Shown in pieces: positions 1-55,094 of a stretch of 55,094 bases of DNA; position 1 is the first letter of the stretch, and each line of letters opens with the position of its first letter. The position numbers were made by a program, and so were the translations under genes. The stretch is from a virus (taxonomy: Duplodnaviria > Caudoviricetes): positions 1 through 55,094 of the IMG/VR virus record IMGVR_UViG_3300035703_000122, one strand, 5' to 3'. The notes below the pieces were generated by a model. It searched no databases. It was given only the letters and a program-made list of their open reading frames with translations, and was not told the DNA's origin.

Positions 1-206
1 AGCATCTTCACGATGCCGGTCTGTCCGGTGTCGGTGGCAACCGCCCACTCGGGAGACCCGCAGTCCGTGAAGTTGGGGACTCCGAACAGATCCATGAGTT
101 CGCCGAGTTGCGCCTCGAAGGTGACGGGCGGCCTGTTGGCCTTGCTACGGGCGGCGTCAATGTCAATCGAGGTCTGGTTGTGTGACTTGATCTGTGTGCT
201 TTGCAT
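1..206 (-). CDS. Hypothetical protein, partial (runs off the left end)
   Basis: Manual translation from ATG at 206 gives MQSTQIKSHNQTSIDIDAARSKANRPPVTFEAQLGELMDLFGVPNF..., open to the window edge and on the same strand as the operon. Confidence 0.6.
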   Translation of the reverse strand, partial: MQSTQIKSHNQTSIDIDAARSKANRPPVTFEAQLGELMDLFGVPNFTDCGSPEWAVATDTGQTGIVKM

Positions 207-223
207 TGCAATGTCTCGCTTGT

Positions 224-252
224 AAAAACAGAAAGGCCGCATCGAGCGGCCT
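224..252 (-). terminator. Intrinsic terminator (GGCCGC hairpin family, copy 1)
   Basis: AGGCCGC-N5-GCGGCCT stem followed on the minus strand by TTTCTGTTTTT. Confidence 0.7.
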
Positions 253-286
253 GTTGTTGGTTCACTGTTCTTCAGAACCAAGTTCT

Positions 287-607
287 TCAGAACAGTGGGA
301 TCACCCATCGAATTTGTTTGCTCAGCTCTTCGAGCGACACCTGTGGGCTGATGCTCTCTCCCTCGGCGTTTGTTCCGAGAACAAGGCCTCGCCCCGCGAG
401 CGGCGAGGGGTAGTCGGCATGGGCAAAGTAGTGCTGACCATCCTTCAACAGACCCTCGTCATCAACGAAGATCGAGTCGTCATTCGCTAGGCGAACGCAG
501 TCGAAGTAGTCGCACCCAAGGTGCTCGCTGATCTGCTTGTAGTCGCCGTTATAGGTGACTTGCTTGATCGCGCATTCGGCGGGGTCGATAAGGTAGGCGG
601 TGTGCAT
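287..607 (-). CDS. DUF3846-like phage protein
   Basis: MHTAYLIDP...QISEHLGCDYFD...IFVDDEGLLK...PLAGRGLVLG matches the DUF3846 pattern. GAGGA RBS before ATG 607. Confidence 0.75.
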   Translation of the reverse strand: MHTAYLIDPAECAIKQVTYNGDYKQISEHLGCDYFDCVRLANDDSIFVDDEGLLKDGQHYFAHADYPSPLAGRGLVLGTNAEGESISPQVSLEELSKQIRWVIPLF

Positions 608-614
608 AGGTTCC

Positions 615-746
615 TCAGAGGATGAAGTAGGCGGACAGTCCGACAACAGACCAAAACACAATCGTTGCCACGATGGATGGGACGCGACTGGGTTCCGTGT
701 TGCTGTCGAGGAATAGGCGCTGAATGGTCTCGGCGTCTTTGCTCAT
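615..746 (-). CDS. Small membrane protein
   Basis: MSKDAETIQRLFLD...IVATIVFWSVVGLSAYFIL has a C-terminal TM helix. ATGA overlap with the upstream gene. Confidence 0.6.
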   Translation of the reverse strand: MSKDAETIQRLFLDSNTEPSRVPSIVATIVFWSVVGLSAYFIL

Positions 747-1072
747 TTCGACTTTCCTTTGCGGCTCGTAGGCAAGTCCGATGCGGACTCGTCCGGTGTT
801 GATTGGGAGGCGTTCGAGGGTGATTCGGTCGGTTCGGTCTGTTCGCATTCGTCTTGGATTTGTTCGTATCGCTTCTTGGGTGTGGGGAGGTCGAGCAGTT
901 GTCGAATCTGTTTCGTGATGCGGGCAATGTCGGCGTCGCCAGACCCGTAGTTGTCCAGCGCATCAAGCACAGTTGCGTAGATGGGCTTGAGGACAGGGGA
1001 GAGGTCGGCCCCTCCCTTGATCTGTCCGATAACCCCCTCAATCGCCTCGCGGGTTTGGGTGATTGATTTCAT
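743..1072 (-). CDS. Hypothetical protein
   Basis: 109 aa ORF, translationally coupled on both sides. Confidence 0.65.
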   Translation of the reverse strand: MKSITQTREAIEGVIGQIKGGADLSPVLKPIYATVLDALDNYGSGDADIARITKQIRQLLDLPTPKKRYEQIQDECEQTEPTESPSNASQSTPDESASDLPTSRKGKSK

Positions 1073-1170
1073 AAAGAGATGTAAACAATGAGCGCAAGGC
1101 CCGATAAGTAGGCAACCAAGCAGGTGGCGAACAGAAGTCGCTCAAGCCATTCGGGAGGGCGGCGGCTCAT
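1069..1170 (-). CDS. 33 aa membrane peptide (below the ORF-track cutoff)
   Basis: MSRRPPEWLERLLFATCLVAYLSGLALIVYISL. Start overlaps the upstream stop (TGATG) and stop overlaps the downstream start (ATGA). Confidence 0.6.
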   Translation of the reverse strand: MSRRPPEWLERLLFATCLVAYLSGLALIVYISL

Positions 1171-1478
1171 CACATGGCCTCGAAAACGTCAGGATTCATC
1201 CTGACGATCCTCTGCGCCTTGGTCACCGGGGGGCGACCCTTCTTCGCGGGACGCGGTTCCCAGATGTGATAGCGGTTGTCCGCAAACGGCCCCAATACAA
1301 CCGCCCCAGGCGACTCAGCCTTGATGGTCTCGATGAGGACAGACTGTCCACTGATCAGGTGTTCGACCGCCTTGATGCGGAAGGACACGGTCTTGCGCAG
1401 TGCTGTGCTGAACTTGCGGCGGTGGCGTGGGTTGGTCTTTTGCACTTGGCTCTCCAGGTTGTGCGCTTGGTTCTTCAT
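1170..1478 (-). CDS. Hypothetical basic protein
   Basis: 102 aa ORF with GGAGA RBS. Confidence 0.65.
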   Translation of the reverse strand: MKNQAHNLESQVQKTNPRHRRKFSTALRKTVSFRIKAVEHLISGQSVLIETIKAESPGAVVLGPFADNRYHIWEPRPAKKGRPPVTKAQRIVRMNPDVFEAM

Positions 1479-1494
1479 TGCGTTGTCTCCGTGG

Positions 1495-1521
1495 AAAAAG
1501 AAAGGGCCGCTGATGCGGCCC
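1495..1521 (-). terminator. Intrinsic terminator (GGCCGC hairpin family, copy 2)
   Basis: GGGCCGC-N4-GCGGCCC followed by TTTCTTTTT on the minus strand. Confidence 0.75.
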
Positions 1522-1544
1522 TGGTGGGTGGTCTGTGGTGATGT

Positions 1545-1844
1545 TTAGAAGGGGACTTCGTCGGCGTGGATCCCATACAGCTCGCTCCTTTCCGACTCCG
1601 TCCTTGCGTACTCTTCGTCTATGGACTCGCCGACGAAGCCTTCCGCGATCAGTCGGTAAGCGCCTTTGCTGTCCCAGGGAATCTGTTCGACTCGGTACCT
1701 GTCGCGACCCGAGTCATCCACATACAGGGTGGTGTGGATAGCGCCGCTCCATGTGGCGGCGGTAGTCTCAAGACCCGTGGTCTTGTGGCCGGTGCGGGTG
1801 GCCTCGCCTCGACCCCCTTTGACGATGCCGTAGAAGTGGCTCAT
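1545..1844 (-). CDS. Conserved phage hypothetical protein
   Basis: MSHFYGIVKGGRGEATRTGHKTTGLETTAATWSGAI. AGGAG RBS and ATGA overlap. Confidence 0.7.
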   Translation of the reverse strand: MSHFYGIVKGGRGEATRTGHKTTGLETTAATWSGAIHTTLYVDDSGRDRYRVEQIPWDSKGAYRLIAEGFVGESIDEEYARTESERSELYGIHADEVPF

Positions 1845-2179
1845 TGCACATACTCCTGCTGATTGGGTGACACCCGGACTGCGGTTGCAGACGACTCCAC
1901 ATCCACATTGCTCAGCGCCTTGCATCGCCCCACGAAGGACGCAATGTCAATGTCGATCTGTTCGCCGTTGATGCTCATCCGAGCATTCGGAACCTCGATG
2001 GAGTGCAGTGACAGAACCTTCTGCATTCCATCTACGATGGCGGTCAGCGTCATCAGGTGGTAGCGAAGGTCTTGCGTCTCTGCCATCGAGTGAGCGAGGC
2101 AGGTCACAAGGTCGTCAACGACCCGCCCAGGATCGTTCTCTTTGTCGGCAGTCTGTTGGTTGCTGTTCGGTTGGTTCAT
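1841..2179 (-). CDS. Hypothetical protein
   Basis: MNQPNSNQQ... preceded by GAGG RBS. Confidence 0.65.
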   Translation of the reverse strand: MNQPNSNQQTADKENDPGRVVDDLVTCLAHSMAETQDLRYHLMTLTAIVDGMQKVLSLHSIEVPNARMSINGEQIDIDIASFVGRCKALSNVDVESSATAVRVSPNQQEYVQ

Positions 2180-2186
2180 GGTCGCC

Positions 2187-2375
2187 TCACCAGTTGTAAA
2201 CATCAGCCACCCCAATACGATTGCCGTTGTCATCCTTGATGACAATGGAGTCGCCGGGGGTGAGCGGCTTGGGATGGCAAGTCACCGACATGAGAAGGTC
2301 GGCGATTGCGTTTCGCGCTTGGTCGTTGCGCTTGTCGGCCTCGTCATCGAGGAAAAGGGTTACTGTTAGTCGCAT
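2187..2375 (-). CDS. Hypothetical protein
   Basis: 62 aa ORF ending IKDDNGNRIGVADV, with AAGGA RBS. Confidence 0.65.
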   Translation of the reverse strand: MRLTVTLFLDDEADKRNDQARNAIADLLMSVTCHPKPLTPGDSIVIKDDNGNRIGVADVYNW

Positions 2376-2387
2376 GGTCTGTTCCTT

Positions 2388-2588
2388 TCAGAGTCCTGCT
2401 TGCCAGTCATTCCATGACTGCTCTCGCTTTTCGTCCCAGTAGTCGGAGCGGGCTTGCTTTGCACCAGCATCCCAGCCTACGAAGTAGGCTCCGGGTTCAG
2501 CGTGGTATCCAGGTAGGTGCGTTGGGGCCTCGCTCATTACGGCTTGATAGCCGTCTGCGTAACCCCTCTCGTAGTCTGTTGACGGCAT
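2388..2588 (-). CDS. Hypothetical protein (YxxGYxxG repeats)
   Basis: MPSTDYERGYADGY...YFVGWDAG, with GGGGA RBS. Confidence 0.6.
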   Translation of the reverse strand: MPSTDYERGYADGYQAVMSEAPTHLPGYHAEPGAYFVGWDAGAKQARSDYWDEKREQSWNDWQAGL

Positions 2589-2607
2589 GGTCTGTTCCCC
2601 TGGTAGC

Positions 2608-2964
2608 TCAGGAAACACAGACCTCGAAGGTCAGGCCGTTGACGGCGTCACGCACCTTGTCGTCAATGTCCATGTCTTCGATGGCGTCGGCCACCTTGTC
2701 GTCGACCGAGGACTCGGTCACGAACTCATCGTGGTCGTACTCGTTGGCGTGGTCTTCCATCGCCTCGGCGACCGCCTCCCCGGCGACACGGGATGCGATA
2801 GCTTCGACCGCACCGACGAAGGTGATAGAGGTTGTGTCCAACCCGGCACCGCCTTCGGCGACTTGGGTTTTGAGGGCGACGATCTGTTCTTGCAGAGGCT
2901 TAACAGCCTCAGCGATGGCGGCGGACACGGCGGCGGACAGGATGGCGTTCAGGTCGATAAGCAC
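2608..2964 (-). CDS. Acidic hypothetical protein
   Basis: 118 aa, GTG start after GAGGA. The C-terminal half is very D/E-rich. Confidence 0.7.
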   Translation of the reverse strand: MLIDLNAILSAAVSAAIAEAVKPLQEQIVALKTQVAEGGAGLDTTSITFVGAVEAIASRVAGEAVAEAMEDHANEYDHDEFVTESSVDDKVADAIEDMDIDDKVRDAVNGLTFEVCVS

Positions 2965-2981
2965 GGTGTTGTTCCTCTCGC

Positions 2982-3008
2982 AAAAAAGAAAAGGCCGCTA
3001 ATGCGGCC
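2982..3008 (-). terminator. Intrinsic terminator (GGCCGC hairpin family, copy 3)
   Basis: GGCCGC-N4-GCGGCC followed by TTTTCTTTTTT on the minus strand. Confidence 0.75.
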
Positions 3009-3039
3009 CGGTGATGGATCTGTTGGCTGGTCTGTTCGG

Positions 3040-3216
3040 TCAGTACCAAAGTTCGGGTGGCTCTCGCCCCCACTCCCTGATGTATTGCTTGCGGTATGCC
3101 TCGCGCTTGGCCTTGGCCTCGCGCTTCTGCCTTGCATCTTCAAAGAAGATGATGACCATGACGAATGCTGTGATTGCCCCGGCAATCATCAGGCGCAGGA
3201 CGAACGGGTTGTCCAT
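3040..3216 (-). CDS. Small single-pass membrane protein
   Basis: MDNPFVLRLMIAGAITAFVMVIIFF plus a basic tail, with AAGGA RBS. Confidence 0.6.
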   Translation of the reverse strand: MDNPFVLRLMIAGAITAFVMVIIFFEDARQKREAKAKREAYRKQYIREWGREPPELWY

Positions 3217-3284
3217 GTCTGTTCCTTTCGTGTAGTGCTGACGGCACTGGTATGCACCCCCTTCGGGGTGCATCACCGCTGACT

Positions 3285-4163
3285 TCAGGCGGCTTGCAGT
3301 TCGGGGGACTCGATCTGTCCGAGGACAGAGTCGATCCACTTCTCTGCGGACGTCTGATCGTTGATCGGGCCTTGGACGTAGGCGCTCTGCGGGAGGGGAA
3401 GCATCTTCAGTGCGGCGGCCATCTGTTGATGGTCGTCCTGGCCCAGGCCCCAGTCTGGCGTCGTGTCGTGCTCGTCGCAAGCCTTGACGATCCCGGCGAA
3501 CAGGGCCGTCCGGAAATATCCCGGCATAGCCGACAGTGCCGCGAGTCGGTCGAGGTCGAGGGGCTGATCCTCATCCTTGATGCTGACGAACTGAGCGAGG
3601 TCGTGCTTGTGGCCTGCGTCGACGTTCTTCCCGGCGAAGCCTCCGACGATCGCCACGCTGTAGCCTGACTCTGTCAGAGCATTCGCCAGTTTCAGGGCGG
3701 CGGCACCACGCCAGAACAGTTTGTCGGCGTCGACGTTGCAGTTCGCACCCAGGTTCACGACGATCGTGACTGAGCGGACACCGGAACCCTGGCGGCGTCG
3801 AGTGCGGCTCCAGGCGCGGCTCAGGTCGCCCCGGTACACGGCGTGTATGTCGAGTTCGGCACCCTGATCGGCGCGTTCCCGGCGTCGACGAATCGAGACG
3901 GGATTTATATCCCGAGTCGCCAGTTTCAACAGACGCTCGGAACCCTGCGGCCACCCTTCCTTCAACCTACGGTTGAGTTCGGTGACGTTCGGCGCACCGT
4001 ACCAGTCCTGACCGCCGCCGCCGTTCTTTTTACCTGTAAGGTAGCCGGTGGCCTCGGCCTTGTTCGCACTGTTCTTCCATTCGACCTTGTCGAGAGTTGC
4101 GGCCTCCATCACAGAGTCGTACAGGACGGCAGTCAGTCGCTTGCCGTTGTGTGCCTTGAGCAT
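3285..4163 (-). CDS. VWA-like partner of the MoxR AAA+ ATPase
   Basis: G-ELDI-AV motif, then a TIVVNLGANCN strand and ALKLANALTESGYSVAIV. It lies directly downstream of a MoxR AAA gene, and the MIDAS motif is degenerate. Confidence 0.7.
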   Translation of the reverse strand: MLKAHNGKRLTAVLYDSVMEAATLDKVEWKNSANKAEATGYLTGKKNGGGGQDWYGAPNVTELNRRLKEGWPQGSERLLKLATRDINPVSIRRRRERADQGAELDIHAVYRGDLSRAWSRTRRRQGSGVRSVTIVVNLGANCNVDADKLFWRGAAALKLANALTESGYSVAIVGGFAGKNVDAGHKHDLAQFVSIKDEDQPLDLDRLAALSAMPGYFRTALFAGIVKACDEHDTTPDWGLGQDDHQQMAAALKMLPLPQSAYVQGPINDQTSAEKWIDSVLGQIESPELQAA

Positions 4164-4196
4164 GGCGATCCTTTCAGCCGGGAGCGATCCGGCGAA

Positions 4197-4246
4197 GCCT
4201 CATCAGTGCGGGAGCGACCCGCAGACCACCTCACGGTGGTTTCGGC
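4197..4246 (-). ncRNA. Hammerhead ribozyme, type II topology
   Basis: The minus strand reads GCC-GAAA-CCACC-GUGA-GGUG-GUC-UGCGGG-UCGCU-CCCGCA-CUGAUGA-GGC. It has the full core (GAAA, GUC, CUGAUGA) and stems I, II and III. Confidence 0.9.
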
Positions 4247-4248
4247 GA

Positions 4249-5439
4249 TCAACCGACGTCGACCTTGGTGCGATCCTCGGCCTTCCAGTCGAGGAAGAAC
4301 TTGTTCTTCACTCGCTCGAAGGTGGCACCGGCCTTGATCAACTTCGTTGCGTCGAGCAGGAATCGGGTGGACATGACCCGTTGCATCCGAAGATCGTTGA
4401 TCTTCTTGCGAACAGCCCAGCCCCAAGCCAACAGACTGGGGTCAACAGACTGACGCTCGAACTTGGTGTCGTAGTCGACAAAGTGTCGACCGGCGCGGAA
4501 CCGATCAAGGAATGCTTCGTCGAGTCGCTCCCGACCGGAATAGGTGCCGTTGGCACCGTTGCCGAAGGTGTTGGCGGCGGCAATGCAGACAAAGTCTGCA
4601 TGACGCTTGACCAACGAACGACCCTTCCGTTGAGGAAGGTAGAAGCTCCCGTTCGCCAGGGCCTGATTGATGAACAGCAGGGTGTTCGGATCGGCGGCGT
4701 CGACTTCGTCGAACAGGAACACTCCGCCGTTCTCGTAGAGACGAACGAAGTCCGATTCGACGTAGTCGAAGGCACCGCCATCCTGCGGCAACAGCCAACC
4801 GGACAGAACAGACTCCGACATTCCTGCTGTGCAGGAAACCGAGGCGAAGGACTTGCCCAGGGCCTCAGCCACTTGGTGAGCCAAGTGGGTCTTGCCAGAC
4901 CCTGCGGGGCCGACCAGGAGGATGTTCAGGCCGCACTGGGCGTCGAGCAGGATGTCCTGAAACTCAGGACGAACATGGCCGCTCGGCTTCCAGTCCGTCC
5001 CATCGGGACGACGAACCTCGATCTTGACGACCGGGGACTTGTCGAGCGCCTTCTTGACTTCGTCAAGGACGATCGACCGAACAGACTCCGGGTCAACCTG
5101 AACACCGAGAGCATTGCGGAGCAATGCAACGACGTCGTCGGACTTGGGAGCCGTCGTCTTGACGACGGGGGCCGCAGGGGCCGGAACAGACTCCACAGGA
5201 GTCTCGGGAGGGATGGCGGCAGGACTCGGAGCCGGAACAGACTCCGTAGGAGTCTCGGCCTTGGCACCGATCGCCGTGATTGCGGCCTGGATGGCGTCGG
5301 CGTTGTACTGCGAAAGCAGTCGGTCGACGCATTCGGTTTTCTTGGTTCGCTCATGGTCAAACCCAACGGCTCCGCCGTTGAGGTGCTTGAACAGATCGAG
5401 GATGGTTGCCTTCGGCAAGGCGAGCAGGGTTTCACGCAT
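4249..5439 (-). CDS. MoxR/CobS/CbbQ-like AAA+ ATPase
   Basis: Walker A GPAGSGKT, Walker B FLFDEVD, sensor AANT and LDEAFLDRF arginine-finger region. AAGGA RBS before MRETLL. Confidence 0.9.
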   Translation of the reverse strand: MRETLLALPKATILDLFKHLNGGAVGFDHERTKKTECVDRLLSQYNADAIQAAITAIGAKAETPTESVPAPSPAAIPPETPVESVPAPAAPVVKTTAPKSDDVVALLRNALGVQVDPESVRSIVLDEVKKALDKSPVVKIEVRRPDGTDWKPSGHVRPEFQDILLDAQCGLNILLVGPAGSGKTHLAHQVAEALGKSFASVSCTAGMSESVLSGWLLPQDGGAFDYVESDFVRLYENGGVFLFDEVDAADPNTLLFINQALANGSFYLPQRKGRSLVKRHADFVCIAAANTFGNGANGTYSGRERLDEAFLDRFRAGRHFVDYDTKFERQSVDPSLLAWGWAVRKKINDLRMQRVMSTRFLLDATKLIKAGATFERVKNKFFLDWKAEDRTKVDVG

Positions 5440-5469
5440 GGTGTGTCCTTTCAGCGTTGGGGTTGCAAG

Positions 5470-6160
5470 CGGGGTACGAAGTACCCGGCACAGACCACGG
5501 CGACGAAGCGGCATGGTCTGTACTTGGCACTCCAAAGGAGTGGGTTCGCGTTCTCCACCGACGAAGTCGGCAACGCGGCGTCACGGTCACTTCGTGACGG
5601 GGAAGGCGGGTTCCACATGGCAGTGGCTCCACAGCACAGAACCCGAAGGGTTCGCCTGAAGTGCTGTCCTCTCGGCAGACAGAGCGAAGCTCTGTGACCT
5701 TCCCGTTAGAGCCGGTGATTGACGTCATCTCGACGTGTACCGACTCCTCTGGAGTCCGACGCTACATCCCGCCGTTGGGGCCGAACCGTTCGGTTCAGTG
5801 CGTCACCGAGTGCCTCTGCTGATCCCCCTTCTACGAAGGGCTTCGCCTATCGGGTCACTCGGTGCTTACAGCACCTACTGGTCGGATTGCGATGACCGGA
5901 GTCACCGTCGACGCTTTCCAATTTACGCCGAGCCTTGTCGAACCGTCAAGGATCCTTGTTTCAACCCGTAGGGTTGGATCGTCGTATGACGCGCTATGTA
6001 GCGATGTGTGTGGCGTTGCGCCGCAACTCGTTGACCCCAGCCCGCCCGTATCCCGTTCTCCAAGGAGAGACTACGTCTCCACAGAGAACCACAGGCCACC
6101 TACGAGGCACCTCCCAGATTCGGCAAACCCTTGTCAGAGAACAGATTTCATCTGTTGGGG
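5470..6160 (-). ncRNA. Candidate large structured RNA or ssDNA element
   Basis: No credible ORF. More than 12 perfect hairpins plus nested long-range stems, with G-U pairs favouring the minus strand. Confidence 0.55.
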
Positions 6161-6196
6161 GAGGGGAGATAGTCGTCAAAGGCCACGTTCGGCGAC

Positions 6197-6217
6197 AAAA
6201 AAACGGCTTTCAGCCGT
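6197..6217 (-). terminator. Intrinsic terminator upstream of the structured element
   Basis: Minus strand ACGGC-TGAAA-GCCGT followed by a T run. Confidence 0.55.
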
Positions 6218-6499
6218 CGGCACCACCACCGTCCACGGCAAACCCAGACCGAATCCCACCGGTCGACGCTCCATCAATCGCCGAACAGACCCCAAGGGGT
6301 CTACCCTGGCTCATTCACGGCACACTCTGCGCTAACCCATTGATTTATCAATGCCCCAATCGGATTTCAGATCCGGTGCGGAGCACCGCAACGCATCATG
6401 CGGGGGTGGGGCGGGGGTGGCGGGCTGCCCACGGGCGCGTGGCGGGGGCGCCTGAGCCTCTACCTATCTCTACCCCACACACGCACTTCCCTCCCAATC

Positions 6500-6655
6500 C
6501 ATAGGGGGCCAATAGGGGGGCCATTGGGGAGGGTATTGAGGGGGCTATAGGGGAGGCCAATGGGGGGGCGAATAGCAATAAAGAATATAGAAGTAGAGAG
6601 TATGTAATACGGCGCTGGATAGGGGGGCATTAGGGGGGGTATAGCCCCCCTATCG
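6500..6655. repeat. G-rich 12-bp iteron array with AT-rich spacer (candidate origin or initiator-binding site)
   Basis: ATAGGGGGGCCA / TTGGGGAGGGTA / TTGAGGGGGCTA / TAGGGGAGGCCA / ATGGGGGGGCGA, then A-rich 6575-6610. Confidence 0.75.
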
Positions 6656-6731
6656 CGTGTGGACAACCAGGTCTGGGGTGGGGGGGCCAACAAGGGACTC
6701 CTGCCTGCTACACAAAATACGACAAAGTACC

Positions 6732-6760
6732 TTGTGAAGTGCGGATCACAGGCGTACAGT
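6732..6760 (+). promoter_or_regulatory. Putative sigma70 promoter for the late operon
   Basis: TTGTGA-17 bp-TACAGT, 36 bp upstream of terS. Confidence 0.45.
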
Positions 6761-6796
6761 GTGCAGCAGGGTGGGAAAGTCCACTCGTTCAACACC

Positions 6797-7111
6797 ATGC
6801 TGACGACCAAAGAAAAGACTTCGATCTCTGCTCGCCGGGAGAAGTTGCGCCAGGAGGCCGCTGATGCGACCCGTGAGCGCATCAAGACTTCCAAGCTGCT
6901 TGATCGTCTTCAGGCGTTCGCGCTCGGCGAGAAGATTGACGGCAAGGCGGTGAAGCTCTCGCCTTCGGAGATCAAGGCGATGGAGATCTTGTTCGACAAG
7001 ACCTTGCCCAACCTTGCGTCGATCAAGCACGAGGTGGAGGCCAAGCAGGTGACCTTCCTGATCGACACGCAACCCGATGCAGCAGACGATTCGGTACAGA
7101 CCGCCGGGTAA
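6797..7111 (+). CDS. terS: Terminase small subunit
   Basis: RERIKTSKLLDRLQAFALG...EILFDKTLPNL pattern. Overlaps the terL start. Confidence 0.75.
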   Translation: MLTTKEKTSISARREKLRQEAADATRERIKTSKLLDRLQAFALGEKIDGKAVKLSPSEIKAMEILFDKTLPNLASIKHEVEAKQVTFLIDTQPDAADDSVQTAG

Positions 7112-8516
7112 GGTCGCTTCGGCCTTTCACCAGTCTGTTGCTTTCGTTCGCGGCATCAAGGGGCCGGTGGGCAGCGGCAAGTCTTCGACCTGCTGCATGG
7201 AGATCATCAAGCACAGCTTGAAGCAGACGCCGTTCAATGGATGGCGCAAGGCTCGCTGGGCGGTGATCCGGAATACCTATCCTGAACTCAAGTCCACGAC
7301 GATCAAGACGTGGCAGCACTGGGTCAACGACGAGATCGCACCGGTCAAGTGGGATGCACCGATCACGTGCAGCATGAAGATCAAGGACTGCGGCGATGGC
7401 AACGGCCTCGACCTGGAGGTGATCTTCATTGCGTTGGACAAGGCCTCTGAGACCGGCAAGCTGCGCTCGCTGGAGTTGACGGGGGCTTGGATCAACGAAG
7501 CCTCGGAGGTTCCTCGCGAGGTCTTTGACATGGTCACGCAGCGGGTAGGGCGCTTCCCCGCGAAGTCGCATGGGGGTGGCCCGGTTCATCCTTGCGTGAT
7601 CATGGACACCAACCCGCCGGATGATGACCACTGGTGGTACAAGCTGGCGGAAGAGGACACCCCGCAAGGGTGGGAGTTCTTCGATCAGCCGGGAGGGCTG
7701 CTCCGCGTTCAGGACGGGGAGGATGTCAAGTACATCCCCAACCCGGAGGCCGAGAACATCTTCAACTTGCCGCAGGGGTATGAGTACTACCTGAAGATGG
7801 TCGGCGGCAAGACCGATGACTGGATCAAGATCTTCATCTTGGGCCAGTACGGCACGACTGCTGACGGCAAGCCGGTCTACCCGGAGTACAGCGACAAGAT
7901 CCATGTCGCGGATCAGGAGATCGAGGTCAACCGGAATTTGCCGGTCTACCTGGGCTGGGACTTCGGTCTCACGCCGTCTTGCATCATTGGACAGATGACG
8001 GCCAAGGGTCAGCTGGTGATCCTGGATGAGCTGATCGCGGAGGACATGGGCATACGCCAGTTCGCTGCGGAGATCGTCAAGCCGCTGCTGCTGAACAAGT
8101 ACGCGGGATGCAAGTTCGAGTCCTGGGGTGACCCGGCTGGCGTGAACCGATCGCAGACCGACGAGCGCACCTGTTACCAGGAGCTGCTGGAGGTTGGCAT
8201 CTACTCGGAGCCAGCCGACACGAACGACTTCATTCCTCGACGGGAATCTGTTGCGTTCTTCCTCAACAGGCTGGCCTCGGGTGAGCCTGGGTTTGTTCTG
8301 TCGCCGAACTGTCGACAGCTTCGCAAAGGCTTCCTTGGTGGATACCGCTACGAGCGACTGAAGGTCGCGGGTGAGCGTTACCGAGACAGGCCGGTCAAAG
8401 ATCGCTTCTCGCACCCTCACGATGCCTTGCAGTACTTGTGCTTGCGCGTGAGAAGCGGGACTCGGGTTGTGAAGGCCCGCAACATCGGGAGAGCGTCCAG
8501 CAAAGCATGGACTTGA
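7077..8516 (+). CDS. terL: Terminase large subunit
   Basis: Walker A GPVGSGKS, Walker B WINEA, coupling motif DTNP, nuclease GWDFG and HPHDA. Confidence 0.95.
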   Translation: MQQTIRYRPPGKVASAFHQSVAFVRGIKGPVGSGKSSTCCMEIIKHSLKQTPFNGWRKARWAVIRNTYPELKSTTIKTWQHWVNDEIAPVKWDAPITCSMKIKDCGDGNGLDLEVIFIALDKASETGKLRSLELTGAWINEASEVPREVFDMVTQRVGRFPAKSHGGGPVHPCVIMDTNPPDDDHWWYKLAEEDTPQGWEFFDQPGGLLRVQDGEDVKYIPNPEAENIFNLPQGYEYYLKMVGGKTDDWIKIFILGQYGTTADGKPVYPEYSDKIHVADQEIEVNRNLPVYLGWDFGLTPSCIIGQMTAKGQLVILDELIAEDMGIRQFAAEIVKPLLLNKYAGCKFESWGDPAGVNRSQTDERTCYQELLEVGIYSEPADTNDFIPRRESVAFFLNRLASGEPGFVLSPNCRQLRKGFLGGYRYERLKVAGERYRDRPVKDRFSHPHDALQYLCLRVRSGTRVVKARNIGRASSKAWT

Positions 8517-8527
8517 GAGACTAGAGA

Positions 8528-10531
8528 ATGTCGAATGTGTATCAGGTATCCGCACCCATCGAAGCCGATGTGAGTGCCGTCCAGCCGGAAGGTATGGACA
8601 ACTCCGACCTGATTTCCAACGGCATCTCTGGTCACATCACGACTTGCTGGAACAAGGCCAAGTTCGCCAAGCAGCGCATCACGGAGCGTCTGTTGCAAGC
8701 GGAGCGCCAGCGCCGGGGTGAATACGACCCGGACAAGGCGCAGGAGATCGCCCAGACCGGCGGCAGCGACATCTACATGATGGTCACTGATGTGAAGTGC
8801 AGTGCCGCCCGCTCGTGGATTCTGGATGTGATGTTCCAGGCCGACCGCGCGTTTGACTGCGAGCCTTCACAGTTGCCGCAGATCCCGCCCGAGGTCAAGA
8901 TGTCCATCGTTGACTTTGTGCGGATGGAAGCCGAGGCCTACCTCCAACAGGGTCAACAGATCCATCCCGAGGCGTTCAGAACGCGCCTGGAAGAAGTCCA
9001 CGACTCTGTTCTGCTGAAGGTGCGGGAAGAGGCCAAGGACTCAGCTGAGCGCATGGCCCGCCTGATCCAGGATCAGATGACCGAGGGTGGCTACAAACGC
9101 GCCATCGAGGATTTTGTTGACGATTTCGTCACCTATCCCACCGCCGTATTGAAGGGGCCGACTGTCCGCAAGAAGCGCCGTCTGACCTGGGGCGAGAACT
9201 TCACCCCGATCGTGGTCAACGACTACTTCCGCGAGGTCGAGCGGGTGTCGCCTTACGACATCTTCCCCTCGCCGAACGCCGCGAATGTCGATGATGGGTA
9301 TCTCATACAGCGACATAGACTTTCCGTAAAGACCCTTGAATCGCTTCGCGGCGTACCTGGTTATTCGGACGGCGACATCGACGCCGCTATCGAGCGGTAC
9401 GCTCACAGCGGTCTGCGGTACATGGAGTACGGCGACCAGCAGCGCGACAACTTGCAGAACAAGTACCACTCGCGCTTGCATCAAGACCATGTGATCGAGG
9501 CCCTGGAGTTCTGGGGGCCGGTGATGGGTTCCATGCTCCTTGAGTGGGGCATGAAGGGCGTCGAGCCGAACAAGACCTACGAGGTCAATGCGTGGCAGGT
9601 CGGCTCTTTCGTCATTAAGTGCGTGATCAACCCGGATCCGCTGGGCCGTCGCCCCTATGAGATCGCCTCCTGGCGCAGCATCCCCGGCGCGTTCTGGGGA
9701 ACGGCATTGCCGGAGATCATGCGCGATGTGCAGATGATGTGCAACGCATCGGCTCGCGCATTGGCAAACAACATGGGGATTGCCTCTGGCCCCCAGGTGG
9801 ATGTGGCGGTTGACCGTCTTGCTGACGGTGAAGAGCTGACCCAGATGTACCCCTGGAAGATCTGGCAGACCACATCTGATCGCACGGGCGGTGGACAACC
9901 GGCTGTTCGCTTCTTCATGCCCGACATGAAGGCCGCTGAACTGATCGGGGTCTACAACCAGTTCATCAAGCAGGCCGATGAGGTCACCGGGATCCCCGCG
10001 TACCTGTACTCGGGCAGCACCGGCTCTGGCGCTGGACGGACGGCTTCCGGTCTGTCGATGCTGATGGACAACGCCGCCAAGGGCATCAAGTCCGCCATCA
10101 TGTCCATTGACCGCGTGGTGCAAATGGTCGTGGAGCGGTTCTATGTCCACAACATGATGTTCAACCCTGATCCCTGGATCAAGGGTGACTTCAAGATCGT
10201 GGCTCGCGGTGCGATGGGTCTGATCCAGAAGGAAGCCATCAATGTCCGCCGCAACGAGTTCATGGCTGCCACGGCCAACCCGGTTGATCTACAGATCATG
10301 GGGCCGGAGGGTCGTGCCTATCTGTTGCGCGAACAGGCCAAGGGCCTCCAGATGGACACGGACAAGATTGTCCCGACCACCGATCGCATGAAGTTCAAGG
10401 CTGAACAGGTTCAACAGGCCATTGAGGCGCAACAGAGCATGGGTCAGCCGCAACAGATTGCTGCGCCGACCGAGGATGTTGGCGGCCCCGAGGCCATGAA
10501 CACCGTGCAGCCGCAGGCTGCGCTTGCGTAA
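8528..10531 (+). CDS. Portal protein
   Basis: 667 aa directly after terL, with RVSPYDIFP, FWG and RTASGLSML portal-type motifs. Confidence 0.9.
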   Translation: MSNVYQVSAPIEADVSAVQPEGMDNSDLISNGISGHITTCWNKAKFAKQRITERLLQAERQRRGEYDPDKAQEIAQTGGSDIYMMVTDVKCSAARSWILDVMFQADRAFDCEPSQLPQIPPEVKMSIVDFVRMEAEAYLQQGQQIHPEAFRTRLEEVHDSVLLKVREEAKDSAERMARLIQDQMTEGGYKRAIEDFVDDFVTYPTAVLKGPTVRKKRRLTWGENFTPIVVNDYFREVERVSPYDIFPSPNAANVDDGYLIQRHRLSVKTLESLRGVPGYSDGDIDAAIERYAHSGLRYMEYGDQQRDNLQNKYHSRLHQDHVIEALEFWGPVMGSMLLEWGMKGVEPNKTYEVNAWQVGSFVIKCVINPDPLGRRPYEIASWRSIPGAFWGTALPEIMRDVQMMCNASARALANNMGIASGPQVDVAVDRLADGEELTQMYPWKIWQTTSDRTGGGQPAVRFFMPDMKAAELIGVYNQFIKQADEVTGIPAYLYSGSTGSGAGRTASGLSMLMDNAAKGIKSAIMSIDRVVQMVVERFYVHNMMFNPDPWIKGDFKIVARGAMGLIQKEAINVRRNEFMAATANPVDLQIMGPEGRAYLLREQAKGLQMDTDKIVPTTDRMKFKAEQVQQAIEAQQSMGQPQQIAAPTEDVGGPEAMNTVQPQAALA

Positions 10532-10543
10532 CGGAGCAAGAAG

Positions 10544-10912
10544 ATGATGAAGCCGATGAAGAAGAAGGGCGTGATTCCCGCAGGCTACGCCGATGGCGGC
10601 AAGGTCAAGCCCTTTGGCGGCAAGCAAACACCGGCCGAAGAGCGCAAGGAAGCCATGATGGTTCGCTCCGGCAAAGTCTCCCCCGAGCAGTACGCACGGA
10701 TGGAGAAGGCCGAGGGTGACTCAAAGTCGATGGCCGCGCTCAAGGCCAAGGGCCAGAAGCTCGCCAGCGGCAAGATGAGCGCCGCTGAGTACGCTGATAA
10801 GGCGACCGGCGAGCCGAAGAAGATGGCTGACGGTGGTTATGTTGGCGGCAAGTCGATGGGCTGCGGCCCTGGCTATGTGGCCGACTGGAACCGCCAAGCC
10901 ATGAAGAAGTGA
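10544..10912 (+). CDS. Lys/Met-rich hypothetical protein with two ADGG motifs
   Basis: YADGG and MADGG motifs, plus an internal duplication SGKVSPEQYA / SGKMSAAEYA. Confidence 0.7.
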   Translation: MMKPMKKKGVIPAGYADGGKVKPFGGKQTPAEERKEAMMVRSGKVSPEQYARMEKAEGDSKSMAALKAKGQKLASGKMSAAEYADKATGEPKKMADGGYVGGKSMGCGPGYVADWNRQAMKK

Positions 10913-11145
10913 TGCTGAAGAAGCCGTCACCGCAAGTTCTGACTGCCCTCGCTCACCTAGAGGGCAATCTGTCTTTTGAGACTGTCCGATCCTGGCTTGA
11001 GGAATCTTTGCAAGACCTGTATCGCAACTCTGCAACCACCAAGGACGATGTCCTGAGTCGCTGGCAGCAGGGTGGCGCACAGGCTGTTGAGCATTTCCTG
11101 TCCACAGCCAAGGATGCCAAGGAAGTCATCCGCAAGTCGCGGTAA
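10912..11145 (+). CDS. Small head-module protein (post-portal, Bbp19-like position)
   Basis: 77 aa helical protein with RWQQG, lying between portal and scaffold. Confidence 0.7.
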   Translation: MLKKPSPQVLTALAHLEGNLSFETVRSWLEESLQDLYRNSATTKDDVLSRWQQGGAQAVEHFLSTAKDAKEVIRKSR

Positions 11146-11280
11146 CTGAAGTCAGCAGATTTCAGTTAGCGGCATCTGCCGCAAACAGCGCCAGTCTGTT
11201 CACTGGCACCGTTGAACACCGAACGAATCGCTCGAACACCGCGAGGCTCGAATGCGACCGTCTCGGCTCACGGAGTTTTA

Positions 11281-12171
11281 ATGTCTCTACCACGCGCAGT
11301 CCTGGAGGCCGAAGAACGGGCCAACAGGCTTCAAGAAGAACTGCTGAAGCAGCAACCCACCGAGGGCGATGCAACTCCAGGCGAAGGCCAGGAAGCAGCG
11401 CCGGAACCCCAAGCCACCCCAGGCGACTCCACACCTCAGCCCGCTACCGGAGCGGATGATCAGTTGGAACACCGCTACAAGGTTTTGCAAGGCAAGTACA
11501 ACTCGGAAGTACCTCGGCTCGCATCAGAGAACCGGGAACTGAAGGCGCAACTTCAATCCTTGACCGAACAGGTTGAGAAGCTGAAGGCCGCACCGCCGGA
11601 ACCGCTGGTCAAACCAGAAGAGATCGAAGAGTACGGCGAAGGCCTCGTCGATCTGGCCCGACGCATTGCTCGCGAAGAGTTGATGCAGAAGGACAGTGAG
11701 ATCGAGTCGCTGAAGTCGAAGATCGAATCGCTCTCCAATGTGACGACCCAGAAGGTTGAGTCGGACTTCTTCAAGTCCCTGACCGAAATGGTTCCTGACT
11801 GGAAAGAGGTCAACCAAGACCCCAAGTTTCTGACTTGGTTGGATGAGGTTGATGAGCTGACCGGACAGACCAAACAGGATCTGTTGACAGCCGCCGAGCG
11901 TGCGCGGGATGCAGTGCGTACCGCGAAGTTCTTCACCGCGTTCAAGAAGACATCTTCATCGTGGGCGGCGAGCAGCGCCCAGTCGCTTGAATCTCAAGTT
12001 GCCCCGGCAACGAGCCAGAACTCCCCGGCTCCCCCGTCCAAGAAGGTTTGGACTCGGGGCGAGGTGGCCGAGTTCTATGCCCGCATCCGGCGCGGCGAGG
12101 TCAGCGACAAGGACGCAATCGCCATTGAAGCGGACATTCATGCCGCTCAGATCGAGGGTCGTATTCGATGA
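11281..12171 (+). CDS. Capsid scaffolding protein
   Basis: Acidic coiled coil with YKVLQGKYN, PDWKEVNQDPKFLTWL and C-terminal EGRIR. Directly upstream of the capsid gene, with GGAG RBS. Confidence 0.85.
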   Translation: MSLPRAVLEAEERANRLQEELLKQQPTEGDATPGEGQEAAPEPQATPGDSTPQPATGADDQLEHRYKVLQGKYNSEVPRLASENRELKAQLQSLTEQVEKLKAAPPEPLVKPEEIEEYGEGLVDLARRIAREELMQKDSEIESLKSKIESLSNVTTQKVESDFFKSLTEMVPDWKEVNQDPKFLTWLDEVDELTGQTKQDLLTAAERARDAVRTAKFFTAFKKTSSSWAASSAQSLESQVAPATSQNSPAPPSKKVWTRGEVAEFYARIRRGEVSDKDAIAIEADIHAAQIEGRIR

Positions 12172-12202
12172 CCCAATTCAACAATTCAAGGAGTGATTCC
12201 AA

Positions 12203-13114
12203 ATGTCTTTCCCCGTAGCATCCGGCCGCACCCAGTACAGCGGCAACTTCATCCCCGAAATCTGGTCGGGCAAGCTCCAGGTCAAGTTCTACAAGACCAG
12301 CGTGTTTGCTGAGATCGCCAACACCGATTGGGAAGGCGAGATCAAGGGCCAGGGCGACAAGGTTCGCATTCGCACCATCCCCACCATCACGATCAACAAC
12401 TACGCCAAGGGCGACAACCTGACCAATCAGGTGCCCGACAGCGCCCCGGTCGAGTTGAACATCGACAAGGGCAAGTACTTTGCCGTGGTGTTGGACGATG
12501 TGGATGCCACCCAGGCCGATGTCAAGCTGATGGACATCTTCACCAACGATGCCACCGAGCAGATGAAGATCGCCATCGACGGCGACATCCTGAACGGCGT
12601 GAAGGCTGCTGCCGCCACCGCCAACAAGGGTGCCACCGCTGGTGCCATCTCCGGCAACATCAACCTGGGCACCGATGCCGCTCCCCGCGCCATCAGCAAG
12701 TCCAACGTCCTGGACATGATCCTGGACGCTGGTCAAGTGCTGGACGAGCAGAACGTCCCCGAGACGGGCCGCTTCCTGGTGATCCCCGCTTGGGTGGCCG
12801 CGATGGTCAAGGGTTCGGAGCTGCGTCAGGCCTACCTGACCGGTGACGACACCTCCGTCCTGCGCAACGGCAAGCTCGGCATGATCGACCGCTTCACGGT
12901 CTATGTGTCGAACAACCTGCCCAAGACCGCTGACGGCGACTCGTTCCTGATGGCTGGCACCAAGGACGCCATCACCTTTGCTTCGCAGATGACGAACGTC
13001 GAGACCCTGCGCGCTCAGTCCACTTTCGGCAACATCGTCCGTGGTCTGAACGTGTACGGCTACAACGTCATCAAGCCCGAGGCTCTGGTGAACATGGTTG
13101 CCGTGAAGGCCTAA
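12203..13114 (+). CDS. Major capsid protein
   Basis: FIPEIWSGKL, GDKVRI, LDEQNVPETGRFLVIP and VRGLNVYG. Strong RBS and biased codon use. Confidence 0.95.
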   Translation: MSFPVASGRTQYSGNFIPEIWSGKLQVKFYKTSVFAEIANTDWEGEIKGQGDKVRIRTIPTITINNYAKGDNLTNQVPDSAPVELNIDKGKYFAVVLDDVDATQADVKLMDIFTNDATEQMKIAIDGDILNGVKAAAATANKGATAGAISGNINLGTDAAPRAISKSNVLDMILDAGQVLDEQNVPETGRFLVIPAWVAAMVKGSELRQAYLTGDDTSVLRNGKLGMIDRFTVYVSNNLPKTADGDSFLMAGTKDAITFASQMTNVETLRAQSTFGNIVRGLNVYGYNVIKPEALVNMVAVKA

Positions 13115-13151
13115 CTAGGCAGTTGCCCCACGGTCACAAGCCGTGGGCTTT

Positions 13152-13190
13152 ACGCCCCTTCCCCTAAGACGGGAGGGGGCGTTTCTCTTT
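13152..13190 (+). terminator. Intrinsic terminator after the capsid gene
   Basis: ACGCCCCTTCCC...GGGAGGGGGCGT stem followed by TTCTCTTT. Confidence 0.7.
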
Positions 13191-13200
13191 GGGTGAACCA

Positions 13201-13395
13201 ATGAGACTGATGCGAAACAAGCGTACTGGCAAGACTGCTGTGTACGACGAAACGATTGTGGCCCAGGGTTCTTGGGAGCCTGTTGAGGCACAGACCACCT
13301 CCAAGTCGCCGACTGCTGATCAGGTCAAGGCTGGAGACACCGTAGAGATTTCCGTAAAGAAGAGCAACGGTGAAAGCGTCAAACGTAAAGCGTGA
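13201..13395 (+). CDS. Hypothetical protein
   Basis: MRLMRNKRTGKTAVYDE..., in the operon direction. Confidence 0.55.
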   Translation: MRLMRNKRTGKTAVYDETIVAQGSWEPVEAQTTSKSPTADQVKAGDTVEISVKKSNGESVKRKA

Positions 13396-13681
13396 AGGCG
13401 GCAAGGTCGTCTATCGCGGACATGAGTTCCCTGGCTTCAACAAGCCGGTGAACGCGCCCGCCGGAGCCAAAGAAAAGAAGATGGTTCTGGCAAAGAAGGG
13501 CGACGAAGTGAAGCTGGTGCGGTTCGGCCTACGTGGCATGGAGGACTACACCCAGCATCGAGACCCAGACCGTCGGAAAAACTATCTTGCCCGATCCGCA
13601 GGGATCAAGGACAAGAACGGCAACCCGACGAAAGACGATGTGTTCAGCGCGAATCACTGGGCCAGAAAAGTTCTTTGGTGA
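13370..13681 (+). CDS. Basic conserved phage protein
   Basis: KLVRFG, RRKNYLARS and SANHWARKVLW, a family pattern seen in many phages. Confidence 0.75.
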   Translation: MKASNVKREGGKVVYRGHEFPGFNKPVNAPAGAKEKKMVLAKKGDEVKLVRFGLRGMEDYTQHRDPDRRKNYLARSAGIKDKNGNPTKDDVFSANHWARKVLW

Positions 13682-13689
13682 GGTAGGGA

Positions 13690-14379
13690 ATGCTTGCAAG
13701 CGACATCATCACTCGCGCCCGTATCGTGTTGAACGATGCTGACGGCGTCCGCTGGCTCGACAACGAACTGATCGCGTGGATCAACGACGGCCAGCGCGTG
13801 ATTGCGCTTGTGCGGCCTGATGCCGCTGTAGCGAACACATCTCTGGCCCTGGCGGCTGGAACCAAGCAGACCATTCCCAGCGATGGCTTGCGCCTGTTGG
13901 ATGTGATGCGCAATGTTGGCGCTGACGGCTCTGGTGGCCGATCTGTTCGCCATGTCGATCGCGACATCCTGGATACGCAGAACCCCTCCTGGCACACCGA
14001 GTCTGGTCAGGTCACGGTCAAGAACTATGTTTACGACAACCGCGACCCCAAGACTTTCTATGTCTACCCACCTGCAGCCGCAGGCGCACGGCTGGAGATC
14101 ATGTACTCAAAGAACCCGACGGACGCGACAACGGCCTCGTCTGTTCTTGCGGTCGCCGACATCTACGCCGACCCGCTGCTGAACTATGTTCTGTACCGCG
14201 CCTACAGCAAGGACGCCGAGTTCGCCCAGAACTTCCAGCTTTCCGGCACATACCTCCAGGTGTTCCAGGCGATGCTTGGCATCAAGACATCCAAGGATGC
14301 GGCCTTCTCACCTGATCTGAACAGTCGCGGCAAGACGACCGCTCCTAGCGCCGCCGCACTGCAACTGGGTGGCGTGTGA
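13690..14379 (+). CDS. Head-tail adaptor (DUF6682-like)
   Basis: VRWLDNELIAWINDGQR, FYVYPP and LLNYVLYRAYSKD. Confidence 0.8.
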   Translation: MLASDIITRARIVLNDADGVRWLDNELIAWINDGQRVIALVRPDAAVANTSLALAAGTKQTIPSDGLRLLDVMRNVGADGSGGRSVRHVDRDILDTQNPSWHTESGQVTVKNYVYDNRDPKTFYVYPPAAAGARLEIMYSKNPTDATTASSVLAVADIYADPLLNYVLYRAYSKDAEFAQNFQLSGTYLQVFQAMLGIKTSKDAAFSPDLNSRGKTTAPSAAALQLGGV

Positions 14380-15035
14380 TGGCGACGGCCTACGACGACT
14401 TCCTGTCCAGGGTGTTGCCGGAAGTTCCTGGTTGTCCAGAGCTGGCGGCGATTCAGGCTTTGCAGGACACCACCATTGAGTTCTGTGAGCGCTCCCTGAT
14501 TCATCAGGTGGATCACGACCCGATCTCGGTGGTTGCCAAGATTGCCGACTACGACCTGGAGTCGCCTGTGAGCAAGACCCGAGTCACCAAGGTGATGAAG
14601 GCCTTCTTCAAGGGCAACGAACTGATTCCCGCTGCGCCGGATCAGGTTCGCGACCCCACCATCTACAACCAGCGTATCGGCGGCACGCAGACCAACCACA
14701 GCGACCCGAGGTTCTTCATTCAGAAGGACAGCGCCTCGATCTCGCTGATGCCTATTCCTGCCGAGTCGCTGGCTTCTGCGCTGACCCTTCGCGTTGCGCT
14801 TGTTCCGCTGCGAAGCGCCACCACCTGCGAAGACTTCCTGTTCGAGCAGTGGGCGGAAGTCATTGCGTCGGGCGCTGTGGCTCGTCTGTTGGTTGACTCC
14901 AATCGACCGTACAGCAACCCGCGTGTCGCCGGGATTCATCAGGCTCGATTTGTCAGCGGCATCAATGATGCCAAGCAGAAAGCCAACCGTGGCTACAACA
15001 GATCGAACCTAAGCGTTCAGATGCGGAGGATCTGA
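14379..15035 (+). CDS. Adaptor / tail tubular A-like virion protein
   Basis: VLPEVPGCPE...IEFCERS and IASGAVARLL, by position. Confidence 0.7.
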   Translation: MATAYDDFLSRVLPEVPGCPELAAIQALQDTTIEFCERSLIHQVDHDPISVVAKIADYDLESPVSKTRVTKVMKAFFKGNELIPAAPDQVRDPTIYNQRIGGTQTNHSDPRFFIQKDSASISLMPIPAESLASALTLRVALVPLRSATTCEDFLFEQWAEVIASGAVARLLVDSNRPYSNPRVAGIHQARFVSGINDAKQKANRGYNRSNLSVQMRRI

Positions 15036-15036
15036 G

Positions 15037-15366
15037 ATGGCCGAGAAGATTAGGTTGGTACAGGGCGACACCCGCCCACAGATCCAGGTCACGCTGACAG
15101 ACGAGAACACCGGTCAGGTGATCGACATCACGAACGCAACGTGCCTGCTGAAGTTCCGCGCTGTCGGATCGGCCACCCTGGTTGACACCATCACGGGCAT
15201 CGTCACCGATGGCCCTGGCGGCAAGGTCGTGTTCGCTTGGAATGCGAACTCGCTGAACGTCGATGCCGGTGACTACGAGGGTGAGGTCGAAGTCACGTTC
15301 CCCTCTGGTGGTGGACGGCAGACCGTCTACGAGCTGCTCAAGTTCAAGGTGCGTGAGGACTTCTGA
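15037..15366 (+). CDS. BppU N-terminal-like Ig-fold virion protein
   Basis: LVQGDTRP...VIDIT...GDYEGEVEVTF pattern. Confidence 0.7.
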   Translation: MAEKIRLVQGDTRPQIQVTLTDENTGQVIDITNATCLLKFRAVGSATLVDTITGIVTDGPGGKVVFAWNANSLNVDAGDYEGEVEVTFPSGGGRQTVYELLKFKVREDF

Positions 15367-16703
15367 TGCGCTTTGATGCAGCCCTGGTCAGACTCAAGGC
15401 GGCTACCGTCTACGTCAAGCTGACGGCAGCAGCCTCAGCTCAGGGCATCAGCGCGTCCGCTCGCTACACCTACCTCAAGGCCGCTGCGCTTGTCGGCGAC
15501 TTCGTCAAGTTCGTCTCTGTCGACGACACGGCCACCACTACCGACGCTGCGCGGATTGCCTTGAACAAGGCGCTACAGGATGCGGCCTCCGCCCTGGATA
15601 GTGCGGTCAAGTCGCTATCAAAAGTCACACAAGAACAGACTCATGCAACAGATCTTGCCAGGACAGCTTTCGGAAAATCTGTTGCCGATCTGTCTAATGT
15701 TTCGGAGTTTCTTAACAGGTCTGTTGGCAAGGCGTTAAGCGACGCGATCGGCACCAGCGACGCCAAGGCCCTGTCTGTTGCGAAGGCTTTGGTTGACGCT
15801 GTTGGCGCTTCTGACTCGCTCGCAAAGACCGTTCAGTATTTCCGCTCGCTGGCCGACTCGGCGCAGACGTCCGAGGCCACGTCGTTCTCTGTCGGCAAAG
15901 CGTTGAGCGATGTCGGCGTGACGTCGGATGAGCTGGCTCGCAGTACCAGCAAGCCACTGGCCGACGCTGCTGCGCCCAGCGACGTCGCGGCCAAGACAAC
16001 CTCCAAGCCGCTGTCGAGCTTCAGTACCGCATCGGATCTGCTGGAGAAGTTCGTCGACTACGTTCGCGGACTGTCCTCCTCGGCGTCGACCGCAGACACC
16101 AGTCGCCGCGACGTCGGCAAGTCTCTGGCGGATCAGGCCACGTCTGCCGATCTGTTGGCCCGCTCCCTGGACAAGATGCTGGCCGATAGCGTCATGGCGC
16201 TCGACGACCTGAACGGCGCAGCGGCTGACGACGAGCAGACGATCCAGTTCGTGAAGGTGTTGACCAATGTTGCCCACACGGCGGACACCATCTCGATCGC
16301 AACCACTTACCTCCGCCAGTACGCCGACGCCGCAACAGCCAATGACTCGGCGACCCGCGCATTCACCAAGCTGCTGTTCGACTCTGTGGTCGCAACAGAA
16401 GACATCGCCGTAGGCCGTCAGATCAACACCGATCCGGGAGAAGCAACCGCTGCATCTGACGCTCTGGCCTTTGCTCTGGCGAAGCAGCTCACAGACTCCA
16501 TCGTCGCAGCCGATCTGGCTGCAAAAGCAATCTCGAAGGCTTTCACCGAATCGGTGGGGCAGTGGGATGCCGCAGTGAAAACTGCGGGGAAGGGCTTGAC
16601 CGAGGGCGTCTCATCCTCCGACTCAGGGAACCTGTTTGGTCAAGGGTACGCCAGCGAGGACTACTTCGCTGAGCGGTATGTTGGGTATGAACGCACTTTT
16701 TGA
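15366..16703 (+). CDS. Repetitive Ala/Ser/Asp-rich virion protein
   Basis: About 19-aa repeats of type K-x-L-x-D-x4-S-D. Confidence 0.75.
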   Translation: MRFDAALVRLKAATVYVKLTAAASAQGISASARYTYLKAAALVGDFVKFVSVDDTATTTDAARIALNKALQDAASALDSAVKSLSKVTQEQTHATDLARTAFGKSVADLSNVSEFLNRSVGKALSDAIGTSDAKALSVAKALVDAVGASDSLAKTVQYFRSLADSAQTSEATSFSVGKALSDVGVTSDELARSTSKPLADAAAPSDVAAKTTSKPLSSFSTASDLLEKFVDYVRGLSSSASTADTSRRDVGKSLADQATSADLLARSLDKMLADSVMALDDLNGAAADDEQTIQFVKVLTNVAHTADTISIATTYLRQYADAATANDSATRAFTKLLFDSVVATEDIAVGRQINTDPGEATAASDALAFALAKQLTDSIVAADLAAKAISKAFTESVGQWDAAVKTAGKGLTEGVSSSDSGNLFGQGYASEDYFAERYVGYERTF

Positions 16704-16711
16704 GGATCAAC

Positions 16712-17161
16712 ATGAACACCAATGAAATCATCAAGGCCACCGGCCAACTGACCATCAAGGTCACCGCCCCCGACGGCTCCGTCAAGCACGAAGAGACGGT
16801 CAAGAATCTGGTTGTGACCAGTGGTCTTGGCTTCATCGCTTCGCGCATGAAGGACGCCACCGCCGCTGTCATGAGCCACATGGCGATCGGCGCTGGCACC
16901 ACTGCTGCTGCCCTGGGCCAGACCGGTCTGGTCACCGAGTCCGCTCGCGTGGCACTGACCTCGACCACGGTCACCGGCAACCAAGTGGCCTACGTCGCCA
17001 CGTTCCCTGCTGGCACCCCTGCATCGCTGACCGCGATCACGGAAGCCGGTCTGTTCAACGACGCCTCCGCTGGCACGATGCTGTGCCGCACGGTGTTCGC
17101 TGCGGTGAACAAGGACGTGAACGACACGATGTCGATCACCTGGACTGTGACGATCTCCTGA
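16712..17161 (+). CDS. Virion structural protein (fibre-attachment type)
   Basis: NLVVTSG, HMAIGAG, ITEAGLFN and MLCRTVF...ITWTVT. Confidence 0.8.
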   Translation: MNTNEIIKATGQLTIKVTAPDGSVKHEETVKNLVVTSGLGFIASRMKDATAAVMSHMAIGAGTTAAALGQTGLVTESARVALTSTTVTGNQVAYVATFPAGTPASLTAITEAGLFNDASAGTMLCRTVFAAVNKDVNDTMSITWTVTIS

Positions 17162-17204
17162 TCTGAGCGCATCCAGGCAATCAACATCAACGAGGTCTAG
17201 GTAA

Positions 17205-20200
17205 ATGGCATCCATCACCACACGGGCTGGCAAGGGTTCTCCGCTGACCAATGCGGAGCTGGACGCCAACTTCACCAACCTCAACACGGAGCTGGGGCAG
17301 AAGCTGGTTGCTTCTGACCTCAGCCCGTACCTGCTCAGCGCAACAGCCGCGAGCACGTATCAATCGATCCTGGTGTCCGGCACCAGTATCAAGACCGTCA
17401 ATGGACAGTCTGTTCTCGGCTCCGGGAACATCCAGATCGACGGCGGCGTCACGAGCTTCAACACTCGTACTGGCGCGGTAACCCTGTCGTCCGGTGACGT
17501 GACGACGGCTCTCGGATTCACGCCGTACAACAGCACCAACCCGGACGGGTACATCACCAGCTCGGCGCTGTCGAGCTACCTGCCGCTGACCGGTGGCTCG
17601 ATGATGGGGAACGTTTCCTACGTAGGAAACCTCACCACCACCTACGGCCCGAACAACCAAAGCGGCACGCTAAGGATCGGTGGCTTCTCCCGCCAGGACA
17701 CTTCGTTTTCGAGCATCTACGCCTACGGCTCTGGCCTCAACATCGACAGCGCCAACGGCGGAAGCCTGTTCCTGAACACTGGCTCTGGTGGCAGCATCTA
17801 CGGCCCTGGTGGCTCGATCGTCCTGCACACCAACAACATCAGTAGCTGGGCGCTGCCGATCTCTGGCGGAACGCTGACCGGCAATCTGGGCTTCGGCGGC
17901 ACGGGCCGTCGCATCACCGCAGACCTTTCCAACGCCACCGTAGCGAACCGCCTGCTTGTTCAGACCAGCACGGCCAACTCGCAGACGCTGTTCGGCCTGA
18001 TCCCCAGCGGGACTGCACAGAACTCTCAGTTCCAGGCTTACAACTCCTCTGACCCCGCAAATTCCTCGCTGGGCACATTCACCGCCGCGTCCGGCACGAT
18101 TCGAATCGTCTCTGGCTTCACGGGCACGGGCAGCACGCTGCCGATTGTGTTCGTCTTCAACTCGACCGAGGCTGCGCGATTTGCCACGAACGGCAACTTC
18201 CTGGTCGGCACGCAGACTGACGACGGCGTCAACAAGCTGCAAGTCAATGGCAGCGTTGCCATCAGCGGCAACACGGCGCTGCACGCAGGGAACTACTCCA
18301 GCTACGCGCTTCCGTTGACTGGCGGCACGCTAACTACGTCAACCGATCAGTTTCTGACGTTCAACAAGAGCGGCGGGACGGGCTGGAGCTATTTCGGTTT
18401 TGCCCACTCTGGAACCCGTCGCTTCTATTTTGGATTGAACTCTTCGTTCGAGCCGGAACTTGGCGTCGATAACGGAGCAACATTCCGCGTACTCCCGAAC
18501 ATGACGGTTGCCGGGAGTCAAGTCCTCCATGCGGGCAACTACTCCAGCTACGCCCTGCCGCTGACCGGAGGGTCGCTGACAACCGGCGCGACCAACAACA
18601 TCTTCATTGGTCGCAACAGCACCGCGACCGCGTACAACGCCATCTCGCTGAATGGGAACTCGGCGGACTCATCGAACATGGGTTTGACTGGCGGCGGCGG
18701 TAGCGATAGCACGCTGTACGTCAACTCACCCGGCAACATCGTTCTGCGAACAAATGGCTTCGGGCAGACCTACACCCTGAGCAGCAGCGGCTTTAGCGGC
18801 AACGCCGCGACCGCAACGACAGCCAGTTCAGTCAGTGGCCTGACGCTGAATAGCGTTAGCGCACCGATCAACCCCGACAACGTCACGCAGAACCAGATCG
18901 GCTACAACACAAGCGTAAGCCTGTTCGGACAGTCCGATGGCGGTCTGTATTCGTCTGCCTACAGTAGTTCGTGGATTCATCAGATCTACGGCGACTTCCG
19001 CACCGGCCAGATTGCTATTCGCGGCAAGAACAGCGGTGCGTGGCAGGCTTGGCGCACGGTTCTGGACAGTGGCAACTACTCTAGCTACGCCCTCCCGTTG
19101 AGCGGCGGACAGATGTCCGGCCACATCGCGTGGGCAGGTTACAGCGACACCGTCAACGGCAGCTCTTGGTACGGCCTTGGCCGCACAAGCAGCGACCTGC
19201 AAGGATCCGGCTCGACGCAGATGCAGTTGGCGGGCTACTACGGCCTGCGGTTGAGGACGGCCAGCACCATCCTCGACATGAACATGGGCAACGTGTCTCT
19301 CAACCAGACACTGAACGTCACCGGCCCAGCCCTGCGCCAGGGCAACAACCTTGCTCGACCGCTGGCGCAGTGGAGCGCGAGCGGCACCAGCACCGGCATG
19401 GTGTACATCGAGCTGCCGGGTAGCTCGCCAGCCAACTACGGGATGATCCACGCGGTCATCGACGTCTACGAGTACGACGGCAACGCGGCGTCCACCATCA
19501 TCGTCGGCGGACACAACTGGAGCGGCTCTTGGTACAACGTCTCCTGCAACGTCATTGGGCAAACCAATAAGCAGGTGCGTCTTGCCGTCCGGAACGGCAA
19601 GTTTGTAATTTGCCTTGGCGATGCGTCCTCGACGTGGAGCTACGGCACCGTGATGTTGCGGAAGATCCACAACGCTGGGTTCTACGACAACGTCATCGAC
19701 ATGGGCGCGCAGTTCGTGATCGCCCAGACCACGAGCGAAGGGTTGAGCGGATCGAGTGGCGACCTGCGCCAACTTCGCACTCCGTTGAGTATGCGGGCCT
19801 ACTCGTACCAAGGCCACAGCAATGTGGACGGTACTGGCAACGCCTCGTACCACCCGTCCGGCGTTTACTCGACCGGCACAAACTGGCTGTACGGCACCGT
19901 GTACATGAACGGCAACACCATCGAGGGGTGTGGCCGCATGAATGGGCCGTGGTCGTCTTCGGCGCGCTGCTACTCGAACGAGTGGATCGAGTTCCCCAAC
20001 TACAGCGGCCTCTACTCGCCGCTAAACAGCGCCCACTTCTACCCGAACAGCGGCAGCTACGGCTCCTGGCGGATTGCTGGCACTCGCAACGGCTGGTACG
20101 GGCTGCACTTTGATTCAGGCTCGACGCTGATGATGAACAGCGCCACGGTAGGCTTTCATCGCGAGGGCTACGGCTGGCAGATGCGCTGGGACTCCGGCAC

Positions 20201-20792
20201 CGGATACATCAGCAAGGGTAACCCTGGCGGTGGAACTGATGCCCTCATTCTGGATTCGGCCAACTATGGCAGCTACGCCCTGCCTCTAAGCGGCGGGACA
20301 ATGTCCGGCACGATTTACAGCAGCGCCGCATCGCTTGTGATTGGTCAGAATGGTGGTGTCACTCGCGGCTATCTCTACAACGACTCCGCTGGCATTGGGT
20401 TCCTGACCAACGGAGGCAGCTGGGCTGCGTATGTGCCTTACGGCACAAACAACTTCCAGGTCAACGGAAGCCTTACCGCCTCCGGCAACGTCACCGCCTA
20501 CTCCGACGAACGCCTGAAGAAGGACTGGGCTGATCTGCCCGAGGACTTCGTAGAGCGTCTGGCAGAAGTCAAGAACGGCACCTTCACTCGCACCGACAGC
20601 GGTAAGCGTCAGGCAGGCTCGTCGGCTCAGGACTGGCAGAACCTGTTGCCCGAAGTGGTTGAAGTTGGCGCTGACGACGCCAATACGCTGGCGCTTGCCT
20701 ACGGCAACGCGGCCCTGGTGTCCGTGATCGAGCTGGCGAAGGAACTCGTGGCCCTGCGCCGTGAGGTGGCCGCACTCAAGGGAGCGCACTGA
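17205..20792 (+). CDS. Long tail fibre with C-terminal peptidase S74 chaperone
   Basis: N-terminal KGSPLTNAELDANF, repeated YALPLTGG junctions, then YSDERLK and a terminal coiled coil. Confidence 0.9.
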   Translation: MASITTRAGKGSPLTNAELDANFTNLNTELGQKLVASDLSPYLLSATAASTYQSILVSGTSIKTVNGQSVLGSGNIQIDGGVTSFNTRTGAVTLSSGDVTTALGFTPYNSTNPDGYITSSALSSYLPLTGGSMMGNVSYVGNLTTTYGPNNQSGTLRIGGFSRQDTSFSSIYAYGSGLNIDSANGGSLFLNTGSGGSIYGPGGSIVLHTNNISSWALPISGGTLTGNLGFGGTGRRITADLSNATVANRLLVQTSTANSQTLFGLIPSGTAQNSQFQAYNSSDPANSSLGTFTAASGTIRIVSGFTGTGSTLPIVFVFNSTEAARFATNGNFLVGTQTDDGVNKLQVNGSVAISGNTALHAGNYSSYALPLTGGTLTTSTDQFLTFNKSGGTGWSYFGFAHSGTRRFYFGLNSSFEPELGVDNGATFRVLPNMTVAGSQVLHAGNYSSYALPLTGGSLTTGATNNIFIGRNSTATAYNAISLNGNSADSSNMGLTGGGGSDSTLYVNSPGNIVLRTNGFGQTYTLSSSGFSGNAATATTASSVSGLTLNSVSAPINPDNVTQNQIGYNTSVSLFGQSDGGLYSSAYSSSWIHQIYGDFRTGQIAIRGKNSGAWQAWRTVLDSGNYSSYALPLSGGQMSGHIAWAGYSDTVNGSSWYGLGRTSSDLQGSGSTQMQLAGYYGLRLRTASTILDMNMGNVSLNQTLNVTGPALRQGNNLARPLAQWSASGTSTGMVYIELPGSSPANYGMIHAVIDVYEYDGNAASTIIVGGHNWSGSWYNVSCNVIGQTNKQVRLAVRNGKFVICLGDASSTWSYGTVMLRKIHNAGFYDNVIDMGAQFVIAQTTSEGLSGSSGDLRQLRTPLSMRAYSYQGHSNVDGTGNASYHPSGVYSTGTNWLYGTVYMNGNTIEGCGRMNGPWSSSARCYSNEWIEFPNYSGLYSPLNSAHFYPNSGSYGSWRIAGTRNGWYGLHFDSGSTLMMNSATVGFHREGYGWQMRWDSGTGYISKGNPGGGTDALILDSANYGSYALPLSGGTMSGTIYSSAASLVIGQNGGVTRGYLYNDSAGIGFLTNGGSWAAYVPYGTNNFQVNGSLTASGNVTAYSDERLKKDWADLPEDFVERLAEVKNGTFTRTDSGKRQAGSSAQDWQNLLPEVVEVGADDANTLALAYGNAALVSVIELAKELVALRREVAALKGAH

Positions 20793-21745
20793 TGCCGTTG
20801 CCATCATCCGGCGAGATCAGCCTGTCCCAGGTCAACACTGAACTGGGACGCAGCGCCTCGGCCACGATCAGCATGGATGAAAGCGCCGTGCGCGGCCTGT
20901 TTGGTGTTGCCAGCGGGGCGATTGCGATGAGCAACGGCTACGGCAAGAGCAACGCCAAGTACAGCGGCACGATCTCCTGGACTGCTGGCGCTGGTGGGTA
21001 TGGAGCCTCATACAGCGGGTCTGCTGGCGGACAGTCATCTGCCAGCTTTAATGGCCGAACCATCTATGGCTATGGTGGATCCGGTGGCTTGTACGCAAAT
21101 GCTGGTTACGAAGGAGCGCAGCCGGGTGGCTCGGGAACAAATGGCGATTACAACGCGACAGGCGGCAGCGGGGGCTATTCCGTCGGTGACAACGGAAGCG
21201 GTGGTGGTGGTGGCATCAATGGGGCGAATGGCGCAGGCTACCTAGTCAGCGGAAAAGCTGGCGGTAATGGTGGCTCGCCGGGAGACTTCTACGGCTTGAA
21301 TGCGGCACTTGCGCGCGTGGGTCGCAGCCTCGGAGGAGGCGGCGCAGGCAGCGACGCTACAAGCTCAAACGCCGACTATAAAACCGGCGGCACCGGTGGC
21401 CTTGGCGCAGGCGGCGGCGGCGCAGGTTGGTACGGCGGCGACGGCGGCTCTGGCGGACTTGGCGGAGGTGGCGGCGGCAGCTCTGCATACCAACGAGCCA
21501 CCACTGGAGGCAACGGCGGCGGCGGCTTCGTCGTGATTGAGCTGAACGGCGATACAACCATTTTCTTCGAGGCCGGAGTTGGATCTTCCAACAGCGGAAC
21601 CTACACACTTCCTGGCGGAGTGCAGAGCCTGAAGATCTGGGTAGTCGGTGGCGGCGGTGGTGGTGGTGGTTGCCCGAATGGCTACGACTCCGAATCCGCC
21701 AGCGGCGGCGGAGCTGGCGGCATGGCGCTCGCAACCTTCTATTGA
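20792..21745 (+). CDS. Glycine-rich fibre-tip adhesin (gp38-like arrangement)
   Basis: MPLPSSGEISLSQVNTELG N-terminus and many poly-Gly tracts. Follows the S74-bearing fibre. Confidence 0.75.
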   Translation: MPLPSSGEISLSQVNTELGRSASATISMDESAVRGLFGVASGAIAMSNGYGKSNAKYSGTISWTAGAGGYGASYSGSAGGQSSASFNGRTIYGYGGSGGLYANAGYEGAQPGGSGTNGDYNATGGSGGYSVGDNGSGGGGGINGANGAGYLVSGKAGGNGGSPGDFYGLNAALARVGRSLGGGGAGSDATSSNADYKTGGTGGLGAGGGGAGWYGGDGGSGGLGGGGGGSSAYQRATTGGNGGGGFVVIELNGDTTIFFEAGVGSSNSGTYTLPGGVQSLKIWVVGGGGGGGGCPNGYDSESASGGGAGGMALATFY

Positions 21746-21760
21746 TTCAACGGAGAGCTT

Positions 21761-22054
21761 ATGCCAGCAATCTTCAGAACCACGATTGACGGCCTGGATA
21801 CCGCAAACGAAGGCAGTCTTGTTGGCGTGGTAAAGCGCGTCCACTTTCTGGTATCCGGCACTCAGGACAACAGAATTTTGTCCACAGCCCACTCTGTTGA
21901 TACCGGGCCAGCGGATCCAAACAATTTCACGCCCCTGCACCAACTGTCTAAGGACGACATTCTTGCTTGGGTAGACAGTCTGTTCGCAGAACAGATGCCA
22001 GTCGTCAAGGCTGCAATTCAAAGCGATCTTGACCTTCTCAGCAGCAACCAGTGA
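21761..22054 (+). CDS. Tail fibre accessory protein, paralog A
   Basis: EGSLVGVVKRVHF...ADPNNFTPLHQLSKDDILAWV. Confidence 0.65.
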   Translation: MPAIFRTTIDGLDTANEGSLVGVVKRVHFLVSGTQDNRILSTAHSVDTGPADPNNFTPLHQLSKDDILAWVDSLFAEQMPVVKAAIQSDLDLLSSNQ

Positions 22055-22061
22055 GGAAAAC

Positions 22062-22409
22062 ATGCCTGCAAACTTCACCATCACCGTCAACCGCGTCTTC
22101 ACCGAGACCGAGGGCAATCTCACCAATGTGGTGAAGAAGGCCGAGTGGACTCTGACCGGCACCCAGGAAGGCCAGACCTTCAGCCTGCCGCAGACCACCG
22201 ACATGAACTCCGCCGACCCCAACGACTTCGTGTCGTTCGAGAACTTGACGGAGGCCAACGTCATTGCCTGGATCGAGGGTGCCTGCCCGAGCATGGATGC
22301 CATCGAGGCTCACATCCAGTTGGTGCTCGACCGCGAGTGCGCCAAGGCTGCACTGGAATCTCCTGCGTTGCCCTGGGCACCAGAACCGCAAGCCGAGCCT
22401 GTTACTTGA
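22062..22409 (+). CDS. Tail fibre accessory protein, paralog B
   Basis: EGNLTNVVKKAEW...ADPNDFVSFENLTEANVIAWI...LPW. Confidence 0.75.
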   Translation: MPANFTITVNRVFTETEGNLTNVVKKAEWTLTGTQEGQTFSLPQTTDMNSADPNDFVSFENLTEANVIAWIEGACPSMDAIEAHIQLVLDRECAKAALESPALPWAPEPQAEPVT

Positions 22410-22446
22410 TTTGGTACTTAGGCGTGAGGCAGTCCAGGAGATAAGA

Positions 22447-22674
22447 ATGAGTACGGCGCACGACACCGCCGCTGGAGCGGTGATGAACAAGGCGGCATCT
22501 GCGGCTACCTATGGCGGCTCTGGTGCTGCTGTTTACTTTGGCATGAGCGCCAATGAGATCGCTGCATTTGGTGGCCTGTTGATTGCCGCAGTCGGTCTGT
22601 TGATTAACTGGTGGTACAAGCATCAGCACCTCAAGCTGGCTCGCACAAAGCTCGAAGAGGAAGAGTCCCAATGA
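22447..22674 (+). CDS. Holin
   Basis: 75 aa with two hydrophobic segments and an LINWWYK end, upstream of the lysozyme. Confidence 0.8.
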   Translation: MSTAHDTAAGAVMNKAASAATYGGSGAAVYFGMSANEIAAFGGLLIAAVGLLINWWYKHQHLKLARTKLEEEESQ

Positions 22675-23177
22675 GCAACGCTCGCGTCCTTGTTGCTGGG
22701 CTTACGCTCTCGATGGCTGCGTTCGTGGGAATTGCAGTCAACGAGGGCTATGTCGATCGAGCCATGATTCCGACTAAGAACGATGTTCCCACGGTGGGAC
22801 TCGGCTCGACCTCGTATGAGGATGGCAGCAAGGTGCGACTCGGCGACCGAATCACACCCGTTCGCGCAATCGTCCTGGCATCGAACCACATTACTAAGGA
22901 AGAGCAGGTGTTTCGCGCTTCTCTTCCTGGCGTGAAGATGCACCAGGGCGAATACGACCTGTATGTGGATTGGGTCTACCAGTACGGCACGGGCCGGTGG
23001 AGCACGTCATCTATGCGGCGGCATTTGCTTGCCGGTAGATACAAGGAGGCTTGTGATGCCCTGCTTCTCTACAAGTTCTCGGGTGGGTATGACTGCTCGA
23101 CACCCGGCAACAAAGTGTGTGCCGGCGTGTGGACTCGGCAGCTTGAGCGCCACCAAACCTGCATGAGCTTCCAGTGA
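22671..23177 (+). CDS. SAR-type endolysin (GH24 lysozyme)
   Basis: N-terminal hydrophobic helix followed by NEGY...DVPTVGLGST catalytic region and GVWTR. Confidence 0.85.
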   Translation: MSNARVLVAGLTLSMAAFVGIAVNEGYVDRAMIPTKNDVPTVGLGSTSYEDGSKVRLGDRITPVRAIVLASNHITKEEQVFRASLPGVKMHQGEYDLYVDWVYQYGTGRWSTSSMRRHLLAGRYKEACDALLLYKFSGGYDCSTPGNKVCAGVWTRQLERHQTCMSFQ

Positions 23178-23668
23178 TCTACCTGCTCAACCCCCGCACT
23201 TGGATTGCTGCACTCGTTGTGGCGATTCTTGCGTTCACGCACTTCTCGGCTTACCGGCTTGGAAAGGGAGCTTTGAAGCGAGAGTGGGACAGATCTGTTG
23301 CGGAACAGAAAGAGGCTGTTATCAAGGCGCAGGAACAGGCGCGACAGATTGAACAGTCTCTGGTTGCTGCACTGCACAACACGGAGAAGAAATATGTTGA
23401 ACAGAGGCAAAAGGCAAATCTGGCCGCTGCTGGCGCTAGTGCTGAGCTTGAGCGGCTGCGCAACGCAATCGCAGTTCGTGAGCGTGCCGCCACCCAAGAT
23501 TCCGCCCCCACCACCCGAGCTGATGGTGGAGCCGGACTTGAGTCAGACCTACTCGGACATTGTGCAAAAGCTCTTGTTGGATTGGCACAGGAGGCTGACA
23601 GATTGGAAGCGGTCGTCGTAGGCCTTCAAGGCTATGTGAAGAGCGTCTGTCAAGCAAAGCAGGACTGA
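23174..23668 (+). CDS. Inner-membrane spanin (Rz-like)
   Basis: N-terminal TM helix plus coiled coil, following the endolysin. Confidence 0.8.
   Translation: MIYLLNPRTWIAALVVAILAFTHFSAYRLGKGALKREWDRSVAEQKEAVIKAQEQARQIEQSLVAALHNTEKKYVEQRQKANLAAAGASAELERLRNAIAVRERAATQDSAPTTRADGGAGLESDLLGHCAKALVGLAQEADRLEAVVVGLQGYVKSVCQAKQD
23394..23621 (+). CDS. Outer-membrane spanin (Rz1-like), embedded in the +1 frame
   Basis: Lipobox LSLSG-C followed by Pro-rich PPPKIPPPPPELM. Confidence 0.8.
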   Translation: MLNRGKRQIWPLLALVLSLSGCATQSQFVSVPPPKIPPPPPELMVEPDLSQTYSDIVQKLLLDWHRRLTDWKRSS

Positions 23669-23671
23669 ATC

Positions 23672-26395
23672 ATGGCACTGATCGCAATGAAATCCTTCGG
23701 CGGTATGAGGCCGATTGCCAACCCGCTCCTGCTGAACGGGTCAGACGCGCAGCTTGCGCAGAATGTCCGTCTGATCTCCGGGGCTATAGCGGCGTTGCGC
23801 GGAACCACGACACTGAAGTCGACAACCACGCTGGCTCCGCAGACGATCTACCGGTACGGAACTGGCGCAACAGAGGCGAACTACTGGCTGGAGTTTGCCG
23901 GTGACGTCGATGTCGTCCGCTCACCGATCGCCCAGGATCAATGGGATCGCCTGTACTGGACTGACGGCGTCACCGCCAAGTACGCGCCAAACAGTCTGAT
24001 TCTGTCCGGCGCGAGCTACCCCGGTGGCTCGTACACCCTCGGCGTCCCGAAGCCTTCTGCTGCCCCGAGCATCACGGCCTCGACCCTGGTGCCGACCTAC
24101 ACCAAGGTCTCGCGCCAGTACGTCCTGACCTACTACAACCCGACCACCAGCAAGGAGTCGAGCGCCTCCGCGCCGATCACGGTTCAGGCTGTTGACAGCT
24201 TCAAGGTCACCCTGACGCTGCCGACCTCCAACAACGGCGACTCCGGCATCACCAAGAAGCGTTTGTACCGTCAGGTGTCAGGAACCTATCGCCGCGTGGC
24301 CGAGATCAACCTGGATGTCGCCAAGTACGAGGACAGCGCCACCGACGCCTCGCTGGCCGCTGCCACGGCTTTGCCGAGCGGCGTGGAGGCTCGCCCCTCT
24401 GCCCCGACATCCGCGCCGTCAGCCTCTGCTCCGACCGTGACGCCGACCTCGGCTGGCATCTCCCGGCAGTATGTCTACACGGTCAAGAACGTGTCGATCA
24501 ACATCGGCTCAGAGACCGAATACTTCACCGAATCTGTTGGCAGCAATGCAGTCACGGTCACGGCAGACACCACACAGACGGTGACGATCTCCGGTCTGGC
24601 CTCCACTGGCGTGACGGTGGTCGGCGCTGCCACCTTCCGCGTTTACCGCAAGGACGCAACCGACACTCTGTTCCGCTTCGTTGGCGAGACCACTGGCGCT
24701 ACGTTCACCGACGTCATCGCGAACAGCCCGAACCCGACAAGCCTCCCGGCCTACGAGCCTGATGCGCCGTCGACGGTCAAGCCTTCGTCCAACCCCACCG
24801 CATCTGCCTCCACCTCTACGGCGACCTCGGTGGTCAAGCGCATCTACGCCGTCACATTCGCTGATGCGTCCGGCAACGAGTCGAGCCTAAGTCCGGCGAG
24901 CAATGTGATCGACGCTATCAACGGTCAGACCACGGTCACGGTTCGGCACACCGAGAGCACACCGACTGGCGCAACCAAACGCCGCCTGTATCGACAGACT
25001 GTCACGTTCACCAACGGGGCAATGGTGTCGAGTGACGCCAACTACAAGCTGGTCACTGAGGTCGCCGCCAACACCACGTCCTTCTCGGACAACGTGGCGG
25101 ACGCCAGCCTGGGCGCAACCGTTTCGAACACCTTGCAGGGCTTGCCTTCGGCTCCCACCGGATCCGGCTCGGCCAATGCAGAGATCCCGGCCACCGTGGT
25201 ACCCGAGTCGCGCACCTACGTCTACACCTTCGTGTCGGCCTACGACGAGGAGGGGCCTCCGTCAGACGCATCCACCGTGGTTGCACTTGACCCGTCGAAG
25301 TCTGTCACGGTTCTGTTACCGTCTGGTGCTCCAGCAGGTTCGTACAACTTGACCAAGAAGCGTCTGTATCGCTCATCGACTGTCGGCAATCAGGCCCAGT
25401 TCCAGTTCGTGAAGGAGGTTTCGATTGCGACCTCCAGCACGACGGACGAGATTGCGCAGGCAGACCTTGGCGAGGTACTGCCTTCCGAAGACTGGACTCC
25501 TCCTCCTGCTGGTCTCAAGGGCCTGCGGATGATGGCCAACGGTGTGGCTGTTGGCTTCGTTGGAAACACGGTGTGGATGTCCGAGCCGTACCTTCCGCAC
25601 GCTTGGCCGCATAGCTACCCGATCGACGCTGACATCGTTGGCATCGCCACGTTCGGACAGACGGTGGTGGTGGCGACCAAGTCCTTCCCGTACATGTTGC
25701 AGGGTGTCGATCCTGCCGCAATGTCAACGCAGAAGCTCGAGCTGCGCCAAGCCTGTGTGTCGAAGCGATCCATCGTGGAGACGGGCGAGGGCGTCCTGTT
25801 CGCATCTCCTGACGGCATCGTGTCAATCGGCGCTGGGGGTGTGCAGTTGATCACCCAGAACGTCCTGTCGCGAGATCAGTGGCAGGCGTACAAGCCGGAC
25901 TCGATGCACGCCTACCTACACAACGGTCGGTGGCACGGGTTCTACAACACCGGCTCTCAGCGCGGCCTGCTTATCTTCGACTTCACAGGTCAGGGCGCGT
26001 ACATGACCGTGTCCAACCTGGGCGCAGTCGGGGCGCAGGAGGTTGTCTCCGGGTTCCAGGACGCATCGACCGACACCCTGTATTTGGTGCAGGGCGGCAA
26101 CATCGTTCGCTTTGATGCCGGAAGTCCGCTTCCGTACCTCTGGCGATCCAAGATCTTCCGCAGTCCACAGCATGTGAACTTCTCTGCGGCTCAGGTTCGA
26201 GCCTCGGCCTATCCGGTGCAGTTGAAAGTCTATGCGGATGGCGCTCTCAAGCTGACGAAGAGCGTGGCGTCAGAGGCTCATTTTCGTTTGCCAGCCGGGT
26301 TCAAGGCCTTGGACTGGTACGTCGAGATCGAGGGAACCAGTGACGTCACTGAGTTCTTCATGGCCACGTCTGTTGCGGAGCTGATGCAGGTATGA
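23672..26395 (+). CDS. Tail nozzle / tubular B-like (gp10-type) protein
   Basis: FGGMRP N-terminus, WMSEPYLPHAWP, FASPDG and WRSK, with three inserted ...KRLYR modules. Confidence 0.8.
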   Translation: MALIAMKSFGGMRPIANPLLLNGSDAQLAQNVRLISGAIAALRGTTTLKSTTTLAPQTIYRYGTGATEANYWLEFAGDVDVVRSPIAQDQWDRLYWTDGVTAKYAPNSLILSGASYPGGSYTLGVPKPSAAPSITASTLVPTYTKVSRQYVLTYYNPTTSKESSASAPITVQAVDSFKVTLTLPTSNNGDSGITKKRLYRQVSGTYRRVAEINLDVAKYEDSATDASLAAATALPSGVEARPSAPTSAPSASAPTVTPTSAGISRQYVYTVKNVSINIGSETEYFTESVGSNAVTVTADTTQTVTISGLASTGVTVVGAATFRVYRKDATDTLFRFVGETTGATFTDVIANSPNPTSLPAYEPDAPSTVKPSSNPTASASTSTATSVVKRIYAVTFADASGNESSLSPASNVIDAINGQTTVTVRHTESTPTGATKRRLYRQTVTFTNGAMVSSDANYKLVTEVAANTTSFSDNVADASLGATVSNTLQGLPSAPTGSGSANAEIPATVVPESRTYVYTFVSAYDEEGPPSDASTVVALDPSKSVTVLLPSGAPAGSYNLTKKRLYRSSTVGNQAQFQFVKEVSIATSSTTDEIAQADLGEVLPSEDWTPPPAGLKGLRMMANGVAVGFVGNTVWMSEPYLPHAWPHSYPIDADIVGIATFGQTVVVATKSFPYMLQGVDPAAMSTQKLELRQACVSKRSIVETGEGVLFASPDGIVSIGAGGVQLITQNVLSRDQWQAYKPDSMHAYLHNGRWHGFYNTGSQRGLLIFDFTGQGAYMTVSNLGAVGAQEVVSGFQDASTDTLYLVQGGNIVRFDAGSPLPYLWRSKIFRSPQHVNFSAAQVRASAYPVQLKVYADGALKLTKSVASEAHFRLPAGFKALDWYVEIEGTSDVTEFFMATSVAELMQV

Positions 26396-29300
26396 GCCGC
26401 GAGACCCAAGTACCGGCCATTCCGGCAGTTGGAGAGAGCAACCTCCTCCAGGCTGTCCAGGCGGTCAAGAACGCATTGGATGTGCGAGAGGGTCGCCTGG
26501 GCGATCCGCTCGATCAGTTCGTCACCTTGCGCGAGCTAAAGGCTCTCGGTCTGGCGTCTGACGGCGAGACGTCGCTCACCACTGTTGGCGGCACGGGTCG
26601 CCTGCCGGTCATTGGCTCCAATGGTGGGGCGTTCGGGCCGGACAACTACAACGAGTCCAACGACCTGACAACTCCTCCGCCTCCGACGCAGCTCGAGGCG
26701 ATTGGTCTGTACTCGTCCATCTCTCTGTCCTGGGGTGGTAACAACTACCGCAACCACGCCTACACCGAGATCTGGCGCAGTGACACAGACAACCTTGGGT
26801 CGGCCTCTTTGGTCGGCACCACGATCGGCAACCTGTACAACGACCCTGTTGGGACTGAGCGCACTTGCTTCTACTGGGTGCGATTCGTCTCCCAGGCCAA
26901 CGTCACCGGCCCGTACAACTCCACCTCTGGGACGTCTGCATCGACAGCCCTGGATGTTCTCACACGCCTCGAAATCCTGCGCCAGGAGATCCTGAACGAT
27001 CCCCTGACGATCGAGCTTGGCACGCGGATCAACAGACTGGAGGCTGTTACCGGCCTTGGCAATCTGGCCCCGCTTGAGCCGCTGCGACTGAGTGCGTCCA
27101 GTATCGACGTCAACAACTACATCCCGCCATCCGTCAAGGCTGAGCTGGATGCGGTAAAGGCATCGCTGGATCGTGAGAAGTCTGTTCGCGGCTCGGCGGT
27201 TATCTCCGTGGAGCGTGTTACTCGCGACCAAGCCACGCGCATCTCGTCGCTCGGCACTAGGGTGGGCGGTGCCGAATCCACCATCACCACGCTACAGAGC
27301 ACAACCGCCAATCAGGCGACGCAGATCAACACCCTCTCGACAAGGGTTGGATCTGCGGAGTCCTCCATCACCACGCTACAGACCACGACGGCGACACAGG
27401 CAACGTCGGTTCAGACCCTAACCACCAGGGTCGGAGAAGCAGAGTCTTCCATCACCTCTCTGCAAAGCACGACCGCAAGTCAGGCGACCTCGATTAACAG
27501 TCTGACGACTAGGGTCGGCAGCGCGGAGTCGTCCATCAGCTCATTGCAGACGACGACAGCCGGTCAAGCAACCTCGATCACCAGCCTGACTACACGGCTT
27601 GATGGAGCAGAGTCGAGCATCACGTCGCTTCAGCAGACCACTGCATATCAGGCAACGTCGATCACGTCTCTCTCGACTCGCGTCGGCACCGCTGAGTCGA
27701 GCATCGTCACGCTCCAGAACACGACGTCGTCTCAGGCAACGCAGATCAGCAGCCTGTCTACGACTGTTGGACAGAAGAACAGAACCTTTGCTCAGGACGA
27801 CGCGCCAACCGGCAGCTCGTACACCGTCAACGACGCCTGGTACGACACGAACGACGGGTTCCGGCTCTACCGCTGGAACGGTTCGAGCTGGGCCGATAGT
27901 TCGGACTCGCGCTTTACGTCCCAGGGTTCGGCAATCACGAGCTTGCAGAGCACGACCGCGACGCAGGCGACGTCGATCAGCTCGCTTACGACCCGCGTAG
28001 GCACCGCTGAAAGCAACATCGGCTCGCTGCAAACGACCACCTCGAGTCAGGCGACATCGATTTCGTCTCTGACCACCCGCGTCGGCAACGCCGAGACCTC
28101 GATCGTCAACCTGCAAAGTACAACATCCAGTCAGGCCACGTCGATCAGCCAGTTGACCTCGTCGGTCAGCAGCAACACGACGTCGATCCAGACCCTGACG
28201 TCCACGACCAACGGTCTGTCCGGACAGTACACGGTCAAGATCGACAACAACGGCCATGTGTCTGGCTTTGGTCTGGCCTCCACGACCACGACTGCTGGGC
28301 CGACCTCGGCATTCATCGTTCGCTCTGACCGGTTTGCCATCGTTGGCCCGAACGACGCGACGGATCCGCTTGGCACGACCAGCCCAACGAACGTGCCGTT
28401 CGTGGTGTTGACGACCCCGACGACGATCGGCGGCAAGGTGTACCCGGCTGGCGTGTGGATGAAGTCCACGTACATCGCGGACGCAACGATCACTAGCGCA
28501 CAGATTGAGACTCTGTCCGCCACTAAGATCACAGCCGGCACGATCACTGCGTCTATTGACCTTCAGTCGCCAACGGTTCGCTCGGGCAGCATCTCGCCCG
28601 GAACAGCGGGCTTCTACCTCGGACAGTTTGGCGGCGTCAACCAGTTCTACGTCGGTAACGGATCGACCGGCGTGTCCGGCAGGGCACTTCAGTTTGACGG
28701 CACCAACGCCACTGTTCGCGGAAACATCTTCGCCTATGGCGGGACGATCGGCGGAGTGTTGATTGACTCAAGCGGCATCTCGTCCACCAACTACGTCAGT
28801 GGTTCTTCGGGCTTCTCGCTGAATCAGAGCGGGGTTGCCGAGTTTCAGAACCTTACCGCTCGCGGAAACATCCAGGCCAGCAGTCTTCAGGCTGGCGTGG
28901 CAATGGTGACCACGGCCAATATTGTCGACGGCAACATCACCAGCGCAAAGATTGGCGATGCGCAGATCACGTCAGCAAAGATCGGCAACGCAGAGGTTGG
29001 CACACTAAAGATTGGTGGCAACGCTGTCACGGTTCCAAGCTACGGCTCAACCTTCGTCGACTACACGACATTCACCGCTTCTTGGTACACGGTGATGTCG
29101 ATGACGGTTCCGGTCAGCGGGCTTCAATCTGGCGAGTACATCGGCCTGATCGTTAACTCTGTCTCTTCTATCTACCCGGCTGACTCTGTTGCGACAGACG
29201 TCATCCTTGGGATCTTCATCAACGGAACGCTTGTCACCGAGTTGGCTGCAAGCATCAGCGGCTACGGGTTTAGCCACGGCGGGTCTGGCTACGCGTTAGT

Positions 29301-29400
29301 GACAAACGGCAGCAACACCGTGGAATTTAAGTACAGGGTCAACGCGAACAAAGTGATGACCATTGCGACCTACGCAACAGCACTGGCAGGCAAGCGATGA
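26392..29400 (+). CDS. Tail spike / host-specificity protein with 28-aa coiled-coil repeats
   Basis: FN3-like YTEIWRS...FYWVRFV, ATSISSLTTRVGSAES repeats, and YTVKID-NG-VSGFGL...DRFAI (DUF1983-like). Confidence 0.85.
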   Translation: MSRETQVPAIPAVGESNLLQAVQAVKNALDVREGRLGDPLDQFVTLRELKALGLASDGETSLTTVGGTGRLPVIGSNGGAFGPDNYNESNDLTTPPPPTQLEAIGLYSSISLSWGGNNYRNHAYTEIWRSDTDNLGSASLVGTTIGNLYNDPVGTERTCFYWVRFVSQANVTGPYNSTSGTSASTALDVLTRLEILRQEILNDPLTIELGTRINRLEAVTGLGNLAPLEPLRLSASSIDVNNYIPPSVKAELDAVKASLDREKSVRGSAVISVERVTRDQATRISSLGTRVGGAESTITTLQSTTANQATQINTLSTRVGSAESSITTLQTTTATQATSVQTLTTRVGEAESSITSLQSTTASQATSINSLTTRVGSAESSISSLQTTTAGQATSITSLTTRLDGAESSITSLQQTTAYQATSITSLSTRVGTAESSIVTLQNTTSSQATQISSLSTTVGQKNRTFAQDDAPTGSSYTVNDAWYDTNDGFRLYRWNGSSWADSSDSRFTSQGSAITSLQSTTATQATSISSLTTRVGTAESNIGSLQTTTSSQATSISSLTTRVGNAETSIVNLQSTTSSQATSISQLTSSVSSNTTSIQTLTSTTNGLSGQYTVKIDNNGHVSGFGLASTTTTAGPTSAFIVRSDRFAIVGPNDATDPLGTTSPTNVPFVVLTTPTTIGGKVYPAGVWMKSTYIADATITSAQIETLSATKITAGTITASIDLQSPTVRSGSISPGTAGFYLGQFGGVNQFYVGNGSTGVSGRALQFDGTNATVRGNIFAYGGTIGGVLIDSSGISSTNYVSGSSGFSLNQSGVAEFQNLTARGNIQASSLQAGVAMVTTANIVDGNITSAKIGDAQITSAKIGNAEVGTLKIGGNAVTVPSYGSTFVDYTTFTASWYTVMSMTVPVSGLQSGEYIGLIVNSVSSIYPADSVATDVILGIFINGTLVTELAASISGYGFSHGGSGYALVTNGSNTVEFKYRVNANKVMTIATYATALAGKR

Positions 29401-29972
29401 AGCGATTTATTTCTGTCGATGAGCGCGGCTTTGTGTATGGCTACGCGAGCGGCCTTGAGGCACCAGATCAGAGCTGGACTGAGATTGACTTTGATGCCAG
29501 CGAGGCCATGACTTCTCCGAACAGATTCAGGTTCGTTGATGGTCGGATTGTCGATACGGGATTGCCAAAGCTTCCACCCAAGCCACATATGCGCTGGGTC
29601 GATGGGCAATGGGTCGATCCGCGAGGCCTCGAGGCAGTCAAGTCCGACAAGTGGAACGAGATCAAGTCGCGCAGAGACGAAGAAGAGCACGGCGGTTTTG
29701 ATTGGGATGGGTCTCGCTTCGACTCAGACCAAGAGTCTCAGTCAAAGATCATTGGCGCGGTGCAGCTTGCTGGGCTATCCGACGCAGCGTTTGCGATTGA
29801 TTGGACATTGCAGGACAACACAGTAAGAGCGCTCGACAAGCAGCAAATGATTGCTGTTGGTCGTGCTCTTGCACAACACATCACATCAACGCATGAAACA
29901 GGTCGACAGCTTCGCCAACAGATTGAACTTGCATCGTCAATCGAGCAGGTTCAAGCGGTGAATTGGCCCTGA
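29397..29972 (+). CDS. DUF4376 tail assembly protein
   Basis: IKSRRDEEE, FDSDQESQ, WTLQDN and terminal VNWP. Confidence 0.8.
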   Translation: MKRFISVDERGFVYGYASGLEAPDQSWTEIDFDASEAMTSPNRFRFVDGRIVDTGLPKLPPKPHMRWVDGQWVDPRGLEAVKSDKWNEIKSRRDEEEHGGFDWDGSRFDSDQESQSKIIGAVQLAGLSDAAFAIDWTLQDNTVRALDKQQMIAVGRALAQHITSTHETGRQLRQQIELASSIEQVQAVNWP

Positions 29973-30026
29973 TTTTTGAGTCGTGCAACGTAGAATTTTG
30001 GCGCACACAGTTGGGATGTTGACACC

Positions 30027-30473
30027 ATGCTAAGGGTTCGTCGCGCCACAGAGGAAGACCTCGTTGATCTGTTCAAGTTGTCGGTGTTAATGCAGCGTGA
30101 AACAGACTTCAGTGCCTTCTCTTTCAATCCCGAGAAGACGATCAATTCCATCAGCGAATGGCTCCAGGGCAATGCTGTCTTTGTTGCCGACGATGGTGAT
30201 GAGATCGTTGGGATGCTTGCGGCAAGCAAGCGGACGCACGCCTTCAGTGATGACGAGGTCGCTTGCGAGGATGTGTTCTTTGTGCGGCAGGACAAGCGCG
30301 GCACACGCGCTGGCTATCTCTTGATGAAGAGCTTCATCGAGTGGGCTGGCAGTTGCGGCGCGCGTCATGTGAGAGCTGGAGTTTCTACGGGAACAGGCTC
30401 TGCCGCTGAGCGCCTTTATCAACACTTTGGCATGAAGCACATGGGCGGGAACTTCTCGCTCCATCTAGGGTAG
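30027..30473 (+). CDS. GNAT-family acetyltransferase
   Basis: VRRATEED, FFVRQDKRGTRAGYLLM and AERLYQHFG. Confidence 0.85.
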   Translation: MLRVRRATEEDLVDLFKLSVLMQRETDFSAFSFNPEKTINSISEWLQGNAVFVADDGDEIVGMLAASKRTHAFSDDEVACEDVFFVRQDKRGTRAGYLLMKSFIEWAGSCGARHVRAGVSTGTGSAAERLYQHFGMKHMGGNFSLHLG

Positions 30474-30483
30474 GAGACAGACT

Positions 30484-31773
30484 ATGCTTTGCGGTGATAC
30501 GCCCCAACCAGATCCACTCATCGGTCAGGCAGCAAAAGCCAACGCCGAGGTCGCAAAGGAGGCCTTGACTTGGTACAAGGATGTCTATGCGAATGAGCTT
30601 CTTCCGATTCAGAAGGAACAAGCTGCACTTGGCCGAACGCTCGTAGACCGATTCCTTGCGTCGCAAGACAAGCAAGAGAAGTTTGCTGACGAACAGAACC
30701 AGTACTACACCGACACATTCCGTCCTGTTGAGCGACAGGTCGCGCGTGATGCGATGGAGTACGACTCCGAAGCGAATGTCAACAGGCGCATGGGAATTGC
30801 TGGCGCGAATGTCGAGCAGGCTTACTCGCAGGCAGCTCAACAGAACGCTCGCAATCTGTCCCGCTATGGACTGAACCCGAACTCGTCAGCATTTGCGCTG
30901 ACCAACGAGCGCCTGTTGCGCGACTCCGCGCTCGCTAAAGCTGGTGCCCAAACTGGCGCGGCCTTTGACACGATGGATCGCGGCATTGCTCTGCGTGCTG
31001 GTGCGGCGAACTTTGGTCGCAATATGCCCAACACCGCAGCCTCGTACTACGGCGGGGCGAATGCTGCTGGCGGTGCGGCGATGGGCACGCAGGGGCAGAC
31101 ACTTGGTGGTGCGATCAACGCTGGGAGCTTTGCCGGTCAGGGGTTTAACACTGCGATCTCCGGCAACCAGTCTTCGGGCAACCTCATGTTGGGCGACTTC
31201 CAGGGTCGGATGCAGGGCTATGCCGCCCAGCAGCAGGCCGTTGGCGGTCTGTTCCAGGGTCTCGGCGCATTTGCTGGTATGGCCTATACGAAATCTTCCA
31301 AGGACTACAAGGAAGACAAGGCTGGCATCCAAGATGGCGTTGCGCTCAAGACGCTGGAGCGCATGGATGTCGAGTCCTGGAAGTACAAGGACGGCATCGA
31401 GGATAGCGACTACCACATCGGCCCCTACGCCGAAGACTTCCGCCGCGAGACTGGCATTGGTGACGGCAAGTCCATCCCCTTGCAGGATGCTGTTGGCATC
31501 ACGATGCGTGCGGTGCAAGACCTTGCGCAGGAGGTTCGAGGACTCAAGTCTGTTCAGGGCAAGGCTGACGGCGGAAAGGTTCACCGTGGACACGGCGGCG
31601 TTCGTGGCCCCGGAGGGCCTGTGGACGACAAGATTCCGGCCATGCTGAGCAACGGCGAGTATGTGCTTCCTGCCGACACCGTCAAAGCCATCGGGAAGAA
31701 GAAGCTCGACCAGCTTGTGAAGTCAACACACACCCCTGCGTCTGTTCAGCGGCGTCGGGCGATTGGAGGTTAA
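30484..31773 (+). CDS. Internal virion (ejection) protein with S74-like domain
   Basis: Ala/Gly/Gln-rich body, SSKDYKED...WKYK...HIGPYAEDF, and a C-terminal GPG...DKIPAMLSNGEYV motif. Confidence 0.75.
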   Translation: MLCGDTPQPDPLIGQAAKANAEVAKEALTWYKDVYANELLPIQKEQAALGRTLVDRFLASQDKQEKFADEQNQYYTDTFRPVERQVARDAMEYDSEANVNRRMGIAGANVEQAYSQAAQQNARNLSRYGLNPNSSAFALTNERLLRDSALAKAGAQTGAAFDTMDRGIALRAGAANFGRNMPNTAASYYGGANAAGGAAMGTQGQTLGGAINAGSFAGQGFNTAISGNQSSGNLMLGDFQGRMQGYAAQQQAVGGLFQGLGAFAGMAYTKSSKDYKEDKAGIQDGVALKTLERMDVESWKYKDGIEDSDYHIGPYAEDFRRETGIGDGKSIPLQDAVGITMRAVQDLAQEVRGLKSVQGKADGGKVHRGHGGVRGPGGPVDDKIPAMLSNGEYVLPADTVKAIGKKKLDQLVKSTHTPASVQRRRAIGG

Positions 31774-31776
31774 GAC

Positions 31777-33153
31777 ATGGCTATTGGACTAGGTGCCGTT
31801 GGGGGCTTTGCTCAGGGCTTTGCTCAGGGCATGAAGATTCAGACAGAGCGGGAGGACGCTGAGGCCCGTCGCAAGATGGAAGAGCGTCGCATGGCCCTGC
31901 TTGAGGATCAGGCTGGCCGCGAAGGCAAGAGGTGGGAATACGAAGAAGACAAGCTCAAGTCCGAAAGGGCGAGTCGAAGCAGGGTCGACGAAGCGGTCAA
32001 GCAGCTTGATGACATTGAAGCCGCAATGTCCAGTGGAAGTATTCTGGAATTTGGTCAAAAGCCCCGCGCCGCAATCCAGAGCGCCGCGCCGCAGCAAATG
32101 GAGGCTGCACCTGGAGTTCCGAATGCTGCCGGAGTGACCTCGTTCCCGGTTGCGTCAACTCCTTCTGCCGCCGCGCCTCAACAGACTGCTCAGAAGAACC
32201 CCTTTCTTACCGGGGCGGAGTCTTACAAGGATCGCGACGCCGCGCTCAACCGCTACTACGAACTCAAGTCAAGCGCCCTGACCAGCCTGTACCGGGCCAA
32301 GGGCGACTACGAGAAGGCCGAGGCGGTGCCCGAGCTTATGCGCCAGCTTCGCGACTCCAGGTGGTCTGAGAAAGTTGGTGCGTCAATGAGCGCGATGGTC
32401 GCCAACGCTCCTGGTGCTCGTGAGGCCTTTGCAAGCACCTATCGACTTGTGAATGACGGGTACGAACTGGATCCCAACTCCGGGAAATACAACCCAGAGA
32501 CGCTGACCTGGACGGGCCTCAAGCGAATCAACATCGAGACAGGCAAGCCCGAGATTTTTGACCTGACGCCCGAAGGCGCAATGACGCTTGCCAATAAGTA
32601 CAAGAAGCCTGACGAGGTCGTGAAGTTCCTGCTTGAGCGCGGCGACAAGAAGTTCACGCAGGGCCAGGAGGCGCGTCGCACAGCAGCAACGGAGACGCAG
32701 GCTGCGGCTGCGCAGACCTCTGCTCAAGCGGCGGCCTTGAAGGCCAAGACGGATGCCGAGGACGCACCAAGCGCCCGCAGGCTGCGCGACTCCCAGTCCA
32801 ACTACTACGACGCAAGGGCGGAGCAGGACAAGGCGGCAGGTCAGCAACAGATGGTCGCCAACACCATCAGCAGAATGTTCCCGATGTATGGCAAGCCATT
32901 CGACGCCATCAAGGTTGAGCTTGGCGCGACAAGCAAAGAGGAAGTCGCTGAGGCAAGGGCGCAGTGGGAGGCCGACCAGCGCGGGCACACCGCCGCCACC
33001 GTGCTTGCAGGAAACAACCCGAAGGTGCCCGCCACGGTGATTGCCGGACTGGTGCGCCACATGAGCCTTGGCAACCAGATGCCAACGCAGAAGGACGAGA
33101 ACGGCAAGTACATCGTGTACGGCAAGTACAAGATCTACAGCGCAACCAACTAA
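31777..33153 (+). CDS. Internal virion (ejection) protein
   Basis: GGFAQGFAQG N-terminus, helical composition, and position between ejection genes. Confidence 0.75.
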   Translation: MAIGLGAVGGFAQGFAQGMKIQTEREDAEARRKMEERRMALLEDQAGREGKRWEYEEDKLKSERASRSRVDEAVKQLDDIEAAMSSGSILEFGQKPRAAIQSAAPQQMEAAPGVPNAAGVTSFPVASTPSAAAPQQTAQKNPFLTGAESYKDRDAALNRYYELKSSALTSLYRAKGDYEKAEAVPELMRQLRDSRWSEKVGASMSAMVANAPGAREAFASTYRLVNDGYELDPNSGKYNPETLTWTGLKRINIETGKPEIFDLTPEGAMTLANKYKKPDEVVKFLLERGDKKFTQGQEARRTAATETQAAAAQTSAQAAALKAKTDAEDAPSARRLRDSQSNYYDARAEQDKAAGQQQMVANTISRMFPMYGKPFDAIKVELGATSKEEVAEARAQWEADQRGHTAATVLAGNNPKVPATVIAGLVRHMSLGNQMPTQKDENGKYIVYGKYKIYSATN

Positions 33154-33166
33154 GCAGGGGCGATTG

Positions 33167-36100
33167 ATGGCAATCGGGATTCGCGATGATCTGTTTGGCC
33201 TGGATAAGGCTGACCCGCTCTTCAAGACTGACAAGGAGGCGATGGCGGATGATGTTCTTCCGATCCTCGGCAAGCGATCTCGCGACCCACTGAGCGCCAG
33301 TCTTCCCGCTCCAGGCCCAATGCCATCTATGGAGCTGCCGCAGGCTCCTGTTGTGGCGACTGTGGCCTCCGCCTCGCCAAATCTTGTTGGGTTGGATGAC
33401 TTTGTTGGAATCCGCAGCAAGACACCGCCTGCCCAGGCAAAGCCGCAGGAAGGCATGGTCACGCTCGATGAGTTTCTTGGGGTCAAGCGCAAGGAGCCTG
33501 TTGAGCAGAAGATCGCAAGCGACAGTGGTGATGCCAGTCGAGGCTTCTCGGCTGCGATTCGACAGACGCCCGCAATGCTGAGGGGTGCTGTTGGTCTGGT
33601 CGGGGCGTCCGCCGAGAAGGTGTTCGGTGAGGGCGGGCTTTCAACAGACCTCAAGAAGTATGGTCTTGAGGGCTTTCAGAAGGGCATGGCTGAAATCCAG
33701 GCCGATGCCAAGGAAACCGACGAGCTTACGGAGTCTTGGAAGAAGGCTAAACAGGGCGACCTTGGCGCACTGGTTGATTGGGCGCAGTACGGCATTGGCT
33801 ACCTAGGCGGCAATGTGGTCGAGTCCATTGGGACGATGATCGTTGGTGGCGCTGTTGGCACGCTTGCTGCGCCTGGGGTCGGCACCATTGGTGGCGCTGT
33901 TGCTGGCGCGGCAGGCAAGGAGGCCGTGAAGGGGGTTGCCCGAAACCTCATTGAGGCTGCCGTCGCCAAGGAAGCACTCAAGATTGCCGAGAAGAGGGGG
34001 CTTGAGGCTGGCTCTGAGGCCGTGATGAAGCAGGCAACGAAGAATGTTGCTCGCAACATCGGCGCAACAACCGCAATGGCTGCAACCTCTATCGCCAAGG
34101 AGAGCGGGAGCATCTTTGGTGAGGCCGTAGAAGAGGCCGGAACAGACAGCCTGTCTGTTGGCGACCTGGCTCGCGTCTGGGGATCTGGCATCGCGGCAGG
34201 CTTGGTTGAGTTTGCAACAGACAAGCTGGGTCTTGATGCTGTGACCGGCAAGGTAAAGATCCCTGGCGGCGGCATCATGGGTCGCACCATGATTGGCGCG
34301 TCTGTTGGCGGAGCTGCCGAGGGCGGCACGGAGCTGCTTCAGACCGCAATCGAGCGTTTTGGAGCTGGCAAGCAGCTAACAGGCGAAGACGCGCTGCGCG
34401 ACTACATCAACAGCACGGCGCTTGGCGTGCTTGGCGGCAGCACATTCGGCGGCATCGCTGGCGCGCTTGGCCGAGGCCAGGGTAGCCAGGAAGAGATGAG
34501 CGCCATGAAACGCGCTCTCAAGGAGGCTGAGGCCGACATTGAGAGGGGTTCGTCTGGAACCCTGATGCGGGATGTGTTTGAGTCCATGATGAGCGACGAG
34601 AAGACTCGCGCAATCCTGGAGCAGAACAACATCACCTCCGGCGACGACCCGCGCCTTTTGTCGCTTGTGAAGTCGCAGATCAAGCGCGTCGAGTTGTTTG
34701 GGGATCTTGCCAGCCCGCCCACTGCGGAAGAGGCGGCACAGCGCACCAAGGAGCGCGGCGAGGATGTCCAGGCAGCGTTTGGCGACACGGCATCCACCGG
34801 CAGCGGTATTGGCACTGGCGCAAATGAGCCGGTGATCAAGCGCGAGTCTGTTGTTGCTGACCAAGAGAGTGGGGAACTCAAGCCTGTTAACGAGGCTGCG
34901 GGCATCCAGGCTGTTCAACTTCCAGAAGGCAAGAACACCCCCAGCACCACGGCCATGTCTGGCGAGGACATTGTTTCTCGTCAGCAGGGCTTTGAGGTCA
35001 TGCCAGCCATGCAGGTCGGCGAGTCCTCTGTTGCCAACAGGTTCCTGTCGACAGCACAGGCCGAGACCTTTTTGTTCGGCCCGGTTAACAAGGAAACTGG
35101 TAAACGGGAGGGCGGATACGCGGCGTCTGTCCCCGACATGGAGTTCCAGATTCGCCGTGGACAGCGATCGAAGGAGGCCGGTGGTGGCAGCTTCTACTTC
35201 ATTGAGGGTCGTGAGCGTCCTGCTCAACCTGCTTCTGGTGCTAATCCAGGCCCCGCTGCGGCTGCTCCTGCTCCTGCGGCTCCTGCTCCTAGTCCTGCTG
35301 CGACTCCGGCCCCGAGTCCGGCTCCAGCGCCAGCACCGGCTCCCGCTCCTGCGGTACAGGCTCCGAGTCCTGCGCCGACTCCTGCGCCGACCCCTGCCGC
35401 GCCTGTAACGCCACCCAGCGACCCGTATGAGGCGGGTCGATTCGCTTTCTCGCAGAAGCAAGAAATCTCTGCCAACCCGTTCGAGAAGGGCACAGAGGCG
35501 CACGACCTGTTCAATGACGGCTTCCTGGACGCGATGGATCCCGACTCGAAGTCGGCTGCGCCCAAGACAAAGGCGAATGCAGAGTTCACCGCCCCTGCAA
35601 CTCCTGCAACACCCGCAACATCCGACGCCACCGAAACACCCGCAGCCCCAACGCCTCCCAAGGAGACTGTTGAGCAGAAGCTGAAGAACAAGAATAAACA
35701 GAAAAAGGCTGAAGCCAAGAAGTCTGCGGAGAAGTCGGAGCTTCCGAAGGCTGATGACAAGTCAGGGGCGACAAAGCCAACGAATGCCGAGAGGGTGCAG
35801 AAGGCCGTCGAGCAGGGGCAAATCAAGCTCGCCGGACAGAAATGGAGCCAGTACGCGCCGAAGGGTGTTGCGTTCGATAGCCTGACGCCTGATGCAAAGA
35901 AGCGTTGGGCAGAAGCCGTCAGCGAAGGCAGGCCAAACATGGCGCTTGCCGAAGAGTTGTCGGCTGGGCAGGCAGCAAAGACCGAGGCAAAAGCCGACGC
36001 GAAGGCAGAGCAGAAGGCCGCGCCGAAGAATGACCGGGGTGCCGCTCGGCAAGAGGCGATTGACTTCTGGGAAGACAACGACGACGGATCTGTTCCGCAC

Positions 36101-39100
36101 ATCCCGTTCGACAAGCTGGACAAGGAGCGCCAGCGCGAGTGGATGGACGCGAAGGCTGAGGGCTACGCCACGGCTGAGCTGCACGACAGGATTGTCAACA
36201 GCCAACTCAAGAACGAGCGGGCTGAGCGCATCAATAAGAAGGTAGAAGAGAACAAGAAGAGGGGCGCTGGGGATGATGCTGCGGTCTTCCGCATCACTCG
36301 CAAGGCGAAAGGGCTGACGGCAGAGCGCGTCGGACAGATGTTCGACAAGATCACTCAGGGCTGGGCAAAGCTTCCCGATGTTGTGATTGTTCAGTCAGAG
36401 AGCGATCTGCCGCAGAACCTGCAAGAACAGATAAAGAAAGGGCAGGCGTCAGGCAGGGTGCCCGGTCTGTTCACTGGCGGCAAGGTCTACCTTGTCGCGG
36501 ACAACCTGACTGACAGCACCGATGTCAGCGTCACGATTGCTCACGAGATCGCGGGTCACTTTGGCTTGCGACGCATCCTTGGTGACGCCTACGCCAAGGT
36601 GATGAACGACATCTATCGCGGTAACAAGTCTGTGCGCGAGAAGGCCGACGCGATGATGGAGAAGGAGGGCCTGTCCCGCGAGATCGCTGTCGAGGAAGTG
36701 CTGGCAGACATGGCCGAAAAGGGTGTCACTGCCGACAACCGAAACGCCCTGCAACAGATCTTTGCCGCCATTCGCAAGTTCATGCGGAGCATTGGGGTCT
36801 CATTCGTCACAGATAGCGACTTGCGCCAGATCGTTAGTAACGCGCGGCGTTATGTGATGTATGGCGACATTGCTCCAGGCCAGGGGGAGGCTGCATTCGG
36901 TGACGAAGCGAGCCTCGCCGCCGTGATGAAGAAGACCACCAAGACTGCCGCGTTCCGCAGTTGGTTTGGTGACAGCAAGGTTGTTGACAAGAAGGGTGAC
37001 CCTCTTCTCGTCTATCACGCGACGACGCGAGACTTTAACGAGTTCGATCCCACTATCGGCGAAGGCTCCCACTTCGGCACTCAACAGCAAGTCGGGGCAT
37101 TCGAGGCGAAGCCAGGGTCTCGCGTCATGTCGGGATACCTTCGTCTTGAGAACCCGCTTCGGGTTGAAGACTTGGGCGACTTCTACCCCGAAACGCTGCT
37201 GGATGCCGTGTCTAGCGCGGGTGGCATCTCGTCGCAGGACTATGGCCGCATCATGGGATTGATCAACGATGACGATCTGTCCCAGTCTGAGTTGACCAAG
37301 GAGATTCACGACGCCGTCAAGGCAAAGGGGTATGACGGACTCGTCTACCTCAATGTGTACGAGGTTGTCACGAAGGACGGCAAGGTACTCGACCTATCCG
37401 ACGAGTTCCCGGAGGTTGCTGTTCGCCGTGGCGCTCGCGACTCCTATGTCATCTTCGATGCAAATCAGTTCAAGTCTGTTTTCAATGAGAACCCGACAGA
37501 CTCTTCTGATTACCTCGCGCGGCAGCAGGGTGCGCCCACCTTCTACTCCACTATGGAGCGTGCATTCCGCAACCCAAAGATCAGCCTCGACAAGAGCGGG
37601 GCGGCATCGGCTGAACAGTGGAAGGCGTGGCTGAACTCGAAGAAGGTCGAACTCAAGGTCAGGGATGCCGAGATCGAGTGGACTGGCATTAACGACTGGT
37701 TCGACCTTCAGGGCAAAGAGAAACTGACCAAGCAACAGATCCTCGACTGGATCGCTGGCAACCGCGTCAATGTCAACGAGCGGATCCTGACAGATCGTCC
37801 CGACCCGCTGATGGTCAGCGAGGATGAGCTTCCGCAGTACACCGCTCCGACAGAAGACGATATGCGCGAGTTTGTGCGCGAGCGCGCCGAGGTCGATGGC
37901 GTGGAGATGGAGACATCTCCGGACGATATGACCCGGGAAGAGTTGAACTCCTGGATCGCTGACAACTACGGCCTAGCCCGGTACCAGCGAGATCATCAGC
38001 GCCAGATCGAGCGTGCCCGTGTCGGATATGTCAAGCGCAAGTACGGCTCGAAGCACAACACCTCCAGCCTGACGCTGCCCGGTGGAACAGATTACGCAGA
38101 GCTGGTTCTGTTCGACCCCAGCACCGCCTCGTACAAGGAGTACGACGAGGTGCATTTCGGCGACATCACCAAGGGTCGCGCAATCGGCTGGCTGCGGATG
38201 AACATTCGCAGGGACGCGGACGGCAACGAAGTCCTGTTCCTCGAAGAGCTGCAATCTCAGCGCGGCCAGGATATGCGGAAGTACCCCGGTTTCGTGCCGA
38301 AGGCTCCGTTTGTCGAGGACACCGATGCCTGGACATCCCTGTTGCTCAAGCGTGCCATCGCCTACGCCCAGTCGAAGGGCGTCGACCGGGTGGCCTGGAC
38401 TCGCGGCGAGCAGCAAAACGCTCGCTACAAGCTCAGCAATCGCGTCGACACCCTATACACCGGCAAGAACAACGACGACACCTGGGAGATCTCCGGCTCG
38501 AAGGGTGGGCAGACTGTGCTCACGCGCAGCCGCGTGCCGACCAAAGATCTGCCGGATGTCGTGGGCAAGGAGCTGGCCGAACAGATCATCGCCAGCGGCG
38601 ATGGCTTTAAGGTGACGGGAACCGACCTGGAGCTTGTCGACTCAGACCTGCGTCCGTACTACGACCAGAAGGTGCCGTCTGTTGCCAAGGCCATCCTGAA
38701 GAAGTTTGGTGGCACGACCTCTGTCATGGAGATCGACGGCATCGGTCAGCAGCTTGGATTTGTGATCCCCGAGTCGCTGCAAAAGACCGTTGAGGAAGAC
38801 GGTTTGCCGCTGTTCCGCCGCAAGGACTATGAGGCGCAGTACGACGACTTGCCGGAAGACACCCGCAATCGCGCCATTGCCAAGGGCCACTACTCGCCTC
38901 CGTCAATCAAGGATCGGATTGCGGCGCTGAGGCCCCAGCTTTGGACTCGCGTCATCCAGGGGATGTTTGATCCGTTCAGGCCCATTCTCGATCTGAACGA
39001 AAAAGCCTACAAGATCGCCCGCCTGTCCACCACAACAGATGGCGCACTTGAGGGCGTGGTGCAGATGGGTCAGGTGTTCCTCAATGGCGGTGCGCTTGAT

Positions 39101-41410
39101 GGCAAGGCTGGCACCAAGGGGCTTGTCGAGTCCATGCAGCCTCTGGGCAAGGAGGTTGATCGCTTCCTGATTTGGGTCGCGGCCAATCGCGCCGAGGGCC
39201 TGAAGAAGGATGAGCGCGAGAAGTTCTTCAGCGATGAGGACATCCGCTCCCTGAAGAAGCTGAATCTTGGGCAGATGCCCGACGGCAAGAACCGCGCATC
39301 CGTCTACGCCGGAGTCCTGCGAGACATGAACGACCTGAACAAGTCTGTTCTCCAGGTCGCGAAGGATTCCGGACTCATTGACGATGCGGCGTTCAAGCGG
39401 TTCTCTCAGGACATCTGGTATGTGCCGTTCTATCGCGTGATGGAGGACGGAAGCGATCTGGGTTCTGCGCAGAACTCTTCGGGTCTGGTTGGTCAGTACC
39501 TGTCCAAGCGTCTCAAGGGTTCAGAGCGTCCGCTGCAAGACCTGATGCAGAACACTCTGCTCAACTGGTCTCACATTCTCACGGCCTCGATGAAGAACCT
39601 TGCGGCCAACGAGACGATTGACGCGGCTGTTGAGCAAGGCGGCATCGTCACAAAGCTGGAGCGCCAGGAAAAGGGTGCCGTCAAGACGATGGTCAACGGC
39701 AAGGAGACATGGTGGAGGGTTGAAGACCCGCTTCTGTTCAACGCTCTTGAGTCTGTTGCGACCTACGGCGGAACAGATCTGTTCATTAGGGTGTTCCGTC
39801 CGTTCAAGACGACCCTCACGAGGTTTGTGTCCCTGTCGCCATCGTTCAAGGTGAACAACCTGATCCGCGACTCGGTGCAGTCGATCGCGCTGACTGAGCT
39901 TGAGAAGAACCCGGTGACCAATGTGATCCAGGGCGTCTCCGCATACAAAGATCGGCGAATGAATGCCTTGTTCGGCGGAGGAATCTTTAGCCTGGGGAAT
40001 GCGTTCGACGGCGACATGACGGCCAACATCAAGCGTCTCGTCAAGTCTGGCGTCGGCGAAGACACCATCCTCACGACAGTTGATCAGGCCAAGGCTACCC
40101 TGCGTACTGGCTTGGATAAGTACGACGCCGTTTCGGACGCGCTAGAAAACGCGAACAGGCTGGCTCTGTACGAGCAGATGCGGGCCAAGGGCGCATCTCA
40201 CCTAGAGGCGTCCTATGCGGCCCGTGACCTGCAGGACTTCAGTCTCCAGGGCGCTTGGCGCATCTCTCGGTATGCCGCGAATGTGCTGCCCTACTACAAC
40301 GCTCGGATGCAGGGCCTCTACAAGATCGGTCGTGACGGACTGATGCCCACCATCCAGACCATCATGGGCACCGCCAACGAGGGTCAGCGTCAAAAGGCGG
40401 CTCGATTCGGGACTGTTCTTGGTTCTGTCACGCTGGTCACGCTCGCCCTGTACCTCGCGTACAAGGATGACGAGGATTTCAAGAAGCGCGAAGACTTTGA
40501 TCGAGACAACTTCTGGTGGTTCAAGATTGGCGACAAGGCCTACCGAATCCCCAAGCCGTTCGAGCTTGGCGCATTCGCCTCAATCATGGAGCGTGCGCTT
40601 GAGCAGATGGTGGACAAGTCTGTTGAGGGCAAAGTCTTCGGCAAGCGCCTGCTCGCAATCCTGGCGGATAACCTTGCAATTAACCCGATTCCGCAGGCCG
40701 TTCGGCCAATCTATGACATCGGGGTAAATAAGGACGGGTTTACGGATCGGCCCATCGAATCGCTTGGTCTGCAAGGCCTATCGGCCGAGAACCGCGTCAG
40801 CATGGGCACCTCTGCGCTCGGCAAAGGCCTCGGATACGCAAACGCGGCGCTTGCATCTGGGGTTGAGGCCATCACTGGTGGCGCGATCGACAAGCGCAAC
40901 CTGAAGCTGTCGCCTGTTCAGTACGACTATCTGGTTCGTGGATACCTCGGCTGGGTCGGCTCTACTGCGCTGACCACATCGAACTGGTTGATGCGCCCCC
41001 TGCGCGACAACGAAGCTCCGAGTATGCGGATCGACGATGTGTTCGTGGTGGGCAACTATGTCAAGCAGCTTCCCGCCGCGCAGTCTCGCTATGTGACCGA
41101 CTTCTACGAAAGCAGCCGGAAGATCGCAGAGGTCATGGGTGACTACAACCAAGCCGTGAAGCTCGGAAATGCTCAGACGGCAGCAGAGATCGCCCGGTCT
41201 AACAAAGACCTGATGAAGCTGAACTCTGTGTACCAACAGTTGTCGGGGAATATCTCCGACATCAACAACAAGATGAAGCTGACTGAGGACAGCAAGGCCC
41301 TGACCGGGGAGGCCAAGCGCATCGAGCTTGATCGCCTATCTCAACTCAAGAGTCGACTGGCGCAAAAGGCCGAAGAGATTCGCATCCGAACCCAGCGGGG
41401 GAGTAACTGA
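33167..41410 (+). CDS. Large polyvalent ejection protein (metallopeptidase-like, ART-like and LPD38-like domains)
   Basis: About 2747 aa. HEIAGHFGL zincin motif, FRSWFGDSKVVD..G.PL.VYH ART-PolyVal-like start, and C-terminal RDNFWW...RIPKPFELG. Confidence 0.85.
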   Translation: MAIGIRDDLFGLDKADPLFKTDKEAMADDVLPILGKRSRDPLSASLPAPGPMPSMELPQAPVVATVASASPNLVGLDDFVGIRSKTPPAQAKPQEGMVTLDEFLGVKRKEPVEQKIASDSGDASRGFSAAIRQTPAMLRGAVGLVGASAEKVFGEGGLSTDLKKYGLEGFQKGMAEIQADAKETDELTESWKKAKQGDLGALVDWAQYGIGYLGGNVVESIGTMIVGGAVGTLAAPGVGTIGGAVAGAAGKEAVKGVARNLIEAAVAKEALKIAEKRGLEAGSEAVMKQATKNVARNIGATTAMAATSIAKESGSIFGEAVEEAGTDSLSVGDLARVWGSGIAAGLVEFATDKLGLDAVTGKVKIPGGGIMGRTMIGASVGGAAEGGTELLQTAIERFGAGKQLTGEDALRDYINSTALGVLGGSTFGGIAGALGRGQGSQEEMSAMKRALKEAEADIERGSSGTLMRDVFESMMSDEKTRAILEQNNITSGDDPRLLSLVKSQIKRVELFGDLASPPTAEEAAQRTKERGEDVQAAFGDTASTGSGIGTGANEPVIKRESVVADQESGELKPVNEAAGIQAVQLPEGKNTPSTTAMSGEDIVSRQQGFEVMPAMQVGESSVANRFLSTAQAETFLFGPVNKETGKREGGYAASVPDMEFQIRRGQRSKEAGGGSFYFIEGRERPAQPASGANPGPAAAAPAPAAPAPSPAATPAPSPAPAPAPAPAPAVQAPSPAPTPAPTPAAPVTPPSDPYEAGRFAFSQKQEISANPFEKGTEAHDLFNDGFLDAMDPDSKSAAPKTKANAEFTAPATPATPATSDATETPAAPTPPKETVEQKLKNKNKQKKAEAKKSAEKSELPKADDKSGATKPTNAERVQKAVEQGQIKLAGQKWSQYAPKGVAFDSLTPDAKKRWAEAVSEGRPNMALAEELSAGQAAKTEAKADAKAEQKAAPKNDRGAARQEAIDFWEDNDDGSVPHIPFDKLDKERQREWMDAKAEGYATAELHDRIVNSQLKNERAERINKKVEENKKRGAGDDAAVFRITRKAKGLTAERVGQMFDKITQGWAKLPDVVIVQSESDLPQNLQEQIKKGQASGRVPGLFTGGKVYLVADNLTDSTDVSVTIAHEIAGHFGLRRILGDAYAKVMNDIYRGNKSVREKADAMMEKEGLSREIAVEEVLADMAEKGVTADNRNALQQIFAAIRKFMRSIGVSFVTDSDLRQIVSNARRYVMYGDIAPGQGEAAFGDEASLAAVMKKTTKTAAFRSWFGDSKVVDKKGDPLLVYHATTRDFNEFDPTIGEGSHFGTQQQVGAFEAKPGSRVMSGYLRLENPLRVEDLGDFYPETLLDAVSSAGGISSQDYGRIMGLINDDDLSQSELTKEIHDAVKAKGYDGLVYLNVYEVVTKDGKVLDLSDEFPEVAVRRGARDSYVIFDANQFKSVFNENPTDSSDYLARQQGAPTFYSTMERAFRNPKISLDKSGAASAEQWKAWLNSKKVELKVRDAEIEWTGINDWFDLQGKEKLTKQQILDWIAGNRVNVNERILTDRPDPLMVSEDELPQYTAPTEDDMREFVRERAEVDGVEMETSPDDMTREELNSWIADNYGLARYQRDHQRQIERARVGYVKRKYGSKHNTSSLTLPGGTDYAELVLFDPSTASYKEYDEVHFGDITKGRAIGWLRMNIRRDADGNEVLFLEELQSQRGQDMRKYPGFVPKAPFVEDTDAWTSLLLKRAIAYAQSKGVDRVAWTRGEQQNARYKLSNRVDTLYTGKNNDDTWEISGSKGGQTVLTRSRVPTKDLPDVVGKELAEQIIASGDGFKVTGTDLELVDSDLRPYYDQKVPSVAKAILKKFGGTTSVMEIDGIGQQLGFVIPESLQKTVEEDGLPLFRRKDYEAQYDDLPEDTRNRAIAKGHYSPPSIKDRIAALRPQLWTRVIQGMFDPFRPILDLNEKAYKIARLSTTTDGALEGVVQMGQVFLNGGALDGKAGTKGLVESMQPLGKEVDRFLIWVAANRAEGLKKDEREKFFSDEDIRSLKKLNLGQMPDGKNRASVYAGVLRDMNDLNKSVLQVAKDSGLIDDAAFKRFSQDIWYVPFYRVMEDGSDLGSAQNSSGLVGQYLSKRLKGSERPLQDLMQNTLLNWSHILTASMKNLAANETIDAAVEQGGIVTKLERQEKGAVKTMVNGKETWWRVEDPLLFNALESVATYGGTDLFIRVFRPFKTTLTRFVSLSPSFKVNNLIRDSVQSIALTELEKNPVTNVIQGVSAYKDRRMNALFGGGIFSLGNAFDGDMTANIKRLVKSGVGEDTILTTVDQAKATLRTGLDKYDAVSDALENANRLALYEQMRAKGASHLEASYAARDLQDFSLQGAWRISRYAANVLPYYNARMQGLYKIGRDGLMPTIQTIMGTANEGQRQKAARFGTVLGSVTLVTLALYLAYKDDEDFKKREDFDRDNFWWFKIGDKAYRIPKPFELGAFASIMERALEQMVDKSVEGKVFGKRLLAILADNLAINPIPQAVRPIYDIGVNKDGFTDRPIESLGLQGLSAENRVSMGTSALGKGLGYANAALASGVEAITGGAIDKRNLKLSPVQYDYLVRGYLGWVGSTALTTSNWLMRPLRDNEAPSMRIDDVFVVGNYVKQLPAAQSRYVTDFYESSRKIAEVMGDYNQAVKLGNAQTAAEIARSNKDLMKLNSVYQQLSGNISDINNKMKLTEDSKALTGEAKRIELDRLSQLKSRLAQKAEEIRIRTQRGSN

Positions 41411-41802
41411 TGGGCTACACCAAGCCTGAGCTGCGCGAGCGGCTCAAGAACCAGATCATGTCTGAGTCTGTTGCGGGCACCAAGGCGGGCCAGTGGTCTG
41501 CCCGCAAGGCGCAACTCCTTGCTCAGAGGTACGAAGACAAGGGCGGCGGATACAGCGGAGCAAAGAGCGAGTCCCAGAAGTCTCTCTCAAAGTGGGCAGA
41601 CGAGAAGTGGCGCACCAAGTCGGGCGAGCCATCGAGCAAGACCGGCGAGCGCTATCTCCCGGAGAAGGCCATCAAGTCCCTATCGTCACAGGAGTACGCC
41701 GCGACATCTCGCGCCAAGCGTGCTGGTGCGGCGCAGGGCAAGCAGTTCGTGCCGCAGCCAAAGGCGGTCGCGGAAAAGACAGCCAGATACCGCAGCAAAT
41801 AA
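41410..41802 (+). CDS. DUF5872-like basic protein
   Basis: YTKPELRERLK...GQWSARKAQLLA..Y...GGGY. Confidence 0.75.
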   Translation: MGYTKPELRERLKNQIMSESVAGTKAGQWSARKAQLLAQRYEDKGGGYSGAKSESQKSLSKWADEKWRTKSGEPSSKTGERYLPEKAIKSLSSQEYAATSRAKRAGAAQGKQFVPQPKAVAEKTARYRSK

Positions 41803-41811
41803 AGGGCGGAG

Positions 41812-42276
41812 ATGACCTGTGTAGCAGTCTCCCTAAAGCACAGATGCGTGGCGTCAGACACGCGATGCAGTTCAGACGGCGCGATGGTCAACGTCGGCAA
41901 GGTCAGGGCCATAGGCAAAGGTTTTGTTGGCGCTGCTGGCGACTGGGCTGATGTCCTGCACTTCTGGGACTTGGTCGAACAGACCGGTAAATACAGGGAG
42001 GGGCAGTTGCACGACAACTCTGAGCTTGAAGCGATTGAGTTGGGCCACGACTGCATCTATCTGTACGGGCCTGATGGCACCCGATACGCCATCAAGGACG
42101 AGTTTTACGCCATCGGCAGCGGTGGCCCCTATGCGATGGGCGCAATGGCGATGGGTGCGACGCCAACGGAAGCGGTGGCTATAGCCGCAAGGTTCGACCC
42201 CGGCACGGGAGGTGCCATCGAAACCTTTGAACTGAAGCCAAGGAGGGCAAGAAGTGCCAGATCGAATACTAAGTGA
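41812..42276 (+). CDS. HslV/proteasome-like Ntn peptidase
   Basis: Thr2 nucleophile position (MTCVA), ASD, YAIGSGG.YAMGAM and D..TGG. Confidence 0.8.
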   Translation: MTCVAVSLKHRCVASDTRCSSDGAMVNVGKVRAIGKGFVGAAGDWADVLHFWDLVEQTGKYREGQLHDNSELEAIELGHDCIYLYGPDGTRYAIKDEFYAIGSGGPYAMGAMAMGATPTEAVAIAARFDPGTGGAIETFELKPRRARSARSNTK

Positions 42277-43237
42277 CGACGAATTTGTGGAGGTCTGGAA
42301 CCGGCACAACTCGGCAACAGCAGTCTCGCAGGAGACGGGCATCTCTCTTCGTCGCGTCTTTCAGCTTAGGAAGGACATCGAAGATCGTCGAGGCATCGTG
42401 CTCGGCACGGTTGCTGGCCCAACGAACAGATACAGGCCGGATCCCGATGTAGCCAAGATGATCGTCTCATCCCGCCGGGACACGAACAGGCTTGAGTTGC
42501 AGAACGGAACCATCCTTGTTGGCTCGGACGCTCACTACTCCCCCGGCCACATCTCTGTCGCTCACAAGGCACTCTGCAATCTTGCGTTCGACATGGGTTC
42601 GGATTTGGTCGCCGTGATCCTCAATGGCGATCTGTTGGATGGCGGCTCTATTAGCAGGCATCCACGCATCCGGTGGCGCAGCACGCCAAGCGTGAAGCAG
42701 GAGTTGGACGCCATCATTGAGCGGACGACGGACATCGAGAGTGCCGTTGCCCCCGGCGTCAAGCTGATGCGCACCTATGGAAACCACTGCGCCCGCTTTG
42801 AGAGTCGACTGTCGGCGATGGTGCCGCAGTACGAAGGGGTGGCGGGATTCACCATGCGAGACCACCTCCCCAGGTGGGAGGACTCAGACCGGATCGACAT
42901 CAACGAGGACACGGTTGTCCTGCACGACTGGCACTCGGGAGTCCACTCGGGCTGGAACGATGTGCTCAAGGGTGGGTGCAACACCGTCACTGGACATACG
43001 CATGAGTTGGGGTGCAAGGCGCACGCCGGGTTCAAGGCAACTCACTACGGCATCAAGACCGGAATGCTCGCGGATGAGTGGCAGGAAGAGTTCGACTACA
43101 GGCTCGGAAAGCCTGGGATGAACTGGCAGTCAGGCTTTGCTGTGCTGACCTGGAGGGACGGGATCTTGCTGCACCCGGAGTTCTGTTCGGTGCGCGAAGG
43201 AAAGGCGTATTTCCGTGGCGTCTGCTACGCCGACTGA
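42254..43237 (+). CDS. Calcineurin-like metallophosphoesterase with N-terminal HTH
   Basis: SDAH, NGDLLD, GNH and GHTH motifs. Confidence 0.85.
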   Translation: MPDRILSDDEFVEVWNRHNSATAVSQETGISLRRVFQLRKDIEDRRGIVLGTVAGPTNRYRPDPDVAKMIVSSRRDTNRLELQNGTILVGSDAHYSPGHISVAHKALCNLAFDMGSDLVAVILNGDLLDGGSISRHPRIRWRSTPSVKQELDAIIERTTDIESAVAPGVKLMRTYGNHCARFESRLSAMVPQYEGVAGFTMRDHLPRWEDSDRIDINEDTVVLHDWHSGVHSGWNDVLKGGCNTVTGHTHELGCKAHAGFKATHYGIKTGMLADEWQEEFDYRLGKPGMNWQSGFAVLTWRDGILLHPEFCSVREGKAYFRGVCYAD

Positions 43238-43546
43238 CTGTGCCGTAAGCGTGTCGTGCAATATGACACTGAGTCTGTCGTCATAGGCAGAATCCGGTAG
43301 GAAAAAAGCTCGAATGACACACAGGAGATAGTAGGTAAACCGTTGATTAAATTGGATTTTGTGCACTGCACAACGAGATTGCAAATCCGGTTAGGGCGGT
43401 TCGACTCCGCCTCGCGCCTCCACCAATCTCTCTCACAAAACCCAAGGAAATCAACGGTTTACTTGAAAGCAGCCACTAACTTAGGCTGTTTTGACGAGGT
43501 AGGGTTTACCCTTCATGGGGCGTAACTGTGCCGTAGACTGTGTCGC
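43237..43546. other. attP region with core, IHF sites and arm-type repeats
   Basis: Inverted AATCAACGGTTTA IHF-consensus sites at 43336-43348 and 43449-43461. Direct repeat ACTGTGCCGTA at 43237 and 43525. Confidence 0.8.
43377..43422 (+). other. attP core: 3' half of tRNA-Cys(GCA)
   Basis: GATT-GCA-AATCCGGTTAGGGCGGTTCGACTCCGCCTCGCGCCTCCA contains the anticodon, T-arm and CCA end. The 5' half is absent. Confidence 0.9.
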
Positions 43547-44527
43547 AGGGTTGTCAACATACTGGCGCAGTGAGTCCACATCGAGGTGGGCGTACTTGTT
43601 CACCATCGCCATCGTCTCCCACCCGCCCAGCCTCTGAAGCGCCTGGGTCGGCACCCCCGATCGAGCCAGCCTGGATGCCCAGGTGTGCCGAAGGTCGTGC
43701 CACCTGAAGTCAAAGATCCCGGCCCGCTCACACGCCGCCTTCCAGCCCGCGTGATCCACATTGCTCATCGGCTCGCCGCTGTAGGTGAACACGTAGGTGT
43801 CGTGCCTGCCCACCTCGGCACGGATCGCGGCCACCGCCTCGTCGTTCAGGGGCAGGGCAAAGTCCTGCTTGTTCTTGAACTCCGACCCCGGAATCAGCAA
43901 GGTCTTGCTCTCCAGGTTGACCCAGTCCCACCGCATCCGCAGCACATTGCGCTGCCGCAAACCCGTGGCCAGTGACAGGCGCACCATGCCGCGCCAGTGC
44001 GCCGGAACCGACTCGATCAGCCGCTCGCACTCAGCAGGCGTCAAGAACCGCACGCGAGCCTTCGGCTCCGAGAACTTGACGATCCTGGGCACCGACTTGA
44101 TCCACTTGCGCTCCAGGTGTGCCGCCCGCAAGGCCGCACGCAGGATCGCGAGGTAGCGGTTGAGCGTGGCGTTGGCAACACCCGCCTTTTGCTTCTTCTC
44201 CACGATGGAGTAGATCAGCGCCTCGTCCACTTGATACAGCGGCGTCTTGCCGATCTGTTCCTCCCACCACCGGAGCTGCCTTGCGTACTCGGCCAGATTG
44301 CGCCTGTCGCTGCGGCTGAGCAGGTAGTGGTCAACAGCGTCCTTGAATGGTCTGTTGCGCTTGATGCCCAGCGCGGCATCCTCCACCATCTCGTTGCGCA
44401 GTCGGGTCTCGATCTGCGCGGCCAGTTGCTTGTTCGCTGTCTTGGTCGAGCCACGAACCCGCTCGCCATCAGGTGAGGTGAGATCGTAGTGCCAATAGCG
44501 ACTCCCGGCCTTCTTGAATAAAGCCAT
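43481..44527 (-). CDS. int: Tyrosine integrase
   Basis: TGLR, HDLRH, LGGW and KYAHL catalytic motifs, with an N-terminal arm-binding domain. Confidence 0.95.
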   Translation of the reverse strand: MALFKKAGSRYWHYDLTSPDGERVRGSTKTANKQLAAQIETRLRNEMVEDAALGIKRNRPFKDAVDHYLLSRSDRRNLAEYARQLRWWEEQIGKTPLYQVDEALIYSIVEKKQKAGVANATLNRYLAILRAALRAAHLERKWIKSVPRIVKFSEPKARVRFLTPAECERLIESVPAHWRGMVRLSLATGLRQRNVLRMRWDWVNLESKTLLIPGSEFKNKQDFALPLNDEAVAAIRAEVGRHDTYVFTYSGEPMSNVDHAGWKAACERAGIFDFRWHDLRHTWASRLARSGVPTQALQRLGGWETMAMVNKYAHLDVDSLRQYVDNPATQSTAQLRPMKGKPYLVKTA

Positions 44528-44548
44528 GTCGTTCCTTTCCTTGCGTTG

Positions 44549-44809
44549 TCAAAGAGCGTCGCCACCTTCCCAGGAGGCTGCCTTATTCTTGTGCTTGGAA
44601 ACATAAGCGTCAATGTCGCTCGGGTAGGCTCGCCAGCGCCCCACCCCATTGAACTTGAACACCGGCAGTCTGTTGTCAGCGGCCCAGCGCCGCGCGGTCT
44701 CGTAGTCGATGCCGATGCGTGAGGCCACCTCGCGCAGACCGATGGTCTTTGTTGCGACCGTGGGGCCGGTGGAGCTGGGCTGCTCGTCTTGCTCAGTCTG
44801 TTGTGTCAT
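44549..44809 (-). CDS. xis: Excisionase-like HTH protein
   Basis: IGLREVASRIGIDYETARRWAADNRLP...WR, directly upstream of int. Confidence 0.8.
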   Translation of the reverse strand: MTQQTEQDEQPSSTGPTVATKTIGLREVASRIGIDYETARRWAADNRLPVFKFNGVGRWRAYPSDIDAYVSKHKNKAASWEGGDAL

Positions 44810-45035
44810 CTTCTTCCGATCTGTGTTTGAGTGGCTCGACCACGATGTCGCCTTCGAGCACGAATCCCGAGGCCTCCAGGAAGCGCTGAAAGCACGCCAG
44901 GATTTCGCTCAGGTTGTTCTGATCGCCCGTGGTCATCGTCACCGTGTCGCCGGTAAAGCTGCACTTCGATGCGAAGCTGATGTAGCCCTCGCCAACTTCA
45001 TGCGAAGGGGTTGAGATCAGGTGCCGTCCATCCAT
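44793..45035 (-). CDS. Hypothetical protein (start uncertain)
   Basis: LSEILACFQRFLEASGF motif. Fills the gap between neighbouring genes. Confidence 0.55.
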   Translation of the reverse strand: MDGRHLISTPSHEVGEGYISFASKCSFTGDTVTMTTGDQNNLSEILACFQRFLEASGFVLEGDIVVEPLKHRSEEDDTTD

Positions 45036-45441
45036 TTGGTTTTCCGATCTTTCCGCCATCAAGGATCACGGGTCTGCCGCCCACCAGCTTCGCTTCGTTG
45101 GAGGACAGAACGGCTTCGTCTGCCGCCTCTTTGTTGAAGGAGGCAAGGTAAGCCACCCCGTTGCCCGTCACCTCGCAGTCGCAAAGTGCATCAAGTGCGC
45201 CGACGCGGTCATTGATCATGGCCCTGGCCTGACCTCGCTTGAGGTTGGTGGACAGGCCTAGAAGGGCGTCGCGAGCGCTGCGAAGACTGACAATGTCCTC
45301 ACCACTCCCTTCAACAGATAGGCAGTAAAGGAACTCGCGAATCTCTTCAAGGTGGCACCCGATCTGTACGGACAGATTCTGAGCAGAAGGCTCCTTGCCG
45401 CAAGCGCGGAGCCAATCTGCCGTGCGCTTGAAGTTGGTCAC
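44998..45441 (-). CDS. MazG-like NTP pyrophosphohydrolase
   Basis: LEEIREF, LDALCD, V..SN..K and GKIGKP..W..PDL. Confidence 0.85.
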   Translation of the reverse strand: MTNFKRTADWLRACGKEPSAQNLSVQIGCHLEEIREFLYCLSVEGSGEDIVSLRSARDALLGLSTNLKRGQARAMINDRVGALDALCDCEVTGNGVAYLASFNKEAADEAVLSSNEAKLVGGRPVILDGGKIGKPNGWTAPDLNPFA

Positions 45442-45611
45442 TCCACTTCCTCCGGGGCCTTGGCCTCTGCCTCGGCCTTCTGCTGCTGACGCTGCGCCTC
45501 GGCCAGGATCAGGTCGATGACCTGACGAACCTGGGCGTGCGGCATCTGATCCAGTGCGCGCAGCACGATGTTGAGTTGATCAATGGTGAAGGTGATGGTG
45601 ATGTTGTTCAT
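45438..45611 (-). CDS. Small hypothetical protein
   Basis: MNNITITFTIDQLNIVLRALDQMPHAQV, with coupled start and stop. Confidence 0.7.
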   Translation of the reverse strand: MNNITITFTIDQLNIVLRALDQMPHAQVRQVIDLILAEAQRQQQKAEAEAKAPEEVE

Positions 45612-45865
45612 GCTTCTTCCGTGATGACTGATTGCCAGTCGGTTGCCAATAGATCTGTCTGACTTGCTACCCAAGGAACAAGATCACCATCGACCGTCTT
45701 CATGTAGATGTACGGTCGGGTCATCTTGCTGAGTTTGGTTGGCGACTGGATGGCGAGCCACATACCCTTGCCGTTCCATCCGAGTCGCGCCACGCGGCCA
45801 CCCCGCTTGAGTTCTTCGAGGGCGGTGCCGAAGTCCACCGCTCCAGTTGTCGGGTCGTATGCCAT
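45608..45865 (-). CDS. DUF2829 / Tad2-like anti-defence sponge protein
   Basis: FGTALEELKRG.RVAR.GWNGKGMWL...YIYMKT.DG..VPWVASQTDLLATDW. Confidence 0.85.
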   Translation of the reverse strand: MAYDPTTGAVDFGTALEELKRGGRVARLGWNGKGMWLAIQSPTKLSKMTRPYIYMKTVDGDLVPWVASQTDLLATDWQSVITEEA

Positions 45866-45867
45866 GC

Positions 45868-46176
45868 TCAGAAGGGGATGTCGTCCTCTTCGTCCTGCAA
45901 GCGCGAGGCGGTGCGGCCACGCGGGGCCTCGTTGCGCTGCGGGGCGGGGCGGCTGGCAGGGCGGCTGGCGGAGGATTCCTCCATCGGCGTGACAGACAGA
46001 CTGAAGTACTTCTGTCCGGCCATCTTGCTGCCCTCGCGTCCAACCTTGATCCATGCGGACAGCCAAAAGTCCTGGCCGTTGACATTGATCCTGCCGCGAT
46101 AGTCGGGGTGGGAGTCCTTCTCCTTGCGATCATTCTTCGCCAGGAGGCCTGAGTTGGTGTTGTCGTAGGTGGTCAT
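45868..46176 (-). CDS. Putative ssDNA-binding protein
   Basis: HPDYRGRINVNG..FWLSAW and acidic tail EEDDIPF, next to the exonuclease and Sak genes. Confidence 0.75.
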   Translation of the reverse strand: MTTYDNTNSGLLAKNDRKEKDSHPDYRGRINVNGQDFWLSAWIKVGREGSKMAGQKYFSLSVTPMEESSASRPASRPAPQRNEAPRGRTASRLQDEEDDIPF

Positions 46177-46201
46177 TGGTGGTGGTTGCCTTTCCGGGGC
46201 G

Positions 46202-46822
46202 TTAGGAAGTCAGTCGGTACATGAGGGTGGCCTCTTCCTTGACAGGAGGCGGCTGTTCCTTCTTGCTCATTCGCGGAGGCTCGATCTGTGCCTGGACATA
46301 AGTCCAGAAATCGGCCAGTCGCAGGTGGAGCCAGTCCCAGTAGTCATTGCTTCTGGGCACGCGCTGCACCGTCATGGCCTCGGGCGTCCAGACCACGAAG
46401 TCGCACCAGTCGCGCCCCATGATCTGCATCTGTCCCTGCATCTGCGCCATGTAGTAAATCGGGATAGTGGTGTAGGCCTGCTTGCTAAATGGGCACTTGA
46501 TTTCGGCAAGGCCACTCTCGCCAACGAGAAGATCGGGAGAGCATCCGAGCCAGTCCATCTGCGGGTGGGCGTGGAAGCCGGTCTGTTGCCAGTCCTTTTC
46601 CTTGTGGTGAAGCGTGGTGTAGAGGCCGATCGCCGTTGGCTCGTGCTCAACGCCCCAGTCTGTTGCCTCGTTGCCCTCAAACACCTCGATGCCGAGAACC
46701 CTGCGCCAAGCCTGTTGCCAGGAGCCAGGGCCGAGTCCCGCAGCAGAGCCAAACATCGAGGCGGTGAGGCGACCCTCACGCGCCTTGTGCCATTCGTCGG
46801 TTCGCTGGAGCGGGTTCGACAT
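46202..46822 (-). CDS. Lambda-exonuclease / YqaJ family nuclease
   Basis: QRTDEW..AR.G.LTAS, WG..HE, CSPD, EIKCP and QMQGQM. Confidence 0.92.
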   Translation of the reverse strand: MSNPLQRTDEWHKAREGRLTASMFGSAAGLGPGSWQQAWRRVLGIEVFEGNEATDWGVEHEPTAIGLYTTLHHKEKDWQQTGFHAHPQMDWLGCSPDLLVGESGLAEIKCPFSKQAYTTIPIYYMAQMQGQMQIMGRDWCDFVVWTPEAMTVQRVPRSNDYWDWLHLRLADFWTYVQAQIEPPRMSKKEQPPPVKEEATLMYRLTS

Positions 46823-47466
46823 CAGTCAAGCCCCTTGGCGAGGGCGGCGCTGAACTCCTTCAGCGGGGCCTTGAGGTCTTCGTGCAGGGCGCTGTAAGTC
46901 GCCCGCAGGGCGTCAACAGTCTTGCAAGCGGTGAGGTCTTGCTTGGCCTTGGCGAGTTGCGCGGCAGTCACCTTCGGCTCAGGCTTCTTTGGCTCAGGCT
47001 TCTTGGCTTCCTGGGCGGCATCGCCCTCGGGCGGGAGGTCTTCGCCGTTGTAGATATACAGACCGATGCCGTGAAGCGCGATTGCCTTGGCAAGGCAACG
47101 CTGCATGGCGGTGTTGACCTCGAAAGCGTTCGGGTTCGGGATGGGGCGGTTCTTGTAGTCCATCACCGGCAGTTGCGCGGTGCGGCTCACGCCAAAGGCG
47201 TTGACCGTGCAGAACACCATCGCGGTGTCGCCGATGTGGAGAAAGGGCACCGAGTGGCCCGTCAAGTCTGTGGTGAACCGGTAGTCCCAGGTCGCCGCCG
47301 GATCACGCATCAGGAGCTGATCAACAGCCCAGGCCCACGAGAGGTACGACAGCCCATTCTTCTTCTCAACGTAGGCATTGACATCAATGGTGCGGAGCTT
47401 TGTATAGGTACAAGGTTCCTGTTGGGTGGAGTCCTTGGTGTCGTGTTCGGTGGTCACCTGGGGCAT
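46822..47466 (-). CDS. Sak-like ssDNA annealing protein (DUF1071)
   Basis: EKKNGLSYLSWAWA, LPVMD and RCLAKAIALHGIGLYIY.GEDLP. Confidence 0.9.
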   Translation of the reverse strand: MPQVTTEHDTKDSTQQEPCTYTKLRTIDVNAYVEKKNGLSYLSWAWAVDQLLMRDPAATWDYRFTTDLTGHSVPFLHIGDTAMVFCTVNAFGVSRTAQLPVMDYKNRPIPNPNAFEVNTAMQRCLAKAIALHGIGLYIYNGEDLPPEGDAAQEAKKPEPKKPEPKVTAAQLAKAKQDLTACKTVDALRATYSALHEDLKAPLKEFSAALAKGLD

Positions 47467-47578
47467 TCCTTTGTGCTCTGTGTTGATCGTAGAAGTTTCC
47501 ACGAAACCAGTACAGAAAACAAGCACCCTAGTGAAAATACCAGAACACGAGCATCGCGAGCGAGCAACGCGCGCGTTG

Positions 47579-47704
47579 ATTCTTTTCTATTGGTTCTTAG
47601 TTCTTAGTTCTTAGTTGCTATTCGCCCCCCTATTAGGGCCGCATTAGGGAGGCCATTAGGGGGGCGAATAGGGAGGGCATTAGGGTGGCATTAGCCCCCC
47701 TATT
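47579..47704. repeat. AT-rich TTCTTAG repeats plus G-rich 11-12 bp iterons (candidate origin)
   Basis: GTTCTTA x3, then TTAGGGCCGCA / TTAGGGAGGCCA / TTAGGGGGGCGA / ATAGGGAGGGCA / TTAGGGTGGCA. Confidence 0.75.
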
Positions 47705-47714
47705 AACAAGCGGA

Positions 47715-48392
47715 TTAGGCCGCTAGTGCGCCGTAATGACGATGCTCGACCAGGACACCGGCCACCTCGACCGCGCCACCTATCTTCATCACGTCAGGCC
47801 AATCCGGCGTCAAGGTGACAACCTGGGATTCGCCAGACTCGGTTCTTTGGTATCGACCCAACAGAACAGATGATCTGTCGACGATGACCAAAACAGTCTG
47901 TCCCGGCCGTGGCGGTATCGAGGTGTCAAACAGGAGGTCGTCGCCCGGGGTCACGCACCTGCTACAGCCGTTGGCCAGCGCTCGGATAGCGAAGGTCTTT
48001 CCGTGCGCGCCCAGGCTGGTCAGCAGCGAGTCCACCGGCTGCGCCTTGACGCCATTCAGGTGCGACACCACGTCGTCGTCACCGAGGAACACCTGGACGG
48101 AGACGAGGTTTCGGTCTTCAATCTCTTGCTTGGTAGGTATGGGATTGCCTTCTCCGCTCGCAAGCCAATTCGAATCAACGCCCAGTGCCTCGGCAATCTT
48201 GATGGTGTACCGGGATGTGGTTGCCTCATGCCCGTTCACGCCGCAGATGTACGCGATGGTCTGCTGCTTGGTGCCGACCTTGGCCGCCAGTTGCGCCTGA
48301 GTCATTCCGGTCGCGCTCAGTAGTGCGCGGACTCGCCCGCCCAGCGTAGGCTGGTTGAGTAAGGCTTTTTCGATGTCTGAGAGAGAGAGCAT
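47715..48392 (-). CDS. CI-like repressor (XRE HTH plus degenerate S24 domain)
   Basis: MTQAQLAAKVGTKQQTI...IAEALGV..NWL..GEG, with C-terminal FAIR...PGD..LFD...GVL. Confidence 0.85.
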   Translation of the reverse strand: MLSLSDIEKALLNQPTLGGRVRALLSATGMTQAQLAAKVGTKQQTIAYICGVNGHEATTSRYTIKIAEALGVDSNWLASGEGNPIPTKQEIEDRNLVSVQVFLGDDDVVSHLNGVKAQPVDSLLTSLGAHGKTFAIRALANGCSRCVTPGDDLLFDTSIPPRPGQTVLVIVDRSSVLLGRYQRTESGESQVVTLTPDWPDVMKIGGAVEVAGVLVEHRHYGALAA

Positions 48393-48797
48393 TACCACCT
48401 CCAGGGATGGTTGTGAGGATTGTCGAACGCGATCATTTACTGTTCATTTTGACTAAGGTTACTACGGATACCGCAGAATCGCAACAAGGCACGACAAGTT
48501 GCGGCGAATCCCGCCATTTTAAGAACCGCATACAAGGAAGCTCTTCGAACTTCCTCAAGCCACGCTTAGACAAAACTCAACTGGCAAGCGCGGCCTTGAG
48601 CTGCGGTAACCACGAAACTTGTTGAGCTTAGGACAAACACGACCCCCTGTTGTAAACCCAATCAAACACAAGGAAACTTGTTCCTGCCGGATAGGTGGCG
48701 GCTCGCTACCGACACCGAACGCAGGAGAGTTTCGTTCCTTTCGCTCCTGCTTCCGGCCCCCCTCGGGGGTTTGTGCAAGAAGGGTTCGAGGAACGCG

Positions 48798-49478
48798 ATG
48801 ATCTACTACCCGTTTCATGTGCGCGACTATGTGGCGGCAACGCGCCACCTGTCGATGCACGAAGACTTGGCGTACCGGCGTCTGCTGGACGCTTACTACA
48901 CCGCCGAACAGCCGCTGCCGCGTGATGCTGCCCAGTGCGCTCGCATGATTGCGATGCGCGAGTATGTCGAAGAGGTCGGCGCGGTTCTCAACGAGTTCTT
49001 CGTCCTGGCCGAAGATGGTTGGCACAACCAACGCGCCGATGAGGAGCTGGGCAAGTACCGCCTCATGGCCGAGGCCGGGAGGCGCGGTGCCCAGAAGCGA
49101 TGGGGTTCCCGTGGGGAGGGTATTGCCCCCGCCACTGCCCCCGCCACCGCCCCTGCTATTGGGGAGGTCAGTGGGGAGGGCATTGCCCCCGCCAAGACGA
49201 AGAGCGCCAAGGTCAAGCCAGTCCCCGCCCACGCCCCCGAGGGGGTTGATCCCGATGTGTGGTCGGAGTTCGTGGCCGCGCGCAAGAAGCGCGGCTCTTT
49301 GATTACCAAGCGCGTGATGGACGGCATCAAGTCCGAGGCAGAGATTGCCGGGTGGACTCTGAACGACGCGCTCAAGGAGGTTGTGCTTCGCGGTTGGCAG
49401 TCCTTTAAGGCCGAGTGGGTCAGCAAGGGTGGCAAGTCCAAGTCTGTCGAGCCTTGGGAAGTGGAGGGTGCGATTTGA
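48798..49478 (+). CDS. Replication initiator, DUF1376/YdaU family
   Basis: YYPFHVRDY...T.HLS..E..AYRRLLD.YY and C-terminal VWSEF...RKK...GWQSF, with internal 12-bp repeats. Confidence 0.88.
   Translation: MIYYPFHVRDYVAATRHLSMHEDLAYRRLLDAYYTAEQPLPRDAAQCARMIAMREYVEEVGAVLNEFFVLAEDGWHNQRADEELGKYRLMAEAGRRGAQKRWGSRGEGIAPATAPATAPAIGEVSGEGIAPAKTKSAKVKPVPAHAPEGVDPDVWSEFVAARKKRGSLITKRVMDGIKSEAEIAGWTLNDALKEVVLRGWQSFKAEWVSKGGKSKSVEPWEVEGAI
49111..49194 (+). repeat. Intragenic 12-bp iterons
   Basis: GTGGGGAGGGTA / TTGCCCCCGCCA / CTGCCCCCGCCA / CCGCCCCTGCTA / TTGGGGAGGTCA / GTGGGGAGGGCA / TTGCCCCCGCCA. Confidence 0.75.
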
Positions 49479-49900
49479 ACCCGAACACCGACAACCTTCT
49501 GGGCCGACTCGACAAGGTCAAGGGCCGCAACGGATCGTGGGTAGCCTGCTGCCCTGCGCACAAAGACCGCTCGCCCTCGCTCACGATCCGCGAAACATCG
49601 GACGGAAAACTCCTGCTGCACTGCTTCGCCGGTTGCGAGGTTGCTGATGTCGTCGCCGCGATCGGCATGGATCTGACCGATCTGTTCCCCCCTGAAACCA
49701 AGACCCGTGACTACGGTGTGCCGCAGAAGCGGCAGCGGTTCCTTGCGTCCGAGTTGCTTCAGGCCATCTCCCTTGAGGCCACCATCGTTGCCATCTGCGC
49801 ATACGACCTGAGCCAGGGCAAGGCCCTGCGCGACGCAGACCATGAGCGCCTGCGACTGGCGGCTTCTCGAATCAATGAGGCACTGGAGGCAAGCAAGTGA
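49475..49900 (+). CDS. Primase-type zinc-finger protein (no TOPRIM domain)
   Basis: CCPAH.D..PSL...LLHCFAGC. TTG start overlaps the upstream stop. Confidence 0.8.
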   Translation: MNPNTDNLLGRLDKVKGRNGSWVACCPAHKDRSPSLTIRETSDGKLLLHCFAGCEVADVVAAIGMDLTDLFPPETKTRDYGVPQKRQRFLASELLQAISLEATIVAICAYDLSQGKALRDADHERLRLAASRINEALEASK

Positions 49901-50853
49901 GCAGCATCGTTTCGATTGAGTCTGTCGCCCGTCGCCTCGACGAGGCCAGGAGCACCCGCCTGAAGGACACCAAGATCGACTTCGACGGGTACATGAAGGC
50001 GCGACATGAGGACGTCGCCAACATTCGCGGAACTGTCGACTTCCGAGAGGAAGTCATGGACGAGTTCTTCGGTGACCAAAAGTCCAACGGCAAAGACCTG
50101 CCCTGGACAAAGTCGTTTGACAAGTTCCACATTCGACGCGGCGAGGTGTCTGTTTGGACTGGCTTCAACGGACACATGAAGTCGATGGTCACTGGCTATG
50201 TGATGCTCGGCCTGACCAAGCAAGATGAGAAGGTCTGCATTGCGTCGTTTGAGATGCCGCCGCGCAAGACCCTCAAGCGCATGGCTTGTCAGGCCATCGG
50301 TCTGCGCAACCCGACCGAGAAGTTTGTCCACAAGTTCCTCGACGACATGGAGGGCAATCTGTTCCTGTACGACCAGCAGGGAGAGACGACCCCAGAGCGA
50401 ATCCTCGCGGTTATCTACTACTGCGCCGAGCAACTCGGTGTCACGCAGTTCGTGATCGACAGCCTAATGAAGGTGGTCGCGGGCGAGGATGACTACAACG
50501 GACAGAAGCGGTTCATGGGGCAACTGTGCGCCGCCGCCAAGGATCTCAACATCCACATCCACCTTGTGCATCACTCGCGCAAGCGTGACGACGAGGCCAA
50601 GCGCCCAGGCAAGCAAGACGCCAAGGGTTCCGGGGCCATCGTGGATCAGGCCGACAACTTCCTCACGGTCTACAAGTTCCCTCGCAAGGACGGCAAGGAG
50701 ACGGACGACAAGGGCGAGCCTTTACCCACCCACGGCCTCTATGTGGACAAGCAACGCCACGGCGAATGGGAGGGCGCATTCCTGCTCTGGTTTGACGACA
50801 ACAGTCTCCAGTTCAAGGAGCACCCAAAGGAGAAGGTGAGGTACTGGGTATGA
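49897..50853 (+). CDS. DnaB / T7 gp4-like SF4 helicase
   Basis: GFNGHMKS (Walker A variant), SFEM, FVIDSL, HLVHH.RK, KGSGAI...ADN and KQRHG. Confidence 0.9.
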   Translation: MSSIVSIESVARRLDEARSTRLKDTKIDFDGYMKARHEDVANIRGTVDFREEVMDEFFGDQKSNGKDLPWTKSFDKFHIRRGEVSVWTGFNGHMKSMVTGYVMLGLTKQDEKVCIASFEMPPRKTLKRMACQAIGLRNPTEKFVHKFLDDMEGNLFLYDQQGETTPERILAVIYYCAEQLGVTQFVIDSLMKVVAGEDDYNGQKRFMGQLCAAAKDLNIHIHLVHHSRKRDDEAKRPGKQDAKGSGAIVDQADNFLTVYKFPRKDGKETDDKGEPLPTHGLYVDKQRHGEWEGAFLLWFDDNSLQFKEHPKEKVRYWV

Positions 50854-51113
50854 CGCCGGAAGAGCAGCGCAAGCGCAATAGAGAACAGATGCCCAACGTG
50901 GCAGCCATGCTCGATGAGTTCAGGGCCGCCAATCCGGGTCTCCAGTTCAAGGTGGTATGGGCCAAGGATCACGGCACCGGCCTTGAGGTCGGCAAGCGCG
51001 ACGACCCCAAGCCCGAGCAGGTGTTCGTGATACCAGAGTCCTACGGACAGACAAAGAAACCCGAGGCATCTCCCTCGTGGAAACAGATTGGCAAGAAGGG
51101 GAAGCGCAAATGA
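50850..51113 (+). CDS. Hypothetical protein
   Basis: NREQMPNVAAMLDEFR, with ATGA coupling. Confidence 0.7.
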   Translation: MTPEEQRKRNREQMPNVAAMLDEFRAANPGLQFKVVWAKDHGTGLEVGKRDDPKPEQVFVIPESYGQTKKPEASPSWKQIGKKGKRK

Positions 51114-51448
51114 GTGACCGGGCCGAGGCAAGACTGCAAGAACTTCGCACCATGTCCGAAGAGTTCGCCGAGGCGTACTCGGATCGGATGTACCTGGAAG
51201 AGTTCAAGAAGAGCAAGCTCGCTCTGCTGATGAAGAAGGCAGAGTCGGCCGGATTCACATCCGCCGCAGCCCAGGAGCGCGAAGCGCGGGCTGACTCTGA
51301 GTACATCGAACTGTTGGATGCGCTTCGAGTGGCGACCGAACAGAGCGAGCGGCTGCGCTGGCACCTTGAGGTCTCCAAGCTGGGTGTTGCCGTCTGGCAA
51401 ACCCAACAGGCCAACGAGCGTGCAGAAAGGAAGGTGTACGGAGCATGA
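51110..51448 (+). CDS. Helical hypothetical protein
   Basis: AAAQEREARA..EY...WQTQQANER, with ATGA coupling. Confidence 0.75.
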   Translation: MSDRAEARLQELRTMSEEFAEAYSDRMYLEEFKKSKLALLMKKAESAGFTSAAAQEREARADSEYIELLDALRVATEQSERLRWHLEVSKLGVAVWQTQQANERAERKVYGA

Positions 51449-51654
51449 GCGCCCTGCACACACAGGTCGGCGGCGACCACTACAAACTTCCCATCCAGCC
51501 TGTTGAGTACATCTACGCCAACAACATCGGCTACTTTGAAGGCAATGTCATCAAGTATGTGACGCGATGGAAGGACAAGGGCGGCATCGCTGACCTGGAG
51601 AAGGCGCGTCACTACATAGACCTGTTGATCGAGCTGGCGCAGCGCAGGGGTTGA
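51445..51654 (+). CDS. DUF3310 protein (T7 gp1.7-like nucleotide kinase family)
   Basis: QVGGDHY, GNVIKYV.R and DLEKARHY. Confidence 0.88.
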   Translation: MSALHTQVGGDHYKLPIQPVEYIYANNIGYFEGNVIKYVTRWKDKGGIADLEKARHYIDLLIELAQRRG

Positions 51655-51658
51655 GCGG

Positions 51659-52135
51659 GTGTCTGTTGTGTCGCTGGACGCTGGAGAGATGGCGGTGGCG
51701 CAGGCGGTGGCCGCAATGCGCCACGGAATCAACCGCGCAAGCAGCGTGAGCAACAGCCGCGTCGGGCCGCAGTCCGACTATCAAACAGATCTGGATGGTC
51801 TGGTGGCCGAGATCGCCTGGGCCAAGTGGCGCAACTGTTATCCCGACCTGTCTGTCTCGCCTCGATCCGGTGGTGCGGACGCCCTGGTCAGCGGCAAGCG
51901 CGTGGACATCAAGGCCACTCGCTACGCCAACGGCAGGCTACTTGCCGTGCCAAGCAAGCACAAGGATGACGCTGATGTGTATGTCCTTGCGATCGTCAAC
52001 GAGAGCACGGTGAGGTTCCCTGGCTGGGCCTACTCGGACGAGCTGCTGTCCGAACAGAACCTGACAGACCTCGGGCATGGCCCGACCTACGCCATGACCC
52101 AAGACCAACTTCGCCCATTCAAGGAGGCGGCATGA
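51659..52135 (+). CDS. Putative PD-(D/E)XK-fold nuclease
   Basis: G..AE, GGAD and VDIK motifs. Confidence 0.6.
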   Translation: MSVVSLDAGEMAVAQAVAAMRHGINRASSVSNSRVGPQSDYQTDLDGLVAEIAWAKWRNCYPDLSVSPRSGGADALVSGKRVDIKATRYANGRLLAVPSKHKDDADVYVLAIVNESTVRFPGWAYSDELLSEQNLTDLGHGPTYAMTQDQLRPFKEAA

Positions 52136-52464
52136 AACCAATCCCGCCACACACGACATTCAAGCAGGCTCTTCAGCGCGGGTTCGTTGGCCGCATGGAA
52201 GACCGCAAGTACATGGATTGGGTCAAGTCGCTGCGTTGCGTGGGGTGCAACAGAGAGGCAGATGACCCGCATCACCCCTACGGCGTTGGCTTCAAGGGGA
52301 TGGGGACAAAGGTGCCCGATTACTGGGTGATACCGCTGTGCCGCAACTGCCACGACAACCTTCACCACGACCCGGATAAGTGGGAGGAGGTGAATGGACA
52401 ACAGACGGAGCACGCGCTGATGACGCTGACCCAGGCGATCTACGAGGGAAGGATCAAGCTGTGA
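52132..52464 (+). CDS. DUF968 / HNH-like protein
   Basis: YMDWVKSL.C..C....DDPHH...GMGTK...IPLCR.CH...H. Confidence 0.85.
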   Translation: MKPIPPHTTFKQALQRGFVGRMEDRKYMDWVKSLRCVGCNREADDPHHPYGVGFKGMGTKVPDYWVIPLCRNCHDNLHHDPDKWEEVNGQQTEHALMTLTQAIYEGRIKL

Positions 52465-52994
52465 CGACCCTGACCCTGTCGTTTGCGCGCGAGAAGTGCA
52501 AGACCATCGGCTGCCCCAGGACTGCCGGTGTGTTTGGGGTGTGCGAAGAGCATGAGGCCAGAGAGATTCACCGCTACTGGGCGCAAGCAGCCAGTGATGG
52601 AATCTGTGACTGGAAGAAGCCAGCCTGCTTCCGAACAGACCGCGAGTGGAGGGAGTATGTGGTGGCGTTCATGCTGTGCCGGAACAGCAAGGAGCGGCAA
52701 CGCAACAGAGTCGACTACTGCCGAGACTGCACGCCGGAGTTCAAGGCGGAACAGACCAAGCTGGGCAAGTGCGCTCACCCGGAGACGGTCTTTATCCGCC
52801 CCCAGGTTTCAACAGAGGATGTGGTTGGGGTCTCATTCGACGAGAAGAAGAAGTCGAATGTGGCATGGGAGAACGCCATGCTGGGCGCTTCGGGCGAGAT
52901 CGTGGGTCTGCCCGATGAGGAGGCGATGTCCGACAGCTTGAAGCGACTGACATCACCGAAGAAGAAAGGGAGGCCTCGCAGTGAGGATGCTTGA
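52461..52994 (+). CDS. Cys-rich hypothetical protein
   Basis: CxxxxC...CxxH, then PACF and YCRDC...C.HPE. Confidence 0.7.
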   Translation: MTTLTLSFAREKCKTIGCPRTAGVFGVCEEHEAREIHRYWAQAASDGICDWKKPACFRTDREWREYVVAFMLCRNSKERQRNRVDYCRDCTPEFKAEQTKLGKCAHPETVFIRPQVSTEDVVGVSFDEKKKSNVAWENAMLGASGEIVGLPDEEAMSDSLKRLTSPKKKGRPRSEDA

Positions 52995-53409
52995 GTTCCC
53001 GTACCCGATCAGCGCCAACCGCTACTGGCGCACCTTCAGGGGGATGACTGTTCGCAGCAAGGAGGCGCAGGGCTACAAGGAGTCTGCCGCCATCATCTGT
53101 GACATCCACAGAGTAAAAATTCTTACTTGCCCGGTAACGGTCTCGATGACCCTGCATCCGCCGATCCCGAAGGATTGGAAGAAGCGGGAGAAGAAGGAGC
53201 CGAGGTATTGGCCGCTGTCTGTTCGGCGGCTAGACCTGGACAACTGTCAGAAGGTCATCCTCGATGCGCTGCAAGGCTGCGCGTATGAGAACGACAAACA
53301 GATCACGGCAATCTCCATCACGCTCGGGATCCCGATGGAGCGGGGCTGCATCATGGTGGGGGTTGAGCCTGACCCGTACTGGTCAACGCCCGAGCAGAGG
53401 GCTGCGTAA
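52981..53409 (+). CDS. rusA: RusA-like Holliday junction resolvase
   Basis: PISANRYW and DLDN..K...DAL......ND.QI. Confidence 0.9.
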   Translation: MRMLEFPYPISANRYWRTFRGMTVRSKEAQGYKESAAIICDIHRVKILTCPVTVSMTLHPPIPKDWKKREKKEPRYWPLSVRRLDLDNCQKVILDALQGCAYENDKQITAISITLGIPMERGCIMVGVEPDPYWSTPEQRAA

Positions 53410-53897
53410 TGGAGTTCCGTAGTTGCGAGCAGGCGGTCAAGTTTGCGTATCGCATCAGCGATCGCGTCGAGTACGCGAGGTCAGATCCAGGCGCGGTCAG
53501 GGGCCTGTCTGTTTCGGGCCTGAGTCCGCTGGACTTGCACGCACAGGCGGCGATGATTCAGTCTCGGATCGAGAGGCTTGGCCCGACAGATCGTTGTTCA
53601 TTGATTGCGATGCACGGATTGGGGAGGGCGCGGACGGATGCAATTCGGCAGTTGTCTGCCTACATCTACCCCTCTGTGAGAGAGGCAATCCCAGGACAGA
53701 GCGAGGTTGCTCTGATCGTTTGTCATTGGGCGACAAAGCGTCCATCCATCAGAAGGATGGCAGAGGATCGTGGCGTCAGTTACAGGAAGGTGTGCGCCTG
53801 GAGGTCTGCCGTACTGCGGGCATGGGTGCCTCACTATGTGAGGGCCATCGACAGACTCCAGGCTTCGTTAGAAGAGGGCGGTGTTGTGTTTACCTAG
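53409..53897 (+). CDS. Putative late regulator / Q-like antiterminator
   Basis: F.S...AV.FA N-terminus and C-terminal HTH (SIRRMAEDRGVSYRKV). Last gene of the replication operon. Confidence 0.6.
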   Translation: MEFRSCEQAVKFAYRISDRVEYARSDPGAVRGLSVSGLSPLDLHAQAAMIQSRIERLGPTDRCSLIAMHGLGRARTDAIRQLSAYIYPSVREAIPGQSEVALIVCHWATKRPSIRRMAEDRGVSYRKVCAWRSAVLRAWVPHYVRAIDRLQASLEEGGVVFT

Positions 53898-54138
53898 ACC
53901 TTGGCTCGAACAGCCTAGCCTCCCTGCCGCACTCACCCTCGTACCTCATGGTGATGCAGGTGCCGTGGTTGACTGCGGTTGCCTTTGGCGAAAGGCGACA
54001 GGCCATGACTGTTGAGGTTTCTCGGGATGCAACACCCCCCTGAAACTCATGGTAGTGCTTACAAGCCATGCAGGTCTCTCTCTCTTTGTCCCACAGATAC
54101 TCCGGTAGTTTCCACCGCTGTTCTGGTTGCCAGGTCAT
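53890..54138 (-). CDS. Cys-rich hypothetical protein
   Basis: CMACKHY...C...C...R...CG..ARLFEP, with ATGA coupling. Confidence 0.65.
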   Translation of the reverse strand: MTWQPEQRWKLPEYLWDKERETCMACKHYHEFQGGVASRETSTVMACRLSPKATAVNHGTCITMRYEGECGREARLFEPRSR

Positions 54139-54506
54139 TCTCCACATCGGAACAGATTTACTTTCTCTTTGTTGGTTTTGTTGACCGAGCCAAGGTGGAA
54201 GATGGAAGCCACTCGCTTCTTCATCTTGTCCTTGCCTCGCTTGTTGTAGACAGACTTGGGTAGCGGCTTTGGCCGCTTCGCATCGGGCTGGTTGCCGACA
54301 GCCCAAAGAGCGCGGGGGTACAGGCGACCCCCGTCCTCATCCCTGCGGTACGAATGCACATACAAGACCGCAGGTTTCTTGCACCGAAGAGCGCCGATGT
54401 AGCCGCGCAACAGATCAATGTCGATGCCGAGCTGGTCGGCCATCTCGCGCTGAGTCATCGGCCCTTCGGATGTCAGAAGGTCAACGATCTGTCGACGAAC
54501 GCTCAT
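54135..54506 (-). CDS. Winged-helix DNA-binding protein
   Basis: IVDLLTSEGPMTQREMADQLGI. Confidence 0.75.
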   Translation of the reverse strand: MSVRRQIVDLLTSEGPMTQREMADQLGIDIDLLRGYIGALRCKKPAVLYVHSYRRDEDGGRLYPRALWAVGNQPDAKRPKPLPKSVYNKRGKDKMKKRVASIFHLGSVNKTNKEKVNLFRCGE

Positions 54507-54724
54507 CCAACAGACCCCCCGGATGGGCAGTCGCGCCCCTGTCTGCAATCGTTGTGGCAGGGAGGGCATTGCTTGTGCAAACCCTCCTGCATCTCCCGGC
54601 ACACCTCTCGCACCACGCGCCGCGCATCCAGCCTGGACGCAAACCATCGGCTAAGGCTGCGACTGTCGTCCTGCAACAAACCGGGCGGGAACCCTGTCCG
54701 CCCCCCGTTGACCTCAGACCTCAT
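54503..54724 (-). CDS. Hypothetical protein
   Basis: PGLLQDD..LSRWF and CPPCHNDCRQGRDCP motifs. Confidence 0.7.
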   Translation of the reverse strand: MRSEVNGGRTGFPPGLLQDDSRSLSRWFASRLDARRVVREVCREMQEGLHKQCPPCHNDCRQGRDCPSGGSVG

Positions 54725-54727
54725 GCG

Positions 54728-54955
54728 CTATTGCTCCCGTTGATAGATGGTGTTGCGGGTCTCGAACCCGCCATCGAACTTGCGGAGTACCTGACTGGTG
54801 CGGATGTCGCACTCGCCCAGGTATGGGTGGTTCAGGCCATAGACCCTGGCGTACTCCCAGGTCTCGCCCTGGTGGTCGTGGTCAACCGAGTAAAACTCAG
54901 GCTCGCCCCGGTAAAGAACCAACGGCTTCTGCTTTGCGGAATCTGTCTGTTGCAT
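54728..54955 (-). CDS. Hypothetical protein
   Basis: NHPYLG...IRTS.V...FETRNTIY pattern, with AGGA RBS. Confidence 0.7.
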   Translation of the reverse strand: MQQTDSAKQKPLVLYRGEPEFYSVDHDHQGETWEYARVYGLNHPYLGECDIRTSQVLRKFDGGFETRNTIYQREQ

Positions 54956-55094
54956 TGCGCTTCCTTCTGAACTTGATGTTGTTGAGTGAGTTGCGGGGCA
55001 CGACCCAAAGCTCACGCCCATCGCCGCAATCCATGAGGAACGCACCATTGATGCGACCCTCCTTCAGGAGTTGATTGACCCGTTGTCGAGTGAC
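54897..55094 (-). CDS. HTH DNA-binding protein, partial (start outside the window)
   Basis: Manual translation gives VTRQRVNQLLKEGRINGAF...WVVP, open from the window edge. Confidence 0.65.
   Translation of the reverse strand, partial: VTRQRVNQLLKEGRINGAFLMDCGDGRELWVVPRNSLNNIKFRRKRNATDRFRKAEAVGSLPGRA

Follow-up and report, generated by a model that had tools for sequence, protein, structure and literature searches.

R-TCTGT-Y, a short word dispersed through the genomes of a phage clade and possibly recognized by a DNA-binding protein that the clade encodes

The phage record analyzed here (the window; whole record, 55,094 bp) carries a short word, R-TCTGT-Y, that is over-represented along its entire length (1..55094), as judged from counts, Markov models, synonymous shuffles, and the occupancy of permitted positions. 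The word characterizes a phage clade and tracks neither GC content nor lysogeny. Our tentative reading is that it may represent dispersed recognition sites for a DNA-binding protein encoded by the clade, kept at ~2-4.6 per kb on both strands; that a protein binds these sites, which protein it is, and for what purpose are all things that we infer. The first-pass annotation had proposed "selected binding or marking sites" spread over the genome. Selection at the DNA level and the spread over genes and spacers hold, and selected binding or marking is still the best reading of them.

TCTGTT occurs 75 times and AACAGA 67 times in the window. The resulting 142 copies make this the first-ranked hexamer (order-3 ranking), a top-k-mer trait of Chi-enriched phages, and exceed the expectations of 16.5, 23.8, 30.0, and 50.4 under Markov models of orders 0, 1, 2, and 3, respectively, which confirms the over-representation reported earlier. 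Broader tallies are 161 for RTCTGTY (88 on the + strand and 73 on the − strand), 212 for TCTGTY, and 258 for TCTGT. The logo at the 258 TCTGT cores has R at position −1 in 73% and Y at position +5 in 82%, and RTCTGTY is a fair consensus; the base after TCTGTT is S in 92%, and only 5-7 positions of the word are informative. In the first 3.5 kb, 17 copies had been listed with about one predicted from composition. All 17 positions carry the word, 13 as TCTGTT (838, 907, 1682, 1957, 2152, 2378, 2575, 2591, 2883, 3019, 3031, 3218, and 3422) and four as AACAGA (85, 227, 645, and 1130). With an additional copy at 447, positions 1-3500 have 18 copies vs. 1.05 predicted.

Most copies (127 of 142) lie inside called genes, the calls being based on codon log-odds and ribosome-binding sites and checked against PHROG and Pfam matches for a subset only. 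Synonymous shuffles within genes gave 25.1 ± 4.4 copies (maximum 37 in 300), codon-order permutation gave 15.2 ± 4.0, and with a pooled-codon shuffle included, all three types leave 15-25 copies vs. the 127 observed. The excess thus survives protein-preserving codon shuffling, one of the two tests on which the earlier claim had been staked. Among the positions that the encoded proteins permit, 126 of 426 are occupied, compared with 22 expected. The frequent appearance of the word as TCT-GTT (Ser-Val) is also borne out (37 sites; 38 of 103 Ser-Val dipeptides vs. 4.1 from codon usage), and none of TCT, GTT, and AGA is a preferred codon in the window. Non-coding DNA (5,119 bp) has 17 copies vs. 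2.41 ± 1.52 in dinucleotide shuffles (maximum 8 in 300), a ~7-fold enrichment. As stated earlier, the word runs through genes and spacers in both orientations (75:67). Its orientation is unrelated to gene strand (72 on the coding strand vs. 69 on the template strand, p 0.87) and follows a random order (runs test z −1.2 in the window; not significant in four of four genomes), and 2.5-kb bins across the window revealed no end bias. Synonymous shuffles of eight word-rich genomes gave z-scores of 15-28 in all eight, and word-poor controls gave 1.6 and −1.4. These results support selection acting on the DNA itself, independent of reading frame and strand. The word would come about chiefly by the choice among synonymous codons, wherever the proteins permit, and would be placed in spacers as well.

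Adjacent sites that are 6-24 bp apart exceed local shuffles, e.g., in the window (28 vs. 15.7 ± 3.7) and in the relative G003 (52 vs. 20.8 ± 4.0). G002 (17 vs. 15.9) and G411 (18 vs. 12.5) show little or no such pairing. Direct spacings have a peak at 9-10 bp, and frequent inverted-pair spacings are 6, 10, and 15-16 bp. Both inverted pairs noted in the first-pass annotation are present: the AACAGA/TCTGTT pair AACAGAtttcaTCTGTT (6140-6156) between divergent genes, upstream of terS, and the perfect palindrome GAACAGATCTGTTC (39771-39784), which ends a four-copy cluster (39733-39784) in a polyvalent-protein gene. One stretch of 4.45 kb (17415-21868), containing a tape-measure-like gene (1195 aa) and the next gene, is free of TCTGTT/AACAGA (Poisson P ~1e-5 for one such gap) and is possibly recently acquired DNA. 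The major capsid gene (12203-13114, + strand) has no TCTGTY, and its orthologs in seven word-rich genomes are depleted, with 7 sites vs. 24.7 expected.

Eight other complete or near-complete relatives, with GC contents of 48-61%, have RTCTGTY at 2.0-2.9 per kb, and genomes of the clade contain about 150-240 copies of TCTGTY on both strands. Sister phages with structural or replication genes in common, including G004 and G005, have 0.2-0.4 per kb. Among CobS-like loci, all 31 with at least 58% identity are rich in the word, and none of the 49 with 54% or less is; among loci that also carry clade genes, 49 of 50 with HTH_17 and 52 of 52 with the zinc-finger gene are rich. G895 has TerL, capsid, exonuclease, helicase, and HNH genes in common with the clade, yet its word density is 0.30 per kb; together with G004 and G005, it lacks the word at the same GC content and with shared structural genes. 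A search seeded with the 14-bp palindrome yielded 65 viral contigs, among which seven are clearly rich, all seven in the clade, and no word-rich phage outside it was found. Four records (G003, G413, G414, and G415) have the word at 2.65-2.93 per kb without a CI homolog or a tyrosine or serine recombinase.

In close relatives, core bases of the word changed less often than phase-matched flanks (3.5% vs. 9.0% between G003 and G414; 10.5% vs. 15.8% between G413 and G415), with a conservation footprint limited to positions −2 to +4. These comparisons support purifying selection as what probably holds the word in close relatives. In deep relatives, sites are kept no better than background (e.g., L001, 6 of 16 vs. 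0.32; core/flank ratios 1.1-1.4), and per-site selection is therefore weak. A biased-conversion drive would give a similar pattern of site evolution.

The attP core of the window (43377-43424, + strand) covers the 3′ portion of a tRNA-Cys(GCA) gene, running from the anticodon loop through CCA, and lies beside the integrase gene (43481-44527, − strand). Host stand-ins were chosen through this attP/tRNA-Cys match; the best match is 94% rather than 100%, which leaves some probability for a host-encoded reader. In five of the seven genomes of the best-matching Burkholderiales family, RTCTGTTS occurs at 0.06-0.11 per kb vs. 1.9 in the window, with ordinary pattern/control ratios of 2.0-3.5; the stand-ins as a whole range from 0.06 to 0.12 per kb, and the maximum across 401 Pseudomonadota is ~0.44 per kb. 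The comparison with the host chromosome called for in the first-pass annotation was thus made on stand-ins, which do not share the excess.

Under the reading that we tentatively favor, the reader of the word would most likely be a protein of the clade's own coding. Acting as a monomer, this candidate would recognize 6-7 bp of duplex DNA, bound copies would often be neighbors about one helical turn apart, and the reader would decorate the entire phage chromosome. Its purpose might be to mark, cover, or organize phage DNA as opposed to host DNA in the lytic cycle. It is possible, if doubtful, that the word serves as a virus-owned "self" word of ~200 copies for a self-encoded reader (zinc-finger-like, HTH_17, or AAA+). 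If true, phage DNA (2-4.6 sites per kb) would be set apart from host DNA (~0.1 per kb), a distinction of possible use in protection, in the choice of DNA for packaging, or in replication and recombination, and the word would be a host-independent viral analog of Chi or DUS.

Our first candidate reader is a zinc-finger-like protein (52461-52994, + strand) with C-x4-C-x9-C-x2-H and C-x2-C-x13-C-x-H motifs and a basic tail (KKKGRP). All nine word-rich genomes compared conserve this protein; it has no match in Pfam, PHROG, or PDB, and its model (pLDDT 71) resembles no known fold; the word-poor G895 has a partial homolog (42% over 72 aa). The second candidate is an excisionase-type HTH_17 protein (44549-44809, − strand), kept even in the four integrase-less records. 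The third is a clade-specific pair located where word density is highest (3285-5439), namely, a DUF7192 protein (3285-4163, − strand) and a CobS-like AAA_5 ATPase (4249-5439, − strand). Other clade genes include the clade-specific core gene for a DUF3846 protein (287-607, − strand); a Rec module (45868-47457, − strand) of SSB (45868-46176) and the clade-core genes for a RecE-like exonuclease (46202-46822) and a Sak-like annealing protein (46822-47457); and the clade-core early genes for a DnaB-like helicase (49897-50853), a basic 87-aa protein (50850-51113), and a DUF968 HNH protein (52132-52464), all on the + strand. About 12 genes are common to all rich genomes and absent from G004 and G005. 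Because these shared genes all follow the same phylogeny, gene association cannot pick out one reader. Conservation of the helix-turn-helix candidates suggested earlier does not follow the word: homologs of the gene at 47715 occur in three of the eight other word-rich records and homologs of those at 54135 and 42254 in none of the eight, and the one at 54897 (gene 54728-54955) has no homolog in other word-rich records. A zinc-binding-domain-like ORF (49475-49900) was found in the window and only three of the eight other word-rich genomes.

Several known systems use comparable words. KOPS and SRS, the orienting words of FtsK and SpoIIIE, are strongly skewed along replichores and switch at origin and terminus. 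They are likewise over-represented and short, and are recognized on duplex DNA, but runs tests revealed no skew here in four of four genomes. DUS of Neisseriaceae and USS of Pasteurellaceae belong to the host chromosome; these 9-12 bp words occur at ~1 per kb and are read by the competence machinery. Like R-TCTGT-Y, they lie on either strand of coding and non-coding DNA alike and form some inverted pairs, and their density is kept while positions turn over. R-TCTGT-Y differs in being informative at 5-7 positions and in being a word of a phage clade, and the host stand-ins show no enrichment of it. A host-genome-wide 9-12 bp word of the DUS/USS kind was rejected on word length and stand-in density. 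According to PMC9283540, stoperators of Cluster A mycobacteriophages comprise just over twenty 13-mers in promoters or short intergenic gaps, oriented with transcription and linked to the immunity repressor. They resemble the present sites in being many asymmetric sites across a phage genome, read by a monomeric phage protein; here, 142-240 sites of 6-7 bp are mostly genic and in any orientation. The earlier suggestion of stoperator-like repression is thus not supported, given the site length (not 13 bp), the 127 of 142 genic copies, and the balanced orientation, and a link to lysogeny fails on the four word-rich records without detectable integrase or CI homolog.

The word might instead be read by a host protein, be it through Chi-like (RecBCD/AddAB) or uptake-type recognition, by a nucleoid protein, or by a host primase at a site around CTG, with the clade accumulating it. 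We consider this unlikely. Known Chi sequences span lengths that include the 5-7 nt of the word, turnover of sites at a kept density is also seen in Chi, DUS, and USS, and only stand-ins for the host could be compared. Primases of phage or host recognize tri- to pentanucleotides on single-stranded template; the clade-core genes yielded no identifiable primase catalytic domain. Among Chi-rich lambdoid phages, in which Chi is the commonest octamer, LLS, P1, and Pseudomonas MD8 have Chi at ~1 per 1.9 kb, near one end, shared with the host, and without a Rec module, with 20 of 23 copies on one strand in LLS and 32 of 32 in MD8 (PMC12315714). The present case resembles those phages in having a short word as the commonest k-mer of a temperate phage, above chance and unexplained by codon usage. 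It differs in density (1 per 0.26-0.39 kb, ~5x that of Chi in LLS or P1), equal strands, no clustering at one end, a Rec module of its own, and stand-ins that are not enriched. The Chi-like or translocase signal proposed in the first-pass annotation fails on polarity and the Rec module and gains no support from the stand-ins. A host reader also fits poorly with G004, G005, and G895 and with the lack of non-clade phages carrying the word among the 65 seeded contigs.

It is rather unlikely, in our assessment, that a phage enzyme acts on the word, either by strand-specific nicking (by the DUF968 HNH protein or another nuclease) that starts recombination-dependent replication or by a non-methyl modification. 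In its shortness and asymmetry, the word is like the sites of nicking HNH enzymes and like the T5 or tf nick sites. The HNH, exonuclease, and Sak-like genes belong to the clade core, and nicks at the frequent inverted pairs would yield double-strand breaks. Phage Orf-family recombination proteins, some with a fused HNH domain, are described in the abstract of PMC4118853, and the paper mentions DUF968. Against such a target, G895 lacks the word despite 58% identity in HNH and 53% in the exonuclease, and conversion would usually remove cleavage sites rather than add them, as in homing systems, where they are usually lost. Six-frame searches for the methyltransferase families PF01555, PF02086, PF00145, and PF02384 found none in any of five genomes, and Pfam and PHROG scans found no other DNA-modification enzyme. 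A restriction-modification or BREX methylation target is not supported, given the lack of a cognate methyltransferase in these five-genome searches. Quite improbable is an origin with no reader, in which sequence-biased mutation, repair, or gene conversion (of the very-short-patch-repair kind) is opposed by selection against rare codons in highly expressed genes. Such a drive would fit site positions that are not conserved at depth and the depleted capsid genes, and would likewise reduce divergence at existing sites. However, no single-mismatch neighbor is strongly depleted (observed/expected 0.62-2.0), and no known process fills 30% of the permitted positions or brings a hexamer to a 5- to 8-fold excess, very-short-patch effects being far smaller. 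A drive does not predict the excess of close pairs and itself requires a clade-specific, sequence-reading enzyme. That composition, codon usage, or amino-acid content produces the excess is hardly conceivable. The pattern is 2-14x commoner than its reversed control in many Pseudomonadota because CTG, TTC, and CAG are favored codons, but here the codon shuffles, the shuffle z-scores in relatives, the equal enrichment of non-coding DNA, the non-preferred TCT, GTT, and AGA, and the same-GC relatives without the word refute this explanation.

Other words are over-represented in G895, including CCAGTAGG (16 vs. 1.1 expected) and GACAAAC (37 vs. 7.2), and sister lineages may use words other than R-TCTGT-Y.

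The excess of the word TCTGTT/AACAGA is genuine and strong. Selection for it acts at the level of the DNA, and the word belongs to one phage clade. All 17 positions cited in the first-pass annotation have the word, and an 18th copy was found at 447. The window contains 142 copies in total (75 TCTGTT and 67 AACAGA), compared with 16.5 expected from base composition and 23.8, 30.0, and 50.4 expected under Markov models of orders 1–3, and AACAGA/TCTGTT is the top-ranked hexamer by the order-3 model. Among the 258 copies of the core TCTGT, 73% are preceded by R and 82% are followed by Y, after which S is preferred; the longer form RTCTGTTS occurs 106 times (1.92 per kb). A 4.45-kb stretch over the tape-measure-like gene contains no copy, and no 150-bp stretch contains more than six sites. 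The densest spots differ in genome position among the six genomes compared.

This excess is explained by neither codons nor proteins. Genes contain 127 copies, compared with 25.1 ± 4.4 (maximum 37 in 300 shuffles) when synonymous codons were shuffled within genes, 22.5 ± 4.4 when codons were pooled genome-wide and then shuffled, and 15.2 ± 4.0 when codon order was permuted. Among the 426 positions at which the proteins permit the word, 126 carry it (22 expected). The word occurs in every reading frame but the Cys-requiring one. Both the Ser-Val spelling and the presence in spacers that had been noticed at first hold: TCT-GTT is used for 38 of the 103 Ser-Val dipeptides, and 5.1 kb of non-coding sequence contain 17 copies, compared with 2.41 ± 1.52 in dinucleotide shuffles. 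A coding artefact, in which codon usage and protein sequence alone would generate the word, is hardly credible.

Both orientations are used, as claimed earlier, with a ratio of 75:67 for the hexamer (p = 0.56) and 88:73 for RTCTGTY. The split between coding and template strands is even (72:69), and the order of orientations is random (runs z of -1.2, -0.6, -1.1, and +1.5 in the window and three relatives). Sites tend to be close to each other. When nine genomes were pooled, 155, 265, and 322 adjacent sites were ≤10, ≤20, and ≤30 bp apart, respectively, compared with 69.5, 136, and 201 expected, and the spacing peaks at 9–10 bp for direct pairs and at 6, 10, and 15–16 bp for inverted pairs. The window has 28 pairs that are 6–24 bp apart, compared with 15.7 ± 3.7 in shuffles inside 1-kb bins. 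Five relatives (G003, G412, G413, G414, and G415) also show this excess clearly, G001 shows it less strongly, and in G002 and G411 it is marginal or missing; because G003 and G414 are closely related, the tests do not count as independent.

Relatives identified by the capsid protein in viral and genome collections split into word-rich and word-poor genomes. For RTCTGTTS and its reversed control, the counts are 61 vs. 7 in G001, 95 vs. 9 in G002, and 55 vs. 13 in G003, and the word-poor sisters G004 and G005 have 12 and 2 copies of RTCTGTTS. G411–G415 have 112–148 copies of RTCTGTY, with control counts of 16–45. The density of RTCTGTY is 2.0–2.9 per kb in the eight rich relatives, which range from 48 to 61% in GC content, and only 0.40 and 0.21 per kb in G004 and G005, which have the GC content of the window and structural genes 60–70% identical to its own. 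Synonymous shuffling gave z of 15–28 in all eight rich genomes tested, compared with 1.6 and -1.4 in two poor ones. In the sub-clade of G003 and G413–G415, ATCTGTY is the preferred form and ends in C about as often as in T.

Three sets of loci, which overlap in contigs and whose counts are thus not independent, were collected using three clade proteins as seeds. For the CobS-like ATPase, all 31 loci with at least 58% identity are rich (1.6–4.6 per kb), compared with none of the 49 loci with at most 54%. For the HTH_17 protein, 49 of the 50 loci that also have clade genes are rich and one, a 6-kb piece, has 0.81 per kb, compared with none rich among the 12 without clade genes. For the zinc-finger-like protein, all 52 loci with clade genes are rich, and four distant loci are not. 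With 31, 49, and 52 word-rich loci from these partly overlapping searches, the clade is present in numerous metagenome-derived viral contigs. A reverse search with the 14-bp palindrome yielded 65 viral contigs. Seven loci are at least 8 kb long and contain at least 2.0 additional sites per kb, and each of the seven is a clade member, as judged from protein matches for six and from contig identity for one. One 9-kb palindrome locus has 1.98 per kb and a high control count (18 vs. 13), and clade genes are absent from it. The possibility that strong words are a general feature of phages with CobS-like proteins was rejected: the median z of the top hexamer, in 10 kb, is 5.2 in such phages (45 loci), 5.1 in controls (50 loci), and 9.5 in the clade (25 loci).

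Conservation of the sites depends on evolutionary distance. Among deep relatives (~70–79% DNA identity), sites are retained no better than background hexamers; in the comparison with L001, one of these relatives, 6 of 16 sites are retained, with a background of 0.32. Among close pairs, retention is 189 of 218 sites (87%) for G003/G414 vs. 66–70% for background k-mers, 111 of 158 for G413/G415 vs. 42–48%, and 100 of 185 for G003/G413 vs. 30–36%. Our first reading, that positions are not conserved, was based on the deep relatives only and was revised because the close pairs display constraint. With codon-phase-matched flanks as the control, the proportions of changed bases in core and flank are 3.5% vs. 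9.0% (G003/G414), 10.5% vs. 15.8% (G413/G415), and 18.3% vs. 23.6% (the third close pair); the lowered change is confined to positions -2 to +4, and the core/flank ratio exceeds 1 in the deepest pairs only. The sites are thus under weak purifying selection, with long-run turnover. The major capsid orthologues of seven genomes contain 7 sites (24.7 expected), the orthologues of the gene at 13370–13681 contain none (7.0 expected), and early genes, such as those for DUF7192 and an 87-aa protein, are somewhat enriched. This distribution fits a cost of the sites in highly expressed genes.

The window, a complete virus record (55,094 bp, GC content of 59.4%), is ~91% coding with 62–63 genes in our own gene model and represents a temperate, tailed phage. 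It encodes a large terminase (7077–8516), a portal (8528–10531), a major capsid protein (12203–13114), a tyrosine integrase (43481–44527, minus strand), and a CI-like repressor (47715–48392, minus strand), as well as an HTH_17 excisionase-type protein (44549–44809), SSB, RecE-like exonuclease, Sak-like annealing protein, O-like initiator, DnaB-like helicase, DUF968 HNH protein (52132–52464), and RusA. A leftward block contains the genes for the CobS-like AAA_5 ATPase (4249–5439), DUF7192 (3285–4163), and DUF3846 (287–607). A polyvalent protein of 2747 aa (33167–41410, plus strand) has ART-PolyVal (residues 1274–1444) and LPD38 (residues 2435–2627) as the only domains found in segment-wise Pfam scans, and its conservation in the clade is limited to the central half; the giant proteins of G004 and G005 have a different make-up. 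The integrase is found in the window, G001, G002, G411, and G412, and neither a tyrosine/serine recombinase nor a CI homologue is detectable in the whole records of G003 and G413–G415, such that temperate and apparently non-temperate phages occur in one clade. No match to 13 kb of the window was found by megablast in the phage collection, the nearest cultured relatives by capsid are Rhizobium phages (51%), and no cultured phage has a CobS-like protein with >54% identity.

Several tandem repeats are also present. The tail-region gene at 26392–29400 (1002 aa) has an 84-bp (28-codon) repeat at 27255–27623, with ~3–4 copies and a 70–73% match. A 12-bp unit close to ATTAGGGGGGC forms two intergenic arrays, one with ~6 copies at 6499–6575, just upstream of terS (6659–7111), with inverted copies reaching ~6655, and the other with ~5.5 copies at 47632–47694, between the genes for the Sak-like protein and the CI-like repressor. 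A 7-bp repeat, GTTCTTA (3.4 copies at 47593–47616), adjoins the second array. Both 12-bp arrays are distinct from the dispersed word and look like classic localised protein-binding iterons, such as those of a pac/cos site, an origin, or operators.

Directly downstream of the integrase gene, the segment at 43377–43424 corresponds to the 3' part of tRNA-Cys(GCA), from the anticodon loop to CCA, and is likely the attP core. Bacterial stand-ins for the host were chosen by matches to this segment, which were found in 101 of 401 Pseudomonadota genomes (E ≤ 0.001), none of 201 Actinomycetota genomes (at 1e-8), and 7 of 301 Burkholderiales genomes (E ≤ 1e-12). Six of these seven belong to one small-genome family, which has seven genomes in the collection and a tRNA-Cys identity of 92–94%, with differences in the variable loop only. 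Five genomes of this family have 0.06–0.11 RTCTGTTS per kb (2.0–3.5 times the reversed control). Metagenome bins with clade or sister contigs and a Pseudomonas genome with a distant capsid relative have 0.08–0.12 per kb, and the highest density among the 401 Pseudomonadota, as read from the table, is about 0.44 per kb (genome G052). No clade prophage was found in the seven genomes of the family of genome G617. The objection that the same excess occurs in the host is weakened, not removed, by these stand-ins.

Recognition words spread over a whole genome (for example, Chi, DUS/USS, and KOPS) are known mainly from bacterial chromosomes and are sometimes copied by phages. Stoperators are the known phage-owned example, with a small number of long, oriented sites in intergenic DNA. 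We found no published description of TCTGTT in phages within limited literature searches. Chi-rich lambdoid phages have no Rec module, and their Chi sites lie almost entirely on one strand, cluster at one end, amount to ~1 per 1.9 kb, and occur in the host as well (PMC12315714). The word reaches ~5 times the density of Chi in the most Chi-rich phages known and shows no polarity; the Chi-like signal suggested in the first-pass annotation disagrees with a window that has a Rec module, equal use of both strands, no clustering at one end, and a higher density, and with stand-ins that are unenriched. Stoperators are 13-mers, slightly more than twenty in number, that lie in promoters and short gaps, follow the direction of transcription, and are recognised by the immunity repressor (PMC9283540). 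The sites in the window are short, mainly intragenic, and unoriented, and the word persists in the four genomes that have neither a CI homologue nor a tyrosine/serine recombinase. Stoperator-like repression was therefore dismissed, and from this persistence we infer that the role of the word lies in the lytic cycle or concerns the DNA itself and is not that of silencing a prophage. LexA-type boxes (CTGT-N8-ACAG) were excluded, as no convergent pair has the required spacing of 12.

The proposal that these are selected binding or marking sites stands for selection at the DNA level; for the mechanism, binding has the best support, and we tentatively favor an array of sites for a DNA-binding protein encoded by the clade. 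If such a reader exists, it would show how a virus can mark its DNA as its own purely through sequence, with no chemical modification involved. The gene for the reader may be among those found in all nine rich genomes and absent from G004 and G005, namely, those for DUF3846, DUF7192, the CobS-like ATPase, a 458-aa protein, the central half of the polyvalent protein, HTH_17, the exonuclease, the Sak-like protein, the helicase, the 87-aa basic protein (50850–51113), the DUF968 HNH protein, and the protein at 52461–52994. Gene association, based on 5 and then 10 whole records and the three locus sets, narrows the candidates to these clade-core genes, about twelve in number, and singles out no reader. 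The conserved unannotated protein at 52461–52994 (plus strand) has two invariant Cys/His zinc-finger-like motifs and a basic KKKGRP tail, which we take to be AT-hook-like; it has no match in Pfam, PHROG, PDB, ESM Atlas, or, on its model, Foldseek. PDB profile searches with this protein, DUF7192, the 87-aa protein, and DUF3846 gave chance-level rows only. Among the clade-core proteins, HTH_17 alone has a named DNA-binding domain, and it is retained where the integrase is absent. As putative readers, these proteins are leads, not results. The HTH proteins proposed earlier as binders are not conserved together with the word.

Other explanations are less probable than a clade-encoded binding protein. 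The word may be an enzymatic target, and the clade-core set does contain an exonuclease and an HNH protein; six-frame searches for four families of methyltransferases found none in five genomes each, making methylation of the word by the phage unlikely, and we consider an enzymatic target in general rather doubtful. A host protein as the reader is unlikely as well, and the stand-ins do not share the word. Inside genes, selection retains the word visibly at the expense of codon choice. A drive that raises the word without any reader would be compatible with the turnover seen among deep relatives and is considered quite improbable. The question is directly testable, with few candidate proteins and known sites.

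Words of their own were found in other phages, so the phenomenon may be wider. The outgroup G895 is word-poor, with 0.30 per kb. It retains the exonuclease (53%), helicase (45%), HNH protein (58%), and part of the 52461–52994 protein (42% over 72 aa) and is without DUF3846, DUF7192, the Sak-like protein, HTH_17, and RusA. Its own words, counted over the whole record (L355–L357), are CCAGTAGG (16 copies, 1.1 expected) and GACAAAC (37 copies, 7.2 expected), and from about 14.7 to 41 kb its GTTTGT copies often have spacings of 10–22 bp. The unrelated contigs L166, L210/L207, L173, L097, and L068 have strong hexamers of their own, counted in 10 kb without codon shuffling: ACAGCT in L166 (44 vs. 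6.6 expected), TGCTAA in L210 (40 vs. 8.3), CACGAG in L173 (49 vs. 12.7), ACTGAT in L097 (28 vs. 6.6), and TATATA (20 vs. 0.6). Palindromic hexamers are over-represented, not avoided, in G004 (L125–L128), G005 (L129–L131), and G002 (L118–L121). Compared with order-2 expectations, CTCGAG occurs 152 vs. 55 times in G004 and 154 vs. 51 times in G005, and GAGCTC occurs 110 vs. 31 times in G002, with codon effects possible for both (CTC-GAG and GAG-CTC).
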